Of a stretch of 48,745 nt of DNA, positions 1 to 48,745 are shown piece after piece. The notes beneath the pieces were generated by a model, which had not been told where the DNA came from, did no database searches, and saw nothing but the letters and a program-made list of their open reading frames with translations. Positions within the stretch are counted from its first letter, which is position 1. Each line of letters begins with the position of its first letter. The stretch comes from a virus, in IMG/VR virus record IMGVR_UViG_3300036046_000008. One strand, 5' to 3'. The position numbers and the translations under genes are program-made.

Positions 1-127
1 AGATTGACTACCGCCCCAAAAGCATCCACAGCGTATCTGGGGACTTCGGGGATCCTTCGAAAACCGGTCAACGAACCTCCTCGATCGGATGGAAATTAAC
101 GGTTTTGTAGGGTCGGGAAAAAGGGTC
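1..127. repeat. Window-end duplication: identical to 48619..48745 (terminal redundancy or circular-closure overlap)
   Basis: Direct reading: first 127 nt match last 127 nt exactly; repeat is truncated by the window edge so true length unknown. Confidence 0.9.
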
Positions 128-445
128 GGGAAAAACATCGATTTTCGACCCAAAAAGTTTTCTGGAGAACGTGTTTTTTTCTCTATTTTTTTTACTTTCC
201 AAAAAGTCTTAGAAAGGGGGTATATTTTTCCCGTTTTCCCGACCAAAATGTCCTAAATGTCCGATTTGTACACATTTTAGGCCCTCTTATTGACAATGAA
301 ACCCCCTGTTTTTGCACTAAAATTTTCAAATTTACCCTCTTTTTGGCCCTTTTTTGGCCAACATTTTTCCCGATTTCCCGACCAGTTTTCAAAAACGCTT
401 GGTATCTCATATTTTTCCCGACCCGAAATGTCCGTTTTGTCCTTT
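108..445. repeat. Non-coding AT-rich region with iteron-like repeats (GGGTCGGGAAAAA x2 direct; TTTTCCCGACC x3 inverted; AAATGTCC repeats)
   Basis: Seen in sequence at about 110-135, 228-252, 366-385, 413-442; no credible ORF; lies between last and first gene of the circularised map. Confidence 0.6.
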
Positions 446-508
446 TTTTAGCCTGGAAGATAAAACTAAAATGCCGTGTGGGCACCTTAGTTTTTTGGGG
501 GTGTGAGA

Positions 509-778
509 TCACTTCAGCTCTTCGTTAGCGATAATGATCTCCCATTTAAACTCGCTCATGAGTGTTTCTGCGTCTGGGGCATACTTCAATCCGTGAATGT
601 CAAGTTTGTCGTTGACTCGTCGGCCGGCGAGCTTGATCGCGGCAAGCTCTCGATAATGGTTCTCAAGAATCTCTTCGCGTGCAGCTCGTCCCGCCTGAAC
701 GGTCTTTGCAATCTTAACACCTGCAAGGGCGGAGGATGCCCCAACAACAATCACTCGGGCAAGATAATAGGGGTTCAT
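509..778 (-). CDS. hypothetical protein
   Basis: Track ORF 89 aa; ATG with GAAAGGACC RBS; conserved promoter element immediately upstream. Confidence 0.55.
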   Translation of the reverse strand: MNPYYLARVIVVGASSALAGVKIAKTVQAGRAAREEILENHYRELAAIKLAGRRVNDKLDIHGLKYAPDAETLMSEFKWEIIIANEELK

Positions 779-796
779 CTCGGTCCTTTCAAATAG

Positions 797-833
797 TAGG
801 GGGTCTCATTATATGCCCTGCAATTTTCGCGCG
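797..833 (-). promoter_or_regulatory. Conserved promoter-like element copy (TATAATGAGACCCCCTAC core)
   Basis: Minus strand reads CGCGCGAAAATTGCAGGGCATATAATGAGACCCCCTAC; abuts the tRNA 3' end and precedes gene 509..778. Confidence 0.6.
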
Positions 834-906
834 TGGGCCCCGTGGGACTCGAACCCACACCTTACGGATTAAAAGTCCGCTACTCTGCCAATTGAGCTAG
901 AGGCCC
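834..906 (-). tRNA. tRNA-Lys (anticodon UUU)
   Basis: Manual cloverleaf fold: 7-bp acceptor stem GGGCCTC/GGGGCCC, D-loop AATTGGCA, anticodon loop CTTTTAA, T-loop TTCGAGT, discriminator A; no encoded CCA. Confidence 0.85.
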
Positions 907-913
907 AAACCCC

Positions 914-2062
914 TTACAAATATGCCGAGCGACTAGACTCGTTGAAAGAACGCTTTCGCCGAAGCGCTTCGCGAATTGCCCGATCCAGAGGCGCCGCACT
1001 CATCAACGTGTAGTAATATAACTTCTCATGCTGTGAGTCAAGACGATCGATTCGTCCTTGCGCTTGCTTATACATGCGATACGAATAAGTAAGCGAATAA
1101 AAGCACATAGCGTTAGTCTCAGTGCAATTCCATCCTTCGGCCCCGGCCAGATACTGCACCAAATATACCCAGGAATCTGAGGTCGGGATGTCTTCATGAC
1201 GATGCCCGTTCCATTCCGCAACTGCTACATCTTCGGCAAGCTCCCGCAGGATCGCAAGCTCATAGTCAAAGTTGTAGAATATAACTAAACGGGGATGTTT
1301 TTCCAGCAAAGCCCTCACCGCAAGGAACCTTGTCTCGTCCGTATTCAAGACCTTTCTTGCTACGTAGAAGGTGTTGGAGATAGTCTCGATCGGTGCCTCT
1401 TTGAAGACGTCCCAACGATCCCGCCACACCTGAATATACTTCTCACGGTCGTATTGCACAGGTGTTTCAACGAACTCTCGGTCAAGATGCGATCGGTAAG
1501 TCATCCCCACAAGAATCTGCGCACGCAGCTTGTACAGTTTGGTAAGACCAACGTAGCGATCGACTTTAGGGAACTTGGTAAAAGTATTGTACACGGCATG
1601 TTGCCGGGTGAAATCCGTCTTGTTCTTGTAGAACCCATTTGCGATAAAGACCGGAACGTAATCCATCCATGTGTCGCCCGGCGTTGCCGACAACAAAATC
1701 CAAGGGTTGTCTTTGACGACCTTCAGAAACGCCTTGACCCAGGCCCCATACCCAACCAGTCGCTGTTCGTCCGCAATGAGAAATATACCCTCAGCATCCG
1801 TATATTTCGCCAAGTTCTGCCAACTGTCGACGGTCAACTCCGTTACTCCTACCAAAGCCGCCTCTCGTTCCCAGTCACCGCTGTCCCGCTTCTTCGCAGT
1901 GGTGATGACAAGCAGCTTACGGTCACTGTGGTTCCGCTGGTAATATACCAGAGCGGTCAACGTCTTGCCCGAACCCACAGGACCATACAGAATCTTGCCC
2001 GTCGACAACTTCGCGAGAGCCTCCTCCTGATGCGGATATAGCTTCACGTGTCCGAGGTCCAT
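914..2062 (-). CDS. ATP-dependent helicase (SF2-like)
   Basis: Track ORF 382 aa; Walker A GPVGSGKT, Walker B-like LIADEQ, helicase motif VI-like QGRIDR; start overlaps upstream gene by 19 nt. Confidence 0.6.
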   Translation of the reverse strand: MDLGHVKLYPHQEEALAKLSTGKILYGPVGSGKTLTALVYYQRNHSDRKLLVITTAKKRDSGDWEREAALVGVTELTVDSWQNLAKYTDAEGIFLIADEQRLVGYGAWVKAFLKVVKDNPWILLSATPGDTWMDYVPVFIANGFYKNKTDFTRQHAVYNTFTKFPKVDRYVGLTKLYKLRAQILVGMTYRSHLDREFVETPVQYDREKYIQVWRDRWDVFKEAPIETISNTFYVARKVLNTDETRFLAVRALLEKHPRLVIFYNFDYELAILRELAEDVAVAEWNGHRHEDIPTSDSWVYLVQYLAGAEGWNCTETNAMCFYSLTYSYRMYKQAQGRIDRLDSQHEKLYYYTLMSAAPLDRAIREALRRKRSFNESSRSAYL

Positions 2063-2355
2063 GCAAGATTGGACGCGTTGTTGTAGAACGTATCCCCGTC
2101 CAGATGCGCGACAAGCCCGCCCGGCTCAAAACCAGGAACGAACGCCTTTGCGACGAGGCGGTGCACTACGCGCCAGGTGCGCCCGTCTGCATTGGTCAGT
2201 TGTACGGTCAAATAGGACGTCGTCGTGGCCCCTTCCTGCAACTTGAGCAAAGCGTATGGGACTAGCCTCTTCTTTTGAATATCGTAGACGCGCCCCCAGT
2301 CGCTCACAAGGTAGTTGGGGAATTCGGGGATCGCCAACCACTGCTCGAGATCCAT
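2044..2355 (-). CDS. HNH homing endonuclease (NUMOD4-like N-terminus)
   Basis: 103 aa; IPEFPNYLVSDWGRV N-terminal motif and C-terminal HLDGD...NN..NL HNH-like motif; paralog of 48153..48689; RBS GAAAGGAAG. Confidence 0.6.
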   Translation of the reverse strand: MDLEQWLAIPEFPNYLVSDWGRVYDIQKKRLVPYALLKLQEGATTTSYLTVQLTNADGRTWRVVHRLVAKAFVPGFEPGGLVAHLDGDTFYNNASNLAWTSDT

Positions 2356-2369
2356 CGCACTTCCTTTCA

Positions 2370-2396
2370 GTAGGGGGTCTGATTATATGCTCGCAA
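2370..2396 (-). promoter_or_regulatory. Conserved promoter-like element, partial copy
   Basis: Minus strand TTGCGAGCATATAATCAGACCCCCTAC then GAAAGGAAG and ATG of 2044..2355. Confidence 0.5.
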
Positions 2397-2423
2397 GGCC
2401 GGCGGACAAAACTGTACCCCCAT

Positions 2424-2460
2424 GTAGGGGGTCTCATTATACAACATGTGATTCCCGCGA
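2424..2460 (-). promoter_or_regulatory. Conserved promoter-like element copy
   Basis: Minus strand TCGCGGGAATCACATGTTGTATAATGAGACCCCCTAC; overlaps stop codon of 2437..2895. Confidence 0.55.
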
Positions 2461-2895
2461 GACCGGCCAATAATATGGTAGATCCGCTGGCACCCCCGGC
2501 CACATCAGACTGTATCGACCTGGATCCTTCCGGATGAGATTGCTCTGATGCGAGCGATGAAATTCTTTGATCCCGTGCCACCACGGAACCTGGCGATCCG
2601 GGTATTCCTTTAGCATCTGTGTGAAATATGGCAGTAGAGAGTCTGCGTATCCACGGGTTCGCCAGACTCGGCAGGAGATCAGCCCATATGCGCAAAGCGA
2701 TCCCTCGTAGCCTTGCCACATGCGAGCTGCGGGATGCGTGCGCCACCCCTTAGTCTCCCCACGCAAAGCCTTGAGGATCTGCATCGTCTCGACCCGCTGC
2801 TTTCCAAGGCGTTTTTGGTCTAGACGTGTGAGTGATTCATAATAACCAATCTCAGGCAGAAAAGTGTTGACCATAAATATCTCCCTCCGAGGCAA
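2437..2895 (-). CDS. hypothetical protein
   Basis: Track ORF 152 aa; no motif recognised. Confidence 0.5.
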   Translation of the reverse strand: MPRREIFMVNTFLPEIGYYESLTRLDQKRLGKQRVETMQILKALRGETKGWRTHPAARMWQGYEGSLCAYGLISCRVWRTRGYADSLLPYFTQMLKEYPDRQVPWWHGIKEFHRSHQSNLIRKDPGRYSLMWPGVPADLPYYWPVSRESHVV

Positions 2896-2927
2896 AACTA
2901 AAACCCCTTGTGAGAGTTTTAGTTTTT
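2893..2927 (-). terminator. Terminator-like hairpin (conserved-loop family)
   Basis: Plus AAACTAAAAC-CCCTTGTGAGA-GTTTTAGTTT; between stop of 2938..3195 and start of 2437..2895. Confidence 0.45.
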
Positions 2928-2937
2928 GGCGTCGGCG

Positions 2938-3195
2938 CTACGGCTGCTTACCGTCTACCGCACGTTGGATAGCTCGAGCAATACGTAGAACTCGCATGTC
3001 ATCGTCCATCCAAGCTGCAGAGCTGTCCAAACCAAGTTCGCTAATTAACTCGACTTGCCCGCGCAAATACTCACGACGCATCAGTTGGTCAGCCGTGTGG
3101 TTCAAGGCACAATGCTCGTGCAGACAGATGTCTGTTAGGTCAACACCATCCCATGCACGAGCCGCTGCGTTGACTGCGTCTTGATACGAAACCAT
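2938..3195 (-). CDS. hypothetical protein
   Basis: Track ORF 2938..3303 trimmed to internal ATG with GGAG RBS, because upstream 36 codons overlap 3222..3434. Confidence 0.4.
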   Translation of the reverse strand: MVSYQDAVNAAARAWDGVDLTDICLHEHCALNHTADQLMRREYLRGQVELISELGLDSSAAWMDDDMRVLRIARAIQRAVDGKQP

Positions 3196-3221
3196 AGAAG
3201 TCTCCAAATATAGGTCGGTGA

Positions 3222-3434
3222 TTAGTGGCGAAAAATGGGGTCCAGAGAGAGGAGAACGAATTTGTGCCCTCTGGGTGTGACGTTGGTTCGAATTCCATCC
3301 CAAATAGTGCCTTTAGGCAGGGACAGCGCTCTTTCTGCTTCAGTCACGCTTGCGTAGAGAGTGTTGGTCGTCTTGTCATAGACCATACTCTTAACGCGCC
3401 TGTCAGTCGGATACGGGACGCGGTTTGATCTCAT
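3222..3434 (-). CDS. hypothetical protein
   Basis: Track ORF 70 aa; strong RBS GGAGGA before ATG. Confidence 0.5.
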   Translation of the reverse strand: MRSNRVPYPTDRRVKSMVYDKTTNTLYASVTEAERALSLPKGTIWDGIRTNVTPRGHKFVLLSLDPIFRH

Positions 3435-3447
3435 TAGGTCCTCCGAT

Positions 3448-3480
3448 TTCGTTACACAAGAAGGGGGTTGGTTTTATTCT
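3448..3480 (-). promoter_or_regulatory. Degenerate copy of promoter-like element
   Basis: Minus strand CGCGCAAAACAGAATAAAACCAACCCCCTTC upstream of 3222..3434; weaker match. Confidence 0.3.
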
Positions 3481-3683
3481 GTTTTGCGCGGAGCTGAATT
3501 TGTTTTAACAGGGCCCGGACGATAGCAAATTAAGACGACAACTGATCGAAGTTTGAGCAAATAACCGATACGACGCGTTCCGTCCCAAACCACGCCCGAA
3601 TACAGGTGAGGGTTGTTTGTTTGATAAATATCAATCGTCCGCCCCAAGAGATTTATGTACACCCAATTACGCTGTTTCCGCAT
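3474..3683 (-). CDS. hypothetical protein
   Basis: Track ORF 69 aa; AAGGAGA RBS. Confidence 0.35.
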   Translation of the reverse strand: MRKQRNWVYINLLGRTIDIYQTNNPHLYSGVVWDGTRRIGYLLKLRSVVVLICYRPGPVKTNSAPRKTE

Positions 3684-3948
3684 CTCCAGTCTCCTTAAGA
3701 ACGTCGATTTGATACCAGCGCCCTACCGAGAAGTCATACTTGGGAAACGCAATTGTCCGCGCGTCTTGCGTGCGCATTACAACGTGCATTGGTAGAATAT
3801 ACTCGATCACACCCTGATAGAGCTCGATACTTCCCTGATGCGGCTCGGGACCATCGGGCAGCCAGAGAGTGACTTGCAAGACTGTATTGTTCTTGGCCCA
3901 AATCGCGATTTGCTTATCCATGTCCACGGCGCTTCGGTCAAAGCTCAT
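3667..3948 (-). CDS. hypothetical protein
   Basis: Track ORF 3667..4005 trimmed to ATG at 3948 directly after upstream stop. Confidence 0.45.
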   Translation of the reverse strand: MSFDRSAVDMDKQIAIWAKNNTVLQVTLWLPDGPEPHQGSIELYQGVIEYILPMHVVMRTQDARTIAFPKYDFSVGRWYQIDVLKETGDAETA

Positions 3949-3949
3949 T

Positions 3950-4174
3950 TCAGATTCCCTCCGGTAACGAGATCTCTTCGGGCGTGATGATAACGAGACC
4001 GCCAATTATGCGATCCTTCGTATGGGGGCCAATTCGCAAAAAGTTCTGTTCCTCTTGCGTCAACAAGATATAGCGCAACCACGGGTTATTATCGCGCGCG
4101 GCTATCATCTTGGCGTAGATGGCGCGTCCTAACAATCTGTCAAGAATGATTCGTGTCGGGTCCGATGATTCCAC
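3950..4174 (-). CDS. hypothetical protein
   Basis: Track ORF 74 aa; GTG start with AGGTGAAG RBS. Confidence 0.45.
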   Translation of the reverse strand: MESSDPTRIILDRLLGRAIYAKMIAARDNNPWLRYILLTQEEQNFLRIGPHTKDRIIGGLVIITPEEISLPEGI

Positions 4175-4186
4175 GTCTTCACCTGT

Positions 4187-4438
4187 CTAGTTAAATTTGG
4201 GACGGATTTTACTTTGCTGGTCGGACAAATATCCGCGGTCGTTCGGTTTCTTGCCCGACGGTGTCACACGCACCCATTCGCCTCGGGCGATCATCTTCTC
4301 TTCGTCCTCGGTTGCTGGCCGACGTTTGATCACGGGACCGGCTGCGGTTCCAGCTCCGCCTTTTGTTCCGGGCCGACCTGTGAAAACGACTTCGGGTGTT
4401 CGCCGATTCTTGTACCAGATCAAATCGTGGGTGGACAC
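4187..4438 (-). CDS. hypothetical basic protein
   Basis: Track ORF 83 aa; GTG start 5 nt after GGTAGGAGG RBS; preferred over overlapping Arg-rich frame 4209..4490. Confidence 0.5.
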   Translation of the reverse strand: MSTHDLIWYKNRRTPEVVFTGRPGTKGGAGTAAGPVIKRRPATEDEEKMIARGEWVRVTPSGKKPNDRGYLSDQQSKIRPKFN

Positions 4439-4657
4439 AGCGCCTCCTACCGGATAATCGTGAATATAACCAGGATCCAGACCAAGACAATGAACGTGAT
4501 GACTAGCACGAATAGCAGGTCTTCCACATTTTGCTCTTTTCGCCGCAGGGGTTCCGGGCGCCTGTTGGTCGTTTAAGAGCCGCAGCTAGGTGCGAAACTT
4601 CTTCTGCGGATCCCCGACGAAAAATATAGACCATTGTTCAACGACTAAACAGTCGTT

Positions 4658-4690
4658 GTGGTCTCATTATAGACGATGTAAAATTCGCGA
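4658..4690 (-). promoter_or_regulatory. Conserved promoter-like element copy
   Basis: Minus strand TCGCGAATTTTACATCGTCTATAATGAGACCAC; adjacent perfect 8-bp hairpin at about 4638..4657; no ORF of 60 aa or more downstream. Confidence 0.5.
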
Positions 4691-4692
4691 GG

Positions 4693-4938
4693 CTAGCGCA
4701 TCTTTCTTACCGCCCGTCGAAACGCAACATACCGTTCCTCATGCTTTTCGCTCCACGTCCGTCGAACCGCAGACACGACTACCACGCCAACTCGGGTATA
4801 GCTTCGGGCAGCCCACTCGCAATTTTCCCATTCCGTCTGCCATGTCCGGCGCCATATCGGTTTTTCCCGTTGCACGCGGTAAATAGTAAGATCGGACAAG
4901 TCAACAAGATTACGCCAGAATCGTTTAACCCACATCAA
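4693..4938 (-). CDS. hypothetical protein
   Basis: Track ORF 81 aa; start overlaps upstream stop. Confidence 0.4.
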   Translation of the reverse strand: MMWVKRFWRNLVDLSDLTIYRVQREKPIWRRTWQTEWENCEWAARSYTRVGVVVVSAVRRTWSEKHEERYVAFRRAVRKMR

Positions 4939-5141
4939 CGACTGCGCCCCTGCAAAGTTAGGGCTTCTTGGCGGCCGGCCTCAATAGCGCGTTGGAACCA
5001 GACGGTTAGAGTTTTGTGGTCGGGGACACTCCCCTGAATGCGATCGCCAAAAACCGCGAGAAAATGAGTAGCCCAGTCGCTTGGGTCAGTGTTGAACTCA
5101 TCCATCATCGCCCACATTTTGCTTAGGTGCGACTCGCACAT
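4935..5141 (-). CDS. hypothetical protein (start uncertain)
   Basis: Track ORF 4935..5228 trimmed to first internal ATG; no clear RBS. Confidence 0.3.
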   Translation of the reverse strand: MCESHLSKMWAMMDEFNTDPSDWATHFLAVFGDRIQGSVPDHKTLTVWFQRAIEAGRQEALTLQGRSR

Positions 5142-5310
5142 AATGCTTGTTTGGAACGGCCCAGGTAACGCCGGCCGCAACGCCAAAAGCCACCACAGCT
5201 TGCAGGATCTCACTCCATAGCAGTCCATCGTCGACCAGCGGCACCAGATATGCGATGGCAGCGAACAAGCCCGATAGAAGGGCTTTTCTCGACTCGAGCA
5301 CCAAGTCCAT
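5098..5310 (-). CDS. hypothetical membrane protein
   Basis: Track ORF 5098..5328 starts at TTG; ATG at 5310 has AAAGGAG RBS; hydrophobic segments. Confidence 0.4.
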   Translation of the reverse strand: MDLVLESRKALLSGLFAAIAYLVPLVDDGLLWSEILQAVVAFGVAAGVTWAVPNKHYVRVAPKQNVGDDG

Positions 5311-5404
5311 GACTAATCTCCTTTGCAAGTAGAATATAGGGCGCTCTGTTGAGTCGTTTAAGATGAGCGGTACCGGCGCCGCTCCATCCCCTATCTTTCC
5401 TGTC

Positions 5405-5743
5405 TCAGCTAGTGTGACTGAAGACCTTGACTTCAGGCTCCGGATTGATGAGAACGAGCTCCTCGCCCAGATCAGTCACCGGCTCGAAGTTGCTCTCGAA
5501 TGCGCGAGTGGTATACACCTTGAAGCCTCGTCCCGCGTAGAGAACCCAGTCCCCAGCAAACGCTCGAGTCTGCCCCGTCGACAAGGGGCGCTGCACGTTC
5601 ACCTTGACGAACGGCGTCCTCGATGCGGTGTAACGCACCTCGCCATCGCACCAATCGGCGACATCCTCCAGGTTGTCCTCGGTGACCTGAACGGCCTCGA
5701 CCTCGAACGGCTTACGCTTGTACAGCTCCGGGCTGACACCCAT
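5405..5743 (-). CDS. hypothetical protein
   Basis: Track ORF 112 aa; strong RBS AGGAGA. Confidence 0.65.
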   Translation of the reverse strand: MGVSPELYKRKPFEVEAVQVTEDNLEDVADWCDGEVRYTASRTPFVKVNVQRPLSTGQTRAFAGDWVLYAGRGFKVYTTRAFESNFEPVTDLGEELVLINPEPEVKVFSHTS

Positions 5744-5764
5744 TTGACTTTCTCCTCTTGTGAG

Positions 5765-6043
5765 TCAACGATAATAGACGCCGGCAACGACGACGCCTTT
5801 CCAACGCACTGGCCCAGCGTGCACCTTAGTGGACCAGCTTTTACATTGTGCGAGAACAGGGCAATCGTAGCAGATGTTCTGGGCCTGCCTTACAAGACCC
5901 TGGCGCGCCCAGTTACCTCTGCCGTCAAATATAAACGAGTCTGGAAACTGCGCGCACAACGCATCTCCCATCCATTCATACTTTTTTACAACTTCGAACA
6001 AAGGGCTATATACGTCGCTGTCAAACACTAGCCTCATCCCCAT
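5765..6043 (-). CDS. WhiB-like (Wbl) Fe-S transcription regulator
   Basis: Four-Cys pattern C-x27-C-x2-C-x5-C (DALCAQ ... ICYDCPVLAQC), size typical of Wbl; ATG second codon of track ORF. Confidence 0.55.
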   Translation of the reverse strand: MGMRLVFDSDVYSPLFEVVKKYEWMGDALCAQFPDSFIFDGRGNWARQGLVRQAQNICYDCPVLAQCKSWSTKVHAGPVRWKGVVVAGVYYR

Positions 6044-6509
6044 CAAACTCTGCGTACTTCAGAGCCAATGGGTCTTCGATAATAGTCACGTAGAGCGACT
6101 GCAAATATGCCTTGATTCCGCTTTTACCCTGGACTTTCCATTCATACGGACGGACAATAAGATCGCAGCTCTTAATATCGACCCAATCCAGCATCTCCAC
6201 ATCTGCCTCGGAGAGACGCGTCTGTCCACGAGACGTGATCTGGATGACGGTAGGGGGCCGGCCTTTGAAATTAACCGCGACTGGCAGCCACGGCTGATCA
6301 AGATCGCCTTCCTCTCTTGCCCGCAGGTATTTAATGTTGTAGCCGCAGTCCTCAAGGTGGTCTGCTTCAGACTGCGACGGAATCAGAACGCCGAAGTTTC
6401 GATCTCCTTCTCGATTATACATCCCCTCCTTCCCTGAGAAGTTGCGGAAAATAAGCCGCACATCTTGCATCACAACAGTTGGCTCGCAAGCGCGAAGCTC
6501 ACTACCCAT
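6021..6509 (-). CDS. hypothetical protein
   Basis: Track ORF 162 aa; ATG with AGGAGG RBS. Confidence 0.6.
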   Translation of the reverse strand: MGSELRACEPTVVMQDVRLIFRNFSGKEGMYNREGDRNFGVLIPSQSEADHLEDCGYNIKYLRAREEGDLDQPWLPVAVNFKGRPPTVIQITSRGQTRLSEADVEMLDWVDIKSCDLIVRPYEWKVQGKSGIKAYLQSLYVTIIEDPLALKYAEFDGDEASV

Positions 6510-6523
6510 CTATTCCTCCTGCG

Positions 6524-9500
6524 TTAGCTAACGAACGCTTCGAACGAGCCGAAACGTTCAATGGTGTCTACGGCGTCTTCGACCAGAGCTTGATAGAACG
6601 ATTTATCGATGTTCTGCCATTCCGATGGACCCAATTCCTTAACGACGGCGGCCTCCTTCCAGAAATATCCCTTTGTCCCAGACAGCGCGTACTTGCGCCC
6701 GTCTTTGACTCGGTAAAGCGTACCGCCGCCTGTGCCTTCGCGGACCGGAACGAAGCTTCCAGACCGTCCGACAAAGTGCATACGCTCGTCGCCGAAATCG
6801 ATGTAGATGGCGCCATTGGTTACCGAACGGACTTCGCACAAGTCTTGGAGGTGGATCTCGTCATGCGTGAACAAAGTTCGATAGACATATGGGTGTTGGA
6901 ATTGAGCGCCGACAGCGTCCCATTTGTCGCCTTCTCGGGCGATGTAAACGGCGTCGTTGACAAGACAGAATTTCTCGTATGTCTTCTCGTGGTCGAACGT
7001 GTACCCGTATCGCTCGCCAAATTCGGTTACAAACTGAATAATATCGGGCGTGGCATTAGGGATCTTGACTGAGTCCGTCTTAATATGCACTACCGGGAAG
7101 CCTTGTTCCTGGATGGCATGCTTGAGATCAATCATGAACAAAGCGCCACGCTTCGCGACGATGTTGTCTTTATTTCGAGGATCGCGGAACACCGTATCAA
7201 ATTTGGCACTGGTTAGGCCATAGACAATATTGATGACGATCTTCAACGCATGAGACAAGTCTTTGGCGGACTGGGTATCAGCGTCTGAGATAAAAGAAGC
7301 TAATTTTCCATCTAGCATCTGCGCCGCAGCAGAATAATCGCCTTTCTTAATGGCGAGCCGCGCGTCGAGCAGATCGTTAAAGTTCTTTGTATAAGGCCCG
7401 AACAAATTTAGAAGGCGAATAGACGTCGGGTGCATCGAGGCAACGTCAAGAACCGCAACATTCTCGTACATCCCTGGTTCAGCGTATACGTACCCGCCTT
7501 CACTAGGATCCTCGCCACGGTAAGAGCTTTTGCCGCCCTCGAAAATATAACCCGGAAACAACTCGCTGAGATCTGTATAGACGAATGAGCCTTGAGGAGA
7601 GGGGTCTCCCTCAAATACGATTCGCGCCGTGTGCTTCTGCGTAGTGTCGTTGACGCTGAGCCCGCTGATCGAAGCGAGAATCTGTCTCGCGACAAAGTCC
7701 TGGGCCCTGGACTCCGCGACTTTCTCCGTTGCAACGACATCGTTGGCGCAATAGTCGGCAACTTCGATCCAACGCTCCTCTGGCACCGGCTCGTCCCACG
7801 GGTGGTCGAGCTCTTTGTGGACGATGCCGAGCTCGATCTGGAACTTCTTCAGTCCTTGCTTCTTGGACGAGTAGTCGTACACATCGGCGTAAGATAGCCC
7901 ATACGCCTCGCCGAAGGTGGCGTTGCGGTTCTTGTCCACAATCAAAGCTTGACTGAGTCTATACAAACGCTCATTGTCGTAACCCAAGAACGCAGCGTAC
8001 AAAATATGGTTGTCATAGCGTCTGTTGTTGAACCCCACGAGCTTTTGAGCAAGAAGAGGTTCGATGTCATCGGGCTTCGGATTGATCATCCGCACAACAG
8101 GGTGATCGCCCTCAAACTTCCAACACAACACGAACAGGTTAGGGTACACCTCAACGTCGAAATATACGAGCGCGTCGCCTTCTCCGGAGATAGAGACTGT
8201 ACGATCCTCCGACTTAAACTTCATCTCCCTGACAAGCCGCAGACATTCCAACGGTCGGTTCGTGCTGTTGTTGGCGAAAGCCACGATCGAGGACCGCAGA
8301 TCTGTGACATCATAGCTCAAGTCAGAAGAATATGCGTCATCCAAGACCTTCTTGATGAAGTCGATTGACGACTTCGTGTTAGGATGAATCTCCTTTCTCA
8401 AATTTCGAGCAATCATCTCTCGAAGCCCGCGCTCAGATTTGATCTGTTTGACATCGATCATCTTTCTCTCCTTCATAGGCAACCCGCTTGTGATTTGCGC
8501 AACTTCATGGTCGTTGCATCGCGACAGCCTACGGCGAAGAGACGAGTCCCCGAGCAAAGTTTTAATCTCAATGCCCGGAGAGTACTCGTTATCTAGTTCT
8601 TTGATGTCGCCGTTGTAAATATAATGCAGATGCAGCCCTTTCCCGCTCATACTCAACTCAGTATAGGTTGGCGGCCACGCACTAGCAGCTTCAAGATTCT
8701 TATCGAGGGACTTCTCTCCACTTTCATCGCGCAAATCGAAATCGATCACAATATGATTCTTAGGAATCTTGACGTAATGCACCAGCGAAGTGTCCAGATC
8801 GGTCAGGGTGGTCTTGACTAAGCCCCAACGCTTACTAGGCTTACCTGTTTCTGTGGCGTACTGAGCCGGCATGTCTGCCAAAATATCGTCAAGCAACGAT
8901 CGGCGTTGAGCCAGATTGATTGAGAACGATTTAGGCGACGACGGAGCGACCCCAGTCAACTTCTCCAGCTTGAAGTCTTTGAACAAGCTGTACACCTCCT
9001 GACCGTCGACCATCGTTCTCTCTACGAAATTCTCGTAGTAATTCATCATCTCGTTACGAAATATCTGCATCTGCATCGGTTTGTTGTTTGACTCGGTGCA
9101 GAATTCCTTATACAAAGCATAGGCCCTTTTAAGGGTAATCCCGTCCGGCGCTTTCAACTCGGGCAAATATGCTTCGACGAAGTTGTAGAACACGTTGGTT
9201 GAATACATCATCTTCGTGGGGCGGTAGTTGTCATAATAATTCTTGCCCATGCTTTGATACACTCGAAGACAGTGCGATGCAATAGCGCCGAGTTCAAATT
9301 CGATCCTCGACATCAACACTTGATAATGATCAAACGTGTGCAAATTTCCGGTTGGTTGGACATCGATCAGTCGCCGCAATAAACCAGACCGAGAGTCACT
9401 AATCTTGACGGGGTTGTTAGTGCCCATAAACAGAAACGTGTTGATGCGTACATTATACTGAGATTTATACTTCTCGTTGATCACCATATTCTCATGAGAG

Positions 9501-10225
9501 ACCAACGAATTCAACCTGGTGTTGTCCTCAATCCGGGACAAATCGCCATCGTGTTGGATTCCCACCAACGGGTTCTCTTTGAAGACCTCCAAGGCAAAAG
9601 AGGTCCCGTTGGACCCGAGCGCCTTCGCGTCAAAGACGTTCGTATAGCCGGAGAATAGACGCTCAATAATATGAAGGACTGTGGATTTACCGGTCTTCGC
9701 GGAGCCATAAAGCACAATAAACTTCTGAATGTCGACAGAGTCTCCCGCCACAACGGAGCCGATTGCCCACTCAATCTTAGCGAGCTCCTCCTCAGAATAT
9801 AGCTTTCCAACCAGTTCGTCCCATGCGTCGTGTGCACCATCCTCTAGGGCGTAGTCAAGACGATGGCTGATGTAGTCGGTCTTCTTGACTTTCGTATTGG
9901 AGAACGCCAGGAACTGGTTCAACTGATGATAATTGTTCTCGTTGTTCCGCACATAGCGCAAAAATGCGTCATGCGACCCGGTAGAGTGCTCTTCCATCCA
10001 GCGAATATAAGGCTGATCAAACTCCGCGGCGACTCGGCGGAGCTCTGCATCGACAAGCTCAACCACCCTGTAAATATCCGTCGACCAGAGCCCCGCTTCC
10101 TCGTCCCAGATGGCATAAAACTTCCCGCCGCGCGTCATCAAGTCTCGCGACTTACGACTGAGGAATTCAGGGTAGACTTCGGTCTTCTTTCCGTTCTTTC
10201 GAACCTTTGCCTTGAAGAAGTCCAC
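6524..10225 (-). CDS. Multidomain replicase: P-loop (SF3-helicase-like) + primase-polymerase (AEP-like) + family B DNA polymerase with 3'-5' exonuclease
   Basis: 1233 aa; Walker A GSAKTGKST and LFMGTNNP; AEP-like VIDFDLRD and SGKGLHLHY; exo motifs FDVEV, GFNNRRYD, YCAND; pol motifs DVASMHPT, KIVINIVYG, KTDS; GTG start with GAAGGAGGGAG RBS. Confidence 0.7.
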   Translation of the reverse strand: MDFFKAKVRKNGKKTEVYPEFLSRKSRDLMTRGGKFYAIWDEEAGLWSTDIYRVVELVDAELRRVAAEFDQPYIRWMEEHSTGSHDAFLRYVRNNENNYHQLNQFLAFSNTKVKKTDYISHRLDYALEDGAHDAWDELVGKLYSEEELAKIEWAIGSVVAGDSVDIQKFIVLYGSAKTGKSTVLHIIERLFSGYTNVFDAKALGSNGTSFALEVFKENPLVGIQHDGDLSRIEDNTRLNSLVSHENMVINEKYKSQYNVRINTFLFMGTNNPVKISDSRSGLLRRLIDVQPTGNLHTFDHYQVLMSRIEFELGAIASHCLRVYQSMGKNYYDNYRPTKMMYSTNVFYNFVEAYLPELKAPDGITLKRAYALYKEFCTESNNKPMQMQIFRNEMMNYYENFVERTMVDGQEVYSLFKDFKLEKLTGVAPSSPKSFSINLAQRRSLLDDILADMPAQYATETGKPSKRWGLVKTTLTDLDTSLVHYVKIPKNHIVIDFDLRDESGEKSLDKNLEAASAWPPTYTELSMSGKGLHLHYIYNGDIKELDNEYSPGIEIKTLLGDSSLRRRLSRCNDHEVAQITSGLPMKERKMIDVKQIKSERGLREMIARNLRKEIHPNTKSSIDFIKKVLDDAYSSDLSYDVTDLRSSIVAFANNSTNRPLECLRLVREMKFKSEDRTVSISGEGDALVYFDVEVYPNLFVLCWKFEGDHPVVRMINPKPDDIEPLLAQKLVGFNNRRYDNHILYAAFLGYDNERLYRLSQALIVDKNRNATFGEAYGLSYADVYDYSSKKQGLKKFQIELGIVHKELDHPWDEPVPEERWIEVADYCANDVVATEKVAESRAQDFVARQILASISGLSVNDTTQKHTARIVFEGDPSPQGSFVYTDLSELFPGYIFEGGKSSYRGEDPSEGGYVYAEPGMYENVAVLDVASMHPTSIRLLNLFGPYTKNFNDLLDARLAIKKGDYSAAAQMLDGKLASFISDADTQSAKDLSHALKIVINIVYGLTSAKFDTVFRDPRNKDNIVAKRGALFMIDLKHAIQEQGFPVVHIKTDSVKIPNATPDIIQFVTEFGERYGYTFDHEKTYEKFCLVNDAVYIAREGDKWDAVGAQFQHPYVYRTLFTHDEIHLQDLCEVRSVTNGAIYIDFGDERMHFVGRSGSFVPVREGTGGGTLYRVKDGRKYALSGTKGYFWKEAAVVKELGPSEWQNIDKSFYQALVEDAVDTIERFGSFEAFVS

Positions 10226-10228
10226 CGG

Positions 10229-10774
10229 CTAAACTCCCTCCTTCTCGATGACGTAAGCATTCATCTGATACCAGATTTCTGTATTTCGTTGGTCTCGGGG
10301 CGGATGCATCAGTGGAAACAACCCTCCCGATCCATTGTAATCGTAGGTTCGCCAAATAAACCGATCCAGAATCTCGTCGATCTCCCTTTCTACGGCAGGG
10401 TTACGACTATAATCCCGATCGGAACACGGCGGAAACGACAAATTACGGAGAAAAAGCCAAAAATGGTTACGCGGATCTCCCCCGGCGAGAAAAGCAAAGC
10501 GGCGTGTAAGCGCCACTAGCATCTCAAGGACGGAGCATTTTTGGCCAGGCCAGAACAAATCGGCTTCGGAAATATCATGTGTGTCCAAGAATTCTTCGCG
10601 CAGCACTCGTCCGTCTTCTAGACGGTTATCATCGTTGGGGATAAACCAGATAAACTCCTTGAGATAAAGCTGATTAAACAGACGATGACACGTGCGATTG
10701 GGATTCTTGACGCGCGACGACAGAATGAGCTCATAGAGCCACTCCAAATATCGATCGTCAAGGTATTGGCTCAC
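10229..10774 (-). CDS. hypothetical protein
   Basis: Track ORF 181 aa; ATGA-type overlap with upstream gene. Confidence 0.6.
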   Translation of the reverse strand: MSQYLDDRYLEWLYELILSSRVKNPNRTCHRLFNQLYLKEFIWFIPNDDNRLEDGRVLREEFLDTHDISEADLFWPGQKCSVLEMLVALTRRFAFLAGGDPRNHFWLFLRNLSFPPCSDRDYSRNPAVEREIDEILDRFIWRTYDYNGSGGLFPLMHPPRDQRNTEIWYQMNAYVIEKEGV

Positions 10775-11550
10775 CCATCATCACTCCGAAACTTTCGGAC
10801 TTTCCGGAAGGCGCGTGCTGCATCGTGCTGCAGACTATCTTCCTCGTCATACCCCAGAACGTTCTTCTCCCACGAGCCGTAGTCGATAGTGATCAGAACG
10901 TCTAGGCGAAGCTGGTCGTTACGAATATAGACACAAACATTGTCGTCCGAATACTCGTCGAAACGACTGAGATCGGCGTATTCCCCAATTGTGCGCTCAG
11001 GCAACGAGACGACGGTATCTGTCTCATCGACTAGAGCTCCGTCTTCTTCGTAATAGGTCCACTCGACCTGAGCATTGCTGGGTTCGTTGTAGCGAAACTC
11101 TTCTTCTGTGATCAAATATGGAGTGCGGCCCGGCTCTGGGCGTTCGTCCGATACCGGATGATAAGACGCTTCTTGCAGTTTTTCGAGTGGGATCGGATCG
11201 TCCTTATTGGGGCCGTCGGCGTTAGAACGCTCCGGCACTGTATAGAGTCGGGCGTAATCTGTATAGACTGCGTAATCGGTGTCGACCTCTCCCAGCGGTG
11301 CCGGCTTGGCGTTCTCCTCGCCGTTTGGGGCCGGCACGACCTCGTATTCCTCTCGCTTATACAGAGTTTTGTAATATAGCTGGGCTCGTTTCACCTCCTT
11401 TTGCAGAATATCCTCAGAGCGCTCTGCCATAGCTTGCCGCACGAGAATTCCGCCCACGGTTGCTCCGACGCCGAGCCCCAACGCGTAGAAGCCAAACGGG
11501 GACGTTACCCTATGAGCAAGCATCGCCCGAATCAGGTTCATAGAATTCAC
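10771..11550 (-). CDS. hypothetical membrane-anchored protein
   Basis: 259 aa; N-terminal hydrophobic helix then acidic domain. Confidence 0.55.
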   Translation of the reverse strand: MNSMNLIRAMLAHRVTSPFGFYALGLGVGATVGGILVRQAMAERSEDILQKEVKRAQLYYKTLYKREEYEVVPAPNGEENAKPAPLGEVDTDYAVYTDYARLYTVPERSNADGPNKDDPIPLEKLQEASYHPVSDERPEPGRTPYLITEEEFRYNEPSNAQVEWTYYEEDGALVDETDTVVSLPERTIGEYADLSRFDEYSDDNVCVYIRNDQLRLDVLITIDYGSWEKNVLGYDEEDSLQHDAARAFRKVRKFRSDDG

Positions 11551-12500
11551 ACCTCTCGAAAGTTAACTCGGTCGACAATGACGCCATCCACGTTAAAATC
11601 GAGAAACACGGACAGCTCGCGCCCGTTTACAAAATCCCGCAAACGCGGATCATCTCCGTGCAGGAACCCGAAGTCAATATAGTTGTCTCCGGTTCCGTCC
11701 TCGTTGATGCGCCAGCCAACAACCTGCCCAGCTTTGGACCGTTCCATTCCGAGCATGTCGTAGACCTCGTTCAGGAACACATGTCCCTTTGCCTTAAGCA
11801 AATCGTTCGCATAGTTCTGCTGAGCGCGCAGGAACAGATAGTTGGCGTGCGGCACGTCCTGCCAATGCTGGTTGTACTCGTCAAAGAAACGAGCATACGG
11901 CGAATATGCGGTCTCTCCGATACGCTTACGCTCAACTACCTCTTTCGAACCTGTGTCTTTGTTCTCGATCGCCACGCGCTCAGAATATGCGTCGTAACGC
12001 AGGTCACGCTCAACTTCCTCACCGAATTCCTGCCGAACCCGATCGCGATACAGCTTGAACGCCCGGTCCAGTCCATTGTATGCCACCGTCAGGGCAGCCA
12101 CACGAGTGTTGAGGATGAAGTGCGCACGAGCAAACGCGGCGACGGTCAGGGTGCCCACCAAGATTGTGGGGGCGTACAGCCGACCCACGTCAACAAAGGT
12201 CCGCGTGTAAATATAGATGCGATCCCGCAGTGCATCTTCCTCCGTATAGTGATGCTTGGCCACCATCTCGGAGTCTTGCTCGACAGTGCGCACGTTCTGC
12301 AGGTCCTGCTGCGTCTTCTGCAGAACCTCATCGACGCGGAGAGTCGCCCGCGACGCCAGAACGGTGGTTGCCGCAAATCCTACCACGCCCGCACCGAACA
12401 GAATATGAGGCGAGTTAACCTTGCCCGCCAAGACCAGCCGCCCCATCTTTTGGGAGACGGCTGGTGACATGGCTTTTCTAATAAGTTGCAACTTGTTCAT
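11547..12500 (-). CDS. membrane protein, paralog of 15329..16117
   Basis: Track ORF trimmed to ATG at 12500 with GAAAGGA RBS; shares N-terminal TM pattern and C-terminal blocks with 15329..16117. Confidence 0.55.
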   Translation of the reverse strand: MNKLQLIRKAMSPAVSQKMGRLVLAGKVNSPHILFGAGVVGFAATTVLASRATLRVDEVLQKTQQDLQNVRTVEQDSEMVAKHHYTEEDALRDRIYIYTRTFVDVGRLYAPTILVGTLTVAAFARAHFILNTRVAALTVAYNGLDRAFKLYRDRVRQEFGEEVERDLRYDAYSERVAIENKDTGSKEVVERKRIGETAYSPYARFFDEYNQHWQDVPHANYLFLRAQQNYANDLLKAKGHVFLNEVYDMLGMERSKAGQVVGWRINEDGTGDNYIDFGFLHGDDPRLRDFVNGRELSVFLDFNVDGVIVDRVNFREV

Positions 12501-12510
12501 CTTAGTCCTT

Positions 12511-13197
12511 TCAGTCCAGTGGTTCGGGTTGCGAGAGATCGAGCAAATATCCGGACGAGATCCGCCGGACTTTGGCGCCACTTAGATCGTACCAACCCCA
12601 ATTGGCGTCGGTGTACGCCGGAGTCAGATCCAGCAGGTTGTAGAGATCTGAGACGGACACGTGCTGATAGCGATCGAGCAGATCATACATCCGATCCAGG
12701 ACTTCGTGCGCCTCGGCCCGTGTTGTTAGAACCACCTCTTCAAAATTGTGGCTAGTACGGGCTCTCCGACTCAACTCTCGGCGAGGCTGTCTGTCGTCCG
12801 GAAAAGGCGGACGCGTTCGGCTACCACGCCCGGCGTACTGCTCGTACTGAGTGTAAACTCGCGGTCGGCCACCACGCCCAGACCGAACTCTCGGATTGTA
12901 GTAGTGACTGTCCCCGAATAAGAGCCGCTCAATTCCGCCGCTCACCGCATCAGTGATCATGTCTTTCGCAGCGGGAATAAGCACGTCAAGAACCACATAC
13001 TGTCGAACGTTCTGCGCATCGGCCCCTAGGAACGTCTCACGGACTCGACTGCCAAGAGACCGTTTTCTACGAACCACACGGTTGACAACGACCTTCTCGA
13101 TCTTCTTGTCTTCAGCCGGCGGGGCGGGAGGAGGCGCCGGCTGCTGGAACGCTGTGCGCGTGTTTGGAGGAAACTCTTCCATAATATAACCTTCCAT
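12511..13197 (-). CDS. hypothetical protein
   Basis: Track ORF 228 aa; Pro-rich N-terminus. Confidence 0.5.
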   Translation of the reverse strand: MEGYIMEEFPPNTRTAFQQPAPPPAPPAEDKKIEKVVVNRVVRRKRSLGSRVRETFLGADAQNVRQYVVLDVLIPAAKDMITDAVSGGIERLLFGDSHYYNPRVRSGRGGRPRVYTQYEQYAGRGSRTRPPFPDDRQPRRELSRRARTSHNFEEVVLTTRAEAHEVLDRMYDLLDRYQHVSVSDLYNLLDLTPAYTDANWGWYDLSGAKVRRISSGYLLDLSQPEPLD

Positions 13198-13202
13198 TAG
13201 TC

Positions 13203-13239
13203 AAAAATAAAAACTAAAGATCCTTGTGGGGATCTTTAG
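13203..13239 (-). terminator. Intrinsic-terminator-like hairpin (conserved-loop family)
   Basis: Plus CTAAAGATCC-TTGTGG-GGATCTTTAG preceded by A-run, so U-tract on minus-strand RNA; downstream of 13253..13516. Confidence 0.55.
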
Positions 13240-13252
13240 CTCTGAGAGGTTC

Positions 13253-13516
13253 TCAGGGGGTAGGGGTGTCCTCAGTCGTTCCAGAGGTGTCAGGATCGAG
13301 GATCGTGCACAGTGCATTGTCAACATAGTTGGCAGCGTACTGTCCGGCAATCGCGCCCAACGTGATGGAGCCGATAGCAATCTGCATTTTCTGCAAAGGG
13401 CTATCGTCTTCCATTCCGTTAGACGAGAAAGTCCGGCTAGTAGCGCCAGCCACACTAGAGGCGACGACATACCGTACAAACGATCGAGCGATCCGAATTT
13501 TGGTCTCGGTGCGCAT
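13253..13516 (-). CDS. hypothetical protein
   Basis: Track ORF 87 aa; promoter element and GAAAGGAAG RBS upstream. Confidence 0.55.
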   Translation of the reverse strand: MRTETKIRIARSFVRYVVASSVAGATSRTFSSNGMEDDSPLQKMQIAIGSITLGAIAGQYAANYVDNALCTILDPDTSGTTEDTPTP

Positions 13517-13533
13517 GGGGATGCTTCCTTTCT

Positions 13534-13570
13534 GTAGGGGGTCTCATTATACGGCATGCAATTTTCGCGA
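13534..13570 (-). promoter_or_regulatory. Conserved promoter-like element copy (closest to consensus)
   Basis: Minus strand TCGCGAAAATTGCATGCCGTATAATGAGACCCCCTAC then GAAAGGAAG then ATG. Confidence 0.6.
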
Positions 13571-13649
13571 GAGACGGGCGCATGTTCAACTCGTGGCGTG
13601 GGCGGTAGCTACGCCAACAGGTTCTTCGGCTGTCGTTTAAAACCAGCAT

Positions 13650-13680
13650 CCGGTATAGGGGCCAACCCCCTACAGGAAAA
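13650..13680 (-). terminator. Hairpin downstream of 13711..14223 (different family)
   Basis: Plus TAGGGG-CCAA-CCCCTA palindrome. Confidence 0.35.
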
Positions 13681-13710
13681 CCCCTTGCTGGCTCCCGTCA
13701 TGCCCTGTGC

Positions 13711-14223
13711 TTACGCGCGATTCTGAAGGTGCGCGAGAAGCTGCTCTCTCGACATCGACTCCAACTCCGCTTGCGACAGTGTCGTCTCTGTGATCTCGGG
13801 CTCAGCCAAAGGAACGGTTTCGACCGTAGCGCGCTGCGCCTGCTGAATAAGATCGTTAGGCATCACCGCCAACATGAACTGAGCGGCCTTCTCCGGATTT
13901 TCGAACAAAGAGAACAGAAACGCGTCATACGCCGCGGTGTCCTTGAACGCCATCCAAATATCATCCGACTTAGAGAAGCGCTGCCCGTCAGCGCTACGCT
14001 CCCCGTAGGATAGCCGCACAATCTCCTTGACCAGTGCCAAAATCTTGGTAAGTTCCGGCAGAGTTACCTCGCGAACGTCCCCCTCGAGCATGGACTGGAT
14101 TTCCTGCATCTTCTCTCCAAGATGCAGATGGTCGACTAGCTCAGTCTTGGTGATGTTGAAATATAGCGTGCTTGTCTGCGTATTCCCGTTGAAATCTTCG
14201 TAGGTGATAGTCTGCTTATACAT
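13711..14223 (-). CDS. hypothetical protein
   Basis: Track ORF 170 aa. Confidence 0.6.
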   Translation of the reverse strand: MYKQTITYEDFNGNTQTSTLYFNITKTELVDHLHLGEKMQEIQSMLEGDVREVTLPELTKILALVKEIVRLSYGERSADGQRFSKSDDIWMAFKDTAAYDAFLFSLFENPEKAAQFMLAVMPNDLIQQAQRATVETVPLAEPEITETTLSQAELESMSREQLLAHLQNRA

Positions 14224-14566
14224 CCTCGTCCTCCGTGTCGTCTGGGTCTGTCCGCGGCGGGTTCAGTTCCTCAACCAGAATCGCATATAACAAAATCAGA
14301 TAGTTAATATGATCGATAATCTTTTCGTCCCACTCTTCGAGCGAGTGGGTATGAGGAGACTTCGCCATATCAAATATCGACACCGTATGCTTCGCCAGCA
14401 TCCCCGCAAGGGCGCCCGGGCGACTTGTATGCTGCAGATTCGCAGCGGTAGTAAAGTTCGCTAGAACGTCGACCTCCTTGGCGTACTCGCCTCGTTTAAA
14501 AGTTAAGACTGACGAGACTTGTTGGAAAATATGCCCCAACAAGGCGTCAAACTCTGCTTTCCTCAA
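14216..14566 (-). CDS. hypothetical protein (start inferred, TTG)
   Basis: Track ORF 14216..14773 has N-terminus overlapping gene 14628..14855 and a hairpin; trimmed to TTG after GGAGGAG RBS. Confidence 0.4.
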   Translation of the reverse strand: MRKAEFDALLGHIFQQVSSVLTFKRGEYAKEVDVLANFTTAANLQHTSRPGALAGMLAKHTVSIFDMAKSPHTHSLEEWDEKIIDHINYLILLYAILVEELNPPRTDPDDTEDEDV

Positions 14567-14580
14567 AACAACTCCTCCCA

Positions 14581-14616
14581 AAGAAAAACTAAAGAGCCTT
14601 GTTAGGGGCTCTTTAG
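14581..14616 (-). terminator. Intrinsic-terminator-like hairpin (conserved-loop family)
   Basis: Plus CTAAAGAGCC-TTGTTAGG-GGCTCTTTAG; U-tract follows on minus strand. Confidence 0.55.
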
Positions 14617-14627
14617 CTTTTGTGGAC

Positions 14628-14855
14628 TCAGATCTCGTCGGGGGTCGACTCGTCCGTCTTCTCCGGCTTGTTCTCGCAGTCGTCCGACTCCTCGGAGGTC
14701 GTCGACGTGAGAGCGTAGCCGAGCAGAAGGCCGGCGGCAAGCGTACCGCCAACAATGGCGACGCGCTTCCCAAGGGCCTTCCAGTCGACCACGATCACGG
14801 TCTTCGACTCGCTAGGAGCGTCGGCCGCGGGAGCGGGGGTCGGGGTGTGGGACAT
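14628..14855 (-). CDS. small membrane protein
   Basis: Track ORF 75 aa; central hydrophobic helix; promoter element upstream. Confidence 0.55.
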   Translation of the reverse strand: MSHTPTPAPAADAPSESKTVIVVDWKALGKRVAIVGGTLAAGLLLGYALTSTTSEESDDCENKPEKTDESTPDEI

Positions 14856-14871
14856 GGTGTTTCCTTCCTGT

Positions 14872-14912
14872 GAGGGGGTTTGGTCTCACTATAGAGGATG
14901 TAATTTTCGCGA
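14872..14912 (-). promoter_or_regulatory. Conserved promoter-like element copy (variant TATAGT)
   Basis: Minus strand TCGCGAAAATTACATCCTCTATAGTGAGACCAAACCCCCTC. Confidence 0.5.
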
Positions 14913-15290
14913 TTACTCGGTCTCGCAGAGCTCGAGAATATACGCTCCCGCCTCGTCAACGACGTCGCCAATTGTCAGATCCTCCGGCAACTTTGCCAGA
15001 AGGTCGTTGTCTGGCGCGAGCTCGGATACCTCACTAACCAAGGTGTCGCGATCCGGCAACTCATCACCCGCAAAGGTGAACAACATGGCGCCCATCTGCT
15101 CTGACGTGTCCACGCCAAAGAAAGCCAGCGCCTGGCAGAATTCCTCGGGGTCCTGCCCACCCTCGTAGAACACCTCATCCAGCTCGGCCCGCATTTCTTC
15201 TTGCCAAGTGGGGCCGCTATCCGCGCAGCCCGCCAAGGTCAAGATGCCGACCGTGGTAATTGCCGCGTACTTGCCAATCTTCTTCCACAT
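14913..15290 (-). CDS. putative lipoprotein
   Basis: 125 aa; signal peptide with lipobox LTLAGC; acidic mature part. Confidence 0.6.
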   Translation of the reverse strand: MWKKIGKYAAITTVGILTLAGCADSGPTWQEEMRAELDEVFYEGGQDPEEFCQALAFFGVDTSEQMGAMLFTFAGDELPDRDTLVSEVSELAPDNDLLAKLPEDLTIGDVVDEAGAYILELCETE

Positions 15291-15304
15291 TGTGATGCTC
15301 CTTT

Positions 15305-15335
15305 AAATATAGGGGGTTTAAATGTTGTCTAACTC
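15305..15335 (-). promoter_or_regulatory. Degenerate copy of promoter-like element
   Basis: Minus strand CATTTAAACCCCCTATATTTAAAGGAGCA before ATG of 14913..15290. Confidence 0.3.
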
Positions 15336-16117
15336 ACACGGTTGTAGTGTCGTGTCGGACTCACCATAAAATCCATGACAATGCACGGCCGATCGTCGTC
15401 TGCCATGGTGGTAGAGAACCGCAACTCCAAGAGCAGGTCTGAATTCCAACCGATGTCGTCAGAGAACTTCGTTAGATCTAGACCAAGTTGATTGTACAGA
15501 TCGCTCAGAGACGCGTAGAAGTCGTTGATGATCTTCTTGTTAATGTAGTTTTCTGCTCTCCTCATTGCCTCCATATCACTGTAGAAATATCGCCCTGCGT
15601 AGAGGTCATAGCACAGCACTGTGCCTACACCTTGAATAATGGGTTGATTGCGAACAGGGTTATCACGTACCCGATCTTGCGCAATCTCGTCTCTCAGTGC
15701 CCGTTCTTTACTTGAGCCCAGCTGCTCGGTAACCTTGTGCTTATACTCGGTGAACGCGCGCTCTGTCAGAGAATATGCAGCGACCATGGCGGCTGTCCGA
15801 CGATTACTGACATATACGGCGGCGATCAGGCACGCGCAAGAGACTACACCACTTGCTACCGCGGGAATATAAAGACGCCACGTCAACGAGACGATGTCTT
15901 CTTGAGCCAACGGTTCGGCAACGACATAGTTCTGAGCTGCGTCGTCTGCCCGCCGGTCTTTCTCCTCCTCGAGAATATAGGCGGCTCGAAAACCGGCTTG
16001 TGACGCAAGCACCGTCGTTGTAACAACCCCGGCAAGCCCTACAGTTGCAAGTAATGTAGGCGCATTGTCGACGAGAAACTTTTGCGACATCCGCATCACA
16101 TCAGTCAACATCGTCAC
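15329..16117 (-). CDS. membrane protein, paralog of 11547..12500 (start uncertain)
   Basis: Track ORF 262 aa; shared TM and C-terminal blocks with 11547..12500. Confidence 0.55.
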   Translation of the reverse strand: MTMLTDVMRMSQKFLVDNAPTLLATVGLAGVVTTTVLASQAGFRAAYILEEEKDRRADDAAQNYVVAEPLAQEDIVSLTWRLYIPAVASGVVSCACLIAAVYVSNRRTAAMVAAYSLTERAFTEYKHKVTEQLGSSKERALRDEIAQDRVRDNPVRNQPIIQGVGTVLCYDLYAGRYFYSDMEAMRRAENYINKKIINDFYASLSDLYNQLGLDLTKFSDDIGWNSDLLLELRFSTTMADDDRPCIVMDFMVSPTRHYNRVS

Positions 16118-16283
16118 TCCTCTCCATCATCTGTTCTAATAGTCGAATTTCACGTTCACGCTTTATTTGGTAATAATATGCTCGCGTCAATAAGACCGTG
16201 ACAAACGAGCATAAGAGAAACGACGTACTGAGAAAGATATATGCCGCTAAAACCCAGATGTCGCCTGGAACCGACGATCTCAC
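16101..16283 (-). CDS. small membrane protein
   Basis: 60 aa; GTG start after AGGAGGA RBS; hydrophobic core. Confidence 0.5.
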   Translation of the reverse strand: MRSSVPGDIWVLAAYIFLSTSFLLCSFVTVLLTRAYYYQIKREREIRLLEQMMERSDDVD

Positions 16284-16399
16284 TGGTCCTCCTGTAGTTG
16301 TCGGCGGTGACGCAGTTCGATCAGATCTTCAGCCATGAGCGACAGGAAATATGGCCCGAACATCAACAGAAGAATAATGGCGGAAATGACGTCGCCCAT
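16280..16399 (-). CDS. small hydrophobic protein (39 aa, not in track)
   Basis: Manual translation MGDVISAIILLLMFGPYFLSLMAEDLIELRHRRQLQEDQ; GAAGGGAAG RBS; stop overlaps next start as GTGA; coordinates approximate. Confidence 0.35.
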   Translation of the reverse strand: MGDVISAIILLLMFGPYFLSLMAEDLIELRHRRQLQEDQ

Positions 16400-16415
16400 T
16401 TGTGCTTCCCTTCAA

Positions 16416-16456
16416 ACAAAAAAAAGAAAACCTTAGCCCCGTGTTAGGGGGCTAAA
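16416..16456 (-). terminator. Intrinsic-terminator-like hairpin (conserved-loop family)
   Basis: Plus A-run then TTAGCCCC-GTGTTA-GGGGCTAA; just downstream of stop of 16461..16643. Confidence 0.5.
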
Positions 16457-16460
16457 GTCA

Positions 16461-16643
16461 TCAGACCTCCAGGTCCTCAAGAGCAGCCTTGAGCTTGGAG
16501 ACGGTCTTGTTCGTCTTGGTCTTCAGATCAGCAACCTCTTGCTCAACCTGCTGCTTACCCTTGACGGCTGCGTATGCAATGCCCAGGGTGGCGGCGAGGT
16601 TGGTAGTGGTCACGATCAGGAGTGCGACGGTGGAGCCGTTCAT
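16461..16643 (-). CDS. small membrane protein
   Basis: Track ORF trimmed to ATG at 16643 (MNGSTVALL...); the track N-terminus is translated promoter sequence. Confidence 0.55.
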   Translation of the reverse strand: MNGSTVALLIVTTTNLAATLGIAYAAVKGKQQVEQEVADLKTKTNKTVSKLKAALEDLEV

Positions 16644-16659
16644 TTCAATCTTCCTTTCG

Positions 16660-16696
16660 GTAGGGGGTCTCATTATACAGCATGCGATTCTCGCGA
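16660..16696 (-). promoter_or_regulatory. Conserved promoter-like element copy
   Basis: Minus strand TCGCGAGAATCGCATGCTGTATAATGAGACCCCCTAC then CGAAAGGAAG. Confidence 0.6.
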
Positions 16697-16709
16697 TGCC
16701 ATCGGCTCC

Positions 16710-16744
16710 AAAAACAAAACCATAGATCCTTGTGGGGATCTATA
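16710..16744 (-). terminator. Intrinsic-terminator-like hairpin (conserved-loop family)
   Basis: Plus ATAGATCC-TTGTGG-GGATCTAT with flanking A-run. Confidence 0.5.
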
Positions 16745-16760
16745 GCTTTAGAACTACTGG

Positions 16761-16904
16761 TTAACGGGTCTTGGCCAAACGGCGCCGAGCAACGATGAGC
16801 AGTCCAACGACGGCCGCGCCGTACGCAACAGTGATAGTGTTGTGAACGGTCGGGCTCTGGTTGTAGTGGTCAACGTTCTTCTGGCAGAGTTCAGTCCAGG
16901 TCAT
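16761..16904 (-). CDS. small protein with C-terminal hydrophobic segment (47 aa, not in track)
   Basis: Manual translation MTWTELCQKNVDHYNQSPTVHNTITVAYGAAVVGLLIVARRRLAKTR; AAGGAGAAG RBS; coordinates approximate. Confidence 0.4.
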   Translation of the reverse strand: MTWTELCQKNVDHYNQSPTVHNTITVAYGAAVVGLLIVARRRLAKTR

Positions 16905-16920
16905 GGTCTTCTCCTTAAGT

Positions 16921-16955
16921 AGTGGGTCTCATTATATGGCATGCAATTTTCGCGA
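16921..16955 (-). promoter_or_regulatory. Conserved promoter-like element copy
   Basis: Minus strand TCGCGAAAATTGCATGCCATATAATGAGACCCACT. Confidence 0.55.
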
Positions 16956-16961
16956 CCTAAC

Positions 16962-16995
16962 CAAGACTAAGACTCCGTGTGGGAGTCTTGTCTTA
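16962..16995 (-). terminator. Hairpin (conserved-loop family)
   Basis: Plus AAGACTCC-GTGTGG-GAGTCTT. Confidence 0.4.
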
Positions 16996-17001
16996 AGACG
17001 G

Positions 17002-17121
17002 CTATCGAACGACAGCCATGTCTTCGATCCGGCGGGTTGCGCGGGTCTGGCGACGCTTCTCTCTAAGGTCTTCGTCAAAGAGATAGGTCACCACAGTCGC
17101 GCGAGCGGCGGAAAGGGTCAT
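17002..17121 (-). CDS. small basic protein (39 aa, not in track)
   Basis: Manual translation MTLSAARATVVTYLFDEDLREKRRQTRATRRIEDMAVVR; GAAAGG RBS; coordinates approximate. Confidence 0.35.
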   Translation of the reverse strand: MTLSAARATVVTYLFDEDLREKRRQTRATRRIEDMAVVR

Positions 17122-17138
17122 GGTCTTTCCTTTCATTA

Positions 17139-17175
17139 GTAGGGGGTCTCATTATACTACGTGTTATTTCCGCGA
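17139..17175 (-). promoter_or_regulatory. Conserved promoter-like element copy
   Basis: Minus strand TCGCGGAAATAACACGTAGTATAATGAGACCCCCTAC. Confidence 0.55.
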
Positions 17176-17235
17176 CCTTCCTACAATTTTTGCTCCGGGG
17201 AATTTTTAGATTTTCAATTTATCCGAAGTGTGGGC

Positions 17236-17268
17236 AAAAGCTAAAACTCCTTGTAGGGAGCTTTAGCC
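17236..17268 (-). terminator. Hairpin (conserved-loop family)
   Basis: Plus CTAAAACTCC-TTGTAG-GGAGCTTTAG; downstream of 17296..17580. Confidence 0.45.
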
Positions 17269-17295
17269 TTTACCTTCAATCGTCCGGGGTTACGG

Positions 17296-17580
17296 TCAGC
17301 GCAGAATACGCAAGAAAGGCAGAGCCTTCGAGGTGATGACGTGAGTTCGTTCATAACCGACAATCACCAGAATTCCGGCAAGGTTACCAAGTACGGCAGC
17401 CCAAGCGTCCGGGCTCACGCGCTGAGGGCGGTCAATTTCCTTCAGCGCATAAAGCTTCGTTAGCTGGTCTGCCATCGCGGCATACTCGTCAGAGTCTGAT
17501 GTCAAGCCGGCCATTTCCGAGAAAATCTCGTCAATAGCCTCATCAAGCTTCGACTTCTCTTTAGTCTTACGGCGCAACAT
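17296..17580 (-). CDS. hypothetical protein
   Basis: Track ORF trimmed to ATG at 17580 (MLRRKTKEK...); upstream codons are translated promoter sequence. Confidence 0.55.
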   Translation of the reverse strand: MLRRKTKEKSKLDEAIDEIFSEMAGLTSDSDEYAAMADQLTKLYALKEIDRPQRVSPDAWAAVLGNLAGILVIVGYERTHVITSKALPFLRILR

Positions 17581-17593
17581 GGTGCTCCTTTCG

Positions 17594-17630
17594 GTAGAGG
17601 GTGTCATTATATGACGTGTATCAATCGCGG
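17594..17630 (-). promoter_or_regulatory. Conserved promoter-like element copy (variant)
   Basis: Minus strand CCGCGATTGATACACGTCATATAATGACACCCTCTAC then GAAAGGAGCACC ATG. Confidence 0.5.
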
Positions 17631-17824
17631 TCAGACCGCTCTACCGAAAATATAACGCGTTTCTTATGCTCCATGTCTAACGGATCGACATTAAGCTCCA
17701 AACTGAACAACTTTTTACCATCATGTTCAGTGATCAAAATAACACCGTCTGTTTTGCGCCGATGATAATACAAATATAACAGATTCAGACCGAGAAGCAC
17801 TAGAATTACTAGATACATTTCCAC
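17621..17824 (-). CDS. small membrane protein
   Basis: 67 aa; N-terminal TM helix; GTG start after TAGGAG. Confidence 0.45.
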   Translation of the reverse strand: MEMYLVILVLLGLNLLYLYYHRRKTDGVILITEHDGKKLFSLELNVDPLDMEHKKRVIFSVERSDRD

Positions 17825-17833
17825 GCTAAACTC

Positions 17834-19018
17834 CTATAGGTATGTAAACGCCGGATATGCCTCAAACCCCTCAGGGGTATCAGTACGAATATACTCAGTA
17901 ACACGAGCACGCACCATAGGCGTATATCGGCCACGGACCGAGACAATATCCCCCAGAAAATAATCCTGCCCGTAGACCCATTGCGATCGTGTAGACACCT
18001 CGCCGTCGACAGCTTGCAGTTTTAGATGGGCTTCGAGAATACGTTCGCCTTCGTCAACATTATGCTCGTTCCACTCAGTGTTATCATACCCTTCTTCGGG
18101 ATCGCCCCCGTCAATATAAAACACTCGACGACTAAGACCGGTTAGCTGCCCTTCCGGGCGACGAGCAATAACGATGCCGTTATTAACAAGAATCGCTGCC
18201 TCGTTATGGTAAATATCCATAGAGAAGGTATAGTTCGGCCGGATCAAATCGTCGATCTCAGTGTCAAAGATCACAATGGCGTACGTAGTCTGGCCATGGC
18301 TCTTGTTAAATCCGCGATACACGTCCCACCGCAGGGCAGTAATGTTTGTATTTGTCGCGCCCGTAACAGCACCTGTAGACGAATCAATATCTATTACGCG
18401 CCCTGAGGAAGGCGGTCGGATCGTCCGAAAACCATAAGGGCGATACCGTAAAAATTTCTGAACTTCGGGCAGCGCTGGGCCCGGACGAATAAACCGTTGC
18501 TTGATCGGCCCCGCGTTGCCGCTCGTAATATCGGTGGTGCTATCCGTGACGACAGTGTTTAAGACTCCATCGTTCGAATTCTTCGCGCTCACAACCGGAG
18601 GCTGCCGAGTATAGTCATACGTGGACCGTTCATGTAGGGCATGGTAAATCAATCGTAAAGCTGATGCAAGCGGTGAGTGCGAGAATGCTTTGTACCGCTG
18701 AGCTCGCTTTCTCCCCAAGACGCGATGATTCAGAAATGACGTGATAGATCTCCCAGACACAATAAGCTTCTCAATGCCGGCGTCATCCGTTTCAATGCGG
18801 ATATTCTCGACCATCATTACCTCAGTTGTCTGGCGCAGACTGACTAGGGTTTCCATGGGCAACACAGCCAAAGTCTTACGAACCGCATACGTCTCTAGCT
18901 GAAACTCGCCAGGCTCGGCGAAGCGCTCAGTCCAGATCAATGAATGATAATGCGTAATCGGATCGCCCACTGGCAAAAAGGTCGACGAGCTCAAAACAAG
19001 GAAATCTAAAGTAGACAT
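17834..19018 (-). CDS. minor tail protein (tail-tip, Tal-like position)
   Basis: 394 aa; second gene after tape measure; start abuts upstream stop. Confidence 0.5.
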   Translation of the reverse strand: MSTLDFLVLSSSTFLPVGDPITHYHSLIWTERFAEPGEFQLETYAVRKTLAVLPMETLVSLRQTTEVMMVENIRIETDDAGIEKLIVSGRSITSFLNHRVLGRKRAQRYKAFSHSPLASALRLIYHALHERSTYDYTRQPPVVSAKNSNDGVLNTVVTDSTTDITSGNAGPIKQRFIRPGPALPEVQKFLRYRPYGFRTIRPPSSGRVIDIDSSTGAVTGATNTNITALRWDVYRGFNKSHGQTTYAIVIFDTEIDDLIRPNYTFSMDIYHNEAAILVNNGIVIARRPEGQLTGLSRRVFYIDGGDPEEGYDNTEWNEHNVDEGERILEAHLKLQAVDGEVSTRSQWVYGQDYFLGDIVSVRGRYTPMVRARVTEYIRTDTPEGFEAYPAFTYL

Positions 19019-19840
19019 CTAGATCCCCCAATGCCGGCTACGATACTCAAAAGAGATCCATTCAAACTGCGAGGGATTGGATGTCTGAACGACGTGCGTG
19101 CCGCCATGTAGCGTTAACCATTTCGATTCTGCTGTCAGCATCTCCAAAAATCGGATAAACGAAGCCTCTCTTTTTAGTTTAACCTGTCGCGTGGCCTGAT
19201 TCGTATCAACAATCAGACGATCGTTTACTGCAAAAGCCGATTGGAAGTCCATAAAGGTTCCATTTTGAATTGCGATAGAGAAAGTCGAAACGGCTGTCAG
19301 AAATTTAATCTCAAAGGCCACGCCGGTAGGAGCGAGCCCCACATTGTCAATTGTCCACGTACTTGTTGCCGGCGGGATAAAACGGGTTACGTCCGGCTTT
19401 TCCAGATAAGGTCCTAGACAATCGATCGTAATCTGGACTTCTGGTTTCTTATTGAACGGAACAATCTCAATACGCTTAACGTAACCAACCGTCTCAACAA
19501 CAGCTTCGTTCTGGGAGAGAAAAACCACGCGAATGGACTGATTTGCCGGATCAACGCCCGGACTCAGCAGCCCGTACAGATAGTAACGCAAATCGGAGAC
19601 TGTTTGGCCAATCTTGTAATCAGGGTTAAGGCCCACCCGAGCAACAATCTGCCTGCCTTGCGAGCGCCGATCTACAAACACCCCGCCCGGAGTATGCGTC
19701 TCGGCGAGAACGACATCGAGTTCAGGCGGACCTAAACCGTCGATATGAGCAACTTGATACGGGTCGGTCGCCTTGACCCCAAAGATCGGCAAGTCGATCT
19801 CGGTCAGACCAATGAGCCGGACTGCGTCAAATACAATCAT
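19019..19840 (-). CDS. minor tail protein (distal-tail, Dit-like position)
   Basis: 273 aa; immediately downstream of tape measure with ATGA overlap. Confidence 0.5.
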   Translation of the reverse strand: MIVFDAVRLIGLTEIDLPIFGVKATDPYQVAHIDGLGPPELDVVLAETHTPGGVFVDRRSQGRQIVARVGLNPDYKIGQTVSDLRYYLYGLLSPGVDPANQSIRVVFLSQNEAVVETVGYVKRIEIVPFNKKPEVQITIDCLGPYLEKPDVTRFIPPATSTWTIDNVGLAPTGVAFEIKFLTAVSTFSIAIQNGTFMDFQSAFAVNDRLIVDTNQATRQVKLKREASFIRFLEMLTAESKWLTLHGGTHVVQTSNPSQFEWISFEYRSRHWGI

Positions 19841-22800
19841 AGCTGACTCAAAGCCTCCTTTGCGAGATCCAATTGATTGCGCGTATTCCGATAGATTTCC
19901 AAAGCGCTCAGAGCCTTGGGCGAGTTGTTGTACTGCTTAAATTCTACGCGAGCTTGCCGAGCGAGCTCCGCTTGCTGCGCAAACGCCTGAGCACTTACCG
20001 CCCGCGCTTGAGCAATATCTCCGGCCCGATTCACAGAGACCTGAGGGGTAAGCCTACCATTACGAAGCAACGCGTTGGCTGTCGCTGCGTCTTTACGGAA
20101 CGAAGTAAGGTCTAGAACAGGCGCCACGACTGGGCGAATATTCAGATCGCCGTCCATCATCTTGTCCATGTCTTTCAACGACGCCTTCATCGCACTAATA
20201 GCAGCATTCCCGACCCGCGCGGCAGACTTCTGAACCTGCTTGGAATTGTTATCCAGCCCGACAACGAGGCCGTCGTCGAAATATCGGCCCAGAAGCATTG
20301 TTTCTCGCGCCGGCGAGTTGATGCCAAACACATCCTTGGCAGCCTGAAGGGCGGCAATGGCGATTCGACGCGCTTCGGCCACAACTCGACCAACTCCGCT
20401 CGCAAGCCCACCCGTCATGCCATCAATGATTGCGCCAGCCAGATTTGCACCCGCCGCGCGCAAGTCGCCCGAACGATTTCTGATAGTGGTCGCGACGCCA
20501 TTGATAAACTTAATCACCGCATCGGCGCCCTCGTTCACCAATTTATTTGCTCCCTGACTAACCTCTCGAATGAACCGAGTAATAAGATTGATCCCAGCGT
20601 TCACGACCCGCGACATATTGTTGGACACACCGTTGATAAACTTTACCACAACGTTGACGCCAGCCGTAACAATCCGGTTCATGTTGCTCGCCAGACCGTT
20701 CAAGAAACGAACAACAATATCGCTGCCCAGCCGGACAATTTGCGGAATATTATCCCGGATCCCACGCATCAGACGAACCAACATCTCGAAGCCAACAGTG
20801 ATCAACGTCGGGAACAAGGCCCGAATATTCTTAATTCCTTCGAGCACTAGAGTGCGGAATGCTTGACCCATCTTTGGGACGTTCTGGATGACCGCGTCCA
20901 AAAGTGCGCCCAACAAGGCAGAGAACGCCTTTACCAGTTCTGTGGCACCTTTCCCAATCGTCGCGACGAACTCGATCATGCCTCTGGCCAAGGCGTTCGC
21001 AAGCCGCGGGATTGCTGTGGCCACATGCTCGAATCCGTCGCGAATAATTTGAACGCCCACCTGAACTGCTTTGATCGCGACATAGAAGGCTGCGGCAAAT
21101 ATAAGAGACGCTGCGCCTACAGCAGATAGGCCCAACCCAAACACAATCAGTGCCGCCCCACCAGCCGCAATCAAAGGGGCAGCGGATCCAAAGGCAACGC
21201 CCGCCGCAAAGAGCAAAGTCATTGCGATCGTAAAGGAGATAAGCGACTTTACCAGGTCGCCCCAACTCAATTCGCTCAATGACGTAATAACTGGGATAAA
21301 TATAGCAATGGCGGCTGCCGCTACAAGCAACGCGCCTGCGCCTGCCATGGTACCCGACATAGCTGCCAAAGCAACACCAATAATAGTCAGCGCCAACGCA
21401 AGCGTAATAAGACCTTTAGCAATCTCGCCGATTGACATCCCGCCAAACGTCTGAACAACTTTGCTGATGATGAGGAGAGCGCCAGACAACACGAGCAAGG
21501 CTGCCGCGTTCGCAAGCATGTTGGTAGGCATTTTGCTCATAGCTTTCGCCAAAATAACTAAGGCGGCGGCCATCACCAGCAAGCCCTTGCCCGACTCTTT
21601 AAGCTCTGGCCCCGCAAAAGACTGAATTGCTTTGGAGAGAAGGAGCAACGCTCCTGCAATAATAACCAGACTCACAGCCTGCCCTTTAAGGGGCGGCATC
21701 ATCTTCATGCCTTGACTGATGACGATCAAAGCCGCGGCTACAGCAGTCAGGCCTCGGGCAAGGTCACTCCAACTCAACGCGGCCAAGTCTTCTAGAGCCT
21801 GCGCAAGAATAACCATTGCCGTCGCAATTGCGATAATCCCGAGCCCGGCTCTAATCAACCCCTTGGGGTCCTTGGCCAAGGCATTGGCCGCCTTCGTCAG
21901 GGCAAGCAAACCGCCCGCAATGCCAACAAGACCTTTAGCAATCTCTTCCCAGCTGAGGCCGCTCAACCGCTTTAGAGCAGCCGCAAGAATAAGCAAGGAC
22001 GTTGACAACAGGACAAGGCCCGCCGCGAGCGCCGGCATCTTAACAGCTGCGGGGGAGTCAACAATTCGGTCCATGATTGCCATGCCGCCAAGCAACACTG
22101 CAAATCCCGCAGACATCGCTCCAATCGCTTTCGCTAGATCTGCGGCGTTGATCATAGACAAGATTACTAGCGCCCCTGCTAGAATCGCGATAGCCCCAGC
22201 GATCTTGAGCAGAGCATTGGCTTTCAGATTTTGCTGCATGCCTTCGAGAACGCCGGTCAGCCCCTGCAACGAGTCCTTGACGCTGTCCAAGAACCCACCA
22301 GACAGATCCAACGACACCCCGAAGCCTTCGCTGACAAGTTTGCGGATCGCTACCGCCAGAGCCCCTGCCCCGGCTGCGCCGCCCAGCGTAAATATAGACG
22401 ACCAGTCGATGCCGGCAAATACCTCAGAAAAGCGTTCTCTAACAGACTTGCCGAACTCTCCAATTTGCGAAAGGATTGGCGCAACAAAATCGCCAAAGCG
22501 CTTGAAAGCGTCACTCAACCCTTGAACACCTGTGGTAACACTTTCGACAACACCACTCAGCACACTAACCTGAGGTACCCCATCGTCAACCTTCTTGAAG
22601 AAATCGCCCACCTTAGCCGCGATCTCGAGGAAGCCGCCCGACGCGCCAAACAGCGCCGCAGCCAAGTCAAATATAAAGCCCGCAATACCCTTGATGACTT
22701 TGATGCCGATCGACAAGGCTGAGAAGACCCCTGTAGCAATGCGCCCGATTTGTTCAAGGGTTTCCTGAGACGGAATGAGCCCTTCGGTGAACTCTCGGAA

Positions 22801-24081
22801 TCGCGCCGTCATATTAACGAGATCGTCAACTGTCGTACGTGGAAATACATCACGGAATGCTTCGCGTACCGTTTGCAATACCGATCCGAGCCCCTTGAAA
22901 ATATTCGCGAGGCCTTCGATCAGATCAGTGCGACCACCGGCTTTAGCCCAGCCGCTCAGCAGCTCATTTCGCGCGCTCGACGACTCTTCAGTAATATTGC
23001 CAAATACAGTACTAATACGCGTGAACAGGTTCGTTGCCTGATTAAAGTTACCGATAACTGTACGGAAAGATTCCGACCATCCTGAGGCAACGGCTTCTTT
23101 GGCCGTATCCATAAGTTGAGTAAAAGTTCTTACCTTAGTCGCAGCCTCAACACCGGTTTTACCCAACTCTTGAATCTGAGCAATTTGCTCGGCAGTAAAG
23201 CCTTTCGCCTGAAGTTCAGCCTTGGACATCTCCCCAGTGAAGCCTTGGAGAGTGGTTGTTAGAACTTCACTAGTAACCCAACCCTTCTCCAAGGACCCCC
23301 GAAATGTATTGCCTGCGTCGGTCCACTGCTTGAAAGTCGTATCAATGGGAACATTTTCGATCGTTCCGAGTGCCTTGCCCGTCTCGAACAAAGCTTTCTG
23401 GAAGACCTGCCCACCCATACCCGCGTTGACGACCGAATTCCAGTCCATCAACTTGACGCTGCCAGCGGCAATCGCCTGTGACAACTGATACATTGCAGTG
23501 GACGCTTGCTGCGAGGATGACCCTGAGATCGCCGCCAGGTTCGCCAGGCCCTTGATCGACTGAACTGAGGTGTCGAGGTTCACGCCTGCTGCGGTGAACG
23601 TACCAATATTCCGAGTCATCTCGGCAAAGTTATAAATCGTCTTGTCGGCGTACTCGTTCAGCTCATCAAGCGCATCATTAACCTGGCGCAAGTTTGTGTC
23701 ATTAGTGTTTGCCAAAATAGTCTGAATAGACCGAATATTTAGCTCGTACTCTTGAAAACCTTGCATGACGGGCTCAAGAGTAAGAGATTTAACAAGACTA
23801 ATCCCGGCGTCGACGGCCCGATTTGTGATGTTTGCCAACGCCGTAATAGCAACCGTCGCCATGCCGAGGAAGGCGGTACTCACTCGACCAGCCGACTGCT
23901 CCAAATTGTTCAAATTCACTTTAGACGCTTCGGCCCCCACATTTTGAAGCGCTTTTTGTGAAGAACCAAAGTTCATGGCGTCTTTAAGCTTGCTGATGGC
24001 AGCCATCGTGACCGACGCCGCAGTTAGAAAATCTTTGTTGTCGAATTTCATCGTGAGAATTCGACTTTCAACGGTTGCCAT
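19837..24081 (-). CDS. tail tape measure protein
   Basis: About 1414 aa; Ala/Gly/Leu-rich with long hydrophobic stretches typical of TMP; start set to ATG overlapping upstream stop (TGATG). Confidence 0.8.
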   Translation of the reverse strand: MATVESRILTMKFDNKDFLTAASVTMAAISKLKDAMNFGSSQKALQNVGAEASKVNLNNLEQSAGRVSTAFLGMATVAITALANITNRAVDAGISLVKSLTLEPVMQGFQEYELNIRSIQTILANTNDTNLRQVNDALDELNEYADKTIYNFAEMTRNIGTFTAAGVNLDTSVQSIKGLANLAAISGSSSQQASTAMYQLSQAIAAGSVKLMDWNSVVNAGMGGQVFQKALFETGKALGTIENVPIDTTFKQWTDAGNTFRGSLEKGWVTSEVLTTTLQGFTGEMSKAELQAKGFTAEQIAQIQELGKTGVEAATKVRTFTQLMDTAKEAVASGWSESFRTVIGNFNQATNLFTRISTVFGNITEESSSARNELLSGWAKAGGRTDLIEGLANIFKGLGSVLQTVREAFRDVFPRTTVDDLVNMTARFREFTEGLIPSQETLEQIGRIATGVFSALSIGIKVIKGIAGFIFDLAAALFGASGGFLEIAAKVGDFFKKVDDGVPQVSVLSGVVESVTTGVQGLSDAFKRFGDFVAPILSQIGEFGKSVRERFSEVFAGIDWSSIFTLGGAAGAGALAVAIRKLVSEGFGVSLDLSGGFLDSVKDSLQGLTGVLEGMQQNLKANALLKIAGAIAILAGALVILSMINAADLAKAIGAMSAGFAVLLGGMAIMDRIVDSPAAVKMPALAAGLVLLSTSLLILAAALKRLSGLSWEEIAKGLVGIAGGLLALTKAANALAKDPKGLIRAGLGIIAIATAMVILAQALEDLAALSWSDLARGLTAVAAALIVISQGMKMMPPLKGQAVSLVIIAGALLLLSKAIQSFAGPELKESGKGLLVMAAALVILAKAMSKMPTNMLANAAALLVLSGALLIISKVVQTFGGMSIGEIAKGLITLALALTIIGVALAAMSGTMAGAGALLVAAAAIAIFIPVITSLSELSWGDLVKSLISFTIAMTLLFAAGVAFGSAAPLIAAGGAALIVFGLGLSAVGAASLIFAAAFYVAIKAVQVGVQIIRDGFEHVATAIPRLANALARGMIEFVATIGKGATELVKAFSALLGALLDAVIQNVPKMGQAFRTLVLEGIKNIRALFPTLITVGFEMLVRLMRGIRDNIPQIVRLGSDIVVRFLNGLASNMNRIVTAGVNVVVKFINGVSNNMSRVVNAGINLITRFIREVSQGANKLVNEGADAVIKFINGVATTIRNRSGDLRAAGANLAGAIIDGMTGGLASGVGRVVAEARRIAIAALQAAKDVFGINSPARETMLLGRYFDDGLVVGLDNNSKQVQKSAARVGNAAISAMKASLKDMDKMMDGDLNIRPVVAPVLDLTSFRKDAATANALLRNGRLTPQVSVNRAGDIAQARAVSAQAFAQQAELARQARVEFKQYNNSPKALSALEIYRNTRNQLDLAKEALSQL

Positions 24082-24470
24082 CAGGAAGTCACCACCTTCC
24101 AAGCCTCAGCGGCCATCGCGTCAAATATCGGACGAATTGCGGGGTTAATGTAGTCACGGCCTTGAACATACCCGCCGTTTCGAGTGCCATGGCCTACCTG
24201 CAGTAGAACCGCGATGGGCGCCCCATCCACCACGTGTGAATTGCCCCAGATGATGGAATAGGTATCACGTTCTTTCTTAATTTCATAGTACCACGACTGG
24301 GCGGTAACACCACTGTCAACAGGGGTAGCCGCCTGCAACGCTGCAACGCCGATGTCGCCATACTTTGCCAGAATATCTAAGGCTTGTCCGGCCGCCATCT
24401 TTTGCAGGAGAGCCTCCGTCTTCTGAAAGGAGCCCGAGGACGAAAACGAAAACACAATTGCTCCCTTCAA
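24081..24470 (-). CDS. tail-module protein (HK97 gp10-like size and position)
   Basis: 129 aa, immediately upstream of TMP. Confidence 0.45.
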   Translation of the reverse strand: MKGAIVFSFSSSGSFQKTEALLQKMAAGQALDILAKYGDIGVAALQAATPVDSGVTAQSWYYEIKKERDTYSIIWGNSHVVDGAPIAVLLQVGHGTRNGGYVQGRDYINPAIRPIFDAMAAEAWKVVTS

Positions 24471-25085
24471 TCAAGCATTGAACAAGGAGACCACTTCCGC
24501 AACCGGCGGCAGTCTGGGATGAGCCTCGTCAGACCCATAGAGAATCTTTTCAATCTCGTAGATCTTGGAGGAGTTGGCTTCATTTGAGTCAACAAAAATA
24601 TGAGAGGAGGGACGAGCCCCAGCAATTGGCACTGGAGTGGTTCTAAATATAAAGGTAAACGGTTTCAAAGTGGGTGTAGCACTGATTGTTTCGTAAGACG
24701 TTGTTTCGATGGTCGCAACCACATTGTAGACAATATGAATCCGATACCCTTCGCCAGTGCGCGTACGATAACTGAATCCGAACACGGACGAAGGCGACTG
24801 ATCCCCCACGAAAGTACGACCGTCGCAAAGAGCCAGAATGTGATCCTCGAGCATGTAGGGATAAATATACGCGCCGACCTTAGCAGAGTAATCTGACAGA
24901 TCTTGTTCAACGTTGTAGCAAATCCCGTCAAAATATAGTGGGTTCCCTGGGACCGCCGCAACATCCTCTGTCAAGGACACCAAGCCGTTCCACTCGACAG
25001 ACTCATTGTTATCGAAAAACAAAACTCCCCGATCGATCCCGGATTCAAAAGTCCTAGGAAGAGTCTCCCAAGAGAGTCGTGTCAT
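24471..25085 (-). CDS. tail protein, member of 3-gene paralog family (major tail subunit candidate)
   Basis: 204 aa; shares W..YE.GVD.GV, FGFSYRT, GY.IH.VYN and LYG...P.LP blocks with 25094..25783 and 26365..27024; TAGGAGA RBS. Confidence 0.55.
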   Translation of the reverse strand: MTRLSWETLPRTFESGIDRGVLFFDNNESVEWNGLVSLTEDVAAVPGNPLYFDGICYNVEQDLSDYSAKVGAYIYPYMLEDHILALCDGRTFVGDQSPSSVFGFSYRTRTGEGYRIHIVYNVVATIETTSYETISATPTLKPFTFIFRTTPVPIAGARPSSHIFVDSNEANSSKIYEIEKILYGSDEAHPRLPPVAEVVSLFNA

Positions 25086-25093
25086 GAGGTCTC

Positions 25094-25783
25094 CTAACGC
25101 AACATCTCGATCAATTCAGAAGGCGCGGGAAGCTCGGGCTCAGTCTGGCTCGTTCCGTACAGAACATCCTCGACGTAAGCAAGTTTTTCGGGACTGACAC
25201 TTCGAGAAGAAACAACAAAGTAAGCCCCGGGTGCAAATATCCCCCGCTTCCGTCGATACGTATAATCGTCTTGAGGATCGAACCAAGTAAACTCATGCTT
25301 ATGATACGGAATTGTCAGCACCTGCCACTCTTTCAGAGTTGGCTCGGCAGAAGACGTCAATGTAGCATACACGGTCTCCGTCGAAAATGCTACCGCATTG
25401 TGGACGATATGAATTTTATAGCCGTAATCCTGACCGCGCGCCGCGTTTCCCACCAATGTGCGGAAAGAAAACCCAAAACGTTCTCGAGGCTGATGTGTTG
25501 CATATACCCCCGGGGCCAACTTGGCTAGACCGTCATAAGCAGCAAATCCAGCCGGGGCGGCATAGGCACCGATCCGCAGCTGGATGTCGGCACGATCGAA
25601 ATCCGTAGCAAATTTTTGTCCCTCAAAATACTTATCGGCTAGATTCTGGTTCGCGTTGATAGTATCAATCACCCGAAGGCCCGGCCATGCCACACCAGGC
25701 CCATCCGGAGGATAAAATACGCCGCGGTCGACGCCCAATTCATATGTCTTTTCATTTAACAACCCCCAAACTAACCGAGGCAT
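25094..25783 (-). CDS. tail protein, member of 3-gene paralog family
   Basis: 229 aa; same conserved blocks; GGAAGGAG RBS. Confidence 0.55.
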   Translation of the reverse strand: MPRLVWGLLNEKTYELGVDRGVFYPPDGPGVAWPGLRVIDTINANQNLADKYFEGQKFATDFDRADIQLRIGAYAAPAGFAAYDGLAKLAPGVYATHQPRERFGFSFRTLVGNAARGQDYGYKIHIVHNAVAFSTETVYATLTSSAEPTLKEWQVLTIPYHKHEFTWFDPQDDYTYRRKRGIFAPGAYFVVSSRSVSPEKLAYVEDVLYGTSQTEPELPAPSELIEMLR

Positions 25784-25796
25784 GATTTACTCCTTC

Positions 25797-26339
25797 CTAG
25801 CCTCTCGTATGGAGCGCGGCTTTACGTCGGGCGTTCAACTCGCGATTCCGCGCAAGAATATCGGACTGCCTCATCTTCTTCGGTGGCTGGGTCTTCGCAG
25901 TACACACCTTAATCAAAGTCAGTAATCGATTTAGATGCCAAGTTTCACAACTGAACGGGATCGCAAAGGAAGTCATCCAATAATAGATGACCTCGGCGGT
26001 CACGATCTCAGAATCCGATTTTTTCGGTTTTTCGGAGAACCATGTGGCTGTCATCTTCCGGTCAATGTAGTTTGTGATTGCATTGTAATGATCAGACGTT
26101 AAAAGCTTAACGAACTCCGGAGGAACGTCTTCCGGAGCCATAACCATGCAAGAGATGTACGACCGAACTTCTTCATCGGTCTTTTCAGAATTTGTAAGGA
26201 ACGGCTTTTCGTGCAGAGACTCCCATTTTGACAGGGAGAGCAGAGAGTGCTCCAACTGAAGAGTCAAACCCGGAGACGTGAAGAAGGTTTGATCGCTCTC
26301 GTTAAAGAATTCCTGTTCCGGCAACTGGATGACAAGCAC
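25797..26339 (-). CDS. hypothetical tail-module protein
   Basis: 180 aa between paralogs; basic C-terminus. Confidence 0.45.
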   Translation of the reverse strand: MLVIQLPEQEFFNESDQTFFTSPGLTLQLEHSLLSLSKWESLHEKPFLTNSEKTDEEVRSYISCMVMAPEDVPPEFVKLLTSDHYNAITNYIDRKMTATWFSEKPKKSDSEIVTAEVIYYWMTSFAIPFSCETWHLNRLLTLIKVCTAKTQPPKKMRQSDILARNRELNARRKAALHTRG

Positions 26340-26364
26340 TCTCTACTCTCCTATCGTCTGTTCT

Positions 26365-27024
26365 TTATGGTGTCACCAGGGTGATGACCTCATCCGGCAA
26401 GGGAAGCCGCGGCTCCTCCGGGACCACGTCGTCACCATAGAGAATTGCCTCGAGCTCGGCCAAGGCAGTGTCGTCTGTAGTCCGACTGTCAATCGTCAAA
26501 CTGGAGACTGGATTGTAACCAATCACGGGCACCGGAGTCGTACTAATCTCCCAACTGAAAGTAATAGCCTCTGGCGAATCATTTACGGTAGTATAGCTCT
26601 TCTCCGTCGGAGCCGCCAAGCACCCATAAACAAGATGCAGCTTGTAACCCAGAGCATTGTTCTCAAGGTCGTTACCCACGATCGTTCGATAAGACAGCCC
26701 AAACAAGCGGCGAGGTTGCTGGCCGAGGAACAAACCAGGAGTGGGCTCCGCCGAGCCATCACACTGAGCAAACTCGTCCGGGTAAGTAAAAGCTTCGATC
26801 GTGCACCCAAACTCCTCAGCAGAGATCAGGTTCAGATACTTGATGTTATCGGCATACTGAGCCGAAGCTTCAGCACCCGAAGGGGACTCAGTGACGGAAA
26901 CCAGCCCGTTCCAAGCGAACCCCGTGTCATACTCTCCTGCCGTCAGCAGATAGAGCACGCCATGGTCAACGCCGGTCTCATAGAACCTCTCTCCAGGCTG
27001 ATCCCAAGTCAGAAGCTGTGCCAT
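26365..27024 (-). CDS. tail protein, member of 3-gene paralog family (major tail subunit candidate)
   Basis: 219 aa; same conserved blocks; TAGGAGGAA RBS. Confidence 0.55.
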   Translation of the reverse strand: MAQLLTWDQPGERFYETGVDHGVLYLLTAGEYDTGFAWNGLVSVTESPSGAEASAQYADNIKYLNLISAEEFGCTIEAFTYPDEFAQCDGSAEPTPGLFLGQQPRRLFGLSYRTIVGNDLENNALGYKLHLVYGCLAAPTEKSYTTVNDSPEAITFSWEISTTPVPVIGYNPVSSLTIDSRTTDDTALAELEAILYGDDVVPEEPRLPLPDEVITLVTP

Positions 27025-27035
27025 TTCTATTCCTC

Positions 27036-27350
27036 CTAGAAATAGAGCGAGAAAACGTCATGATTCAGATTGTCGGCGGTAAAGAAAGTGTCGTGGGTAC
27101 ACCGCGGCAGCGCCGCAACGGCGCTAACAAGACTGGTATCAGGATCCCGAGCAATGATCGTTACCGTATACTGCCGCGTATGAGTATACGGGTTATTATC
27201 TGCAAAATTAGTATCCATGCGAGATCGTTTATAAATAATGCATGGGTACTGAAGCTGGATGTTTGTAGGCGGCTGAAAATAGACTTCACTCGAGCCCAGC
27301 ACTTGTTCTAACCTTTGTTGCAACTCAAGCCGTCGGGCCATTATAAACAC
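27036..27350 (-). CDS. head-tail connector-like protein
   Basis: 104 aa, position between capsid and tail genes. Confidence 0.45.
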   Translation of the reverse strand: MFIMARRLELQQRLEQVLGSSEVYFQPPTNIQLQYPCIIYKRSRMDTNFADNNPYTHTRQYTVTIIARDPDTSLVSAVAALPRCTHDTFFTADNLNHDVFSLYF

Positions 27351-27648
27351 CTCCGAGCCTAAGAAGAAGGCGGGGGCTTTGAACTTCGACCTCTGTCACA
27401 GTCCACTTAGCCCCCGCCCACTCCACGTAACGGATGGCAAAGAAGTGTTCAAATGCGTAAGGATCGGCAAGAATACTAATCGAGTTCGTTACCGAAATAT
27501 CATTGTTGAGGTATTGGCCCACGTCAGACCGTTTCACATTTCGAACAACGTCTCCAAAATATAGCCGCTCAACAATCTGATCTACCCAAACGCCGGGGGC
27601 CGTCTGGACGTTTTGCCCGTAACCGACAACCCCAGAAAACTTTGCCAT
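27325..27648 (-). CDS. head-tail connector-like protein
   Basis: 107 aa, immediately after capsid gene; GAGGAG RBS. Confidence 0.5.
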   Translation of the reverse strand: MAKFSGVVGYGQNVQTAPGVWVDQIVERLYFGDVVRNVKRSDVGQYLNNDISVTNSISILADPYAFEHFFAIRYVEWAGAKWTVTEVEVQSPRLLLRLGGVYNGPTA

Positions 27649-27669
27649 CTCAGCTCCTCAAAATATAAA

Positions 27670-29625
27670 TCAGCTTCCGGTCGGGCGGAGGTAGCTCCAC
27701 TGAGTACGACTGCCCGGCGCCACGTAGTAGCCATCGCCAGCCACGGCATAGACCGTCAGAACCTCCCCAGCGTCAAGAACCTGAGCGCCCGTGAGCTCGT
27801 CACCGTTGGAGTCCTGGTAAACCACGCCGGTCTGCGTCGGAATCGTCACCGTGTAGGTAGAGCTGTCCCACGTCGGAGCGTTTGGCTTCACCTCGTCATC
27901 GGCTGCTCCGGAGTTGCGCACAACCAGAGCCGAATGCGGCTTGTTCAGAGCGCCACACAGCCGCGCCTCGATGAGATACTTGTACTGGTTGTAATCAATA
28001 TCAAAGTCATCGAAGAGACTCGTCTGGCCGCCTCGATCGGCGCCAATAACATAGTCCGTAAGATTGACGACAACGCCAACCAGCGACGGATCAGACTCGA
28101 ACGCCTCCACCTCGACAATGTTAGCGACGCGCATCGCGGTAGCCGCCTCAGCAACGGTCTTGTAAAGGCGCTTCCCGTCGCCGTCTTTAACCAGCATGAT
28201 CTCGGAAAGGACAGTCTCAGAGGTGTAGAATGTTGGCGTACCACTGCCCTTATAGAGACGACGGGCCCGAACCAAGGCGTCAACCAGCTCCTCGTACGAG
28301 GAGTCAGCGTCACCAAGGTTGACCGTCACAGGCACTGCGAAGAACGGGTGGTCTTTCGCAATGGGACGAATATGAGTCTCGAGAATCTTGTCCTCGTCGC
28401 CCGGGTCACGCCCGTCACCAATAAAGATGGCGCGGGCAATCTCCTCCTCGAGCATCAGACGCATCTCGCCCTTCATGAACGCGACAACGTCCAGGTCCAC
28501 AATATCAATCACGTCATCGCGATCGAGCTTCTGCTTCTTATAGACGGTTTGGGGAGTGGTGACGCGGCGCGAGAGCGAGAAAAACTCTTCCTTCTTCATC
28601 GTCCCCTTGACGTAGCCCTTCGCACGAGCCTCGTCAAACTTCAGATCGGCGCTCACGGACTTAATCCGAGAGAAGGGACTCTTCCGAACCCCAGACATCA
28701 CGCCCGAAACCCACTCGGTCCGACGGGAATCAAGCTGAATCTCGCCGACCATCTTGGCGTCTGGGAACAACACGTCGAGATTCTCCACACCGTGCTGCAG
28801 AGCGTAGTTCTCGAACGCGGTACGAAGCGACCCGACGCGCTGAGCGTCTGCCACAATTGCCTGAAGATCACTGTGCGAAAGAACTGGGCCCGACGAGGGC
28901 GTGGAGTCCTGCTCGAAAACGTTACGGGTCATTTCGGTGTCACCTTCCATGTGAGAATGTGTAAGCTGGTCTTGCTCTTCGCTGTCTGCCGACTGGGCCA
29001 CATTGTCGGACTCTTCGGCTGCCTGCTCAAGCGCCGCCCCCACCATATAATGCAGGACATCCTTCTGCTCTTGAGTCATTGAGTCATAAACATCCTGAAT
29101 AGTGAGCTCCTTCTCGGAGCCACTCTCGGTTTTCTCCACGTGTGCAACCTCCGGGTTCAAAGACTCGTGTTCGAGAAGTAGTCCAGTGTAGATGACGGCC
29201 TCGTCTTCCAAATGTTCAATCTCACCGTCCGCGTGGGCAACGGCTACATAATCGATAAGGGCTCCGGGATTGGCGCCGGACAGGACCAGACTGACCTCAG
29301 TAATGGCGCCGTGCAAAACCTGCTTCGCTCGCTCGACTAGGCGATTTGCATAGATAGACATGCGGGTAATATCACCGTGCTGCACCAAAGTCTTAGCATT
29401 CAAACCAGATGGGCTTGAATTAAAGAAACCATACGCGTACATGCCATCGTCACGAGCTTCGAGAATTGCATGTCCCAAAACATTCTCAGGGGACTTATGG
29501 CCATGCTGCCAAACTAGCGGCACGCGATGCCCATCCATGTGCTTGAAAGCATCAGGCGTAATGACTCGGCCGTCGGAGCACTTGAGACCCGCCTTCGTGG
29601 CGTAACCGCTGAAATCAGCTTCCAT
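27670..29625 (-). CDS. prohead protease (HK97 family, U35-like) fused to HK97-fold major capsid protein
   Basis: About 651 aa; N-terminal VPLVWQHGH...LGHAIL protease-like block, acidic linker, capsid-like C-terminal half; ATG with GGAAGGAGA RBS. Confidence 0.6.
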   Translation of the reverse strand: MEADFSGYATKAGLKCSDGRVITPDAFKHMDGHRVPLVWQHGHKSPENVLGHAILEARDDGMYAYGFFNSSPSGLNAKTLVQHGDITRMSIYANRLVERAKQVLHGAITEVSLVLSGANPGALIDYVAVAHADGEIEHLEDEAVIYTGLLLEHESLNPEVAHVEKTESGSEKELTIQDVYDSMTQEQKDVLHYMVGAALEQAAEESDNVAQSADSEEQDQLTHSHMEGDTEMTRNVFEQDSTPSSGPVLSHSDLQAIVADAQRVGSLRTAFENYALQHGVENLDVLFPDAKMVGEIQLDSRRTEWVSGVMSGVRKSPFSRIKSVSADLKFDEARAKGYVKGTMKKEEFFSLSRRVTTPQTVYKKQKLDRDDVIDIVDLDVVAFMKGEMRLMLEEEIARAIFIGDGRDPGDEDKILETHIRPIAKDHPFFAVPVTVNLGDADSSYEELVDALVRARRLYKGSGTPTFYTSETVLSEIMLVKDGDGKRLYKTVAEAATAMRVANIVEVEAFESDPSLVGVVVNLTDYVIGADRGGQTSLFDDFDIDYNQYKYLIEARLCGALNKPHSALVVRNSGAADDEVKPNAPTWDSSTYTVTIPTQTGVVYQDSNGDELTGAQVLDAGEVLTVYAVAGDGYYVAPGSRTQWSYLRPTGS

Positions 29626-29702
29626 TTTGACTGTCTCCTTCCTGGTTAGTGTCAACGGCCTGGAGTGCCGTTTCGGATTTGATAAGACTCATTAGAACCC
29701 CT

Positions 29703-30278
29703 CTAATCACTAGGTTGCTGAGCTTTTCTCTCTCGCCGTTGGGCAGACTTTCTCTTGGCCGTTTCTAACGCCTCTTTAATTTTAACTCTCGTCTCCGCAA
29801 TTTTGCGTTCCAACTCGAGAAGTTCTTGGGAAGGGTTGGTTTTCTGTTCTTTCTCTCGAGCTTCCTTGGCCCGCTCGGCGGCTTCTTTCTTTTCCCGAGG
29901 AGTCAATTTCTCTGCTTTATCTTTAGGCGTGTTTGCGGGTTTCTTTGGCGAGGGCTTAACTTTTTCCGGGTCCTGACCCGACCGCAGTTTAGCTTCAGCA
30001 ACTAGTTTTTTTAGAACCTCATCTAAACGGGCAAGTTTTGTTTCCAAGCGCTTAATCTGCGCCTCAACGGCTTCCCTACGAACTCTGGACGCCTCCTGTC
30101 GCGCCTTCAAGTCTGATTTAAATGTTGATTGACCGCGATCTTTCGGACCCGACGGCTCGTTAGATCGCCCCGTCTTTCGCCCCTTTAACTCGCGGGTCCG
30201 TAGATAGTACTCTCGGCTTTTTTGTGGGTCATACGGCCGATCGGCATGAGCTAGGATAAATGCTTGGGCGTCGAGCAT
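29703..30278 (-). CDS. scaffolding-like protein (highly charged coiled coil)
   Basis: 191 aa, K/E/R-rich, between portal and capsid. Confidence 0.45.
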   Translation of the reverse strand: MLDAQAFILAHADRPYDPQKSREYYLRTRELKGRKTGRSNEPSGPKDRGQSTFKSDLKARQEASRVRREAVEAQIKRLETKLARLDEVLKKLVAEAKLRSGQDPEKVKPSPKKPANTPKDKAEKLTPREKKEAAERAKEAREKEQKTNPSQELLELERKIAETRVKIKEALETAKRKSAQRRERKAQQPSD

Positions 30279-30284
30279 GACAGT

Positions 30285-31577
30285 TTATCCTCCGAACTCT
30301 GCCAGTGCTGAGTCCAACGTCCCTTCGAGCGCAGCCAAAGCCGCATCGACTTCGTCCGCCTCAACATCCCCGCTTGAGGGCACCTCATCTGCGTGAGGCA
30401 TGTTACTGTTTCGGAGTTGATCCGCCTTCGGATCGAGGGCTGGACGCATTCCCAAGAGCTGCCGCACTTCATTCGACGTCAGGATCTCGTTTCGAGTGAA
30501 CTTATCGGCGAGTTCGGCCATAAGACTCACCGGAACGAGGCGGAACGGACTTGTGAAGGCCATGACAAGCTGTTTTTGTGATCGCGCGGTCTTTGTGAGG
30601 AAGGCCCGAGACATAGCTTCAGTAATCGCGGCGAGCACGGGTTCAATCGTCCGATTCATATAGTTCGTCATAGTCTTCTCGTCCGCTGTGCCATTCATCA
30701 CACTATCATTAATACCGAGCTGAGTATACAGAAGTTTTGTCAGGTACTCGACTTGTTCGAGCAAATTATTCTCAACCGGGCGATTCAACTGAACTACTTT
30801 TTCAGTGGCGTCAGTATAGGCGATTCCGTACTGGCTACGGCGCAACTGAAACTCAATATCAGTTCGACGTTGCTCCGCCTGCTGGCGCCGAGCTTCTGAC
30901 TTGATGACGTAGGGCAGTTGAATAAGCAGATCCAACTTTCCGGAACTGAACTCTTTGTCAACCGTATCCAACATGCCCAATTTCAGGATCAGTCGCTGTA
31001 AGGTGGAATTTGGTTCATTCATTACTGAATATAGCGGATTTTCAACAATTGCAACCATCCGCTTGGCTAGAACGATATCTTCCCGTCGGCCAATCTTTTC
31101 GTTATAAAGCCGGACCTGGACGTGCTCCGGGTACCAAGAAAGAATCTCACCGACCCGCAAGTTACGAATATCATAGCCACCGGTTTCGTTAGGGCTCACC
31201 GATGTTTCAACCGGAACGACCGCCGCGACACCTTTATCAAAAAGTGTAAGAGCAATGTCCTGCCGGAGCGCTCGCGCGGCTTGATCAATGTTGGCTTCAT
31301 GCCTTAGACAATAATTGAGACCGCTGTCAATCTCTTCCACAAATCGATCGTCATGATCCAAGCGCACATGTCGAATGGGATACGCCGCTACATCGACACT
31401 CATTTGCGTCAAGATAGACGAAAGCAAAGATCGCTCGTTTGCTACTACAATTCGTGTCCGATCCGGTCGCAGACTACTATACGAAACGGACACTGGCTGC
31501 TCGTATGCAGGAGGTTCCTCTGGTCTCCCGTTAAACGCATTCCATGCGTGTTTGAGTTTACTAGAAATAAGCGCCAT
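30285..31577 (-). CDS. portal protein (candidate)
   Basis: 430 aa; position between terminase and scaffold/capsid; acidic C-terminus. Confidence 0.5.
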   Translation of the reverse strand: MALISSKLKHAWNAFNGRPEEPPAYEQPVSVSYSSLRPDRTRIVVANERSLLSSILTQMSVDVAAYPIRHVRLDHDDRFVEEIDSGLNYCLRHEANIDQAARALRQDIALTLFDKGVAAVVPVETSVSPNETGGYDIRNLRVGEILSWYPEHVQVRLYNEKIGRREDIVLAKRMVAIVENPLYSVMNEPNSTLQRLILKLGMLDTVDKEFSSGKLDLLIQLPYVIKSEARRQQAEQRRTDIEFQLRRSQYGIAYTDATEKVVQLNRPVENNLLEQVEYLTKLLYTQLGINDSVMNGTADEKTMTNYMNRTIEPVLAAITEAMSRAFLTKTARSQKQLVMAFTSPFRLVPVSLMAELADKFTRNEILTSNEVRQLLGMRPALDPKADQLRNSNMPHADEVPSSGDVEADEVDAALAALEGTLDSALAEFGG

Positions 31578-31616
31578 TCTTCACCTCCCTTCCTTACAAC
31601 CGCCGTCTACCCTGGA

Positions 31617-32489
31617 TTACCGTCTGGGCCGAGTTGCACCAACCACAAACAGCGCGGCCCCCGCCCCTAGAAGCCATTTTTCGCCTGTTGTACGTCTCTG
31701 AGCAATTTTGAGTTCGGGCGAATTAGCAAATTCCTTGGCGTCACGACGCAAAATGCGGAAGGCCTCTTTTCTCCCGCCAGTAACTAGCGATTTATAAAAA
31801 TTCAATTCGTTCCGAAGAGACCGAACTTGATACGCTTGGACTGTTTTCCGGGCAGCCAAAATTTCGGCGTCCCGAGCCTGTCTCCTTTGCGCACGAGTCG
31901 GGCCGGATGGGCCGCTAGATGACGCTCGATCCTTTCTCACGCCCCAGCGCATTCCTTTGACCCCGTAATGCGCGAGCTCTTCTGAAAAACGTTGGGCCTC
32001 ATTTGCCGACGGTTCAGAATCCATGCCAAGTCCTTTCGTCAAGGTAAACAGAGGTTCATACCTAAATTTTCGATTGGAGATTTCTGTTAAACTTTCGCCC
32101 CTGGCCATTCCTTTAACGCCGTAATGAGCCAATGAGCTATCCGACAGACTCCGCACGGATTCAGGTACAGGCTGAACCATCTGCTCATAAAGCTTCACAA
32201 GCGTTCGCGCCGCTTTTGTTTTCTCGTCTTTCGTCGCCTGCAAAGGCGCACGAGCTCCTGCAAGTGCAGCCGCAGCCGCAAATATTGCGTTCTTATTCAG
32301 CACGCCGCTGGGCGTCTTCACTGGCAGCTTGCATTGGGCTTTGGAGCGCAATTCATTCCGAGCCGGACGAATCAAACACGCCTCATACCATTGCTCTAGA
32401 GTGTAATCAGACGGCGAATATCTGATCCAGGGGGGTAGTGTCCACCAACTTTCCTCCTTACGCAATAGCAATAGACCATCCCGTGCCAT
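31617..32489 (-). CDS. head-module protein with two LAHYGVKGM(R)WG motifs and C-terminal TM (start uncertain)
   Basis: Track ORF 31617..32597; N-terminal 36 codons look non-coding and overlap 32458..33195; motif repeated at aa about 158 and 193 of track ORF. Confidence 0.45.
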   Translation of the reverse strand: MARDGLLLLRKEESWWTLPPWIRYSPSDYTLEQWYEACLIRPARNELRSKAQCKLPVKTPSGVLNKNAIFAAAAALAGARAPLQATKDEKTKAARTLVKLYEQMVQPVPESVRSLSDSSLAHYGVKGMARGESLTEISNRKFRYEPLFTLTKGLGMDSEPSANEAQRFSEELAHYGVKGMRWGVRKDRASSSGPSGPTRAQRRQARDAEILAARKTVQAYQVRSLRNELNFYKSLVTGGRKEAFRILRRDAKEFANSPELKIAQRRTTGEKWLLGAGAALFVVGATRPRR

Positions 32490-33195
32490 TACCTGACGAA
32501 GCCGACCAGGTGACACTAGCAGCGGGAATTGTTCCGGCAGAGGAAATAGGCGCCTGCGCGGCAACCGCATGGGCGCTCGATCCAGACGACGCGGCAAGAG
32601 CCTGATTTATTAAGGTGTGACCGGCTGGCAGAGTAACGGACGTCGACTTATTGTCTTTGCGAACCCAAAGTCTAACCAACAGCCCTTCGCCGTCGGCCGT
32701 GACCGCTGGGGCGGGCGCTACCGTGTTCGTATCTGGCTGGTTTTGGGTAGATCGAACAAACGACGTCAGGTTACGCACAGCCACGCAAACGTGGCTACAT
32801 TTTCGACTAGCAGAAAGAGACCAAGACGGCATCTCAAGGCCGTCAAAATATGTTGCTACATAAAGCGCTCTTTGGGTGGTCCCCTGGTTTGAAAGCAAAT
32901 TATCCTCAGTCCAATCCGAATGGTCGGACGTTACGGTCACACCACCCGAAGAATCAGATACTGACATCCCGCACACCAACCAGTCTCCATCCTGCAGACC
33001 GGAAGGAAGATCGGGGGTATAAGATGTTAAAAAGTTTGTGGCAGACGCAGACGAGCCTACAACGATAGGCTCGGTAGGAGGCTCCGGCTCTTCGCCGCTC
33101 TCATAAATAAGATTAGTCCCCACATAAGCCTTTAGAAGAGGAGAAGTTCCCGCGTACATTGCGGTCACACTCGAACTACCAGCACGAACAGTCAT
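32458..33195 (-). CDS. hypothetical Ser/Thr-rich protein
   Basis: 245 aa; ATGA overlap with terminase stop. Confidence 0.5.
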   Translation of the reverse strand: MTVRAGSSSVTAMYAGTSPLLKAYVGTNLIYESGEEPEPPTEPIVVGSSASATNFLTSYTPDLPSGLQDGDWLVCGMSVSDSSGGVTVTSDHSDWTEDNLLSNQGTTQRALYVATYFDGLEMPSWSLSASRKCSHVCVAVRNLTSFVRSTQNQPDTNTVAPAPAVTADGEGLLVRLWVRKDNKSTSVTLPAGHTLINQALAASSGSSAHAVAAQAPISSAGTIPAASVTWSASSGNGTGWSIAIA

Positions 33196-34937
33196 TCGAA
33201 CAACCCCTTATGAACTTTGTAAGCTACGTAGGCATCCAGCAAGGCCGAGAAATTATCGATTTTTGCATCTTTTCGCTTCTTGTAGAGCTTGCGATTGCCG
33301 TTCGTGTCTTCCAATGTTACCGCATTGCCCATCGCAAACGACATCAGTAACTCATCAAATATAAGCAATCGCTCATCCGCAAGATTTCGTAACTCGCCAA
33401 GCGGAACTGATTCGGTACGGACGCCCTGCGGAACTTTCTCCACACCAAACGGACCATTTTCTGAGATCCATCGATCAATGAACTCTTTCGCATTATACGG
33501 GTCATACCCTACCGCCCGAATATCGTAGTCTTGAGCGGCAATAAACTCATCGAGGTCTTCATAAACTTCCATCAGATCAAGAACCGCTCCATCTAAAACA
33601 TGGAGACTACCCTCAGAAATAAACTCGTCGTACTTCAGACGCATTGCCGCTGGAAGCTTCATCATTGTTAAAGAGGTAATATAACTACGAGTCTTGACGC
33701 CCCACGAACCATCCCGTAACGGGAATAAAAACGTAAAAGCACAGAAATCGTCGCCTTGGGAAAGATCGACGCCCATACTACAGGCCATCTTCCAGAAAGT
33801 CCGCGACGAATGCGGCAACGTCTGTTCGTAAGTGAAGAAGTAAGTGAACCCCTCCATGGGAATACCAAAACGCTTCGCTAAAATATCGTTTCGAGCAGCG
33901 GGCACCTTTTCAGCTCGCTCTACATCCAAATGATACGTGTCATAGCTTACCGTGATGCCAAGATTGGGGTTAGCTTTTACCCAAAGCTCCGGGTGATTTA
34001 CCTCGTCGAGAGTATCAAGTTTATAATGCCAAATCGAAACATGAGGCGCATAATACTCCCCTTTGAGAATTGATGCAAGTTCAAGCTTAACAGTGTCGCC
34101 CGAGCCGTTCCGCACCGTTCCTTCAGAACTAATCGCAACGATAACATAATCGTCAATTTTAGACGCACCTTGCTCCAGCGCCCCGATAATATCTTCGCGC
34201 AAATCGCCGGACAACCACTCGTCAATTGTATTAACTTTCGATCGAAGCCCTTGAACTTTATCAATGGTCATCGGGCGAATCTCGAGAAGCGAACCCGTCA
34301 AGAAATTCTCGATCCCGCGTTTGGTTGCGACGAGTTTCTGTCTGAGAGCACGATTACCAGTAGTGTTCTGAAGCGAGCCCTCGGTCAAAAACTTGAACAA
34401 AGGGCCACGGGCCCGAACAATGGACGTACGGATAGGAGACAAGACCTCTTCGGCTTGTTTCATCGTAAGCGCAGTTGTCACTTGATGCGTAGTGGTTGGG
34501 TCCACATTTAAAAAATAACTTTGAATGACGGAGGCGTACATAGACTTGGCTGCGCCCCGCGCCACGATCAAATACTGTTTATTTGTCAAGCGTTTCTTGA
34601 TAACCTTATGAACATAGTGACCGCCGCGCCCGTCTTCGTTAGGCTGATAGACGGTGCGATCCACAAAATAATACCATCCTAGTAACTGTTCAACCCAAAC
34701 TTTAAAAGAAAGCATAAGCCACAAATTACGCCCATCAGTCAGAGTCAGTTCATTCTCGCAATAACGAATAAAGCCCTCGACCGGCCCGTCGTCGTAATAA
34801 ATATTAGGGTTTGCAATAAGCTCGTCAATCCGGTTCATCTCAAGCGAAATTTCCCGATTCACAGGGATCTCGCCTCGGAGCACCGCGGATCTAAATTCAT
34901 CATAATATACGGGAACCGCAGTATTAGACAAGCTCAT
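33192..34937 (-). CDS. terminase large subunit
   Basis: 581 aa; N-terminal ATPase-like region (LIVARGAAKS) and C-terminal nuclease-like region; AGGTGGTGA RBS. Confidence 0.75.
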   Translation of the reverse strand: MSLSNTAVPVYYDEFRSAVLRGEIPVNREISLEMNRIDELIANPNIYYDDGPVEGFIRYCENELTLTDGRNLWLMLSFKVWVEQLLGWYYFVDRTVYQPNEDGRGGHYVHKVIKKRLTNKQYLIVARGAAKSMYASVIQSYFLNVDPTTTHQVTTALTMKQAEEVLSPIRTSIVRARGPLFKFLTEGSLQNTTGNRALRQKLVATKRGIENFLTGSLLEIRPMTIDKVQGLRSKVNTIDEWLSGDLREDIIGALEQGASKIDDYVIVAISSEGTVRNGSGDTVKLELASILKGEYYAPHVSIWHYKLDTLDEVNHPELWVKANPNLGITVSYDTYHLDVERAEKVPAARNDILAKRFGIPMEGFTYFFTYEQTLPHSSRTFWKMACSMGVDLSQGDDFCAFTFLFPLRDGSWGVKTRSYITSLTMMKLPAAMRLKYDEFISEGSLHVLDGAVLDLMEVYEDLDEFIAAQDYDIRAVGYDPYNAKEFIDRWISENGPFGVEKVPQGVRTESVPLGELRNLADERLLIFDELLMSFAMGNAVTLEDTNGNRKLYKKRKDAKIDNFSALLDAYVAYKVHKGLFE

Positions 34938-34947
34938 TGGTCACCAC

Positions 34948-35358
34948 CTAACCCTTTTTTTTCTGCAACGCCGCTTCTACCTGCGCGTTGAGAGCTTTTG
35001 TTCCCTGCGCAGTGACAACACCCTTAAGAATTTGCTTCCCTGAGTCGAGTGTGATCTCACGCACAAATTTTTGCCCCTCTTTTTTAAATCGACTTCCCCG
35101 GGAAGCACTACGATCAGCTGCCCTCCCAACAAGCTCATTATAAGTTCGTTCTAGCTGGAGACGACGATTAAACGCTTCCAATTCTTTGTTTGAGAGCGGG
35201 TCGGTACTCCCACGATTACGACGAATTTTGTCTGTTGTAGCTTTAACCGCAACTACATCAGGTGAATCGGAGTCGATTTGGGCACGAGTTCGACGAACGC
35301 CCCACTTCATACCTTTGATGCCGTAGTGAGCCAGAATATCAGAATCAGCCATTGTCAC
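34948..35358 (-). CDS. hypothetical protein with N-terminal AHYGIKGMKWG motif (terminase small subunit position)
   Basis: 136 aa immediately upstream of terminase large subunit; motif shared with 31617..32489 and the N-terminus of 44540..47221. Confidence 0.45.
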   Translation of the reverse strand: MTMADSDILAHYGIKGMKWGVRRTRAQIDSDSPDVVAVKATTDKIRRNRGSTDPLSNKELEAFNRRLQLERTYNELVGRAADRSASRGSRFKKEGQKFVREITLDSGKQILKGVVTAQGTKALNAQVEAALQKKKG

Positions 35359-35974
35359 TCCTTGCTGGTCGCCAAAGAAAAGTCACAATTACGGCCCGAT
35401 GGTCGGCGTTTCGGGGTTTATGCGTCTGGGTTTGAATTGGAAACCATCGCCCCGTTTTAACAGCTCCAACGTAGTCAATCGATTGGCCCTTTGGGCCGGA
35501 AGGAACGGGTTTGGACCAGCGACCCAAAGGCGACAGATGGCGCAGACGGGGCGCGCCGATTTTCCCGTTAAAATCTCCGCCTAAGATCCGATCAGAATTG
35601 CCTTCGAACCATCGAGCGACTTTCAGTTCCTGTTTATCGTATTCAATCCGATTGCGTGGTTTTCTGTTATAAAAAGCAGGCAAATGGACCGCCCCGATTC
35701 GAGCATGTCGGTTCGCCTTCAAAAAATGCTGCCAGATCAGCCAACGCTCACTGTAAAACGTTGGCGATGAAAGTCTAAAGTAACCATTATAAATAGCATT
35801 AATCCTGCGCGGGTCCCAATAGAGCACGTTGCTACGGGCCGGCGCAGGACGGAAGTATCGGCAACCATCCGGAACATTTCTTGCCGGGTCCCGATCCGTA
35901 TTTTCTTGCCCCAGCACAACATCGCAACGGTATTTTTCAAAAAGAATCTTATAATCGTGTGCGTGCGGCATCAA
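35345..35974 (-). CDS. endonuclease/exonuclease/phosphatase (EEP) family protein
   Basis: 209 aa; LGQENTD, GGDFNG and ADHRAV motifs in EEP order. Confidence 0.5.
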   Translation of the reverse strand: MMPHAHDYKILFEKYRCDVVLGQENTDRDPARNVPDGCRYFRPAPARSNVLYWDPRRINAIYNGYFRLSSPTFYSERWLIWQHFLKANRHARIGAVHLPAFYNRKPRNRIEYDKQELKVARWFEGNSDRILGGDFNGKIGAPRLRHLSPLGRWSKPVPSGPKGQSIDYVGAVKTGRWFPIQTQTHKPRNADHRAVIVTFLWRPARSDNG

Positions 35975-36045
35975 CCGATGCGCACTGTTAAACGTGGCGA
36001 CAATTAGTTTAGGGGGCGGACTTTCGCCCGGTTCTCCGCCCCCGT

Positions 36046-36270
36046 CTAAGGGCGTTCAATGCAATCGCCGACATCAAGATTGTTAGGATCCAAACCAGGA
36101 TTTGCTTCCTTGATTTGATCAACGGTCACTCCCCACTCTTTGCTCAAGGACCAAAGCGTATCGCCTTTCTTGACCACATGCCCATCGCACGCCTCAGGAG
36201 TGACGTCTTCAATCGCGTCCGCAGTATCCCGAAGACCCTGAAGGAGAGCTCTCCATCGGGCATTACTCAT
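36046..36270 (-). CDS. LysM domain protein
   Basis: 74 aa; VVKKGDTLWSLSKEWGVTVDQIKEANPGL LysM-like block. Confidence 0.6.
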   Translation of the reverse strand: MSNARWRALLQGLRDTADAIEDVTPEACDGHVVKKGDTLWSLSKEWGVTVDQIKEANPGLDPNNLDVGDCIERP

Positions 36271-36309
36271 AGTACACAGTCTCCTTTGTTTGGACGGACG
36301 ACAAGATTA

Positions 36310-37131
36310 TTAGCCATCTTCTTCCATTTTGACCAGCTTGGCTTCAAGACGTTGAACCGTCTTCTCGATCTGCCGCAACCGCGCGTTCCCCATCATCGGA
36401 CTTGGATTGTTGGGGTCTCTCTTCTCGCCCTTAGCATTGTAGTCTCCTAGGGTCCGATTAATTCTTGCCGCAATAGCTTCAATGTCTTTCTCACTGAGAG
36501 CCACGTCTGTTTCGCCTCCTTCTTCCGAATTCCCTTGAGCAAGTCTGAGAACCTGGGGTAGATTCAACGCGCCAGTGTCCCAGTGCGAATTCTCTGGAAC
36601 CGAGGCATGCGGCAAATGGCCGCGAAAGGCTTTATAGGCTTGACCGGACAACCTCTGAGGCGCGCTCAGCCCATACCTGGGGTTGCGAGTAAACTTTGGT
36701 ACGAGAGCCAGAGGAATCCCCCAATGTTTATTCAACCAGAGCGCAATGCGAGCCAGAAACGCTAGGTGCTTCTCAGTGAAGTCTCCGACCCAAAGTCCTC
36801 GGTAACGATCGGACAGAACACGATCCGAAAACGAAATGACCTCAATCTGAAAAGCACGATCCGTGTTAGTCTCCACGCCGCCTGGCAGATTTGCCAAGGC
36901 GCGAGAAGACATATTAGCCGGGAAATGTTGACGAATCTGTTCAGTACGAGGATCAATGGTGATAGTTGGAGCGGTAGAGCCCCCAGAATAGCCCGGCCAG
37001 GAAGTACCCTCTGTCGTATGCCAGACACACTTGTACAACGCGTCCGACCAGACGACGCCGCGGTACTTATTCGCATACCACTGCGAAGACCGGTCTGCTC
37101 CAGGCAAATAGAGTTCAGTCATCGGCTTCAC
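36310..37131 (-). CDS. putative endolysin (amidase-like peptidoglycan hydrolase) with C-terminal coiled coil
   Basis: 273 aa; WHTTEG and NSHWDTG blocks; adjacent to LysM gene. Confidence 0.45.
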   Translation of the reverse strand: MKPMTELYLPGADRSSQWYANKYRGVVWSDALYKCVWHTTEGTSWPGYSGGSTAPTITIDPRTEQIRQHFPANMSSRALANLPGGVETNTDRAFQIEVISFSDRVLSDRYRGLWVGDFTEKHLAFLARIALWLNKHWGIPLALVPKFTRNPRYGLSAPQRLSGQAYKAFRGHLPHASVPENSHWDTGALNLPQVLRLAQGNSEEGGETDVALSEKDIEAIAARINRTLGDYNAKGEKRDPNNPSPMMGNARLRQIEKTVQRLEAKLVKMEEDG

Positions 37132-37315
37132 TCGCTTCGTCGAGTACGTCAGAGTCGACGGTCAGATCACTGTAATCCTCGTCCTCGACCGCCATATAGG
37201 CGTACTCCTTGTCGGAGAGTTCACGATCCGCATGAGCAGACGCAGACTCGAACGCGATTGGCTCATCTTCGATCACGGCGAACACCTCAATCTGTTGTAG
37301 GGAGGGAGAGGCCAT
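37115..37315 (-). CDS. small acidic protein
   Basis: Track ORF 66 aa, very acidic. Confidence 0.3.
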   Translation of the reverse strand: MASPSLQQIEVFAVIEDEPIAFESASAHADRELSDKEYAYMAVEDEDYSDLTVDSDVLDEASEADD

Positions 37316-37568
37316 ACGGCCAATTTTCGGACTGATTGACCCTTATTGAATCCATTATCACCTTAACCTCATGGTCAAATATCTGCAACCACACTAACGA
37401 CACAGCACAAACAAGACTAAGAACCAATGCCGAGACTAGGATTAAAGAAGCATCAGTAACAAGATGATGACCACCAGGATCAAAGTCATCACGCCAATAA
37501 AATCCGAACGCACCGATCTCACCTCCAGCCGTAGACGACGATCTACCCATACTTATGCTAACCCCCAA
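37287..37568 (-). CDS. membrane protein (holin candidate by position)
   Basis: Track ORF 93 aa with one long hydrophobic helix; just upstream of the amidase-like gene. Confidence 0.3.
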   Translation of the reverse strand: MGVSISMGRSSSTAGGEIGAFGFYWRDDFDPGGHHLVTDASLILVSALVLSLVCAVSLVWLQIFDHEVKVIMDSIRVNQSENWPYGLSLPTTD

Positions 37569-38710
37569 GTATTAGCCTTGGCGGCTTGTACCACATAGTT
37601 CCAAGACCACGACAAACGGAGCCGACCATCCGTAAACTGCGCGTAATCGGCTGCACCATCGTTACGTAGCATCAAGCTGGAAAAAGAGCCATCGCCAAGG
37701 CGTTGCCCATTAGCGTCGGAGATGTTGTACCACTTACCGTTCCCACCAGACGTGGAGGTTCTGGAGACGGAGTTCTGTCCACCAGGCTCTGGTCCTCCGG
37801 CGTCCGAATTCGAGACATGGATATTCGTTGTTACCGTTCCACTTGTACCAACGCCCGCCTTCTTGAACAAATATACCTCAGCGCTCGTGCAAGATCCTTT
37901 TAACTGACGATCCACACCGTTCGTGCCGAGACGATCGCGTAAGGCTCCGCGGACACCGTTACTACCATAGAAAATAACACCCTTATAGTTTCCGTAGGCG
38001 GCTGTGAAATAACCCTGTGCCGCGATGTTTGCTAGCCAAGACCAGCCATCAACTGGACGCCAAGAATCGACTTTACTCGGCTCAAAGACCATGTCCTGTC
38101 GGCTACCTTGATCGCGCTCCTCAGACCGCCCCGAATAGTAGGTGTAAATAGAACTGTTCAGCCCAAGAATCCCATTTCGGAACGGTCGGACATAAATATT
38201 GATAGATGTGTCTTCAGAAGTCGACACAGCTTTGCTGGTGCCGGTCTGAGTGCCAATAACAACGTTGTTCCGGCGAATTTCATAATGCGTCGCGCCAGGA
38301 ACGACGGCCCAAGACACGGTCACATTCGTCAGCGTTCTGGAAGAGGCTGAAAGCGCGCCAACTTTCCCTTTGGGAATTACCGCATTAATACTTACTGGCG
38401 ACTCAGTCCCAGGGACGCCAAATATGATCGGCGTAACCCGGTATGAGTAAGACGCACCCCAATCTAACCCGGAATCATTGTAAATGCGGCCGACTTGAGT
38501 CGCGATAAGCTCACCATTTCTACGAAGCTCATACAACTCAGCGTTAACCACTTCGTCCCAAGACACAGACAGTGTGCCCGCCGAAGACACCGAACTAATC
38601 TTGGGTTGCCCACCTTCGGCGAGGGGCCAAACTAGATCCTGCCCAAGCGCCACGAATAAGATTTGTTGCTCGCCGAGCTTGACATCGTCCGCAGTATTGA
38701 GAAGAGGCAT
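37553..38710 (-). CDS. minor tail protein with two fibronectin-III-like repeats
   Basis: 385 aa; repeated SVSWDEVVNAELYELRRNGELIATQ / VSWAVVPGATHYEIRRNNVVIGTQ blocks. Confidence 0.5.
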   Translation of the reverse strand: MPLLNTADDVKLGEQQILFVALGQDLVWPLAEGGQPKISSVSSAGTLSVSWDEVVNAELYELRRNGELIATQVGRIYNDSGLDWGASYSYRVTPIIFGVPGTESPVSINAVIPKGKVGALSASSRTLTNVTVSWAVVPGATHYEIRRNNVVIGTQTGTSKAVSTSEDTSINIYVRPFRNGILGLNSSIYTYYSGRSEERDQGSRQDMVFEPSKVDSWRPVDGWSWLANIAAQGYFTAAYGNYKGVIFYGSNGVRGALRDRLGTNGVDRQLKGSCTSAEVYLFKKAGVGTSGTVTTNIHVSNSDAGGPEPGGQNSVSRTSTSGGNGKWYNISDANGQRLGDGSFSSLMLRNDGAADYAQFTDGRLRLSWSWNYVVQAAKANTWGLA

Positions 38711-38713
38711 GAG

Positions 38714-39220
38714 TCACCCCACAACGACATAAAGCGTATCAGGATCTTTAGTAACAATCGCGTCATACTCGGCAAGGGTCCCGCTCCACCATTGGCCTGC
38801 CTCACCTTGAGGCCCCTGCTCACCTTGAGGCCCCTGCTCACCTTGAGGCCCCTGCTCACCTTGAGGCCCCTGCATCGGCCCGATGTTGACCCAATCAGAA
38901 CCATCCCAAATATAACCGTTGTTGGTGTCTTCGGTAATGTACAAATCGTTCAGATCAGCGCTAACCGGCAAATTTGCAAACGATGGCACAACTCCTACAA
39001 TAGTAACGCCCTCTCCACGAGGCCCAGGCGGACCGACAGGACCTTGGATGCCCTGAGGACCAGTCGCCAACGCTTCGCCGAGCTCTGAGAAGGGCGTAAT
39101 TCCATCCCCAATATAAAAAACTCTAAGATCGGTAACGAACCCGATCTCACCGTCTAGCAAGATAGGATTTGAGTTGAGCCATTCGCTTTCAGTTCCTCGC
39201 CGAATTCGAATTACATACAT
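38714..39220 (-). CDS. tail fibre protein with collagen-like (GPQGEQ)x4 repeat
   Basis: Track ORF trimmed to ATG with AAGGAG RBS; N- and C-termini paralogous to 40245..41804. Confidence 0.6.
   Translation of the reverse strand: MYVIRIRRGTESEWLNSNPILLDGEIGFVTDLRVFYIGDGITPFSELGEALATGPQGIQGPVGPPGPRGEGVTIVGVVPSFANLPVSADLNDLYITEDTNNGYIWDGSDWVNIGPMQGPQGEQGPQGEQGPQGEQGPQGEAGQWWSGTLAEYDAIVTKDPDTLYVVVG
38801..38872. repeat. Perfect tandem repeat, 18 bp x 4 (CTCACCTTGAGGCCCCTG)
   Basis: Seen in sequence; encodes GPQGEQ collagen-like triplets in 38714..39220. Confidence 0.9.
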
Positions 39221-39240
39221 CAAACGCTCCTTACCCGTAG

Positions 39241-40224
39241 CTACTTGGAGAGCCACGCACAATCGGAAGAAGCCAGCGACTTAAGAAATTCCCGCGTCCG
39301 TGGTTCACCATCAGCCAGATACCAATTAACGCCCGGACGGTTATTCCGCGTCGAATTAAACCAAGCCACAGTCATAAATCGTTTGGAAGCCACGATAACC
39401 GACCAAGTAGAAACCCATTCGTCAGCAGTATGCGTACCAGTTTCGCCGAAACCAAACAAACCAGCGTACCGAGCCCGCTCTGCCCACTTCAGAATTCGGC
39501 CCACGCGGTTTGCGGGCCCATCTTTGGGGTCGCTAAGGGTGCCGCCGTGATAGACGTCCATTCCTAAAAGCTTCCAGCGCTCCAACAAATCTTGGGGGAA
39601 CCATTCAGCAATCTCAGTGTCAGTCCACGTGTCATGCGCGCCCCAAGGAAATCCATTCATGATAGGGCACAACGTTACTTGGCCAGTGCCACCAAGCCGA
39701 TCCGCAACATCCAGAAGACGCCGCCAGGTACGTGTATAGTGATCATACGTCATGTCGCCCACGGGCTCATGCGCCCACGTGATCAATGCCGGTTGAGACC
39801 ATGTCTGGTACTCCAAAACCCGACGCTCAAAATCAGCGTCAGTAAAATTAAGGCCCGAAAACGATCCCCACGGCAACGAGCCCCGTGCCCACGCCGTCTG
39901 CGCCACTGACCGTTCTTTTTCAAGCTCGGTCGGCTTACAATAATAACGCTGCACACCAGGCAAGCCTAGACGAGCAACTTCATCTTCGTAAGTAGGCAGA
40001 GGGTGGGCCCATCCGAGATAAATCTTGCTCGGCTGATGACCCGGGATCACCCCTTCGGAAGGCTCGCCGTCACCGGGATCGGAACCGCCGTCTTCGTCAG
40101 GCTCGTCTAGACGGGCAAGTACTTCCATTTTGAAGTCCAAAAACTGCTTTTCAAAATTCTCTTGCTGCGCCTTTGCGCTGGCCTTATACTCTTCAAACTC
40201 AGCCGAGGTCGGGACTTCAACCAC
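39241..40224 (-). CDS. tail-associated protein, possible glycoside hydrolase-like domain
   Basis: 327 aa, Trp-rich; between two fibre genes; function is a guess. Confidence 0.35.
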   Translation of the reverse strand: MVEVPTSAEFEEYKASAKAQQENFEKQFLDFKMEVLARLDEPDEDGGSDPGDGEPSEGVIPGHQPSKIYLGWAHPLPTYEDEVARLGLPGVQRYYCKPTELEKERSVAQTAWARGSLPWGSFSGLNFTDADFERRVLEYQTWSQPALITWAHEPVGDMTYDHYTRTWRRLLDVADRLGGTGQVTLCPIMNGFPWGAHDTWTDTEIAEWFPQDLLERWKLLGMDVYHGGTLSDPKDGPANRVGRILKWAERARYAGLFGFGETGTHTADEWVSTWSVIVASKRFMTVAWFNSTRNNRPGVNWYLADGEPRTREFLKSLASSDCAWLSK

Positions 40225-40244
40225 AACGATCTCCTTTGACGGGG

Positions 40245-41804
40245 CTAGACGATTGCATACAATGTGTTTGGATCTTTAGTGCCAATTGCATCATAAGCGG
40301 CCTGGGACCCTACCCATTGACGCCAAACCGTCTGGCCATCTTCTTTAATGCGGCCACCAACGAGATTCACGTCGTTAGCTGGAGTAAGCTGCAAATCCCC
40401 GCCAGTTAACTGCTCGACAACCGTCTGGTCAGCCTCTGTAGAATTTCGAATCTCCAAAGTGCTGCCCACGGTACGAATGCCTTTGTTGAAGTTAACTCGC
40501 CCAAGAACCCCAATCCGCATTTGAACAGCGCCAGCGAGATTCAAAACTTCGAGCATGTTGCCGGAGCCGCCCTCGGCTTGATCCCGAGCAATGATCTTCA
40601 TAGCCACTTCACCAGGAGCGGCGTCATTCGACGTCCTAAGGTTCCCCTTCTCGTTGACCCACGTCGCTCGTTTACCCCCGTACCGAATGTCCACAATGTC
40701 AGCGTCGGTAATGGTGGTGGACGTCGCCGTCCGCTCAACCACCAAACCGCCTACATCTTTACTCGAATTGATGATTGTCATCTTGCGGCGCAGCGTCGTT
40801 CCGTTTAGGCCCACACCCATAATAATGTCCCCAACATTACGGGCCTCGCGGACCTCAAAGAAGTCACCCAGAGAAGCTGGTGTCGACCCACTCTTGAACC
40901 CATGCACACGCAAAGCCACAGTGCTATCTTTGGCCGGATCGAACCTGCCTTCGCCGAACTCATTAAATCCACCAGTGCGGACACCATCGTACTTGAAATG
41001 CAACCGATCAGGCCAGTTCGCAGCCGGCGACGCATCGTTCACAATATTGAACTGTGCAACCTGCATGTTCGTGGGGTCGGTAATGGCATAATCCGCGTCA
41101 GTCTTGGGGCGCTGTTGCCACAAATATCGAGCGTTAGCGGTGCCCTCAGTGATACCGCTGCCGCCAACCAGAATAGCCCAGGCCCCGTTCTGTCTTACAT
41201 ACTGTTGGCCATCATTAGGAGCCTCCTCGACTGCGTCGTCTGGGGCGACTGTTACAGCCCAAGTCCCGTTTTGCCGCACGTATTGCGATCCATTACTTGG
41301 GGCGTCTCTCAAATATTGCGTATGAGGATTGGTGGCAGCGGTGTGCTGCGACAGCAAAGTCGACGCCACGCCGACGTTCTCTTTCCCGGCCAGAGCAGTA
41401 TTAAAAACCGCGCCGTCGGCAACGGACAAATATCGCTCATCAATATCCAGCCAGAAATTGTTATACCGCGCATAGATGGTGCCATCGGCGGGGGCATCGG
41501 TAATTCCAGCCCCTCCCCCACCGACTACGGCAGTCCAGGTCCCATCTCGCCGAGCGTATTGTTCGCCATCCAGGGGTGCTTCTTCAACAGGTCCTGGCGG
41601 GCCAACCGGTCCGTCTTCACCGGGAGGACCAGGAATCCCTGTAGTATAAGGGAGCTCAGTCCAAGGAGTAACCCCATCACCGATCTTGAACTGATTAAGA
41701 TCTGTGACATATGCAGGTTCACCGGAACTGAGAATTGGGTTAGCCAGAGTCCACTGTGCATCGGTGCCCCGGCGAAGACGAATAGTGAAAGGTTGAATTG
41801 TCAT
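40245..41804 (-). CDS. tail fibre protein with short collagen-like segment and triple DG.QYVRQNG.WA repeats
   Basis: 519 aa; GIPGPPGEDGPVGPPGP; three internal repeats; termini paralogous to 38714..39220. Confidence 0.6.
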   Translation of the reverse strand: MTIQPFTIRLRRGTDAQWTLANPILSSGEPAYVTDLNQFKIGDGVTPWTELPYTTGIPGPPGEDGPVGPPGPVEEAPLDGEQYARRDGTWTAVVGGGGAGITDAPADGTIYARYNNFWLDIDERYLSVADGAVFNTALAGKENVGVASTLLSQHTAATNPHTQYLRDAPSNGSQYVRQNGTWAVTVAPDDAVEEAPNDGQQYVRQNGAWAILVGGSGITEGTANARYLWQQRPKTDADYAITDPTNMQVAQFNIVNDASPAANWPDRLHFKYDGVRTGGFNEFGEGRFDPAKDSTVALRVHGFKSGSTPASLGDFFEVREARNVGDIIMGVGLNGTTLRRKMTIINSSKDVGGLVVERTATSTTITDADIVDIRYGGKRATWVNEKGNLRTSNDAAPGEVAMKIIARDQAEGGSGNMLEVLNLAGAVQMRIGVLGRVNFNKGIRTVGSTLEIRNSTEADQTVVEQLTGGDLQLTPANDVNLVGGRIKEDGQTVWRQWVGSQAAYDAIGTKDPNTLYAIV

Positions 41805-41813
41805 GAGCTTCTC

Positions 41814-42206
41814 CTAGGGGCTGCCGCCGTCGATCAGCACAGTGTCAAACGGGAGGGGTGGACTCCAAGCATTGCCCTCGCGATAAACGTTTAGGCGCCA
41901 TTCCATCTCTCGGAGCTGGTCCTCAAGCGCATTGATGAGGAACGACGTATTCGGAGGATCGAAAAGTAGACGCACGCGAAGATAGACGTAAGACTTAACC
42001 GGATTGAGCATCTGAGAATTGCCCAGAAGCTCTTCCCAAGTCGTTTCGGGCCCTTCGACAGAGAACCCCTCTGCAGGGCCGATCCCCAACTGACTTACGT
42101 ACATCAACGCCGAATTAATGTGCGTCATAATGTCTAAGTCGAAGACGGTGTACTCCTCGGCAAGACCAAGAATCTTCTTTGTACTGGTCAAGATACTGTC
42201 AGTCAT
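41814..42206 (-). CDS. hypothetical protein
   Basis: Track ORF 130 aa. Confidence 0.5.
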   Translation of the reverse strand: MTDSILTSTKKILGLAEEYTVFDLDIMTHINSALMYVSQLGIGPAEGFSVEGPETTWEELLGNSQMLNPVKSYVYLRVRLLFDPPNTSFLINALEDQLREMEWRLNVYREGNAWSPPLPFDTVLIDGGSP

Positions 42207-42245
42207 TGGGGCGAACCTCCTTAAAAGCTTCCATTTTGATTGGTG

Positions 42246-42653
42246 CTACCAAAGCTTAGTATCATTAGGACGGCGGGGAACATAGGGTTTCGGGAGTAAA
42301 TTCCGATCGCCGTAATGGATTGCGTTATGAGTATCATGAGTCGTAGTGATCAAGAACTCCGGATCCAAAACCTCGTCCCGTCCGTGAACTAAATCTTCGA
42401 CAGTGACTGGGTTCATATGATGAATGTAAGCACGCTCATAAATCTCATACCCGACGACACCAAGATCACAACCCAGATCTCTTGCAATGACGTGGGTCCG
42501 AAGTGCTCGCCATTGAGCCGACATGTAGAAGCGTTGATTCAACCAACGATCGTGTCCGAACGTAGACAACCCAACAGATCCACGCAGAACCAAATAGTCA
42601 AATCTATCTTCAAACTGACTCATCTGAATCAGCTCGGTATAACGTCTAACCAT
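42246..42653 (-). CDS. HNH endonuclease
   Basis: IHHMNP ... HDTHNAIHYG HNH-like motif; track ORF 42246..42710 trimmed to ATG with GAGG RBS. Confidence 0.55.
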   Translation of the reverse strand: MVRRYTELIQMSQFEDRFDYLVLRGSVGLSTFGHDRWLNQRFYMSAQWRALRTHVIARDLGCDLGVVGYEIYERAYIHHMNPVTVEDLVHGRDEVLDPEFLITTTHDTHNAIHYGDRNLLPKPYVPRRPNDTKLW

Positions 42654-42975
42654 TGTATGCCTCGTCAGTGTGACCGGAATACGACCGCATAGCGTCGAGA
42701 ACGCTTTCATAGAGCTCTTCTACTCGCTTGGCCGACTCCAACAACTCCGTCTTAGAATCTAGCAACTTGTTCTCACGGGCCAGCTTTTCCTGTTCCAAGG
42801 CTTCACGAGTGGACCCAAGACGCAGATAGTGAGTAATCACTTGCGCGGTGGCAGTACCATCTCGGAGCTGCTTCTCAGCGAGATTAGTAGCTAACAACAC
42901 GAGGCGCTGCTCTTGTTCTTCAGGAGTCCGTGCCGGCGGGCGCCGCGGTTCCGACTCCTTGCGGCGTTGCGCCAT
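42646..42975 (-). CDS. hypothetical protein (charged, coiled-coil)
   Basis: Track ORF 109 aa. Confidence 0.45.
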   Translation of the reverse strand: MAQRRKESEPRRPPARTPEEQEQRLVLLATNLAEKQLRDGTATAQVITHYLRLGSTREALEQEKLARENKLLDSKTELLESAKRVEELYESVLDAMRSYSGHTDEAYNG

Positions 42976-42987
42976 AACAACTCCTTT

Positions 42988-43422
42988 CTATCCTTTGTGG
43001 CGACGGAGTGTCTTTCGTCCCCCATGCTCAATGTGCATCGAGGTCGCCACCAAACCGCCGGTCAGAATTAGAAGCAAGACCACGACTTCGCCGACGCCAT
43101 CGATCAAGTTAGTTTCGAGCCCTGAGAAGAATAAGATGATGGTTAAGATCGCTCCGAAAACCATCATCAGATAGGCCCAACGAGTCACAACGACAAAGCG
43201 ATTAAAACTATGGCCCCACATAAATACCAATGCAACCACCGACAACGTACCCACGAAATACTCAAGAGTCCGTTCGGCGGAGCCTACGATAAAAAACGTT
43301 GGCGAGAAACCAAACACGATCAACGCAAGGTTGTAAGCCGTCAGAGAACACACAGCGGTCCAAAAAGCTTGCTCACGGCCAAACAAAGCAAAGAAACGCT
43401 GCTCAATCGGTTTTGGAGTCAT
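42988..43422 (-). CDS. multi-pass membrane protein (paralog of 43597..44046)
   Basis: Track ORF 42988..43590 trimmed to ATG with GAGAAGGAAAG RBS; shares WAYL block. Confidence 0.45.
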   Translation of the reverse strand: MTPKPIEQRFFALFGREQAFWTAVCSLTAYNLALIVFGFSPTFFIVGSAERTLEYFVGTLSVVALVFMWGHSFNRFVVVTRWAYLMMVFGAILTIILFFSGLETNLIDGVGEVVVLLLILTGGLVATSMHIEHGGRKTLRRHKG

Positions 43423-43594
43423 CTTTCCTTCTCTCTGGCAAGGGATGTTTGGCCTCCCAAAGATCCATTCGATGTTTGATCCACCTGCGTAGAGTCTCGA
43501 TGAGAATCGTAACCAACCCAGCCAACGCAAAGTAGAGAAGAGCCAAAGGATCCGTTCCTGAAGGCGGTGCCTGAAAAAACAGTAAAACAACCAT
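43403..43594 (-). CDS. small membrane protein
   Basis: Track ORF 63 aa; ATG after GGAGG RBS; TM helix then charged tail. Confidence 0.4.
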   Translation of the reverse strand: MVVLLFFQAPPSGTDPLALLYFALAGLVTILIETLRRWIKHRMDLWEAKHPLPERRKDDSKTD

Positions 43595-43596
43595 GG

Positions 43597-44046
43597 CTAC
43601 CTCCGCCTGAGATAGCGATCAAGTTGAGAAGAAAGAGGACGACCAGCGCCACCGTCTAGCAAGTGCGCTCCTGCCGCCCCGACAATGCCGATACAAATTG
43701 TAAAACCAATTACAATTTTAGCGTTAGGCGGGACAATGACCTGAGTAGGTGCAACTATCAGGAACGCCACAAGGACAGTAAGCCCATAACCCACAACAAA
43801 GAGATAGGCCCACTGGTTCAGAAAAATATAGGGGCGCTCCAACAAACGGCCTATGAGAAGAATCGTAAGAACCACGCCAACAACCGCAAACACGATTTCG
43901 ATGGACGTCAACGTGTTAACTTCCGGTTCGAGCCCGGGCAATGGTCTAAAAATAGGAAGAAGCACAAACAAGATCAGAGTGATCTGATAGATAACAAGGT
44001 CCGCAATGATAGCTATGACCGTTGTTACGTCTCTACGGAGTTTCAA
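43597..44046 (-). CDS. multi-pass membrane protein
   Basis: 149 aa, 3-4 hydrophobic helices; TTG start after TAAGGAGGGG. Confidence 0.5.
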   Translation of the reverse strand: MKLRRDVTTVIAIIADLVIYQITLILFVLLPIFRPLPGLEPEVNTLTSIEIVFAVVGVVLTILLIGRLLERPYIFLNQWAYLFVVGYGLTVLVAFLIVAPTQVIVPPNAKIVIGFTICIGIVGAAGAHLLDGGAGRPLSSQLDRYLRRR

Positions 44047-44267
44047 GGAGCCCCTCCTTAAAAGTTTTGAGGCACTTCGACAGGGGTTTTACACACTTTC
44101 TACGACCAAAAATCAACTTTTAAGGACCGTCAAGTCTGCGAAGAAAGCTTTTGGCATAGTTTGGCCCCACTTTTACCCCCTCAAACGACCCGCCGGAGAA
44201 ATTTTAGGGACGCGGCGATATGGAGGGGGTCTCGGTTTTGGCGGGCCCTCCCCCCTATTTTAATTTT

Positions 44268-44531
44268 TTAATTCGTTGTTTGCGACGAGGAGTAAACTTT
44301 TCGGTATTTACCTAAAAGGTTGTAGGTCACAATCTCGTCAATAGCTTGCTGTACTGCTTCTTTCTGTTGTTCTTCTGAAAGTTCGAAGGAAACTCTCGCG
44401 ACTCGAGCCAGCAGGCTAAGAGTGTGGTACCCCGATCGACGATCAAAAGCTTCCCACTCTTTGAAGTGGGTGAAAGGATTCCACGGATTGTCAGTAGTAG
44501 TTAACATCGCGTAAGTGTTATCACTCATCAC
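44268..44531 (-). CDS. hypothetical protein
   Basis: Track ORF 87 aa; GTG start, TAGGAGAA RBS. Confidence 0.55.
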   Translation of the reverse strand: MMSDNTYAMLTTTDNPWNPFTHFKEWEAFDRRSGYHTLSLLARVARVSFELSEEQQKEAVQQAIDEIVTYNLLGKYRKVYSSSQTTN

Positions 44532-44539
44532 TCGTTCTC

Positions 44540-47221
44540 CTAAGCGAGACTAGTCTTAAGAGTGGTGAGACTTACCCCAATAGCGTCAGCCACTTCTGCC
44601 TGAGTGTAGCCCTGCTTAAGCAAAGCCTTAGCCTGAGAGGTCTTCGTAGAAGTCATCAAAAGAGATGTACGTGGAGTGGCCAATTCCTTTACCTTCTTTG
44701 CATCGGAGTTCCTTAGAATTGATTCGAGCTTACTAGTTGTGATAGCGCCTGCTTGAATCGCTTCCCATTCCTTAGGCGAGATGTCGATACGAGCTTTCCC
44801 TGCACCAGTCCTAGCTCTCGCCTCGACCAACGCCATACCATCGATCTTCTTCTTCTCCTCCCGAGTCATGTCGGGATTGTCGCGCCGTTTTGCAGCCCGG
44901 ATAGCATTGGCTACAATTTGAGCCTGGCGTTCTCGAGGGGCGTTCTTCTCAGCCAGGTTAAGCTTGGCATCCAGCGACTTAACTTCTTTCTCATACACCT
45001 TCTTAGCTGAGGGAGAATAGGGAATGTTTTTGACCGCAAGACTTTCTTTCCTAGCCCGATTCGCAAGCGCTTTCATCCGATTGGAGTAAGTCGCATACTC
45101 AGTCTCAATTCGCGTCCCCGCAGACAGCGTAAATGCGTCGTCGGTTTCCGCAAGCTTCTCGCTTCGTTGTGTCTTCGAGACGACTTTACCAGTCTTGTCG
45201 ACGTAGGTACGGCCAGTGTACTCATACACTTTACGTCCTGTGGCGGGATCAATCGGGCCACCTTTAGACATACGCCGCGGCTGGCGTTCGGGAACATCAA
45301 CGCGAGAACCTGCAAGAGAGATCAACGTGGATGCGCCTTTATCGGATCGCCCCAGATACTTCTCTTTTAGAGCAGGGATTCCGTTGTCTAGATACGATTG
45401 TTTGTAATTCAGATTGTGTTTCTCAGCATCGATAACAACCATGGAATGTTTAACAGCTCTAGCAATTTCCGTTTGTGTTGCGCCCATGATAGTCATGTCA
45501 GTAATCAGATTTGAGATGGAACCCATCTCCATCTGTTTACGATCACTGCGCATCGTCGGCATACCCTCATAGGCGGGATACTCTCTGATGGGATCGAAGT
45601 TCTGCAACGCCTTCAGAGGCGGAGAGGTTTTGACTTGCCCTCGATCGTTCGGAATGACAATGACCGTATCCCCATCAAAGTCTGCACCAGACAAACGCTT
45701 AGCTACCTCAGCGTTGATACCAATCGCGTCTGGGGCGTTACCCAACAGTTTCTTTGTTGCCGGGTCCCGATTGTTAACTACCAACTCAGGAATCTCAAAC
45801 GTCCCACCGTGAGGGTGCCGGACTAGCACCACACGTTCGCCATTACGATACGTAGGAGCATACACCTCAGTAGGCTTCATCGAATTCGACGGAATAAGAA
45901 CTTTAGTAGACTGCCTTGGCATGGCGGCCGCAGCAAGATGTACGGCGGCGGCGTCGGCCTCATCACCGAACTTCCGCAACAGGTCGCGCTTGATGACAGG
46001 ATTTGTCAACGACATAATCTCATCGAGCGCAGTTTCGTTTTTATTGTAGAGAAAATCAAGCTGCTGCCTGGCAAGCTTTACATCCTGCTTAGAAAGAAAC
46101 TGAGATGACAACTGTCGGTTCCAAGTGTCCCAGGTTCCTTCTTCATAGATGAGGTTCATAGCAGATGTAACTTTTGGCTTGCCATCCGCACCCAGCGAGA
46201 TGATTTGGCGATTAATGGATGAACCGAATGGGTTGTCCATGTCAATCTCACCCGTCTTGCCGACGGTCTTCATAGGCTTCATAGCGTCAAGCTTATTGCC
46301 CGTACTCGACTTATTAGTATTAAAAACCAAGTCGACGCCGGCAGGCAGATCATCTTTGTAGACAGCCATCCCTTTGAGAAAGTGCGTCCCATCAACAGCA
46401 ACCCGGACCTGCGCGTAATTACCTCCACCAAGTGACAAATCAGCCACGCCCGGGCGCACAAAGATCACACCATCGGCATCGGCGCCGCCATCTTCTGCGT
46501 AATTAATTCCAATTCGCTTTGAATCCACCGACAATGGAGGAAGAAGGCCAAGGTTTGTGCGACCTCCATCATCAGAGAACTCATTGATCTGACGTAGATT
46601 CGCACGGTTTGCCCACGCTTCCTTCTGCGTTACCGACTCAGGAACCAGTACTTTATACTCGGTCAACAAGCCAGTTCCAACCTGCTCAATCTTGAACGAC
46701 CGAGTTGCATAACCTTCCTCGGAAAGCATTGCAACGGCCGCCGCAAGCTTTTCCTTACTGATACCCAACTGACGCTCGACGCCGGTACCAATATCGATCA
46801 TACCTTTTTCGTCAACGTTTGACTTCAACACGTCTGCAATGTTGCGCAACTGCTGAGTCTTATCAAGCTGGCCGGCTTTTAACAGCTCTCTAACAGAACT
46901 CTCATTGATACCCAACCGCTCCCCGATGACCGTATTCGCGGCGCCTTTTGCTTTGAGGCGCTGCGCAAACGTAATATCAGCCGCTCTTGCTTCCGCCTTA
47001 GCAATCGACTTCAGCGCCCGAAGTTCTTTAGTCGTGAGACCAACGCCTTCCGCAACCTGAGCTTCTGTCATCCCTTGCTTCTGCATTGACGATACGTAAT
47101 CCAAAAAAGATTTACTACGATTTGCGACGTTGCCGCCGGAGCCCCAAGGATAACGACCAGAACGACGAAGAATGCCGTAATGCTGAAGGGAATTGGTCTC
47201 ATCTTCCGTAATAACGAACAA
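44540..47221 (-). CDS. Non-canonical RNA polymerase-like protein (multisubunit-RNAP beta-prime-like double-psi beta-barrel motifs, YonO-like) with N- and C-terminal HTH-like segments
   Basis: 893 aa; VRHPHGGTFEIPELVV ... GADFDGDTVIVIP at aa 466-523 resembles beta-prime R.P..H..FEP...NADFDGD; GRSDKGAST at aa 624-632 resembles beta GRHGNKGVIS; HTH-like segments at aa 50-115 and 865-893; TTG start with GAGAGGAGA RBS. Confidence 0.55.
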   Translation of the reverse strand: MFVITEDETNSLQHYGILRRSGRYPWGSGGNVANRSKSFLDYVSSMQKQGMTEAQVAEGVGLTTKELRALKSIAKAEARAADITFAQRLKAKGAANTVIGERLGINESSVRELLKAGQLDKTQQLRNIADVLKSNVDEKGMIDIGTGVERQLGISKEKLAAAVAMLSEEGYATRSFKIEQVGTGLLTEYKVLVPESVTQKEAWANRANLRQINEFSDDGGRTNLGLLPPLSVDSKRIGINYAEDGGADADGVIFVRPGVADLSLGGGNYAQVRVAVDGTHFLKGMAVYKDDLPAGVDLVFNTNKSSTGNKLDAMKPMKTVGKTGEIDMDNPFGSSINRQIISLGADGKPKVTSAMNLIYEEGTWDTWNRQLSSQFLSKQDVKLARQQLDFLYNKNETALDEIMSLTNPVIKRDLLRKFGDEADAAAVHLAAAAMPRQSTKVLIPSNSMKPTEVYAPTYRNGERVVLVRHPHGGTFEIPELVVNNRDPATKKLLGNAPDAIGINAEVAKRLSGADFDGDTVIVIPNDRGQVKTSPPLKALQNFDPIREYPAYEGMPTMRSDRKQMEMGSISNLITDMTIMGATQTEIARAVKHSMVVIDAEKHNLNYKQSYLDNGIPALKEKYLGRSDKGASTLISLAGSRVDVPERQPRRMSKGGPIDPATGRKVYEYTGRTYVDKTGKVVSKTQRSEKLAETDDAFTLSAGTRIETEYATYSNRMKALANRARKESLAVKNIPYSPSAKKVYEKEVKSLDAKLNLAEKNAPRERQAQIVANAIRAAKRRDNPDMTREEKKKIDGMALVEARARTGAGKARIDISPKEWEAIQAGAITTSKLESILRNSDAKKVKELATPRTSLLMTSTKTSQAKALLKQGYTQAEVADAIGVSLTTLKTSLA

Positions 47222-47235
47222 GATCTTATCTCCTC

Positions 47236-47796
47236 TCAGGATCGGGCTTCTTCCTTAATGGATTCGATGCGCTTGTCAAAAGTGATAATCCGATCCATGA
47301 CGTGAAAGATAACGTCAGCATCAGGATGGTGTACACGCACCTCATTGTTCTGGTAGATCCGCAGCTCAGTTTCAAAGTCTACGGGGTTCATCTTATATTC
47401 AAGGCAGAAGAGGCCCACGTAAATCTCGAGTTGATGATACGAGGCGGGAACCGTCCCAGTCTTCAAATCATGGACACGAAGGACATTACGTCGAAAAGAA
47501 ATACAGTCCGCGTGCCCAAACGCATTATCCGAGTAATATAGTGGTTGCTCAGGCGTCATGCGGTAGCCGATTCCGTCGTTCACGTAACTGTTCAATGAAC
47601 CGGAAGTATCCGGAAGTCTAACGCCGAGACGGATCGCTTGATGCGCAAAACTATGCAACTCTGTTCCACGTTTCGCAGCTTGCGAAGCCAAGAACGCCCG
47701 GTCAAGTTTCTCGTCCGAGTAGTTTAACCAGTGGTACCGGCTCGGACTTAAAAACGCATGCTGATCCCTAATGCGTGAATGCATATTGAAGATCAT
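47236..47796 (-). CDS. PD-(D/E)xK nuclease (RecB/Cas4/YqaJ-like)
   Basis: 186 aa; GHADCISF ... VHDLKTG ... YHQLEIY motif order. Confidence 0.45.
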   Translation of the reverse strand: MIFNMHSRIRDQHAFLSPSRYHWLNYSDEKLDRAFLASQAAKRGTELHSFAHQAIRLGVRLPDTSGSLNSYVNDGIGYRMTPEQPLYYSDNAFGHADCISFRRNVLRVHDLKTGTVPASYHQLEIYVGLFCLEYKMNPVDFETELRIYQNNEVRVHHPDADVIFHVMDRIITFDKRIESIKEEARS

Positions 47797-48064
47797 TCAA
47801 AACCTCTTCTTCATTCTCGGGAGAGATAAAAGCCGCAAACGACATCTGGCCGAGCATCTGGACGTAGTATGCTTGATTAGGACGACGACGAGAATTTAAG
47901 GATGACTTAACCTCAAGCATCGCCCATCGTGACCCAAACAAAACCAAAAGATCAGGCAACCCCTGACGGTTTTGCGGATCGTTCTTAATCACAACGCAAC
48001 CAGGAAACATTTGCTTGAGCGCGTCAACGACGTGGCGTTGAAAGCGCGACTCACGAACAGCCAT
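47768..48064 (-). CDS. VRR-NUC-like PD-(D/E)xK nuclease
   Basis: 98 aa; GLPDLLVLFG ... AMLEVKS. Confidence 0.45.
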   Translation of the reverse strand: MAVRESRFQRHVVDALKQMFPGCVVIKNDPQNRQGLPDLLVLFGSRWAMLEVKSSLNSRRRPNQAYYVQMLGQMSFAAFISPENEEEVLNDLQYAFTH

Positions 48065-48152
48065 CGAACCTCCCTCGCCCGACGAAAGAGCAAAATCAAA
48101 AAGGCTTTATCTAGGTCCTTTATCTATTATATGCGAGGTATGCGCCGGGAGG

Positions 48153-48689
48153 TTATATGCTTTTTTGGTCAGATCGCGCGAAGAACGCAAAACGGTAAGA
48201 AGTTGGGAACGCCGGCTCGCCTTCTTGAATAGACGCAAAAAGATCATGAAGGAGGATCCCGTAGAACATGCACGTGATCCAAGCGTTCCCCACAACCTCG
48301 TTCGTGTCCAAGTTGATCACTTGTTTACGTCGCACCCACGAATATGGCCAGAACGTATATAGACCAAGACGATGACCTTGATGGTGGTACTTCATCGCGA
48401 ACCATCGAGGGCGCCAAGACAAATTATCGACATGCGAGTTCGATAGGTCGTAATCGTGATGTATGACACTATCAAAGTATTCGGACGGCGGGGGATCTAA
48501 GAAAGCGCGTGCCACAAGAAACGCAACCGGGCAAATGCGTCGCTCACCGTTGACATACAAACCCACATAGTAACGACCCTGTTGGTTTGAGCAAGGACGG
48601 AGCAGTCGATCTGTGTCGAGATTGACTACCGCCCCAAAAGCATCCACAGCGTATCTGGGGACTTCGGGGATCCTTCGAAAACCGGTCAA
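48153..48689 (-). CDS. HNH homing endonuclease (NUMOD4-like N-terminus)
   Basis: 178 aa; IPEVPRYAVDAFGAVVN and HHDYDLSNSHVDNL; TTG start after GAGGAGG RBS; 5' end lies inside the terminal duplication. Confidence 0.6.
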   Translation of the reverse strand: MTGFRRIPEVPRYAVDAFGAVVNLDTDRLLRPCSNQQGRYYVGLYVNGERRICPVAFLVARAFLDPPPSEYFDSVIHHDYDLSNSHVDNLSWRPRWFAMKYHHQGHRLGLYTFWPYSWVRRKQVINLDTNEVVGNAWITCMFYGILLHDLFASIQEGEPAFPTSYRFAFFARSDQKSI

Positions 48690-48745
48690 CGAACCTCCTC
48701 GATCGGATGGAAATTAACGGTTTTGTAGGGTCGGGAAAAAGGGTC

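Follow-up and report, generated by a model that had tools for sequence, protein, structure and literature searches.

The window (the whole stretch of 48,745 nucleotides that was analysed) holds a 48.6-kb tailed-phage genome with approximately 70 genes; these, like the tRNA, promoters and terminators, all lie on the minus strand (Table 1). Bases 1-127 are identical to 48619-48745, an exact 127-nt match, which leaves 48,618 bp of unique sequence. The cos ends of relatives fall elsewhere in the map, and the overlap shows that the whole genome was assembled as a circle or concatemer; it is no terminal repeat of biological origin. A single complete cos-type siphovirus genome, assembled circularly, makes up the window. 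Dozens of IMG/VR contigs end at ...CTGCAT or contain the joined cos site, the BI phages of Streptomyces have a 9-nt 3' overhang, CGCCGCCCT (PMC6256688), and in several relatives the first late ORF begins only 45-70 nt past cos. Read on the minus strand from cos (about 44207), the physical order is late block, early/middle block, non-coding repeats and polymerase operon.

The late block runs through membrane proteins, an HNH gene, a tail-fibre module, an endolysin-like gene, the large terminase subunit (TerL), the portal, the protease-capsid fusion (a trait of the family), tail genes, the tape measure protein (TMP), Dit and a Gp37-like protein. The siphovirus-type genome with a TMP that the preliminary description had proposed is thereby supported. 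An 18-bp tandem repeat at 38801-38872 in the collagen-like fibre gene encodes GPQGEQ repeats, and the placement of the endolysin upstream of the terminase is likewise found in clusters AM, AU and EL (PMC5513430). Neither a family promoter (PWM scan) nor a strong terminator (terminator scans) was found in this block of about 26 kb.

The early/middle block extends from 17.6 to 0.5 kb, with ten promoter copies and eight terminators interleaved. The eight strong hairpin-and-T terminators are confined to the promoter-bearing region and include a repeated hairpin family of the form CTAAAG...CCCCACAAGG-type loop...CTTTAG. The helicase gene is conserved in 74 relatives. Beyond the block lies a non-coding region of 390 nt (72-461), whose core (110..423, minus strand) contains GGTCGGGAAAAA-type repeats in direct and inverted copies and which may serve as a replication origin or have a regulatory role. 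In the polymerase operon, the small phrog_4303 protein, listed as a core gene (bioRxiv 10.1101/842583), is always encoded directly after the polymerase and last before cos.

Table 1. Features of the window, with positions, strand and supporting evidence
Feature	Position	Strand	Evidence
Predicted cos region	44189..44257	-	Aligned to ends of Scap1, Circum, 1706 and IMG/VR contigs
Right-end G/C-rich cos element TAGGGGGGAGGGCCCGCCAAAACCGAGACCCCCTCCATAT	44257-44218	-	
Overhang-like cos sequence CGCCGCGTCC	44217-44208	-	
Left-end cos element CTAAAATTTCTCCGGCGGG	44207-44189	-	
Late block, ~31 tightly packed genes	17621..44046	-	Gene map, Pfam and PHROG matches
Tail fibre (Mtd_N, fibritin-like and Phage_tail_C domains), upstream of terminase	40245..41804	-	Pfam, PHROGs
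Collagen-like tail fibre protein	38714..39220	-	
Endolysin-like gene, upstream of terminase	36310..37131	-	phrog_17214
Terminase large subunit	33192..34937	-	Pfam TerL_nuclease, E 1e-32
Portal protein	30285..31577	-	Pfam Phage_portal
Prohead protease and major capsid protein, fused	27670..29625	-	Peptidase_S78 and Phage_capsid in a single ORF
Tape measure protein	19837..24081	-	Pfam TMP_3
Promoter copy 1, first after late block, precedes gene 17580..17296	17594..17630	-	PWM 21.3 bits, alignment
Terminator hairpin and T-run, repeated family (D3, D5)	17228..17270	-	
Promoter copy 2, precedes 44-aa gene 17136..17002	17139..17175	-	
Terminator hairpin, CTAAAG...CTTTAG family	16963..16996	-	
Promoter copy 3, precedes 47-aa gene 16904..16761	16919..16955	-	
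Terminator hairpin, CTAAAG...CTTTAG family, 15 pairs	16707..16747	-	
Promoter copy 4, precedes 60-aa gene 16643..16461	16660..16696	-	
Terminator hairpin, 12 pairs and T-run	16429..16459	-	
Promoter copy 5, TATAGT variant, precedes gene 14855..14628	14876..14912	-	
Terminator hairpin, CTAAAG...CTTTAG family	14576..14616	-	
Promoter copy 6, perfect consensus, precedes gene 13516..13253	13534..13570	-	
Terminator hairpin, CTAAAG...CTTTAG family, 14 pairs	13201..13243	-	
Large primase/helicase-polymerase fusion, 1233 aa	6524..10225	-	phrog_4210, 1842 bits; Pfam DUF5906/Pox_D5
Promoter copy 7	4654..4690	-	
Terminator hairpin, CTAAAG...CTTTAG family (D5)	2894..2927	-	
Promoter copy 8; hairpin 2432-2416 directly after, then copy 9	2424..2460	-	
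Promoter copy 9, degenerate upstream half, precedes HNH gene 2355..2044	2370..2406	-	
DNA helicase	914..2062	-	phrog_62, E 8e-60
tRNA-Lys, anticodon UUU	833..906	-	ARAGORN; Rfam, 70.3 bits
Promoter copy 10, directly downstream of tRNA-Lys, precedes gene 778..509	796..832	-	
Terminator hairpin, closes early/middle region before non-coding repeat region	462..495	-	
Promoter copy 11, class B, TATAAT-AGATAAAGGA, fronts endonuclease-exonuclease-polymerase operon	48114..48150	-	PWM 13.3 bits
Endonuclease, first gene of operon	47768..48064	-	phrog_93; conserved in 83 relatives
RecB/Cas4-type exonuclease	47236..47796	-	phrog_3953, E 2e-73
Two-barrel (YonO/QDE-1-like) single-subunit RNA polymerase, 893 aa	44540..47221	-	phrog_4291, 1280 bits
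Small conserved protein	44268..44528	-	phrog_4303; conserved in 78 relatives

Uniform orientation of the genes and its precedent

The genome had been described as strictly unidirectional, and on this the gene model, ribosome-binding sites, homology, tRNA, 11 promoters, eight terminators and GC skew all agree. A 3-periodic Markov model that trained itself on seed ORFs of 150 aa or more from both strands (13 plus, 37 minus) converged on 50-56 minus genes and no plus gene, and among ORFs of at least 60 aa a positive coding score was obtained for 55 of the 109 on the minus strand and for one of the 108 on the plus strand. With starts refined, the map has 62 confident minus genes, which take up 88% of the genome; homology or membrane character adds about eight minus ORFs. 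Upstream matches to AGGAGG at five or more of the six bases precede 63/109 minus ORFs vs 6/108 plus ORFs. PHROG matches were present for most minus ORFs tested and for none of the 20 plus ORFs tested, the 10 longest included. In tblastn searches against relatives 42 plus ORFs found a match, in every case on the relative's antisense strand; all 42 face a conserved minus gene, and this gene nearly always outscores the opposing ORF per aligned residue, the exceptions being short plus ORFs opposite the most conserved protein cores. Independent homology support was thus found for no plus-strand ORF, either by PHROG (20 ORFs) or by tblastn against relatives. The GC skew of the plus strand is negative in all 48 of 48 1-kb windows. 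Such uniformity across some 70 genes is far beyond chance if genes are oriented independently; however, genes inherit their orientation in blocks and co-orientation is found in many phage groups, so that the statistic taken alone is unremarkable.

The genome belongs to a published supercluster of phages with a YonO/QDE-1-like polymerase (bioRxiv 10.1101/842583), which comprises the clusters Streptomyces BI (Scap1, Rima, Scarif), Arthrobacter AM/AU/AW (Circum), Gordonia DJ, Rhodococcus CC (ReqiPepy6) and Microbacterium EL together with Lactococcus 1706 and Faecalibacterium FP_oengus. All genes lie on one strand in Scap1 (56/56), 1706 (71+5 = 76/76) and Circum (88/88, within 50 kb of genome), and 77/79 do so in FP_oengus, the integrase being one exception. 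A one-way genome with its own polymerase in a siphovirus therefore has precedent, both being traits of the supercluster. The likeness covers the gene order (endolysin and small genes, TerL, portal, protease-capsid fusion, tail and TMP, then the small-gene array, large primase-polymerase, helicase, HNH, endonuclease, RecB exonuclease, polymerase, small protein and cos), the co-orientation of all genes, a homologous cos region and the same promoter family. The identity is 76% for TerL (to Streptomyces BI phages) and 50-58% for the polymerase; no nucleotide-level match was found in INPHARED. The differences are a G+C content of 51.6%, vs about 59-61% for the BI phages listed, a tRNA-Lys where BI phages have no tRNA, and an extra tail-fibre module of about 5 kb (Mtd_N, collagen-like) between cos and endolysin, unlike in the supercluster relatives.

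The promoter family and the phage polymerase

The dedicated promoter set of the preliminary description proved to be real, with 11 copies all on the minus strand and a family-wide distribution in relatives. The 37-nt family-specific promoter is TCGCGAAAATTGCATGCCGTATAATGAGACCCCCTAC, and the pattern across the family is TCGCR-N6-WACA-N5-TATAAT; the ten early/middle copies sit 25-35 nt before a start codon. A pattern of 24 specified bases has seven matches in the window vs 0 expected, and an iterated PWM found 178 matches on the gene strand and five on the other in 1.03 Mb of relatives. In IMG/VR relatives the promoter matches upstream of the polymerase gene divide 136:0 in favour of the gene strand, and the 145 kb downstream of that gene yielded no match on the gene strand. 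A promoter lies ahead of the polymerase operon in 77/84 relatives, and the position of copy 11 is filled in about 65 of the 84, at 860-1060 nt upstream of the polymerase gene. The spacing of CGC, ACA and TATAAT is identical in phages of Streptomyces, Arthrobacter, Lactococcus and Faecalibacterium, and conservation and strand specificity hold in relatives whose hosts span at least five genera. Conserved, purine-rich bases directly follow the box (GAGACCCC, AGAAGGAG, AGAAAG, GGAAGG), even where they do not act as a ribosome site. A few relatives have reverse-oriented cassettes, in which the same promoter is flipped along with the cassette. We found no published description of this family.

Residues 512-518 of the polymerase read GADFDGD, a motif invariant in 37 homologues, and the top Foldseek matches of its AlphaFold model are QDE-1 (E 8.6e-9), RDR2 and P74-26 gp62 (E 5.5e-6). 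By motif and modelled structure the RNAP-like gene noted earlier is a real phage RNA polymerase gene, of the YonO/QDE-1-type two-barrel fold. Helix-turn-helix segments near both ends match below Pfam's curated cut-offs, and most GenBank records name the homologue a helix-turn-helix DNA-binding protein. The depositors of phage 1706 annotated their homologue, orf75 (37% identity), as 'structural protein' (EU081845), a note copied in the record of ReqiPepy6 gp106. Among the genes common to all supercluster phages compared, the polymerase and the small protein following it are the sole transcription candidates.

Reading the one-way genome

The best explanation, to which we assign a probability of about one half, is a one-track co-directional genome whose repeated promoters are read by the phage polymerase itself, and the promoter is a candidate recognition sequence of this unusual enzyme. 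The phage polymerase, and not the host sigma-A polymerase, would recognize the promoter, perhaps through its helix-turn-helix ends. From the annotation of the 1706 homologue, the enzyme may be delivered with the virion, and would then set the programme going upon entry, as happens in N4, in crAss-like phages and in P23-45. The polymerase operon bears the same type of promoter, so a model with this polymerase alone must rely, for its start, on virion delivery or on leaky transcription by the host. Transcripts of the polymerase operon probably run on past the joined cos site into the late genes, as the absence of late promoters and terminators weakly suggests. Such a route would explain why no gene may face the other way, and would delay late expression until the DNA is circular or concatemeric.

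Several of the points against this reading also favour a division of labour like that of SPbeta, a possible arrangement that we nevertheless find doubtful, in which the repeated promoters would be strong -10-only promoters for host sigma-A and the phage polymerase would read the promoter-less late block. Host polymerase would make the early/middle products, including the phage polymerase, and be confined by the intrinsic terminators, and late transcription would begin near the polymerase's own gene or cos. YonO, the sole tested relative of its type, reads late genes and not early ones, transcribing the long promoter-poor late operon of SPbeta from one start site (PMC5467207). The late block lacks a promoter in every relative examined, the hairpin-and-T terminators restricted to the promoter-bearing region are of the type stopping host polymerase, and the promoter fronting the polymerase operon would remove any bootstrapping problem. 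Most promoter copies also contain a perfect sigma-A -10 hexamer, TATAAT, and in Actinobacteria a -10 element alone can suffice. The promoter itself, however, fits poorly: there is no -35 element at 16-18 nt from the box, CGC and ACA are conserved at fixed spacing and are not sigma-A elements, the sequence directly after the box is conserved, and the same architecture occurs in phages of Lactococcus and Faecalibacterium, Firmicutes in which -10-only promoters are expected to be weak. The FP_oengus copies carry CTTTATGG in place of TATAAT and hence have no A at -11, which sigma-A requires, and no candidate late promoter was found.

We consider it unlikely that no special transcription logic operates, the co-orientation being inherited from an ancestor or maintained because selection favours replication and transcription in the same direction, while the polymerase-like protein does other work (replication priming, regulatory or small RNAs, or DNA-binding regulation). 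Complete or nearly complete co-orientation is known from many unrelated phage groups (PMC5513430, PMC7302621), the GC skew is uniform genome-wide, the polymerase gene is placed among nucleases and helicases, and the prevailing GenBank name would suit a DNA-binding regulator. Against this, the catalytic DxDGD loop is invariant in a protein whose modelled fold matches active two-barrel polymerases, the promoter family and the gene occur together in two bacterial phyla, which calls for a shared recognition protein, and reversed cassettes keep the promoter turned with them, so that the signal follows the genes and not replication. A literal T7/N4 system, with a Pol-I-like single-subunit polymerase pulling in or sweeping the genome from its leading end by T7-like promoters, is extremely improbable. 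The one-way genome would suit it and the promoter core CTATAGTGAGAC resembles by eye that of T7, CACTATAGGGAGA; but none of the 10 largest proteins matches Pfam RNA_pol and the AlphaFold/Foldseek fold is two-barrel, which rules out a T7/N4-type polymerase. The gene is also penultimate in the map, at the far right end beside cos, whereas that of T7 is at the leading end, there is no giant N4-type virion polymerase, and the repeated hairpins follow genes and bear T-runs and are therefore terminators, not N4-type hairpin promoters. Of the T7/N4 logic proposed in the preliminary description, the one-way genome and the phage's own polymerase stand, and an enzyme of the T7/N4 kind does not. Sequential transcription may be read from the layout, in which promoters and terminators keep to the early/middle half and the front of the polymerase operon and are missing from the late block.

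With the T7-like phages the genome otherwise shares a promoter that is long and conserved, with a purine-rich start region after its TATA-type core; it differs in the unrelated polymerase fold, the trailing position of the gene, the siphovirus type with cos ends and the confinement of promoters to half the genome. N4 and crAss-like phages offer a possible likeness in a virion-packaged polymerase that starts early transcription from phage-specific promoters, for which the 1706 annotation is the one ground here. The crAss-like enzyme is also two-barrel, but its gp66-type protein is a giant multidomain one of a podovirus, and the N4 vRNAP is T7-like, of about 3,500 aa, with hairpin promoters. YonO of the Bacillus prophage SPbeta is likewise a phage-encoded single polypeptide of about 100 kDa with a DxDGD catalytic loop, although neither tblastn nor Pfam detects sequence similarity to it. 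The SPbeta genome is not known to be one-way, and the YonO promoter is still undefined, vs about 180 candidate sites in this supercluster. The helix-turn-helix ends seen here are given for YonO nowhere in the accessible part of PMC5467207. In the siphovirus P23-45, virion and non-virion two-barrel polymerases each have their own promoters (PMC10770324). Thermus P23-45/P74-26 resemble the present genome as siphoviruses with a TMP, and their small two-barrel polymerases serve the pre-early, early and middle genes from promoters dedicated to the phage; they differ in having both non-virion (gp64/gp62) and TMP-fused virion (gp96) polymerases, where here there is one polymerase gene, with helix-turn-helix ends, a TMP without a polymerase domain (Pfam) and promoters of unrelated sequence.

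Orientation of the genes and place of the genome among phages

The preliminary description had taken the genome to be strictly unidirectional, and this was borne out by the gene model, ribosome-binding sites, PHROG matches, tblastn, the tRNA, promoters, terminators and GC skew. A 3-periodic Markov gene model, with training seeds taken from both strands, converged to minus-strand genes only. Among ORFs of at least 60 aa, a positive coding score was obtained for 55 of 109 on the minus strand and 1 of 108 on the plus strand, and an AGGAGG match of at least 5/6 preceded the start in 63/109 and 6/108 ORFs, respectively. The start-refined map holds 62 confident minus-strand genes covering 88% of the genome and none on the plus strand. 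None of the 20 plus-strand ORFs tested against PHROGs (the ten longest and ten from weakly coding regions) found a match, whereas most of the minus-strand ORFs tested did. Even in weakly scoring stretches the minus-strand ORFs, which are membrane proteins, an HNH gene and conserved small genes, had coding scores near zero, against -7 to -32 for the plus-strand ORFs. The minus strand was also favoured by the tRNA-Lys, every promoter copy and every strong terminator, and GC skew agreed with it in 48/48 1-kb windows.

The related claim that plus-strand ORFs lie antisense to minus-strand genes was supported by comparison with relatives. When compared by local tblastn with 85 related loci, 42 plus-strand ORFs were matched. 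Every match ran antisense to a conserved gene of the relative, and, per aligned residue, the overlapping minus-strand gene outscored the plus-strand ORF; short ORFs facing the best-conserved cores were the exception. On the strength of these alignments we regard the matched plus-strand ORFs as shadow ORFs. Annotated genes lie on one strand in the named relatives Scap1 (56/56), Lactococcus phage 1706 (76/76), Circum (88/88 in the 50 kb examined) and FP_oengus (77/79, the exceptions being an integrase and one inserted gene). These orientations were taken from annotations and tblastn in place of a greedy longest-ORF count across relatives, which was misleading at high G+C and gave Scap1 11 false reverse ORFs. 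Co-orientation is a family trait, ordinary for this phage group.

Because the first 127 bases of the window are identical to its last 127, the record is a circularly closed assembly of one 48,618-bp genome; its G+C content is 51.6%. Megablast of 15 kb of the window against INPHARED gave no match, and relatives were therefore sought by protein search. TerL proved 74-76% identical to that of Streptomyces cluster BI phages, and the 893-aa protein encoded at 44540-47221 proved 50-58% identical to the product of the last large gene in 250 phage records, which comprise phages of Arthrobacter, Gordonia, Streptomyces, Rhodococcus, Microbacterium and Curtobacterium together with Lactococcus 1706-like phages, Faecalibacterium FP_oengus and human-gut siphoviruses. 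This supercluster has been described (bioRxiv 10.1101/842583, and surveys of Arthrobacter, Microbacterium and Rhodococcus phages). Its right-end module as defined in that preprint (helicase, HNH, endonuclease, RecB exonuclease, HTH/polymerase protein and small conserved protein) is complete and in order in the window, and its left module is present (HNH, connector/structural protein, TerL, portal and a fused protease-capsid, a fusion noted as typical; PMC5513430). Upstream of the terminase the window also carries an endolysin-like gene, and behind the tail genes a series of small ones (39-125 aa); a lysin in this place and such a series, often of membrane proteins, are described for AM, AU, CC and EL phages. 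The 1233-aa primase-polymerase is another hallmark of the supercluster. The genome is thus a new member of a known, already described phage group, differing from its BI relatives in its tRNA-Lys, an extra tail-fibre module and lower G+C. A host scan of genome contigs returned only five MAG or prophage matches at 45-55% identity (Scandinavium sp., Atopobium, a bacterium isolate, Clostridiales and Butyrivibrio), from which no host could be assigned to this phage; the Scandinavium sp. match may be a binning artefact.

A promoter family and its terminators

The dedicated promoter set that had been proposed was confirmed as a family by repeat finding and by weight-matrix counts in relatives. The repeat is a direct one of 37-47 nt, always on the minus strand (TCGCGAAAATTGCATGCCGTATAATGAGACCCCCTAC), and is followed by a GAAAGGA-type ribosome site and a start codon. 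Searching the window for its 24 specified bases with at most 3 mismatches gave 7 copies against 0 expected, a search with the 12-mer core gave ten copies that align cleanly, all within 17.6-0.8 kb, and a weight matrix added an eleventh, weaker copy before the endonuclease gene. This matrix, built from the ten window sites and iterated over related loci, found 178 sites on the gene strand and 5 on the other in 1.03 Mb of all relatives. For the IMG/VR relatives, the counts were 136 and 0 in the 478 kb upstream of the polymerase gene and 0 and 4 in the 145 kb downstream (late region), these 4 reverse matches being reverse-oriented inserted cassettes. In L033 (~13369) and L038 (~13495), two related loci, such a cassette lies on the reverse strand just past cos, 3' of the polymerase gene. 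Cassettes of this type, seen in few relatives, bring their own promoter copy and terminator, so that the one-way layout is the family's rule but admits exceptions, and the promoter moves together with its gene.

A promoter copy stands upstream of the polymerase gene in 77/84 relatives, in about 65 of the 84 at -860 to -1060, the same place as the eleventh copy of the window, and the copies of the polymerase operon share the sub-consensus TATAAT-AGAAGGAGTAGAA. The consensuses obtained for Circum (TCGCGTAAATTACAnGGGCTATAAT), Scap1 (TCGCAAGTTTTACAnGCCTTATAGTGAGACCCCTAC), 1706 (yCrCATGTTTTACATAyACTATAGTAGAAAGAAGG) and FP_oengus (ACGCGAAAAATrCAGCCTCCTTTATGGAAGG) keep the same three-box spacing, and the structural region of these four phages contains no promoter copy. 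TCGC and WACA precede the -10 box by 13-14 nt and 5 nt, respectively, and the CGC, ACA and TATAAT boxes are about one helical turn apart; no conserved TTGACA-like -35 hexamer was found at 16-18 nt in the promoters of the window and its relatives. The -10 hexamer is TATAAT in 10/11 window copies and TATAGT in one, and FP_oengus has CTTTATGG in its place, with no A at -11. Conservation extends to the purine-rich bases that immediately follow the box, also where these are not a ribosome site. Two 9-mers, TCAAAATGG and TTATATTTG, considered as a second motif that the window would share with FP_oengus, were discarded as start-codon context and coding sequence. The literature searched yielded no description of the promoter family, of the cos-proximal element or of the one-track logic considered below, which does not prove that none exists.

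Eight hairpins followed by T-runs, each directly 3' of a gene, occupy the same region as the ten promoters and form a sequence family (CTAAAG...CCCCACAAGG...CTTTAG). Because of this position and these T-runs we read the repeated hairpins as terminators; the promoter repeat itself forms no hairpin, and N4-type hairpin promoters were accordingly rejected. The first kilobase past the tail genes consists of four cassettes, each of promoter, tiny gene and terminator. The shared stem ends and loop (CCyCACAAGG) of these terminators suggest, from sequence, either a spread of the cassettes through duplication or recognition of the loop by some factor. At one place two promoter copies stand in tandem, 54 nt apart, the first directly before a hairpin formed by the transcribed ACCCCCTAC box of this copy (ACCCCCTACATGGGGGT) and a T-rich stretch, which may be an attenuator or yield a very short transcript.

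The polymerase

The RNAP-like gene of the preliminary description is a real polymerase-type gene, judging from its GADFDGD motif and its fold, but not one of the T7/N4 type. The T7-type RNA_pol family (PF00940) was not matched in a Pfam scan of the ten largest proteins, and the 893-aa protein gave only HTH matches, near both ends; over its whole length it corresponds to phrog_4291 (1280 bits). GADFDGD, the catalytic DxDGD loop, occupies residues 512-518; an alignment of 37 homologues shows no variation in it. Foldseek searches with an AlphaFold2 model (mean pLDDT 76.9) matched Neurospora QDE-1 (E 8.6e-9), plant RDR2 (E 3e-6) and P74-26 gp62, the non-virion polymerase of a Thermus phage (E 5.5e-6), each with probability 1.00 and with TM-scores of 0.27-0.34, low as expected for very distant multidomain proteins; the largest subunits of cellular polymerases matched more weakly. 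The Pfam RdRP family (PF05183) was not matched by hmmscan at E <= 0.001, nor did a sequence-profile search of the PDB yield a solved homologue of the catalytic core, which was found by fold search only. For the family alignment an HHpred match to RdRP has been reported (P = 95.7%; bioRxiv 10.1101/842583). Given the fold matches and the DxDGD motif, the protein is a predicted two-barrel polymerase of the YonO/QDE-1 type, as the 2021 preprint proposed from HHpred, and this evidence groups it with the YonO, QDE-1 and P23-45 polymerases.

The genome can be likened to T7, N4, crAss, P23-45 and SPbeta as phage-polymerase programmes, with an enzyme of the YonO/QDE-1 kind. A polymerase of the T7/N4 type was not upheld, there being neither RNA_pol, nor a giant virion polymerase, nor hairpin promoters. 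A giant N4-type virion polymerase (~3,500 aa, T7-like domain) was discarded on the largest proteins of the genome, the 1421-aa TMP and the primase-polymerase, neither of which has an N4-type polymerase domain in Pfam or PHROGs.

The HTH ends resemble sigma-70 region 4 faintly (E 0.007-0.04, below cut-offs), and region-4-type Pfam families are given for many polymerase homologues; we take this sequence likeness as a hint. At least 8,000 scored candidate homologues, all with E <= 1e-5, were found in a set of 5.8 billion proteins, so that the family is abundant in nature. Most records still list the protein as 'helix-turn-helix DNA-binding protein' or 'RNA-dependent RNA polymerase', and a September 2026 paper still treats it as an RNA-virus-type curiosity.

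The DUF7211 motif LAHYGVKGMKWGVR is found at the N-terminus of the gene product before TerL (residues 7-25) and twice in the product of the gene preceding the portal. In the polymerase the N-terminus, HYGILRRSGRYPWGSGG, is invariant and disordered and is alike by eye in its HYG...WG peptide, where the Pfam model is not matched, and assignment to DUF7211 was dropped. The motif may be a shared capsid-targeting or processing signal.

Genome map and transcription programme

At a conserved site where dozens of related contigs stop or continue, ...TAGGGGGGAGGGGTCTCGCAAAAnnnACCCCCCTCCTGCAT, CGCCGsCCT and CCTAAAAATTTCCCCGGsGG... follow one another, and BI phages are reported to have the central CGCCGsCCT as a 9-nt 3' overhang (PMC6256688). 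Homologous sequence containing CGCCGCGTCC marks the predicted cos of the window, an assembled circle whose putative ends are placed by this homology. Read from cos along the minus strand, the late block is followed by the early/middle block, a 390-nt non-coding region, an HNH gene and the operon of endonuclease, exonuclease, polymerase and small protein; 50 nt separate the end of this operon from cos.

Features of the window
Feature	Position	Strand	Remarks
Non-coding region	461-72		between last early terminator and HNH/polymerase operon
Early/middle block	17.6 to 0.5 kb	minus
Small-gene array	17.6-13.2 kb	minus
Late block	44.0 to 17.6 kb	minus
Terminators with shared stem ends	462-495, 2894-2927, 13201-13243, 14576-14616, 16707-16747, 16963-16996, 17228-17270	minus	CTAAAG/CTTTAG
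HNH endonuclease genes	2044-2355, 42246-42653, 48153-48689	minus
Tandem promoter copies	2370-2460	minus
phrog_2152 paralogues	11547-12581, 15329-16117	minus	early/middle region
Tail protein paralogues	24471-25085, 25094-25783, 26365-27024	minus	phrog_2645
Gene before portal	31617-32375	minus
Gene before TerL	34948-35358	minus
209-aa ORF	35345-35974	minus	between endolysin region and pre-TerL gene
Endolysin-like gene	36310-37131	minus
Extra tail-fibre module	37553-41804	minus	between cos and endolysin
Tandem repeat	38801-38872		exact, 18 bp x4
Left end	44205-44040		searched for late promoter or RNA structure
Predicted cos	44257-44189		CGCCGCGTCC at 44217-44208
G-run/C-run element	44218-44257		GGGGGGAGGGGTCTCGCAAAAnnnACCCCCC
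Eleventh promoter copy	48150-48114	minus	weaker

The late block has neither a copy of the promoter family nor a strong terminator, and in several relatives the first late ORF begins only 45-70 nt after cos, which leaves little room for a late promoter. At the left end of the window the fold was no better than that of shuffled sequence (z = -0.7), and Rfam found only the tRNA in the window. The left ends of the window, 1706 and Scap1 share a weak GTAGAAAG/GTAGAGACC likeness, which was not counted as evidence. On the simplest reading, drawn from these absent signals, the late genes would be reached by transcripts running through the polymerase operon and across the joined cos. Late transcription of phage lambda also crosses its joined cos. 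Such read-through would require all genes to point one way and would couple late expression to circular or concatemeric DNA.

As to which enzyme reads the promoter family, we consider the phage polymerase with a probability of about 0.5, arguing from sequence. In its favour, a -35 element at sigma-A distance is lacking, and neither the CGC nor the ACA box is an element of sigma-A promoters. Phages with hosts of two phyla retain the architecture, the box of FP_oengus has drifted to a form without the A at -11, and the purine-rich bases behind the box are conserved. Conserved purines in this place are typical of phage-polymerase promoters at which transcription starts right after the AT box. Moreover, of the genes that every supercluster phage shares, only those for the polymerase and the small protein plausibly serve transcription (bioRxiv 10.1101/842583). 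By analogy with SPbeta, labour might instead be divided, the host enzyme reading the promoters and the phage enzyme the late block, a possibility we find rather doubtful. It would account for the perfect TATAAT of most phages, for terminators of host type and for a polymerase operon behind the same type of promoter; this last point is one that a polymerase-only model must meet, having to explain how the first polymerase molecules arrive. In the original GenBank record of phage 1706 the homologue, orf75, is a 'structural protein', and labels of this kind are there reportedly based on virion mass spectrometry. Should this one be correct, the polymerase would enter together with the DNA, as happens in N4, crAss-like phages and P23-45 (PMC10770324).

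Reading of the promoters by the phage polymerase could be extended, tentatively, to a self-sufficient, virion-delivered enzyme. Its built-in HTH domains would take the role of sigma and read the three-part CGC/ACA/TATAAT promoter, kept across phages of Actinobacteria and Firmicutes. Since the polymerase operon lies behind the same promoter, a positive-feedback switch would result, and the co-oriented genes and promoter-less late block would make a single transcription track across the ligated cos, with late expression gated by genome circularisation. If true, the YonO-like polymerase branch would have its first defined promoter, and a phage programme would be timed in a new way. In the 2017 YonO paper (PMC5467207) the promoter read by such enzymes and their possible need for further factors were left as questions. 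What is offered here for this abundant and uncharacterised polymerase family is a defined promoter candidate: some 180 aligned candidate sites of fixed architecture, specific to one strand and inherited along with the polymerase across two bacterial phyla. With these sites and with culturable members among the phages of Streptomyces, Arthrobacter, Gordonia and Lactococcus, the question becomes directly testable.

Further elements and genes

The non-coding region contains GGTCGGGAAAAA-type repeats, three direct (double) and two inverted copies, and is a candidate origin of replication or regulatory region. In dozens of relatives (loci L004 and L006-L085) the G-run/C-run inverted element is strongly conserved at a distance of 15-45 nt from the right end of the genome, and its loop TCTCGCAAAA resembles the promoter upstream half TCGCrAAAA; it could be a binding site of the terminase or of the polymerase HTH, or an end signal of the polymerase operon. 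Five low-G+C relatives (L048, L052, L060, L061 and L068) have a long inverted repeat (hairpin of ~130 nt) 100-250 nt after cos, absent from the window, which encloses a conserved GTGGTGAyCC...CTCCTTTCAAGAG core and in L068 is accompanied by a tRNA-like 3' end; it may be a structured RNA or DNA element.

The extra tail-fibre module, absent from Scap1, encodes a fibre of 519 aa (domains Mtd_N, fibritin-like and Phage_tail_C), a collagen-like protein containing the tandem repeat and two further large ORFs without clear matches. The three tail protein paralogues match a major-tail-protein family, and Scap1 and Circum have two annotated 'major tail protein' genes at the corresponding place; the two phrog_2152 paralogues are of unknown function. 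The 209-aa ORF, of atypical codon usage (score -5.5) and matched neither in PHROGs nor in the relatives, ends in ...NADHRAVIVTF, which by eye is like an endonuclease/exonuclease/phosphatase signature, and is probably a recently acquired gene. The first and last of the HNH genes match the same PHROGs and are probably paralogues.

Follow-up and report, generated by a model that had tools for sequence, protein, structure and literature searches.

The question raised by this locus is what the two identical ends of the window, the whole stretch of 48,745 nucleotides analysed here, stand for. Direct sequence comparison showed that positions 1-127 and 48619-48745 are exactly the same (100% identity). 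A prefix of the window equals a suffix at k = 127 only and at no other length, and this 127-mer is the sole long exact repeat of the window, the next repeat families being of at most 47 nt and mostly imperfect. Chance can be excluded as the origin of the identity (4^-127). The original prediction had described the ends as identical over at least 127 nt; the exact match was borne out, but the overlap is of exactly 127 nt and not a minimum, because the two copies sit flush with both edges of the window. It was also correct that the repeat contains the RBS and the first 23 or so codons of an HNH gene. On the minus strand GAGGAGG is followed by TTCG and then by the TTG start at 48689 of a 178-aa ORF, 71 nt of which (23.7 codons) lie inside the repeat. 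The end identity is almost certainly a leftover of the assembler from a circular path; almost certainly it is not a real biological feature and the finding is an ordinary one. Taking all the evidence together, the best explanation, in which we have high confidence, is a de Bruijn-graph artefact on a phage that packages from cos. The features on which this reading draws are collected in Table 1.

Table 1. Positions of the repeat copies, the predicted cos site and the genes discussed (window coordinates).
Feature	Position	Strand	Basis or content
Left copy of the 127-nt terminal overlap (assembler k-mer overlap, almost certainly)	1..127		Exact identity to 48619-48745
Non-coding gap upstream of HNH operon, continuous with the repeat	128..508		Iteron-like GGTCGGGAAAA copies, both orientations
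89-aa ORF	509..778	-	Between tRNA-Lys and non-coding gap, downstream of promoter-like cassette
tRNA-Lys (UUU)	833..906	-	ARAGORN
DNA helicase, RosaAsantewaa gp50 ortholog	914..2062	-	phrog_62, 8e-60; synteny
Cassette copies	786-840, 2360-2468, 4660-4698, 13524-13578, 14882-14920, 16650-16704, 16909-16963, 17129-17175, 17584-17638	-	Repeat search
Primase/polymerase	6524-10225	-	Family scans
Protease-capsid fusion	27670-29655	-	Family scans
Portal	30285-31577	-	Family scans
Terminase large subunit (TerL)	33192..34937	-	phrog_9, 4e-104; Pfam TerL_nuclease/TerL_ATPase
HNH endonuclease, RosaAsantewaa gp2 ortholog, near cos	42246..42710	-	56% identity, E=8e-57; phrog_4321, 2e-62
109-aa ORF, RosaAsantewaa gp1 ortholog (first gene after left cos end)	42646..42975	-	57% identity, E=2e-33; phrog_4259
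Predicted cos region, probable true genome ends	44160..44267	-	nhmmer profile match; gap-free alignment to joined ends of four isolates
Predicted 9-nt 3' cohesive overhang, 5'-CGCCGCGTC-3'	44209..44217	-	Homology; may be 1-2 nt off
87-aa ORF, RosaAsantewaa gp55 ortholog	44268..44531	-	59% identity, E=3e-33; phrog_4303
RNA-polymerase-like/HTH protein, 893 aa	44540..47221	-	phrog_4291, E=0
HNH-like (homing-endonuclease type) ORF, 178 aa, RosaAsantewaa gp51 ortholog	48153..48689	-	phrog_959/59, identity to gp51, synteny with L001
Right copy of the 127-nt terminal overlap	48619..48745		RBS, ~23.7 codons from the start of the HNH-like ORF and 56 nt upstream

The length of the repeat is that of an assembler parameter. 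The JGI metagenome workflow uses metaSPAdes with k = 33,55,77,99,127 (bioRxiv 10.1101/2020.09.30.320929), and the end overlaps of metaSPAdes contigs are equal to maxK, as described for COBRA. From the number 127 alone, we infer that metaSPAdes with k = 127 was the assembler. The phage DNA in the sample would form a closed cycle in the de Bruijn graph, which a metaSPAdes-type assembler with a largest k of 127 would put out as a linear contig whose last k bases repeat the first k. The point at which the cycle is broken would be arbitrary. In the window the boundary of the repeat cuts the conserved HNH-like ORF at codon ~24. After removal of one 127-nt copy the non-redundant genome is of 48,618 bp, and its closure was seen in other assemblies as well. 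Exactly the same HNH-like protein is encoded in a 5124-nt Logan contig of SRR8857719 and in one of 1491 nt of SRR7091384. These contigs (L089 and L090), which come from sequencing runs independent of the window assembly, span the junction of the circularised window at 100% identity and contain the 127-mer once only. Contigs that span the junction do not by themselves exclude a direct terminal repeat (DTR), because the concatemers of a DTR phage would also give them. When the two repeat-boundary sequences were searched for exactly in viral and metagenome contig collections, no match was obtained. It was also observed that L089 shares 30 nt with L092, another Logan contig of SRR8857719, at window 44613-44642 inside the RNAP-like gene. 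Logan assemblies presumably use k = 31; if so, this overlap fits a k-1 end overlap and would be a further assembler-made one without biological meaning.

The minus strand carries all credible genes of the window. GC skew, negative throughout, gives no indication of the termini. No useful nucleotide match to cultured phages came out of a Megablast search with the whole window, and relatives were identified at the protein level. TerL showed 74-76% identity over 100% of its length to that of Streptomyces cluster BI phages like RosaAsantewaa, Kardashian and Rima; the best 30 records listed, all within this range of identity, were from Streptomyces phages, and several of them belong to cluster BI with published cos ends. 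In BI, Arthrobacter AU and some Gordonia phages, the large gene lying furthest to the right encodes a protein with 55-58% identity to the RNAP-like protein. Judging from these protein sequences, the phage is, like its relatives in Streptomyces cluster BI and Arthrobacter cluster AU, a siphovirus, and its host is probably an actinobacterium. Two paralog pairs were noticed, one of DUF6353 proteins in the early region (11547-12581 and 15329-16117, minus strand) and one of DUF7211-containing proteins (31617-32597 and 34948-35358, minus strand) which flank the terminase region. There is also a perfect 18-nt tandem repeat, CTCACCTTGAGGCCCCTG, present four times at 38801-38872, where the minus-strand ORFs 38632-38904 and 38714-39262 overlap; it adjoins the tail-fibre genes.

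The 893-aa RNAP-like protein belongs to PHROG 4291, which is labelled 'RNA-dependent RNA polymerase', its match to Pfam RdRP (PF05183) is weak, and there is an HTH at the C terminus. This may be a two-barrel RNA polymerase of the YonO type. In all the relatives (BI, AU and Gordonia phages) the final large gene ahead of cos codes for a homolog, mostly called 'HTH DNA-binding protein' in GenBank. Another observation was a conserved minus-strand cassette of 40-47 nt, TCGCGAAAATTGCATGCCG-TATAATGAGACCCCCTAC-N(1-3)-GAAAGGAAG, with a start codon within ~10 nt after it. There are about 10 copies, every one of them in the non-structural half of the genome, and one similar copy exists in RosaAsantewaa at 22592. 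The cassette looks like a phage-specific promoter with its leader, and the phage's own RNAP-like protein might be reading it.

The place at which the window has been opened can be put on the map of these relatives. In RosaAsantewaa the right part of the genome runs helicase gp50, HNH gp51, VRR-Nuc gp52, exonuclease gp53, RNAP-like gp54, gp55 and the right end, and the left part runs from the left end through gp1 and HNH gp2 on to TerL gp7. The circularised window, read on the minus strand, has the helicase, the tRNA, the 89-aa ORF, the junction and the HNH-like ORF, in agreement with RosaAsantewaa order, and after the HNH-like ORF come an endonuclease, an exonuclease, the RNAP-like gene and the 87-aa ORF. 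The order being that of the relatives, the window ends fall at a point internal to the genomes of the relatives. The helicase, for which IMG/VR relatives show 50-59% identity, is the final conserved gene ahead of the junction. The helicase-HNH arrangement is contiguous in IMG/VR relatives also, with the helicase far from the contig ends (for example in L013). Accordingly, the termini of the relatives, both RosaAsantewaa and many IMG/VR contigs, do not map to the locus of the window junction.

The 178-aa ORF at the junction matches PHROG HNH endonuclease families (phrog_959, 3e-14) and has 37% identity (E=1e-30) to gp51 of Streptomyces phage RosaAsantewaa, an annotated HNH endonuclease; a Pfam scan of this ORF gave no match at E<0.01. 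It is one of two ORFs of NUMOD4/HNH_3 type (homing-endonuclease-like), the other being 2044-2355 on the same strand, and both are distinct from the near-cos HNH endonuclease at 42246-42653. On the other side of the junction, the 89-aa ORF is gene-called also in the Logan contig L089, and it has no PHROG match. In the circularised genome the gap after this ORF is of ~440 nt and the 127-nt repeat lies partly inside it. The motif GGTCGGGAAAA has five copies within 111-423, plus the duplicate of the first copy at 48729, and in the whole window 7 matches were found against 1.19 expected. These iteron-like copies, at 108-137, 225-245, 363-384 and 410-424, are three in one orientation and two inverted, and the gap which carries them precedes the HNH/nuclease/RNAP operon. 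Similar CGGAAAAA / TTTTTCCG copies are present in the equivalent gap of the relatives L002 and L003. The region may be an operator or an origin.

If the window ends are not the ends of the virion DNA, these have to be looked for elsewhere. Streptomyces cluster BI phages have 9-nt 3' overhangs, CGCCGCCCT or CGCCCGCCT (PMC6256688), and the overhang of Arthrobacter AU phages is CGCCGGCCT (PMC9753647, bioRxiv 10.1101/2020.01.10.891226); the common form of the published 9-nt 3' cos overhang in BI/AU siphoviruses is CGCCNNNCT. The joined right and left ends of RosaAsantewaa, Scap1, Kardashian and Circum were aligned to the minus strand of the window. All four aligned gap-free just downstream of the 87-aa ORF, in the arrangement ...GGGGGGAGGGCCCGCCAAAACCGAGACCCCCTCCATAT / CGCCGCGTC / CCTAAAATTTCTCCGGCGGG..., in which CGCCGCGTC stands against the CGCCCGCCT, CGCCGCCCT and CGCCGGCCT of the isolate record ends. 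An nhmmer profile made from the cos regions of 15 relatives, with the window left out, had a single significant match in the window, on the minus strand at 44263-44181, with E=1.8e-11 as against E~1 for the runner-up. A profile of right-end halves only (22 contig ends) placed its top match at the right position with a marginal E=0.083, and it was the addition of the left side that made the match decisive. A literal search of the window for CGCCSSCCT returned matches at chance level only, because the overhang variant of the window differs in the last bases.

The genes around this site are also those of the relatives. According to its genome record, gp55 is the last gene before the right cos end in RosaAsantewaa, and the 87-aa ORF is its ortholog; an exact-protein look-up of this ORF gave no match. 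On the far side, the homology of the near-cos HNH endonuclease starts at an internal Met, residue 20, so that the homologous part is 42246-42653. Thus a shared TerL lineage, a conserved cos at the syntenic position and an HNH endonuclease near cos and terminase were all found, as for a cos-type phage. Going by this homology, the phage most likely packages from cos with a 9-nt 3' overhang at ~44.21 kb, about 4.4 kb from the window ends. TerL of the BI/AU lineage would cut cos, with the RosaAsantewaa gp2-like HNH endonuclease encoded close by, and the cut at 44217-44209 (minus strand), which is a prediction for this phage, would leave 9-nt 3' overhangs of the sequence CGCCGCGTC. The circle could then be closed through joined cos ends, be it in replicating circles, concatemers or annealed ends.

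The contig ends of environmental relatives bear on the same point. The count covered 58 related IMG/VR contigs whose end falls downstream of the helicase, at a distance of no more than 6 kb. It was found that 22 of them stop, to the nucleotide, directly 5' of the overhang at ...C-run..(A/T)T (L004, L006, L017, L018, L020, L022, L023, L027, L033, L037, L049, L051, L053, L056, L059, L062, L064, L066, L067, L073, L075 and L081). Such ends would be the expected outcome if library preparation removes 3' overhangs. Two of the 58 are isolate-derived records and include the overhang, and the remaining 34 are metagenomic ends scattered fairly evenly from 0 to 5.6 kb past the helicase. Only two ends are within 321 nt of the helicase, L002 at 321 nt and L003 at 223 nt. 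These are the closest IMG/VR relatives, and the gap between helicase and HNH was considered as a hotspot of contig ends on their account; this was rejected and the two ends were treated as ordinary fragmentation, because the non-cos ends are fairly evenly spread over 0-5.6 kb. No terminal repeat was found in the L002 contig. Other related contigs read through cos, and the Logan contigs of this very phage do so at 100% identity; among the contigs of this exact phage none was found to end at cos. The Logan read-through means that joined-cos DNA was present in the samples, and it explains how the assembly could close into a circle.

With these data the other readings of the repeat can be weighed. 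Short DTRs of about 100-800 bp are a property of T7-like phages, T7 itself having one of 160 bp. The original prediction had allowed for a genuine repeat of this kind, with T7/T5-style replication and packaging rather than cos or headful. The virion DNA would then be linear with the 127 bp at each end, generated by T7-like staggered nicking and strand-displacement synthesis. A comparable length, a position partly in a long non-coding gap with iteron-like repeats, and junction-spanning contigs that are compatible with concatemers would all go with it, but the length is exactly the SPAdes maxK, one boundary falls inside a conserved ORF and the equivalent locus is internal in the relatives. Moreover, TerL shares 74-76% identity with its counterparts in cos phages whose overhangs are 3' and of 9 nt, a conserved counterpart of their cos site lies at ~44.2 kb in the window, and the ends of related contigs cluster at cos with no enrichment at the window junction, which is the internal helicase|HNH junction of the relatives. 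A T7/T5-style DTR is very unlikely, and this branch of the prediction is contradicted. Equally slight is the probability that the cos ends of the relatives have been replaced by a true 127-bp DTR that starts inside the HNH-like gene, the k-mer match being a coincidence. Were it a true DTR, this lineage would have changed its mode of end generation while keeping a TerL with 76% identity to the cos-phage enzyme.

The branch which stood is the assembly overlap of a circular assembly, the length being the metaSPAdes maximum k of 127, the repeat starting inside a gene and the independent assemblies having a single copy. Its wording of a circular or circularly permuted genome was not quite right, as the DNA in the virion is most likely a linear molecule whose cohesive ends are fixed. 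An artefactual overlap could also go together with headful (pac) packaging, in which the virions would be circularly permuted and terminally redundant, with no fixed ends. Headful phages typically give circular assemblies, as was obtained here. This combination is nevertheless improbable in view of the defined 3' cohesive ends of the nearest TerL relatives, the unique significant cos homolog at the syntenic position, the ortholog of their cos-adjacent HNH endonuclease and the metagenomic contigs of relatives that end at one precise nucleotide. Another reading takes the 127-nt repeats as direct repeats of attL/attR type flanking an integrated or excised temperate element, and there is indeed a tRNA-Lys gene at a distance of ~700 nt. 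The repeat and this gene do not overlap, there is no flanking host DNA in the window, the independent contigs show a closed junction and RosaAsantewaa, the relative examined in full, has no annotated integrase. The att-repeat or prophage reading was dropped when no integrase was found among the larger ORFs scanned (PHROG, Pfam), and its probability is close to nil.

The value of recognising the assembler-made overlap for what it is lies mainly in quality control. When the two ends of a contig share an exact 127-nt repeat, this is routinely counted as a 'DTR' in support of completeness. Such repeats do indicate a closed assembly, and they say nothing on the packaging mechanism. In this record one copy should be removed, leaving 48,618 bp, and for a meaningful start the sequence should be re-oriented by rotation to the predicted cos at ~44.21 kb. 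A further dimension is added by the many related environmental contigs that share one precise end nucleotide, the one preceding the overhang on its 5' side. Metagenome assemblies of this phage group record physical cos termini, and therefore metagenomic contig ends can reveal real cos termini in this group of actinophages.

Compared with known systems, the end identity resembles the k-mer overlap of SPAdes/metaSPAdes (maxK = 127) in its exactness, in its flush copies, in its length and in a break point that takes no account of genes; the circle left after removing one copy is confirmed by independent assemblies, as expected. No measurable difference from such an overlap was seen, the assembler here being known by inference. 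The likeness to the short DTR of T7 (160 bp) is a formal one, a short exact repeat at both ends of the record, and there are differences in TerL lineage, synteny, cos conservation, the intragenic boundary and a length that equals an assembler parameter. Compared with BI (Scapunavirus, Bingvirus) and AU (Mudcatvirus) phages, the predicted overhang CGCCGCGTC of the window ends in TC whereas that of the relatives ends in CT, and the triplet before it is TAT in place of CAT. Between cos and the gp1 homolog the window carries additional ORFs of 149 aa and 200 aa, which take up ~1.2 kb, and its HNH gp2 and TerL are separated by ~6 kb of connector, tail-fibre and lysis genes. On the other hand, the predicted cos of the window has in common with that of BI/AU phages its flanks, which consist of a G-run, a TCTCGCAAAA-like segment and a C-run, as well as the arrangement ..AT / 9 nt / CCTAAAAWT..CCCCGG. 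It has the same position, after the RNAP-like gene and one small ORF, and TerL, gp1 and HNH gp2 are homologous between the window and these phages.

Follow-up and report, generated by a model that had tools for sequence, protein, structure and literature searches.

A conserved iteron-like repeat region as a candidate lytic replication origin in the genome of a cos-type siphovirus

The window, which is the whole stretch of viral DNA analysed here (48,745 nucleotides), contains only one large non-coding gap, of 437 nt at positions 72-508. Judged from its sequence, we consider this region to be an iteron-type lytic replication origin with about even confidence. A protein-binding cis element, in the simplest case an origin, is favoured by how the region is built, by its uniqueness and low duplex stability, and by its conservation across relatives. 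The original prediction had offered three options for this DNA, namely an origin, a packaging site and a regulator-binding control region; the packaging site was discarded, while the origin and the control region were both retained.

The genome has a unique length of 48,618 bp, and all of its genes are located on the minus strand. The window is a circular assembly whose ends share a k-mer overlap of 127 nt. The earlier description of a first and a last gene on a circularised map therefore mirrors the assembly and not the physical ends. The non-coding interval had been placed at 108-508; its non-coding nature was confirmed, although the region is slightly wider, and repeat annotation recovered all of the described elements within a few bases of their predicted places. 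The region directly follows the replication module, and the genes just upstream encode a 1233-aa primase/DUF5906 (SF3-type NTPase)/polymerase fusion (6524-10225), an ssDNA-binding protein and a helicase (914-2062). The gene after the region was assigned to the HNH endonuclease family via PHROGs and has syntenic homologues in six relatives. Exact-protein look-ups found the region in three other assemblies, and as all of these copies were identical, they provided no informative variation. Scans of IMG/VR and metagenomes gave no relative of the exonuclease above 65% amino-acid identity, the sole match of the region's DNA to phage records was the neighbouring tRNA, and a literature search found no paper describing the region.

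The repeats within the region are far above chance. The exact 11-mer GGTCGGGAAAA has four copies in the unique genome, all inside the region, and CGGGAAA occurs seven times in these 437 nt, where the rest of the genome would give an expectation of 0.06, and seven times in the remaining 48,181 nt. A tandem repeat that had been predicted at 110-135 was borne out, with GGGTCGGGAAAAA at 110-122 and 123-135. Its inverse, thought to occur three times, is exact on the plus strand at 234-244 and 413-423 (TTTTCCCGACC), whereas the copy at 373-383 carries one mismatch (ATTTCCCGACC). Half-copies, TTTTTCCCG(A), were observed at 224-233 and 363-372, and AAATGTCC is exact at 246, 255 and 426 and nowhere else in the window. 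Together, seven (GGT)CGGGAAAA copies and motifs B and C are present (Table 1), and an iteron origin is expected to have at least three copies of a short repeat that are restricted to one locus, as seen here. The two inverted copies are located 38-64 nt upstream of the HNH start.

Table 1. Coordinates of the features identified in and around the non-coding region (strand as in the window; a dot marks features without strand)
Feature	Position	Strand	Remark
Whole non-coding region	72..508	.	stop of 89-aa gene (511-509) to TTG start of HNH gene (71-69)
HNH gene RBS GAGGAGG (82-76) and TTG start (71-69)	69..82	-	HNH gene comes after the region
Iteron A copies 6 and 7, tandem AGGGTCGGGAAAA x2	109..134	+	inverted relative to copies 1-5
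Degenerate iteron-like copy, GGGTCGAAAATCGA	139..152	-	read from sequence
A/T-tract core, ...CTTTCTAAGACTTTTTGGAAAGTAAAAAAAATAGAGAAAAAAACACGTTCTCCAGAAAACTTTTTGGG...	141..223	.	between forward and inverted iterons
Iteron A copies 4 and 5, GGTCGGGAAAA and CGGGAAAAAT (gene orientation)	224..244	-	
Motif B pair, GGACATTT x2	246..262	-	
Motif C, GGCCAAAAA x2	340..359	-	resembles TGGCCAAAA repeats of Circum, Count and FP_oengus (alignment to Circum)
Block AAAACTGGTCGGGAAATCGGGAAAAATGTTGGCCAAAAA	350..389	-	aligns with phage 1706 iteron block; score 30, reached by 7/300 shuffles
Iteron A copies 2 and 3, GGTCGGGAAAT and CGGGAAAAAT (gene orientation)	363..383	-	
Block AAAAATATGAGATACCAAGCGTTTTTGAAAA	386..416	-	aligns with Streptomyces phage Namo core; z 6.7, 0/200 shuffles
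Iteron A copy 1, GGGTCGGGAAAAAT (gene orientation)	411..424	-	
Motif B pair, GGACAAAAC and GGACATTTC (AAATGTCC on plus strand)	426..442	-	
Hairpin, 14-bp stem and 5-nt loop	462..494	-	just past upstream gene
Predicted cos site (physical genome end)	44206..44257	-	homologue of the terminus of ten relatives
893-aa two-barrel RNA-polymerase-like protein	44540..47221	-	phrog_4291, 1280 bits
TATAAT of the VRR-Nuc/Cas4 exonuclease/RNA-polymerase-like operon promoter	48126..48131	-	equivalent conserved in relatives

The genome's least stable and most AT-rich windows of 100, 200 and 400 bp all start at 130-153 (z 3.4-3.7), and the A/T core overlaps the least stable window of 100 bp (130-229). An easily unwound AT-rich segment beside the repeats, as expected of an iteron origin, is present. 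The helically phased, regular spacing that is likewise expected was not found in the region, as the iterons start irregularly at 424, 383, 372, 244 and 233, with the inverted copies at 134 and 121. The A-tracts showed no periodicity at 10-11.5 bp above that of dinucleotide shuffles (137/500). The window yielded no second, crr-like copy of the repeats and no convincing DnaA box; one 8/9 match (TTGTACACA, 266-274) was seen, and matches with at most two mismatches numbered five against 1.3 expected. Cumulative GC skew was monotonic, and it is uninformative here because all genes share one strand.

The hairpin at the upstream border folds as RNA at -16.4 kcal/mol (z -5.4; 0/200 shuffles equally stable), so it may act as an intrinsic terminator for the operon of replication genes, although a simple terminator scan did not call it. 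A structured non-coding RNA or a small protein is very improbable as the product of the region. The whole region does fold with z -1.9, but this signal is due to the inverted iterons, and shuffles fold as well as the core segments do. No Rfam family matched the region at its gathering score (sraL reached a sub-threshold 19.9 bits on the hairpin, against 39), and the neighbouring tRNA-Lys alone passed the scan; a non-coding RNA was rejected, as Rfam and folding revealed nothing beyond the terminator-like hairpin. A minus-strand ORF of 106 aa (192-512) shares a GTGA overlap with the upstream stop codon. Its coding potential was rejected, since it had no family match and did not resemble the equally long ORF in the corresponding region of the metagenomic locus L003, and most relatives have no ORF there. 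An attP or partition site was likewise rejected, given that neither integrase nor ParAB was found among the 54 ORFs (Pfam, E<=1e-4 or 1e-2); the relatives are described as lytic and without an integrase (PMC9671010).

The second option of the original prediction, a cos/pac or terminase recognition site, draws on generic features, namely repeats with AT-rich DNA, the largest non-coding gap and the arbitrary ends of a circularised contig. However, the genomes of ten relatives share a conserved, experimentally defined cos end, (A)GGGGGGAGGGGGTCTCGCAAAAnnnACCCCCCCTCTGCATCGCCGnCCT-3', which the ReqiPoco6 record annotates as a 3' cos overhang. The homologue of this terminus runs from 44257 to 44206 in the window, is followed by the left-end-like CCCTAAAATTTCTCCGGCGGG, and lies 4.4 kb downstream of the region and not within 72-508. 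Moreover, the terminase gene (33192-34937) is ∼14 kb from the region, and the contig ends are the 127-nt assembly overlap. The predicted cos site contradicts the packaging reading and leaves it with next to no probability, and it also improves the annotation of the contig, as the likely physical genome ends can now be placed at ∼44206.

About 250 relatives, from hosts including Arthrobacter, Gordonia, Streptomyces, Rhodococcus, Microbacterium, Curtobacterium, Lactococcus and Faecalibacterium, share the unusual helix-turn-helix/RNA-polymerase-like gene. The relatives examined included Scap1, Circum, Darby, Salk, Count, Namo, AddiRose, Secretariat, ReqiPoco6 and FP_oengus, as well as the metagenomic loci L003, L004, L005, L012 and L036. 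In 17/17 lineages, an equivalent non-coding region precedes either the polymerase-like gene or the nuclease cassette that goes with it; the region measures 215-714 nt and is syntenic in every relative examined, and complete relatives all have it at 4-5 kb from their right cos end. Most relatives carry short repeats that are specific to the lineage and usually present in both orientations; they surround an A/T-tract core that is bounded by AAAAACTTT...AAAGTTTTT-type junctions (core and junctions were assigned by eye in about a dozen relatives). L036 mirrors the window, with seven forward copies, an AT core and then two inverted copies. In Salk, TGCCCACTTTTG occurs four times in the region and once elsewhere, and the region contains that genome's least stable 100-bp window. 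Circum holds 7-8 of its 12 TGGCCAA copies inside its region, which is not the least stable segment of the Circum genome. Between Circum and Darby, a portion of the region can be aligned with 76% DNA identity, compared with 67% for the flanking exonuclease gene and 64% for the polymerase-like gene.

Repeats that were not conserved in relatives had been named as grounds for abandoning the original prediction. On the contrary, position and layout were kept in every relative examined and the iteron core TCGGGAAAA recurs in Lactococcus phage 1706, which speaks for a function. In the form TCGGGA(AAA), the core is common to the window and the phages 1706 and P118; the 11.6-kb locus of phage 1706 has six TCGGGA copies, and every one falls inside its 448-nt region. 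Local alignments to Namo, L012 and 1706 beat shuffles, all in the same orientation. For the core, the alignment to that of L012 (189-148) reached z 5.5 (0/200 shuffles) and that to Salk (216-179) z 2.7. An nhmmer profile built from the cores of 11 relatives hit the window in the right place without significance (E 7.6). A test of repeated 7-mers shared with 1706 was discarded, as A-rich words confound the shuffles (271/1000).

The same conservation bears on whether the repeats are operators for the downstream HNH, VRR-Nuc/Cas4 exonuclease and RNA-polymerase-like genes rather than an origin, the main alternative, which we consider rather unlikely. Since the region always lies directly upstream of the nuclease/polymerase-like cassette, and in phage 1706 of the polymerase-like gene itself, its position fits transcriptional control equally well. 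The helix-turn-helix polymerase-like protein could then be the binder and regulate itself, and the two inverted copies beside the downstream gene would be the operator proper. A terminator-like hairpin ahead of the region is what an operon boundary would show, the right-hand repeats abut the conserved TATAAT promoter in relatives without the HNH gene, and Salk has one extra iteron copy upstream of its first left-arm operon. Against this, in the window and in six other lineages the 0.5-kb HNH gene lies between the repeats and the TATAAT promoter of the operon, and at least seven sites over 320 bp together with a core that melts easily exceed the requirements of an operator. The phage promoter family TCGCGAAAAT...TATAATGAGACCCCC (9-10 copies) has no member in 72-508 in gene orientation, and a sigma-70-type scan of bases 1-1000 gave weak matches (three against 0.9 expected), two of them inside the region. 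Similarity between the promoter consensus and the iterons was not significant (36/300 shuffles), and a proposed likeness of the iteron (TCGGGAAAAAT) to the promoter upstream element (TCGCGAAAAT) was rejected on that account; the upstream element is conserved across lineages and is not lineage-specific.

Among the 54 ORFs, Pfam searches detected no Rep-, O- or DnaA-like initiator, integrase or partition protein. A 'WhiB-like' protein (42646-42975) had been proposed as a binder; it had no Pfam match, and its sole PHROG match is of unknown function. Candidates for iteron binding are the primase-helicase fusion and the helix-turn-helix polymerase-like protein encoded 1.5 kb downstream. The latter, of 893 aa, displays a GADFDGD motif and conserved helix-turn-helix domains at both its N- and C-termini; in Pfam it matches helix-turn-helix families and RdRP weakly, mostly below the curated cut-offs.

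This protein also suggests a different role for the repeats, as the recognition platform of the helix-turn-helix-fused, YonO/RdRP-like two-barrel RNA polymerase that defines the supergroup. The enzyme, made early or delivered with the virion, would bind the lineage-specific repeats via its helix-turn-helix domains and start RNA synthesis in the A/T core, yielding either pre-early or late messages or a replication-starting RNA primer or R-loop. We regard this as improbable, though it would establish a new type of origin/initiator pair common to >250 phages of Actinobacteria and Firmicutes. In every lineage the region accompanies the polymerase-like gene, including lineages whose nuclease genes lie at another place (1706, P118), and its position 4-5 kb from the right cos end is in keeping with this idea. 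The residues following ST[LV] in the C-terminal recognition helix also track the repeat type in two independent triads, with [HY]DA accompanying TGGCCAA in Circum, Count and FP_oengus and N[NS] accompanying TGCCCAC in Darby, Salk and AddiRose; overall identities between the polymerase-like proteins of both triads are star-like (42-61%). The covariation is nevertheless mixed, as two pairs contradict it: the C-terminal recognition helices of the window and L003 are identical despite different main repeats, whereas the window and phage 1706 have TCGGGAAAA in common and different helices. The RNA-polymerase activity of the protein family is a prediction (bioRxiv 10.1101/842583), and the PDB holds no solved structure or homologue. 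A possible association with the virion is suggested by a note in the ReqiPoco6 record, a second-hand annotation, that the phage 1706 homologue is a structural protein.

Returning to the origin, the region can be pictured as a cis-acting 'iteron region' of a cos-type siphovirus with unidirectional genes. In gene orientation, a hairpin comes first and would close the replication-gene operon. Three clusters, each of GGACA(T/A)TT together with (GGT)CGGGAAAA(AT) units, then present five iterons in gene orientation, with GGCCAAAAA units between the clusters. The A/T-tract core of ∼85 bp (223-141) follows, overlapping the easiest-melting 100-bp window, and lastly two tandem iterons of opposite orientation (134-109) face the core. 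Protein binding, unwinding and initiation at the region are inferred: a sequence-specific protein encoded by the phage may bind the repeats on either side of the core and melt or distort it, whereupon the replication proteins encoded upstream (the primase/SF3-helicase/polymerase fusion, the ssDNA-binding protein and the helicase) would load at the core.

The lytic replication origins of mycobacteriophages are essentially uncharacterised (PMC7157519), and the same applies to actinobacteriophages at large. The present analysis indicates one conserved, readily recognised cis element for a supergroup of >250 sequenced phages. Many of these are cultivable, so the choice between origin and operator is directly testable. 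As the element is always linked to the enigmatic polymerase-like gene, identifying its binder could reveal the role of that protein. Possible uses are replicons derived from the phages and, in dairy lactococci, 'origin-decoy' resistance to phages.

Iteron origins include the lambda ori, bound by the O protein, and the origins of pSC101, P1, F and R6K, bound by Rep. As in these, several short direct repeats of the window adjoin an easily melted AT-rich stretch, the extra inverted copies beside the downstream gene resemble the inverted half-iterons of rep operators, and the repeat sequence is lineage-specific with a conserved layout. In contrast to them, the window revealed no gene for a Rep- or O-type initiator and no DnaA boxes; its iterons are short (10-14 bp) and irregular, compared with ∼19-22 bp in helical register, and its region is intergenic, whereas the lambda ori lies inside the O gene. 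The satellite phage P4 has ori and crr, which are bound by its alpha primase-helicase. P4 and the window share short octamer-like repeats, both direct and inverted, and a primase/SF3-helicase fusion as the replication protein (in the window, the 1233-aa fusion, for which repeat binding is putative), but the window has no second crr-like repeat copy. In the T7 primary origin, promoters for the phage RNA polymerase are followed by an AT-rich region. If the polymerase-like protein recognised the repeats, the window would similarly link a phage RNA polymerase gene to an AT-rich element, and transcription could prime replication; unlike that of T7, its polymerase is two-barrel and YonO/RdRP-like, with a predicted activity. 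Lactococcal phage origins are represented by c2 and by the 'per' elements of phi31 and phi50, all demonstrated by plasmid replication or phage-interference assays. The window resembles them in having an AT-rich intergenic region with direct and inverted repeats, and the related Lactococcus phages 1706 and P118 have a homologous region with TCGGGA repeats; as origins, the regions of the 1706 group and of the window are putative. Reviews of iteron-type origins are PMC4980987 and PMC7466680. The group described by Koert et al. (bioRxiv 10.1101/842583), which comprises an actinobacteriophage supercluster together with Lactococcus and Faecalibacterium phages, was reported without mention of the region. 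Its members share the layout of the region and its location with respect to both the VRR-Nuc/Cas4/polymerase-like cassette and the right cos end. The homologous regions of Namo, L012, Salk and 1706 are locally similar in sequence to that of the window, and the dominant repeat depends on the lineage, being GGTCGGGAAAA here and TGGCCAAAA, TGCCCACTTTTG, TTGCCACTTTTG, TGACAAA or TCACCAGTTTT elsewhere.

The original prediction of an AT-rich non-coding region with direct and inverted repeats was confirmed and extended. Repeat annotation recovered all of its repeats: GGGTCGGGAAAAA is present in tandem at window 110-135, its inverse was matched exactly at 234-244 and 413-423 and with a single mismatch at 373-383, half-units CGGGAAAAAT are located at 224-233 and 363-372, and AAATGTCC is located at 246, 255 and 426. 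These repeats are far beyond chance; CGGGAAA was observed seven times in the 437-nt region and seven times in the remaining 48 kb (0.06 expected in the region from the rest of the genome), and the exact 11-mer and 8-mer AAATGTCC are confined to the region. For window sizes of 100, 200 and 400 bp, both the highest AT content and the lowest thermodynamic stability in the genome occur here, in windows starting at 130-153 (z 3.4-3.7). The predicted lack of coding capacity also held, the only long ORF (106 aa) having neither a family match nor a counterpart in relatives, and no Rfam family matched the region. The iterons, as we call the short repeats, number seven (five in gene orientation, that is the minus strand, and two inverted), and the A/T tracts of those on either side face the core.

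Location of the non-coding region, its internal features and the surrounding genes and promoters
Feature	Window position	Orientation	Remarks
Primase/polymerase fusion	10225-6524	minus	
Helicase	2062-914	minus	
tRNA-Lys	906-833	minus	
89-aa gene	778-509	minus	
Non-coding region	508-72		between 89-aa gene and HNH gene
Strong hairpin after upstream stop codon	494-462	gene orientation	-16.4 kcal/mol, z -5.4
Three composite clusters	442-411, 383-363, 263-224		each of GGACA(T/A)TT units and (GGT)CGGGAAAA(AT) units
Two GGCCAAAAA units	359-340		between clusters
A/T-tract core	223-141		
Degenerate iteron	152-139		
Two tandem iterons	134-109	opposite	
HNH ribosome-binding site and start codon			38 nt beyond tandem inverted iterons
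HNH endonuclease gene	start 71, continues 48689-48153	minus	
Two further HNH endonuclease genes	2044-2355, 42246-42710	minus	
VRR-Nuc-type endonuclease	48064-47768	minus	
Cas4-type exonuclease	47796-47236	minus	
893-aa RNA-polymerase-like protein	47221-44540	minus	
Promoter family, TATAAT starts	17611, 17156, 16936, 16677, 13551, 4671, 2441, 2387, 813; 48131	minus	48131 is a weaker copy

The 893-aa protein and the exonuclease matched the same 250 phage records in tblastn, at identities below 60% and 64%, respectively. These records are the 'supercluster' of Koert et al. (bioRxiv 10.1101/842583), who make no mention of the non-coding region. We examined 17 lineages, namely Scap1, Circum, Darby, Salk, Count, Namo, AddiRose, Secretariat, ReqiPoco6, FP_oengus, P118, 1706 and the metagenomic relatives L003, L004, L005, L012 and L036. 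All 17 carry a gap of 215-714 nt upstream of the cassette of VRR-Nuc, Cas4 and polymerase-like genes (upstream of the gene for the polymerase-like protein in Lactococcus phages 1706 and P118, whose VRR-Nuc and Cas4 genes are elsewhere). Most have short repeats of their own, usually in both orientations, such as GTGGCCAAAA, CTGCCCACTTTTG, TTGCCACTTTTG, TGACAAA, TTGACGAATCTGA and TCACCAGTTTT. An A/T-rich centre ringed by repeats, with AAAAACTTT...AAAGTTTTT-type junctions, was recognised by eye in about a dozen lineages, and L036 follows the exact plan of the window, with seven units in forward orientation, then an AT centre, and a pair of inverted units ahead of the promoter. In complete genomes the repeat is nearly restricted to the region (Salk, four copies and one elsewhere; Circum, 7-8 of 12 inside). 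The sole outlying Salk iteron (TGCCCACTTTTG, within 540-600) is inverted and lies near the left end, upstream of gene 2, which hints that an iteron-binding protein has a further role where the left-arm operon begins; no comparable copy was found in the window.

The evidence for homology versus analogy of these regions was mixed. An nhmmer profile built from the relatives' cores gave no significant match in the window (E 7.6), and most pairwise local alignments of the window region to relatives were no better than shuffles. Those standing out, with Namo (z 6.7), L012 (z 5.5), Salk (z 2.7) and phage 1706 (7/300 shuffles), share one orientation. Part of the region showed 76% DNA identity between Circum and Darby, against 67% for the exonuclease gene and 64% for the polymerase-like gene beside it; this difference indicates that the non-coding DNA is under purifying selection. 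The repeat of phages 1706 and P118, (CT)TCGGGA(AAA), has the same core as the window iteron, and every one of the six TCGGGA copies in the 11.6-kb phage 1706 locus falls within its 448-nt gap. The iteron region is relocated in these Lactococcus members, being two genes upstream of the polymerase-like gene in P118 (4465-4890) and directly upstream of it in 1706 (7635-8082), where the nuclease genes adjoin the helicase. At the right genome end, the element therefore accompanies the polymerase-like gene and not the helicase or nucleases.

A packaging (terminase) site, one of the functions first proposed for the region, was ruled out by the genome ends of relatives. The conserved terminus ...GGGGGGAGGGGGTCTCGCAAAAnnnACCCCCCCTCTGCATCGCCGnCCT-3' ends all ten complete relatives' genomes compared, and the ReqiPoco6 record labels it the 3' cos overhang. 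The homologue of these 3'-overhang termini, TAGGGGGGAGGGCCCGCCAAAACCGAGACCCCCTCCATATCGCCGCGTCCCT, was located 4.4 kb away from the region, on the minus strand at 44257-44206; it comes immediately after the small gene downstream of the polymerase-like gene. The sequence beyond it is similar to the left genome ends of Salk and Circum. We thus predict a physical genome end (cos site) at about 44206, which places the region 4.4-4.9 kb inside the right arm, its position in relatives too. The window itself is a circular assembly; bases 1-127 are repeated at 48619-48745 as a 127-nt k-mer overlap at the contig ends, leaving a unique genome of 48,618 bp. Rather than a biological terminal repeat, this is an overlap of circular or concatemeric assembly. 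A differently rotated JGI contig (3300021518, Ga0224722_1000099) has the same size as the window. All credible genes are on the minus strand, and the GC skew is negative throughout the genome with no turning point.

The main rival to a replication origin is a control region for the downstream operon, which we consider rather unlikely. The cassette's TATAAT promoter is kept in relatives. The HNH gene at 48153-48689 parts the repeats from this promoter in the window, as do its syntenic homologues (30-35% identity) in six other lineages, which argues that the repeats are not merely the promoter's operator; other relatives lack the gene. The promoter, a weaker copy, belongs to a family of 9-10 near-identical copies of about 50 nt, TCGCGAAAATTGCATGCCG-TATAAT-GAGACCCCCTAC-(N)-GAAAGGA, which has no canonical -35, is also present in Salk and matches the 50-bp motif that has been described in Gordonia phage Vardy (PMC9671010). 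No copy in gene orientation was found within the non-coding region, and the likeness of the promoter upstream element to the iteron was not significant. On the plus strand, antisense to all genes, TTGACAATGAAACCCCCTG at 291-308 is similar to the family's -10 and downstream part (TATAATGAGACCCCCTAC) and was found as inverted repeat I9, paired with 798-810. Either a divergent promoter within the region or a decayed copy could account for it. The genome's second most AT-rich stretch, 16118-17834, holds four family copies and a sole ORF of at least 80 aa (17296-17607), and probably contains a run of very small early genes, comparable to the arrays of membrane-protein genes known from clusters AM and AU.

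Among 54 ORFs, we identified no initiator of the Rep, O or DnaA type, no integrase and no partition protein. The ORF at 42646-42975 (minus), initially regarded as WhiB-like, matched no Pfam family at E<=0.01 and, among PHROGs, only phrog_4259, of unknown function. Two candidate iteron binders are the primase/DUF5906 (SF3-type NTPase)/polymerase fusion and the helix-turn-helix/polymerase-like protein of 893 aa. The latter, the signature gene of the supergroup, is a two-barrel, YonO/RdRP-like protein with GADFDGD and N- and C-terminal helix-turn-helix domains; it matched phrog_4291 ('RNA-dependent RNA polymerase') with 1280 bits, its Pfam helix-turn-helix matches were weak, and no PDB homologue was found. 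RNA-polymerase motifs and terminal helix-turn-helix domains have been predicted for this family (Koert et al., bioRxiv 10.1101/842583). An annotation note of ReqiPoco6 describes the homologue from phage 1706 as a structural protein. The C-terminal recognition helix has a conserved ST[LV], and in two triads of lineages that are otherwise equidistant the residues following it go together with the type of repeat ([HY]DA with TGGCCAA, N[NS] with TGCCCAC). A simple helix/repeat code, however, has counter-examples, as the window and L003 share a helix and differ in repeats, whereas the window and 1706 share a repeat core and differ in helices. That the helix-turn-helix-fused polymerase uses the repeat array as an entry site seems improbable.

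Beyond sequence architecture and conservation, we infer all functions of the region. An iteron-type origin of lytic replication is the best supported, and the chances that the region serves as one appear about even. Origin and control functions are not mutually exclusive, and the two roles coexist in iteron plasmids.

Follow-up and report, generated by a model that had tools for sequence, protein, structure and literature searches.

A repeated 37-bp cassette, most likely a promoter with its leader, ahead of early and replication genes in a phage lineage encoding a single-chain RNA polymerase

A 37-bp cassette, most likely a promoter joined to a leader, precedes the early and replication genes of the phage represented by the window, the whole 48,745-nt stretch of viral DNA that was analyzed. 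The window is a cos siphovirus of the Scap1 / Arthrobacter AM / Gordonia DJ / ReqiPepy6 / Lactococcus 1706-P092 / FP_oengus lineage. Because the cassette is conserved across this large lineage, all of which encodes a single-chain RNA polymerase, it is most likely that polymerase's own promoter. On balance we favor the view that the elements are phage early/middle promoters with a standard leader and ribosome-binding site, and that the product of ORF 44540-47221, not host sigma-A alone, reads them.

An earlier inspection of the same DNA (the sequence-only reading) had described a conserved minus-strand element repeated between 0.8 and 17.6 kb, and our analysis bears this out, with nine full copies and one half copy on the gene strand (Table 1). 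The exact 37-mer occurs once in the window, with two further copies at ≤3 mismatches and none expected in shuffles, and the core TATAATGAGACC at ≤1 mismatch is found ten times, always on the minus (gene) strand and never on the plus strand of the window. Counts by position delimit conserved blocks at -19 to -15 from TATAAT (TCGCG), at -7/-6 (CA) and 3′ of the hexamer (GAGACCCCCTAC), and agree with the earlier remark that the canonical -35 position (-23 to -18) is without conservation. The element is fused to the Shine-Dalgarno (SD) sequence, and the start codon lies 23–27 nt past the hexamer in most copies. Two scoring matrices, built from the sites of other phages alone with pieces of the window left out of training, recover the same nine window sites: a 43-column matrix at 28–45 bits, against a shuffle maximum of 12.9, and a promoter-only matrix at 22–32 bits, the next best site scoring 5.4 and the best plus-strand site 4.2. 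The matrix scan also agrees with the statement that all copies lie in the non-structural arm, since it finds zero in the structural block (44046 to 17621).

Some individual assignments had to be revised. The copy formerly placed at 2370-2396 has a hexamer and leader (TATAAT + CAGACCCCCTAC + GAAAGGAAG) but lacks the upstream box, and is therefore a half copy, below threshold in both matrices. It lies 54 nt past copy 8, for which a ribosome-binding site had been claimed; directly 3′ of copy 8 there is instead a hairpin, CCCCCTACATGGGGG, with a T-run (2416-2432), and then the half copy. The TATAAT of copy 8 includes the TAA stop of an upstream denV-like ORF (2437-2895). Copy 7, reported near 4658-4690, keeps a complete promoter half, the highest scoring of all in the promoter-only matrix, but its leader differs (GAGACCACAACGACTGTTTAGTCGTTG), folding into a hairpin of -14.7 kcal/mol with no obvious SD ahead of a 42-codon ORF from 4634. 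Two supposedly degenerate copies, at 3448-3480 and 15305-15335, score at noise level and consist of box-like or leader-like fragments alone; they may be decayed relics. A possible eleventh copy, TCCCG..ACC..TATAAT-AGATAAAGGA, is listed for its synteny only, its 4.6 bits being within noise. It precedes the endonuclease/Cas4-exonuclease/polymerase operon, and many relatives have clear copies at the syntenic place, ~0.95 kb 5′ of the polymerase gene. Since the window is a circular permutation, this site still falls in the non-structural arm in phage coordinates. In the 17.6–16.4 kb stretch, terminator-like hairpins delimit short promoter-gene units.

Table 1. Element copies and associated features of the window. 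Scores are for the 43-column matrix unless stated otherwise.
Feature	Position	Strand	Start of hexamer	Score (bits)	Remarks
Copy 1	17594..17630	-	17611	28.2; 22.6 (promoter-only)	CCGCGATTGATACACGTCATATAATGACACCCTCTAC; target 94-aa ORF 17580..17296, phrog_5818; first element past the tail and lysis genes
Copy 2	17139..17175	-	17156	41.0	Target 39-aa ORF 17121..17002
Copy 3	16919..16955	-	16936	39.2	Target 47-aa ORF 16904..16761; hairpin 16969-16989 upstream
Intrinsic terminator	16715-16750	-			15-bp stem + T-run; copy 4 begins 19 nt downstream; hairpin 13210-13243 near-identical
Copy 4	16660..16696	-	16677	37.1	Target 60-aa ORF 16643..16461, then terminator 16429-16459
Copy 5	14872..14912	-	14893	33.0	TATAGT variant; leader with 4-nt insertion; target 75-aa ORF 14855..14628; box adjoins stop codon of upstream gene
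Copy 6	13534..13570	-	13551	45.0	Same as consensus of the sequence-only reading; target 87-aa ORF 13516..13253, then terminator 13210-13243
Copy 7	4654..4690	-	4671	32.3 (promoter-only)	Complete promoter half
Copy 8	2424..2460	-	2441	41.9	
Half copy 9	2370..2406	-	2387		Target HNH endonuclease gene 2355..2044
Copy 10	796..832	-	813	35.8	Target 89-aa ORF 778..509; adjoins tRNA-Lys 3′ end (833-906)
Possible eleventh, degenerate copy	~48114-48150	-		4.6 (promoter-only)	
WhiB-like protein	5765-6028			28.8 (Pfam; cutoff 23.6)	
Single-chain two-barrel RNA polymerase	44540..47221	-			893 aa; SGADFDGDTV motif (ADFDGD); PHROG 4291

The protein earlier called 'RNAP-like' is, by motif and modelled fold, a two-barrel RNA polymerase, its fold matching QDE-1 and the Thermus phage non-virion RNA polymerase. 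Fused to it are helix-turn-helix (HTH) domains, namely a helical/HTH region at the N terminus and, at the C terminus, an HTH that resembles sigma-70 region 4, and many members of the polymerase family have Pfam Sigma70_r4 or r4_2 matches. The C-terminal HTH shows no visible co-variation with the A or G form of the box. Polymerase, primase-polymerase and element are co-inherited across the whole lineage (253 versus 250 records), so that co-occurrence is uninformative on whether the polymerase in particular is the reader. Elements of this promoter class also stand upstream of the polymerase gene itself, both in the window (copy 796-832, beyond whose 89-aa ORF follow small genes, an HNH gene, the endonuclease, the Cas4 exonuclease and the polymerase; site 48114-48150) and in relatives (L002:46006; L005:27684). 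The polymerase is therefore not the sole reader unless it is delivered in the virion.

From the sequence we infer the reader, the start position and the domain-to-box contacts as follows. The polymerase would contact duplex DNA at the box, TCGC(A/G), and at the invariant CA through one or both of its fused HTH domains, and would open the A/T hexamer as T7 RNA polymerase does its TATA. Transcription would start at the G after the hexamer or within about 2 nt of that G, making GAGACCCC(C)TAC a conserved initially transcribed sequence at the head of an unstructured leader of ~25 nt with a terminal SD, GAAAGGA. The first polymerase molecules could come from host sigma-A initiating weakly at the copies with TATAAT, after which positive feedback would take over. 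Alternatively, the polymerase may be carried in the virion.

The sequence-only reading had also argued that the copies are not a set of independent housekeeping promoters, and the wider distribution agrees: the element is a lineage-wide cassette, better conserved than the surrounding proteins. Every member examined has the architecture TCGC(A/G) - 6 A/T-rich nt - ACA - 5 nt - TATAAT - GAGACCCC(C)TAC - SD - ATG, and several gene-strand copies with this architecture and spacing occur in Streptomyces phage Scap1 (61% GC, TATAGT variant), Arthrobacter phage Circum (45% GC), Gordonia phage Gravy, Lactococcus phage P092 (33.5% GC) and Faecalibacterium phage FP_oengus. An unchanged 18-mer, TATAATGAGACCCCCTAC, is shared by 22 viral contigs, their proteins being only 25–65% identical to the window's at loci with detected homologs; a search of 596 Gb of bacterial and archaeal genomes gave no match to this 18-mer. 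About 20 IMG/VR contigs retrieved with it also carry the architecture. At least one gene-strand element match is present in 43 of 80 RNAP-homolog loci from IMG/VR. Of 50,697 phage records, 181 contain matches to a 44-nt version; all of these are on the gene strand, and a record usually has 7–11 of them, down to 1 in some Arthrobacter and Microbacterium records. These matches include 55/55 Gordonia, 54/54 Streptomyces, 4/4 Rhodococcus and 4/4 Microbacterium records, and none falls outside polymerase-bearing genera.

Host RNA polymerase could instead read TATAAT as a '-10 only' sigma-A promoter and start ~7 nt on, inside GAGACCC; the phage polymerase would then transcribe the 26-kb structural operon in the manner of YonO, and the extra conservation would reflect a conserved leader with an auxiliary function. 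We consider this unlikely, and the evidence runs in both directions. Actinobacterial sigma-A is commonly active without a -35. The window hexamer, a perfect TATAAT in nine of ten copies and TATAGT in the tenth, is the sigma-70/sigma-A -10 and as such counts against the phage polymerase as reader, as do the intrinsic terminators between units, whose hairpins and T-runs are host-polymerase signals. The polymerase gene ends the promoter-driven arm, as is usual for an early polymerase gene that the host transcribes, and the structural block, besides lacking the element, is almost gapless between genes, likely gene-calling artefacts aside. In two Gordonia genome announcements the motif was interpreted as a sigma-70 -10, and the characterized relative YonO serves a single late operon from one promoter, not many early units (PMC5467207). 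Host reading offers no reason, however, for the retention of TCGCR, the A/T tract and CA at an exact spacing in phages whose hosts range from Streptomyces to Lactococcus and Faecalibacterium. FP_oengus and related contigs keep CGCGAAAAA-N2-CA-N5, with box and spacing unchanged, next to hexamers of the form C(T/C)TTAT (e.g. CTTTAT), TGTTAT or TTTTAT; none has the A at position 2, the -11 A equivalent, that recognition needs, and they are therefore a poor fit to a sigma -10. The P092 copies have no -35 at 16–19 bp and no TG extension. Host reading also fits poorly with the confinement of the 44-nt matches and the absence of the 18-mer from bacterial genomes. A tRNA-like gene, with an aberrant anticodon call, begins 1 nt beyond one FP_oengus copy, and in five to seven copies the SD starts 2–5 nt and the ATG 14–18 nt past the hexamer, which leaves too little room for a +7 start and fits transcription beginning right after the hexamer. 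The CTTTAT hexamer, the Lactococcus copies and the position of the tRNA-like gene thus suggest the phage polymerase over host sigma-A.

A second alternative keeps host RNA polymerase and TATAAT as its -10 and adds a phage factor that would bind a box at about -30 (TCGCR ... CA), either as MotA/AsiA does at T4 middle promoters or like WhiB-type activators on sigma-A region 4. With TATAAT as -10, the box is centred ~30 nt 5′ of the predicted start, as it is in T4 middle promoters, and candidates exist in the window's WhiB-like protein and in conserved arm proteins of unknown function (two copies of DUF6353, phrog_4079, phrog_4678, phrog_4695). We nevertheless find such a factor distinctly improbable. 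A Pfam scan that took in all but a few short ORFs of the arm matched no MotA, AsiA or sigma family gene; the box sequence differs from the MotA box; and the WhiB-like gene has no homolog in the other loci compared, including four complete relatives and 50/58 kb of FP_oengus, so that it is not a lineage-wide factor. The non-sigma hexamers of the FP_oengus clade also tell against it. For the dedicated specificity factor of the sequence-only reading, then, those hexamers and the Lactococcus copies give indirect support, and the Pfam scan none for the MotA- and sigma-like forms.

That the element is not primarily a promoter is scarcely credible. A start-associated or RNA-level element (a translation enhancer or processing site, SAS/ESAS-like) or a recombination-spread cassette would account for its SD fusion and the distance of 23–27 nt to the start codon in most copies, for the leader half (CCCCCTA ... 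AAAGGAG) without promoter half at 15305-15335, and for GAGACCCCTAC without a TATA hexamer in Scap1 (23994 and 24841). Yet the best-conserved half has promoter anatomy and is located 5′ of any plausible transcript; in copies near the polymerase operon it is joined to a different leader. Copies also stand after terminators, ahead of the tRNA-like gene in FP_oengus and before tRNA-like sequences in P092; the standard leader has no significant predicted structure, and an Rfam search with the element gave no match.

In the Gordonia cluster DJ phages Vardy and Conley, a 50-bp / 43-nt intergenic motif with 5 copies in one cluster has been described as a sigma-70 -10 that 'may regulate gene expression' (PMC9671010, PMC10868162). 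It is the same, homologous element: both are intergenic, lie in the central small-gene region, contain TATAAT and end at the start codon, and our 44-nt Gordonia-type consensus matches Vardy 33734-33777 with 100% identity. Those announcements are silent on the polymerase gene, on the spread of the element through the whole lineage, on its upstream box and on the Firmicute-phage variants. As with the promoters of T7-like single-subunit RNA polymerases, there are many near-identical copies conserved over 25–40 bp through the start site, with an A/T-rich upstream part and a specificity part, then a TATA-type melting box directly before the start. The T7 phi10 promoter reads TAATACGACTCACTATAGGGAGACC. 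The initially transcribed GAGA(CC) is likewise conserved (Scap1 CTATAGTGAGACC, T7 CTATAGGGAGACC), the start here being a predicted one. Unlike in T7, the polymerase is of the two-barrel kind and not related to T7 RNA polymerase, the hexamer is a sigma -10 consensus, and the polymerase gene is preceded by this very promoter class, a place that host promoters take in T7. T4 middle promoters, with a MotA box at -30 and a sigma-70 -10, share the good -10 hexamer, the missing -35 and a box ~30 nt above the predicted start, but have another box sequence; here, conservation runs on through spacer and leader, and one clade has a non-sigma hexamer. Start-associated sequences (SAS/ESAS), reportedly described by Pope et al. 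2011 (cited in PMC7302621) in Cluster K mycobacteriophages, are similarly repeated directly 5′ of actinophage start codons and include the RBS; the SAS is said to be 13 bp without a -10-like box, whereas here the best-conserved half is promoter-like and occurs with other leaders or before tRNA-like genes. A precedent is Thermus phage P23-45, in which the two-barrel non-virion polymerase gp64 is the proposed reader of a multi-copy motif 5′ of early genes (PMC10770324), although that motif is GC-rich and the first transcripts come from a virion polymerase fused to the tape-measure protein. No such fusion is seen in the window, where the TMP ORF has a TMP_3 domain alone. SPbeta YonO has a single late promoter with unknown sequence determinants (PMC5467207). 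What sets the present polymerase family apart from gp64 and YonO is its fused HTH domains, which resemble sigma region 4.

The repeated element that the sequence-only reading had picked out in the window is real. Its 12-nt core TATAATGAGACC, allowing one mismatch at most, occurs ten times and always on the minus strand, which carries all genes of the window, and the 37-mer first proposed is present once exactly and twice more with up to three mismatches, where 100 shuffles gave an expectation of zero. Alignment on the hexamer resolves four conserved blocks: TCGCG at -19 to -15 relative to the hexamer, an A/T-rich hexanucleotide, a nearly invariant CA at -7/-6, and GAGACCCCCTAC after the hexamer; the complete cassette reads TCGCR-N6-ACA-N5-TATAAT-GAGACCCC(C)TA(C/T). 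Position matrices built from sites of other phages only, with two loci that are pieces of the window excluded, score nine of the sites at 28-45 bits over 43 columns (shuffle maximum, 12.9), and a promoter-only matrix returns the same nine at 22-32 bits; no other site on the two strands scores above 5.4, a value within shuffle noise. The tenth copy keeps the hexamer and leader and lacks the remainder of the element. Two stretches previously listed as degenerate copies contain box-like or leader-like fragments only, and their noise-level scores with the promoter matrix rule them out as functional promoters.

The copies are intergenic, lie in the region of small genes past the tail and lysis genes, and end at a Shine-Dalgarno (SD) sequence and start codon; a role other than that of a promoter seems to us very improbable. 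The first copy directly follows the last tail and lysis genes, and between 17.6 and 16.4 kb four consecutive small genes have one copy each, with hairpin and T-run terminators between several of these units. That the copies form one promoter class restricted to the non-structural arm is borne out, the structural block having none. The ribosome-binding site expected after copy 8 is replaced by a hairpin and T-run directly after it, followed 54 nt downstream by a half copy that precedes an HNH endonuclease gene, and the TATAAT of copy 8 contains the TAA stop codon of an ORF for a denV-like pyrimidine-dimer glycosylase. Copy 7 has a hairpin as its leader and a 42-codon ORF. The standard leader showed no structure on folding, and a search of Rfam returned tRNA as the sole match. 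Two long, nearly identical terminator hairpins, which have AGATCCCCACAAGGATCT in common and then a T-run, are a second repeated regulatory element of the arm. The arm also encodes two paralogous DUF6353 proteins that are conserved throughout the lineage and, in its middle, a protein matching the Pfam family Phage_TAC_17 ('tail assembly chaperone', E 1e-39).

The window is contig IMGVR_UViG_3300021517_000007 of IMG/VR. Half of it, compared by megablast with 50,697 phage records, gave no DNA-level match, and relatives were reached through proteins only. These place the window in a lineage that includes phages of Streptomyces (BI, with Scap1), Arthrobacter (AM/AU/AW), Gordonia (DJ), Rhodococcus (ReqiPepy6/Poco6), Microbacterium (EL) and Curtobacterium as well as Lactococcus 1706/P092 and Faecalibacterium FP_oengus, and membership is documented by a syntenic polymerase, primase-polymerase, helicase and TerL and by a homologous cos end. 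At the latter, a G-run/C-run inverted repeat with GAGACCCCC inside precedes CATATCGCCGCGTCCCT followed by AAAATTT, or in full CATATCGCCGCGTCCCT followed by AAAATTTCTCCGGCGGG, which is the homolog of both physical ends (right and left) in Scap1, Circum and Gravy. Because this sequence is homologous to the physical ends of relatives, the window is a circular permutation of a cos genome, whose order in phage orientation is given in the table. The stretch that separates the structural operon from the polymerase gene was searched for a late promoter and none was identified: GAGACCCCCTCC belongs to the conserved inverted repeat of the cos end, and a box-like site nearby scores -2.6 bits. TCAAAATGGA(A) ranks with the most frequently repeated 10-mers of the window and also of FP_oengus; several occurrences are gene starts (...CAAA ATG GAA...), and it may be a start-codon context common to structural genes.

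Coordinates of the element and associated features; copies are numbered from 17594-17630 (copy 1) down to 796-832 (copy 10)
Feature	Genome or locus	Position	Strand	Remark
Core TATAATGAGACC, at most one mismatch	Window	17611, 17156, 16936, 16677, 14893, 13551, 4671, 2441, 2387, 813	-	
Copy 7	Window	4654-4690	-	Leader at 4654-4666
Copy 8	Window	2424-2460	-	Overlap with denV-like ORF stop codon, region 2437-2463
Tenth, partial copy	Window	2370-2396	-	
Rejected 'degenerate' copies	Window	3448-3480, 15305-15335		
denV-like glycosylase ORF	Window	2437-2895	-	
WhiB-like protein	Window	5765-6028	-	PF02467
DUF6353 proteins	Window	15329-16111, 11547-12581	-	
Phage_TAC_17 protein	Window	13711-14223	-	
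Long terminator hairpins	Window	16715-16750, 13210-13243	-	
TCAAAATGGA(A)	Window	42238, 40132, 36331, 29629, 19267	-	
Polymerase ORF	Window	44540-47221	-	893 aa, ~100 kDa; PHROG 4291
Weak copy before polymerase gene	Window	48114-48150		
Leader of polymerase-operon copy	Window	48060-48125	-	About 65 nt
Same leader	L035, L036, L038, L044, L073	~9040-9120		
cos end	Window	44190-44265	-	Junction at ~44206
Rejected late promoter GAGACCCCCTCC	Window	~44230		
Rejected late promoter, box-like	Window	44141		
Order 1: left end	Window			
Order 2: structural operon	Window	44046 to 17621		Almost no intergenic gaps
Order 3: element-bearing arm	Window	17630 to 1, resuming at 48745		
Order 4: HNH, endonuclease, Cas4 exonuclease, large ORF, one small gene	Window	Large ORF 47221-44540		
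Order 5: right end	Window			
Copies followed by tRNA-like sequences	P092 (L004)	19992-20080, 20380-20470		
Heptamer TGATATT	FP_oengus (L005)	1-50000		39 on gene strand, 2 on other

The main new result is that the element is distributed across the whole lineage. The most frequent 10-mers of the relatives are pieces of it, and it reads CTCGCAAGTTTTACAGCCTCTATAGTGAGACCCCTAC in Scap1 (Streptomyces), tCGCGTAAATTACAcGGGCTATAATGA in Circum (Arthrobacter), TCGCAGAAATTACACGTCCTATAATGAGACCCCTATGAAAGGA in the 10 copies of Gravy (Gordonia), TTTTACATACCCTATAATGA(A/G)AGG in the 10-11 copies of P092 (Lactococcus), where an upstream A/T-rich part takes the place of TCGC, and CGCGAAAAA-N2-CA-N5-C(T/C)TTAT-GGAAGG in the 14 copies of FP_oengus (Faecalibacterium), with the same spacing of box, CA and hexamer in all five. 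The exact 18-mer TATAATGAGACCCCCTAC is found in 24 stretches on 22 IMG/VR contigs; where homologs were detected on these contigs, the primase-polymerase, helicase, DUF6353 and other proteins are just 25-65% identical to those of the window, so that conservation is far stronger in the noncoding element than in the proteins. The same 18-mer has no match in 596 Gb of bacterial and archaeal genomes, in which uniform chance would yield about 17. A 44-nt query of the Gordonia type matched 181 phage records. Every match lies on the gene strand, and a record typically has 7-11 of them, some Arthrobacter and Microbacterium records as few as one. These matches are confined to genera that bear the polymerase and, compared as per-genus counts rather than accession lists, equal the polymerase counts (Gordonia 55, Streptomyces 54, Rhodococcus 4, Microbacterium 4). 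Eighty further polymerase-bearing IMG/VR loci gave 58 matches on the gene strand versus 5 on the opposite strand; in many of these loci a copy precedes the polymerase gene by about 0.95 kb, and the window has a weak counterpart of it. The element is thus specific to polymerase-encoding genomes and conserved beyond the needs of a host promoter, and the lineage co-inherits other genes too. Polymerase-less relatives, which would amount to a natural knockout, were sought and none occurs in the collection; the 253 records with the primase-polymerase and the 250 with the polymerase are essentially one set, and since every member of the lineage has both polymerase and element, co-occurrence does not single the polymerase out. 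The G+C content of the lineage, far below that of the hosts, could be explained by promoters of this kind.

The copy upstream of the endonuclease/Cas4/polymerase operon has its own leader (...AAGCC(C)TTTTTCTTTTTG...) in place of GAGACCCC; it is conserved between phages and might regulate expression of the polymerase, and for the window version the predicted fold is not significant (z 0.23). In P092, tRNA-like sequences begin 9 nt after two of the copies; their acceptor stem, D arm and T arm are good, a proper anticodon arm is lacking, and ARAGORN makes no call on them. In FP_oengus the strand-biased heptamer TGATATT often lies within genes or directly at a start codon (...TGATATTTTATG).

The ORF that we take as the candidate reader has the sequence SGADFDGDTV, the signature for metal binding in the largest subunit of cellular RNA polymerases, and weak Pfam matches to RdRP and to several helix-turn-helix (HTH) families, including a C-terminal Sigma70_r4_2; the phage thus encodes a DNA-dependent RNA polymerase of its own. 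Its relatives fill at least 8000 protein clusters, many with precomputed Sigma70_r4 or r4_2 matches, and phmmer found no match to it among PDB sequences, so that a fold search was needed. This evidence agrees with the prediction of Koert et al. (bioRxiv 10.1101/842583), who named as the lineage's signature gene a YonO/crAss-like polymerase with N- and C-terminal HTH domains and left its promoters unexamined. Near the N-terminus, which is predicted to be disordered (residues 8-29, pLDDT ~31), the motif HYG..RRSGRYPWGSGG is invariant in all 53 aligned homologs, and it could be a peptide for docking or targeting, for instance in packaging or toward a host partner.

Which enzyme reads the element can be approached from the parts that have been kept. 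The box, the tract, the CA and their spacing are maintained in phages of hosts from two phyla; sigma-A requires the hexamer only. In favor of host involvement, it may be said that the hexamer in the window is a perfect -10 element (TATAAT in nine of ten copies, TATAGT in one), that promoters without a -35 are normal in Actinobacteria, and that the polymerase gene itself is downstream of the same promoter class. The copies in the window have neither a -35 hexamer 16-19 bp upstream nor a TGn extended -10: positions -23 to -18 carry no information beyond the start of the TCGCG box, a consensus scan found a 4-of-6 first hexamer in only two copies, and TG precedes the hexamer in none. The Lactococcus copies of P092 likewise lack both. 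In the FP_oengus clade and the contigs L101, L103-L105 and L108, the hexamer is CTTTAT, TGTTAT or TTTTAT, and this loss of the A at position 2 argues against sigma-A as sole reader, which we consider unlikely. Involvement of the host would also accord with the host-type intrinsic terminators between units and with a copy-free structural block that has the look of a single long operon; YonO serves a single late operon (PMC5467207).

The sequence-only reading had suggested a dedicated phage specificity factor. The comparative evidence favors a dedicated phage-encoded reader. No match to sigma, MotA or AsiA was found among the arm ORFs scanned. The arm does encode a WhiB-like protein (28.8 bits, cutoff 23.6), which was considered as the factor; it has no homolog in the other loci compared, four complete relatives and 50 kb of the 58-kb FP_oengus genome among them, and being confined to this window it cannot be a lineage-wide factor. 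Host polymerase redirected by a phage factor seems to us an improbable reader, a non-promoter role being less probable still. The WhiB-like gene does suggest an actinobacterial host for this uncultivated phage. We infer a link between motif and polymerase, and the partly supported reading is that the dedicated reader is most plausibly the two-barrel enzyme with its fused HTH domains. Reading by the phage polymerase, including a dual use in which sigma-A would fire first at the same sites, appears to us slightly more probable than not. Comparison of the recognition helix of the C-terminal HTH with the fifth base of the box (A/G) revealed no evident co-variation.

The position of the start site may bear on the same question. 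In five to seven copies the SD begins 2-5 nt and the ATG 14-18 nt past the hexamer, which leaves no room for a start at +7 and hints at one closer to the hexamer than 6-8 nt downstream. One FP_oengus copy ends 1 nt upstream of a tRNA-like gene, the only such case found when further tRNA genes fused to copies were sought to fix the start. A start directly after the A/T box, with T7-like geometry, would fit. We tentatively propose, with slightly less than even confidence, that a self-sufficient single-chain two-barrel polymerase has its cognate promoter in the cassette and initiates right after the hexamer. The polymerase would read the cassette through its own HTH domains, which resemble sigma region 4, would begin transcription directly after the hexamer, and would use the same promoter grammar in phages of Actinobacteria and Firmicutes. 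Since the polymerase gene is itself under promoters of this class, infection would begin either with enzyme delivered in the virion or with a handover at the shared sites, in which host sigma-A initiates at TATAAT before the phage enzyme takes over.

Separate publications already describe the motif and the polymerase prediction. Our literature search, which did not cover the older papers on ReqiPepy6 and Lactococcus 1706/P087, returned no paper that links the two or describes the upstream box, the lineage-wide conservation or the Firmicute variants, and no defined promoter for the YonO-like single-chain two-barrel polymerases of ordinary siphoviruses; the promoter determinants of YonO are stated to be unknown (PMC5467207). 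The present candidate can be read straight from genomes, being short, strongly conserved and represented by natural variants in three host groups, and it is present in hundreds of cultured SEA-PHAGES isolates. If the proposal is true, this would be the first defined promoter for a very large polymerase family. With such a candidate at hand, the way in which a minimal relative of the cellular polymerase locates promoters, having no separate sigma factor, becomes accessible to direct test. A 37-bp promoter together with a single gene might also be put to use for orthogonal expression in Actinobacteria.

Phage polymerases with specific promoters of their own are already known from T7, N4, phiKZ/AR9 and P23-45. 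T7-group promoters consist of an A/T tract, a specificity segment and TATA, then G and a conserved GAGACC, and the overall layout of our element resembles theirs. The leader of copy 7, GAGACCACAACG, shares a 12-nt identity with the initially transcribed region of the T7 phi10 promoter (...CACTATAGGGAGACCACAACGG...), and CTATAGTGAGACC in Scap1 is one base away from the T7 sequence CTATAGGGAGACC; both resemblances are probably convergence or chance. The element differs from a T7-like promoter in its polymerase: no T7-type RNA polymerase was matched by Pfam in the ORFs scanned, and the only polymerase-like ORF is of the two-barrel type. It differs from T4 MotA middle promoters in having TCGCR in place of a TGCTT-type box at -30. 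The closest counterpart is the 50-bp intergenic motif of Vardy, known from Gordonia cluster DJ announcements (PMC9671010, PMC10868162), with which the window element agrees in architecture, multi-copy gene-strand layout and lineage membership; the 44-nt query matches Vardy at 100%, and the two are therefore the same motif. Assignment of the window copies to the class of phage-polymerase promoters is partly supported, their reader and start site being proposals from sequence, and a precedent exists in Thermus phage P23-45, in which a single-chain two-barrel polymerase is proposed to read a multi-copy early motif (PMC10770324).

Follow-up and report, generated by a model that had tools for sequence, protein, structure and literature searches.

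Canonical intrinsic terminators combine a stable RNA hairpin with a U-run on the coding strand just past a stop codon; an upstream A-tract can pair with part of the U-run, and read-through turns such sites into attenuators. The hairpins described here, found in a complete, circular siphovirus assembly of 48.7 kb (the whole stretch of DNA analysed, hereafter the window), resemble them in all these respects. In contrast to canonical terminators, however, conservation here extends beyond the shape to the sequence in phages infecting several host genera, with a family consensus CAAAGC..CCC-CUAACAC-GGG..UUUAGGUUUU, CC/GG closing pairs and an ACA-core loop (72% A+C). Furthermore, the stems are longer (10–18 bp), with a GC clamp on top and an A/U-rich base, and the elements belong to one phage lineage and are missing from other phages that infect these hosts.

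The T7 T-phi and class I terminators of single-subunit phage RNA polymerases offer a second parallel: there, too, the phage supplies the polymerase, the promoter is long and conserved, and the hairpin/U-run structure is leaky by design. The polymerase encoded here is, however, of the two-barrel (YonO/RdRP-like) type and unrelated to T7 RNAP, it is only putatively the enzyme that stops at these sites, and eight terminators occur per genome compared to one or two in T7-type phages. Morons, the promoter-ORF-terminator cassettes of lambdoid and HK97-like phages, are also autonomous one-gene transcription units set amid backbone genes, and their products are often small membrane proteins, whereas the present cassettes all draw on a single promoter family and a single terminator family and form tandem arrays conserved across a whole, apparently lytic, supercluster. 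The lambda nut boxB and HK022 put elements are RNA hairpins as well, whose loops are conserved through being read by the transcription machinery; they occur in leaders close to the promoter, have no U-run and act to suppress termination, whereas the elements considered here sit at the distal end of genes, are followed by a U-run and are not known to have a binding partner.

For the Gordonia cluster DJ phage Vardy, a 50-bp promoter motif, labelled "sigma-70", has been reported along with predicted terminators (PMC9671010). Vardy has the same motif as the window (TATAAT GAGACCCC...) and the same stretch of small TM genes and predicted terminators, but the motif was read as a host sigma-70 promoter and described for a single cluster.

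Results

The window phage is a member of an actinophage "supercluster" (Arthrobacter AM/AU, Gordonia DJ, Rhodococcus CC, Streptomyces BI), which encodes a two-barrel, YonO/RdRP-like RNA polymerase. Its own homologue of 893 aa (44540..47221, minus strand; bioRxiv 10.1101/842583) features HTH domains at both ends; the match to phrog_4291 (E = 0) and the GADFDGD motif at residues 514–520 show that the phage RNAP-like protein suspected in the initial annotation is real. This protein is the candidate enzyme acting at the promoters and terminators of the window.

Eight near-identical RNA hairpins (T1–T8) are located on the minus (coding) strand, downstream of small genes. Common to all of them are stem bases of the CTAAAG type, CC/GG closing pairs and a loop ACA that does not vary, and a MAFFT alignment of the eight copies gave the consensus AAAGCTAAAGATCC-CCACAA-GGAGTTTTAGTTTT, with C..ACA.GG invariant at the loop and closing pairs. 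Stems comprise 12–18 bp including G-U pairs, with one unpaired base in T2, and loops 5–8 nt. Next to the U-run the stem bases are A/U-rich and not GC-rich, which is atypical for strong intrinsic terminators. A covariance model built from the eight copies and run on the whole window with filters off retrieved exactly these hairpins on the minus strand (31–50 bits, E <= 3e-5), whereas its plus-strand matches at six of the sites were far weaker (10.5–23.7 bits), antisense scores being 20–40 bits below sense scores. Apart from these, only a promoter-leader hairpin (2441-2401; 17 bits) and a site at 48085-48128 (9.9 bits, E 7.4) matched; the 27-kb structural operon contained no family hairpin in this search. 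The initially proposed family with shared structure and sequence was confirmed at all eight sites and assigned to the minus strand, and folding of each site, suggested along with it, gave stable structures throughout (-14 to -27 kcal/mol, z -4.4 to -6.9 against dinucleotide shuffles).

With the exception of T7, the hairpins end one-gene cassettes consisting of a conserved promoter, a small ORF of 39–94 aa (often with one TM) and the hairpin, all on the minus strand. T1 (17233..17274; loop CUACAA; 41.8 bits; -27.4 kcal/mol, z -6.9) lies downstream of a 94-aa ORF (stop at 17296) driven by the promoter motif at 17592..17631 (TATAAT 17611-17606); its inner stem, GCTAAAGCTCC/GGAGTTTTAGC, reaches 18 bp via pairing of GGUAAAGG with CUUUUGCC. 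The motif TCGCGGAAATAACACGTAG-TATAAT-GAGACCCCCTAC at 17137..17176 (TATAAT 17156-17151) drives a 39-aa ORF closed by T2 (16961..16996; loop CACAC; 31.1 bits; z -4.8), and 25 nt downstream of T2 follows the TATAAT (16936-16931) of the next promoter (16917..16956), which serves a 47-aa one-TM ORF closed by T3 (16715..16750; loop CCACAA, tail UUUUGUUUUU; 49.4 bits). From the promoter at 16658..16697 (TATAAT 16677-16672) a 60-aa one-TM ORF is driven, whose stop is 1 nt away from T4 (16429..16459; loop CUAACAC, tail UUUUCUUUUUUUU; 35.4 bits). A variant promoter, TCGCGAAAATTACATCCTC-TATAGT-GAGACCA (14874..14912), read directly from the sequence, precedes the 75-aa one-TM ORF closed by T5 (14584..14621; loop CCUAACAA; 39.9 bits), with 17 nt from T5 to the next gene start. 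T6 (13210..13243; loop CCACAA; 49.9 bits) separates a conserved 87-aa small gene, driven from 13532..13571 (TATAAT 13551-13546), from the replication operon (phrog_4079 to DNA polymerase). T8 (462..494; loop CACAC, two G-U pairs; 38.6 bits) is situated between an 89-aa one-TM ORF (778-509) and about 450 nt of non-coding repeats; the corresponding promoter (794..833, TATAAT 813-808) abuts the 3' end of a tRNA-Lys. T7 (2894..2926; loop (U)CACAA(G); 41.3 bits), which starts 11 nt past the stop of an 85-aa ORF (3195-2938), closes a longer unit instead of a one-gene cassette.

All eight hairpins start 1–21 nt after a stop codon. T1–T3 are followed by a promoter motif 25–76 nt on, and T4–T7 by the next gene's start within 17–29 nt; the genes directly after T4–T7, including the whole replication operon behind T6, have no promoter motif of their own. 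U-tracts are clear in T3–T8, while the U-run of T1 is partly stem-paired and that of T2 is poor. This agrees with the initial annotation, in which most hairpins precede a minus-strand U-tract and separate a stop codon from the next promoter element. The same cassette layout was found in the phages ReqiPepy6, Circum, Conley and Scap1, where model matches range from a 2 nt overlap with the end of an annotated CDS to about 22 nt past it.

The promoter motif occurs in nine copies plus the one variant in the window, all on the sense strand. It spans about 35 nt (TCGCG-AAAATT-CATG-N3-TATAAT-GAGACCCCCTAC; family of TATAATGAGACC promoters), is conserved far past a -10 hexamer and lacks a -35 element at the spacing of sigma-70 promoters. 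In the Clostridia phage FP_oengus, at least 13 copies of its upstream half, CGCGAAAA.TGCATG, occur, and the AT-rich box there is TTTATGG and thus not sigma-A-like; since a tRNA of that phage starts at the last G of this box, initiation must abut it.

With the model built from the window copies alone, 77 matches were obtained in 67 related loci (72 on the sense strand) and 39 more in 80 metagenome loci (38 on the sense strand), i.e., about 110 additional sense-strand copies beyond the window, in relatives of approximately 50–60% protein identity. These copies have covarying stems and retained loops (CUAACAC, CUACAA, CCACAA), so that the loop conservation first noticed in the window extends to the relatives. 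In the family alignment 91.5% of cells form pairs, compared to at most 65% in slid-partner controls; double-change cells numbered 152 against 52.6 +/- 5.3 in shuffles (none of 500 as high), G-U outnumbered A-C at paired columns by 109 to 18, and 12% of the pairs are G-U on the sense strand. Family-wide, stems measure 10–18 bp and loops vary from 4 to 9 nt and in sequence around ACA. The loop ACA is present in 65 and the CC/GG closing pairs in 67 of 77 distinct hairpins, a set whose retrieval is biased toward the window consensus. In a second survey of the relatives, T-tailed hairpins were taken by structure only, without the model: 131 were sense and 25 antisense, ACA loops made up 41% of the sense class but 9.5% of other hairpin classes (p = 4e-17), and the commonest loop was CUAACAC. 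The CC/GG-closed, ACA-containing loop is under purifying selection. In Firmicutes phages with an RNAP of this family the loops are GAAA, and only about 40% of the relatives' T-tailed hairpins have an ACA loop; ACA is therefore no universal requirement of this polymerase family.

Positional orthologues of T6 are present in Scap1, ReqiPepy6 and Conley, i.e., with the window in four phages of four host groups; they have differing stems and a kept ACA(C/A) loop, lie downstream of a homologous small gene and adjoin the replication operon on its upstream side. The distribution follows the phage lineage rather than the host: the model matched 13 times in 99 kb of ReqiPepy6 plus Circum, but gave no match in unrelated phages of R. 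equi and Arthrobacter ATCC 21022 (93 kb), and when the terminator consensus and the promoter consensus were run through BLAST against 50,697 phage records, the hits fell essentially only in genera carrying the RNAP gene.

Discussion

Judged from sequence and position, the eight hairpins are probably intrinsic-type (hairpin plus U-run) terminators or attenuators in the minus-strand RNA, where the polymerase would stop at the hairpin and U-run closing each cassette. Because T4–T7 directly precede genes lacking a promoter motif, we infer that these terminators must be leaky and would therefore also set the ratio of cassette to downstream expression; after T6, partial read-through would feed the replication operon. 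As hairpin and promoter are common to the RNAP-encoding supercluster, we lean slightly towards the phage two-barrel enzyme rather than host RNAP as the polymerase that is stopped. The extent of promoter conservation, the missing -35 element, and the box and tRNA start in FP_oengus speak for the phage enzyme as well. The perfect TATAAT (TATAGT in Streptomyces phages) would also be compatible with a host sigma-A -10 element, and the hairpins would then be ordinary terminators of host RNAP. The loop could be read by the polymerase or a cofactor, or could be constrained by folding or by nuclease resistance; that a specific factor recognises it is plausible.

A stronger version of the latter idea, which we regard as a tentative option, is that the hairpin represents a cognate, sequence-read terminator, pause site or antitermination target, whose ACA loop and CC/GG top are recognised by the phage RNAP or a cofactor, and that termination at T4–T7 would be regulated, e.g., so that the replication operon behind T6 is switched on. 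Loop and closing pairs are indeed more conserved than the stems in phages of at least four host genera, and the hairpins co-distribute with the RNAP gene and its probable promoter. Moreover, the order of promoter, small gene, hairpin and replication operon without promoter motif is kept in the window, Scap1, ReqiPepy6 and Conley, an arrangement that requires controlled read-through. The flap and other domains which mediate hairpin termination in multisubunit RNAPs are missing from YonO-type enzymes (PMC5467207), and a different read-out is therefore conceivable. However, no candidate RNA-binding factor was identified, the variable length and flanks of the loop as well as the GAAA loops of the Firmicutes branch speak against it, and factor-independent termination needs no more than a hairpin and a U-run.

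Alternatively, the hairpins could act mainly post-transcriptionally, as 3'-end stabilisers shielding the small-gene mRNAs from 3' exonucleases or as processing sites that define cleavage points, and not as places at which the polymerase halts. Stable hairpins directly 3' of ORFs, the location of T4–T7 within apparent operons whose downstream genes still need to be transcribed, and a conserved single-stranded loop as possible nuclease or protein site would be in line with such a role. It is nevertheless unlikely, as the sense-biased T-runs would be superfluous for a mere stabiliser, a fresh promoter often follows directly (T1–T3 and many relatives), and sites of the RNase III type would have longer and less perfect stems.

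Somewhat less likely still is that the similarity merely reflects spread, with hairpin and promoter forming a repeated boundary element, comparable to moron, REP or attC boundaries, that would be copied by duplication or recombination upon gain, loss or shuffling of small genes. Stems are alike within genomes (CTAAAG... in the window, AAGCCYGAACCCC in loci L055, L036 and L035, GAGCT...AGCTC in FP_oengus), and these phage genomes vary most in the small genes that the elements flank (bioRxiv 10.1101/842583; PMC5513430). The promoter leader at 2441-2401 illustrates how an inverted duplication can yield such a hairpin. Spread leaves unexplained, however, the compensatory stem changes with kept loop at the orthologous T6 site, the strict sense orientation, the preference of G-U over A-C and the T-runs, and neither an integrase nor a Y1 transposase was seen among the proteins scanned; it is better seen as an evolutionary side-effect compatible with terminator function.

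N4 hairpin promoters have a 5–7 bp stem and a 3-nt loop. A function as DNA, i.e., as N4-type virion-RNAP promoters (an idea already ranked low in the initial annotation), single-strand initiation signals of the primase-polymerase or protein-binding palindromes, is highly improbable despite the phage's own RNAP, its primase-polymerase and the annotation of the Lactococcus phage 1706 homologue as "structural protein" in the ReqiPepy6 record, since the sense-specific G-U pairs would be A-C mismatches in a template-strand DNA hairpin, antisense scores are low, and the long stems, larger loops, T-run-bearing location after genes and separate linear promoter speak against N4-type promoters.

Beyond the description of Vardy (PMC9671010), the probable terminators thus gain a shared sequence and loop, covariation and a supercluster-wide distribution. 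Hairpin and promoter, as far as can be read from the genomes, are a lineage-specific pair of cis-elements common to a supercluster encoding a single-subunit two-barrel RNAP, and the ~35-nt promoter probably serves the phage's own polymerase.

Hairpin Structure and Position

The initial annotation had described eight terminator-like hairpins sharing stem as well as loop sequence. All eight (T1-T8, numbered from 17274-17233 over T6 at 13243-13210 to T8 at 494-462) were recovered on the minus strand, and their alignment gives AAAGCTAAAG..CC-loop-GG..CTTTAGTTTT with an invariant C..ACA.GG. From T1 to T8, the loops read CUACAA, CACAC, CCACAA, CUAACAC, CCUAACAA, CCACAA, CACAA and CACAC. Folding of each site, as had been suggested, yielded energies between -14 and -27 kcal/mol (z-scores, -4.4 to -6.9). 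A covariance model built from the eight window copies only (R1) returned, with filters off, exactly these eight at 31–50 bits; weaker matches fell on the plus strand at six hairpin sites, on a leader hairpin at 2441-2401 (17 bits) and at 48085-48128 (9.9 bits).

The hairpins start 1–21 nt after a stop codon in 8/8 copies and combine the features of intrinsic terminators, i.e., a stable stem-loop in the sense RNA, a U-rich tract 3' of the stem and a site downstream of a coding region. The U-tract ascribed to most of them is clear for T3-T8 (at least 4 U), but that of T1 is partly paired and that of T2 is weak. Inside the structural operon (~27 kb), R1 found no member of the family. An Rfam scan of the whole window matched only the tRNA, leaving the hairpins without a curated family at gathering score, and a permissive scan of 12900-17400 gave only sub-threshold chance matches (E >= 0.36).

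Genome Organization and Phage Lineage

Positions 1-127 recur exactly at 48619-48745, and because of this 127-nt copy of the start at the end the sequence is a circularly assembled (or terminally redundant) genome of ~48.6 kb. Judging from synteny with relatives, the physical ends are likely close to 44050-44260, past the small gene located downstream of the RNA polymerase gene. Every credible gene is encoded on the minus strand. PHROG/Pfam scans identified the large terminase (34937-33192), the portal (31577-30285), a 661-aa ORF fusing protease and capsid (29655-27670; phrog_3270, Peptidase_S78 and Phage_capsid), the tape measure (24102-19837), a minor tail protein (19018-17834) and a 1233-aa primase-polymerase (DNA polymerase, phrog_4210; 10225-6524). 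An HNH endonuclease (48689-48153) and an exonuclease (47796-47236) precede the RNA polymerase gene, likewise in relatives. Two phrog_2152 paralogues are present, one with two hydrophobic segments in the cassette region (15329-16111, minus strand) and one in the replication operon (11547-12500, minus strand). A tRNA-Lys(UUU) gene (833-906, minus strand) follows the helicase gene at a distance of 8 nt and abuts, at its 3' end, the CGCGAAAATT part of the promoter motif copy P813 (copies are named by the position of their TATAAT).

The window thereby carries the hallmarks of an actinophage supercluster with a two-barrel polymerase: the RNA polymerase gene, flanking HTH domains, the primase-polymerase, the protease-capsid fusion, genes on one strand and small transmembrane ORFs. 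For this supercluster (AM/AU/AW, DJ, CC, BI, EL), a DxDGD RNA polymerase-like gene with HTH flanks and a central array of small transmembrane genes were described (bioRxiv 10.1101/842583), and prohead protease and major capsid protein in one ORF were reported likewise for Arthrobacter clusters AM and AU. Close relatives were absent from the phage, IMG/VR and metagenome collections: megablast of the 12–18 kb region against 50,697 phage records gave no matches and thus no close sequenced relative, the minor tail protein had none in IMG/VR or metagenomes, and the best relatives of the DNA polymerase there reached at most 64% identity.

About 450 nt of non-coding DNA (100-450 in plus coordinates, continuing across the circular junction) separate T8 from the HNH-exonuclease-RNA polymerase operon. 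This stretch holds a tandem AGGGTCGGGAAAA x2, three ATATTTTTCCCG(N)TTTCCCGACC-type repeats and three CCNAAATGTCCG(A/T)TTTGT repeats, and may serve as an origin or in regulation.

Conservation and Covariation in Related Phages

The initial annotation had proposed a covariance-model search in related phages, and in that search the loop proved to be kept. Trained on the window alone, R1 gave 77 matches at E <= 1 in 67 loci (61 IMG/VR contigs and six cultured phages), 72 of them on the sense strand, and 39 matches at E <= 0.1 in 80 metagenome loci, with 38 in sense. The aligned consensus in relatives reads CAAAGC-Y-NA-A-RN-CCC-[CU][CUA]-ACA[AC]-GGG..UUUAGGUUUU-CG. In the alignment of these copies (73 distinct rows), 91.5% of cells pair and both sides change in 12 of 14 pairs; double-change cells number 152 versus 52.6 ± 5.3 in shuffles (as high in 0/500), and sliding the 3' partner by one column lowers pairing to 63–65%. 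Paired columns contain 109 G-U versus 18 A-C combinations, and selection therefore acts on the structure in the sense strand rather than on a palindrome in DNA or on a hairpin of the template strand.

ACA is in the loop of 65 of the 77 distinct hairpins (37 sources), and CC/GG closing pairs are present in 67, as counted with a model containing the loop. For this reason, the survey was redone by structure alone, on T-tailed hairpins whose stems measure 11 bp or more, in 75 promoter-motif loci (1.62 Mb). Here, we observed 131 sense hairpins versus 25 antisense, and the ACA loop occurred in 41% of the sense set versus 9.5% in other hairpin classes (Fisher p = 4e-17), that is 54 times against 31.8 ± 4.3 expected after shuffling of loop letters. 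The commonest single loop was CUAACAC, shared by 15 distinct hairpins. Hairpins sampled upstream of promoter motifs, independently of their loops, displayed the same A/C-rich loop family, and in the Gordonia phage Conley long T-tailed hairpins with unrelated stems carry CUAACAC (twice), CUAACCC, CUACAA and CACAC.

The T6 site can be followed across hosts. Its 87-aa ORF (13253-13516, minus strand) is homologous to ReqiPepy6 gp066, Scap1 gp36 and Conley gp55, with the consensus VG.GTS(R/K)I...GS.V.G.MAAD..YTD..ID; in other phages, the corresponding locus is at 26822-27201 (L064), 21776-22111 (L065) and 39048-39375 (L001). The order of own promoter motif, small gene, hairpin and conserved replication operon is found in 4/4 phages of different host groups, and the operon itself has no promoter motif in any of them. 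The stems differ (GCUAAAGAUCC, CAGCAAACCC, UUGAAAAGCC and CUGAAACCC), and the ACA(A/C) loop and the U-run are kept in all four; RNAalifold returned 12 pairs, four of them with compensatory changes. This site gives direct evidence of stem covariation and loop retention at one locus in four host groups.

A terminator style determined by the host is ruled out by control phages and by the BLAST distribution. R1 at E <= 10 had no match in 93 kb of REQ1 (R. equi) and Bennie (Arthrobacter sp. ATCC 21022), unrelated phages of the same hosts, versus 13 sense matches with E < 0.06 in 99 kb of ReqiPepy6 and Circum, located from a 2-nt overlap of an annotated CDS end to ~22 nt past it. When the terminator consensus and the promoter were compared by BLAST with 50,697 phage records, matches came from Arthrobacter, Gordonia, Streptomyces, Rhodococcus and Microbacterium phages and from oral 'Siphovirus contig89' phages, the very groups in which the polymerase gene occurs; in supercluster phages these matches fall on the plus strand in un-annotated intergenic DNA, and the few others are at chance level. 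The hairpin family is hence specific to the phage lineage encoding the two-barrel RNA polymerase.

Promoter-ORF-Hairpin Cassettes

Seven units of the moron type, each consisting of its own promoter, a single ORF and its own terminator and placed between backbone genes, are present on the minus strand, with promoter and terminator activity predicted from sequence: 17631-17233 (T1), 17176-16961 (T2), 16956-16715 (T3), 16697-16429 (T4), 14912-14584 (T5, with a TATAGT-variant motif), 13571-13210 (T6) and 833-462 (T8). Their ORFs encode 39–94 aa, and five of the seven contain a hydrophobic helix. Downstream of T1-T3, the next promoter motif follows within 25–76 nt. T4-T7 are followed within 17–29 nt by genes lacking a promoter motif of their own, and since these hairpins stand directly before such genes, they would have to be leaky if they stop transcription. 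T6 precedes a tight conserved backbone operon (phrog_4079, 2152, 4695, 4678) leading into the DNA polymerase, and might act as an attenuator before the replication genes.

A Shared Promoter Motif and the Phage RNA Polymerase

The promoter motif TCGCG-AAAATT-GCATG-N3-TATAAT-GAGACCCCCTAC-N-GAAAGGA-N-ATG occurs in sense only, in nine copies with TATAAT at 17611, 17156, 16936, 16677, 13551, 4671, 2441, 2387 and 813 and one TATAGT variant at 14893 (all minus strand). It is conserved over ~35 nt, has no -35 element at sigma-70 spacing and is near-identical in phages of Gordonia (11 copies), Rhodococcus (12 copies) and Arthrobacter; Streptomyces phages have TATAGT for TATAAT.

Hairpins also occur in the leaders of two copies. 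The leader of P2441 (2401-2441, minus strand) folds at 2432-2416 into ACCCCC-UACA-UGGGGGU followed by ACAGUUUUGU, a terminator-like hairpin ~10 nt after TATAAT with a T-run and directly followed by the second promoter copy P2387; it could be an attenuator, the source of a short RNA or a newborn terminator that arose by inverted duplication of the leader. P4671 (4620-4671, minus strand) has a divergent leader, GAGACCACAACGACTGTTTAGTCGTTG, that folds into a small hairpin (AACGACU-GUUU-AGUCGUU) ahead of the first ORF.

The RNA polymerase homologue (893 aa; 47221-44540, minus strand) matches phrog_4291, 'RNA-dependent RNA polymerase', at E = 0, with GADFDGD at residues 514-520 and HTH matches at the N-terminus (lambda-cI/sigma-4-like) and the C-terminus; polymerase motifs of the YonO/crAss-like type and two HTH domains were also noted for the supercluster (bioRxiv 10.1101/842583). 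By tblastn, it is 50–58% identical to products of at least 250 phage records (Arthrobacter, Gordonia, Streptomyces, Rhodococcus, Curtobacterium, Microbacterium); identity is 55–58% to proteins of Streptomyces, Arthrobacter and Gordonia phages and 37–44% to those of Lactococcus and Faecalibacterium phages. In PDB sequence searches, the only matches were to HTH domains and, at E~1, between the GADFDGD region and phage beta' subunits. Supercluster homologues are mostly annotated as 'helix-turn-helix protein'. In the ReqiPepy6 record, the homologue is annotated by its similarity to a Lactococcus phage 1706 structural protein, and on this annotation the polymerase may be packaged in the virion.

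Does the motif serve this enzyme? The Faecalibacterium phage FP_oengus has a polymerase of the same family (44% identity) and at least 13 sense-only copies of RCGCGAAAAA-N3-CA-N5-CYTTTATGGARG, identical to the window motif at 18/31 positions in a gapless alignment. Its AT-rich box is TTTATGG, not a sigma-A -10 element, and the final G of one of these boxes is the first base of an ARAGORN-called tRNA, which places initiation next to the box and not 6–8 nt beyond it. The upstream half CGCGAAAA.TGCATG is also present in FP_oengus. On this moderate evidence, we slightly favor the phage's own polymerase as the enzyme that this promoter serves and on which the hairpins act; the perfect TATAAT, however, argues against this reading. 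The 2011 paper on ReqiPepy6 may, reportedly, mention promoters and terminators in that phage. The only publication on the motif that we found, the Vardy paper, reads it as a sigma-70 promoter and lists predicted terminators without remark on their shared sequence (PMC9671010).

Probable Termination Mechanism and Meaning of the Loop

The hairpins are a real family, found well outside the window too, of sequence-conserved, sense-specific and covarying structures with a U-run at the 3' ends of small-gene cassettes. Leaky intrinsic-type termination is the best-supported mechanism and probably the correct one.

It is plausible, at rather low probability, that the loop is specifically recognized or that termination is regulated. 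The ACA motif is found in only ~40% of structure-defined candidates of the actinophage branch. Equally tentative is the proposal that the ACA-loop hairpin and TCGCR-N-ATTNCA-N-TATAAT-GAGACCCC form the cognate terminator and promoter of the supercluster polymerase, and that the enzyme or a partner recognizes the loop and the CC/GG top. In FP_oengus, ~12 T-tailed hairpins make up a separate family, GAGCUnnGGA-GAAA-UCnnnAGCUC-UUUU, with a covarying middle stem (L067 2448-22889), and other low-GC contigs have GAAA loops too; the ACA loop is therefore a trait of the actinophage branch and not of the whole polymerase family. Loop type, promoter subtype and host phylum covary and are inseparable in this dataset. 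One FP_oengus hairpin (27608-27632), just before the promoter preceding the Cas4-RNA polymerase genes, has the actinophage-type loop CUAACAA.

Antitermination hairpins of the nut/boxB kind lie in promoter-proximal leaders and have a short stem, a GNRA-like loop and no U-run; unlike these, the eight window hairpins are all gene-distal with U-runs. A promoter-proximal position is seen just for the separate leader hairpin at 2432-2416, which has a T-run as well. The 5' arm and loop CCCCUA(A)CA were also compared with the promoter leader GAGACCCCCUACA, but PWM-PWM similarity did not exceed that of column-shuffled controls (p = 0.35), and the resemblance is kept as an anecdote only, beside the same leader hairpin. 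ACAAGGA(U), present in T1, T3 and T6, equals the core of the CsrA SELEX consensus RUACARGGAUGU; a CsrA site was rejected because the family consensus is ACA[AC]GGG with the GG base-paired, and to our knowledge CsrA is not known from Actinobacteria. An anticodon-loop mimic (CUAACAC as C32 U33 AAC A37 C38) was rejected in view of loop lengths of 4–9 nt.

N4-type hairpin promoters, which the initial annotation had considered less likely, and other DNA-level roles are disfavored: N4 hairpin promoters form in template-strand DNA upstream of the transcribed gene with a 5–7-bp stem and a 3-nt loop, while here pairing is sense-strand-specific (R1 scores far lower in antisense), stems span 10–18 bp, loops 5–8 nt and the sites lie 3' of genes. 

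Mobile hairpin repeats of the REP/RAYT or integron attC type are associated with a Y1 transposase or an integron integrase that acts on the folded single strand; neither protein was detected among the 20 larger ORFs scanned.

The shared promoter and terminator would explain the central array of small membrane-protein genes as insulated one-gene cassettes, and both elements improve gene-boundary annotation in supercluster phages. They also provide concrete templates for the polymerase homologue, which is encoded by at least 250 sequenced phages and by numerous contigs from soil metagenomes. The promoter of YonO has been stated to be unknown, and a flap domain, which serves in hairpin-dependent pausing and termination, is missing from YonO-type enzymes (PMC5467207). 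The promoter and terminator raise the mechanistic questions of how a polymerase without flap and lid domains responds to a hairpin and why the loop is conserved. If the cognate-pair reading is true, the YonO/crAss-type polymerase class would have in this hairpin its first defined termination signal, and a polymerase-specific pair would offer a compact orthogonal promoter/terminator expression system across actinobacterial hosts.
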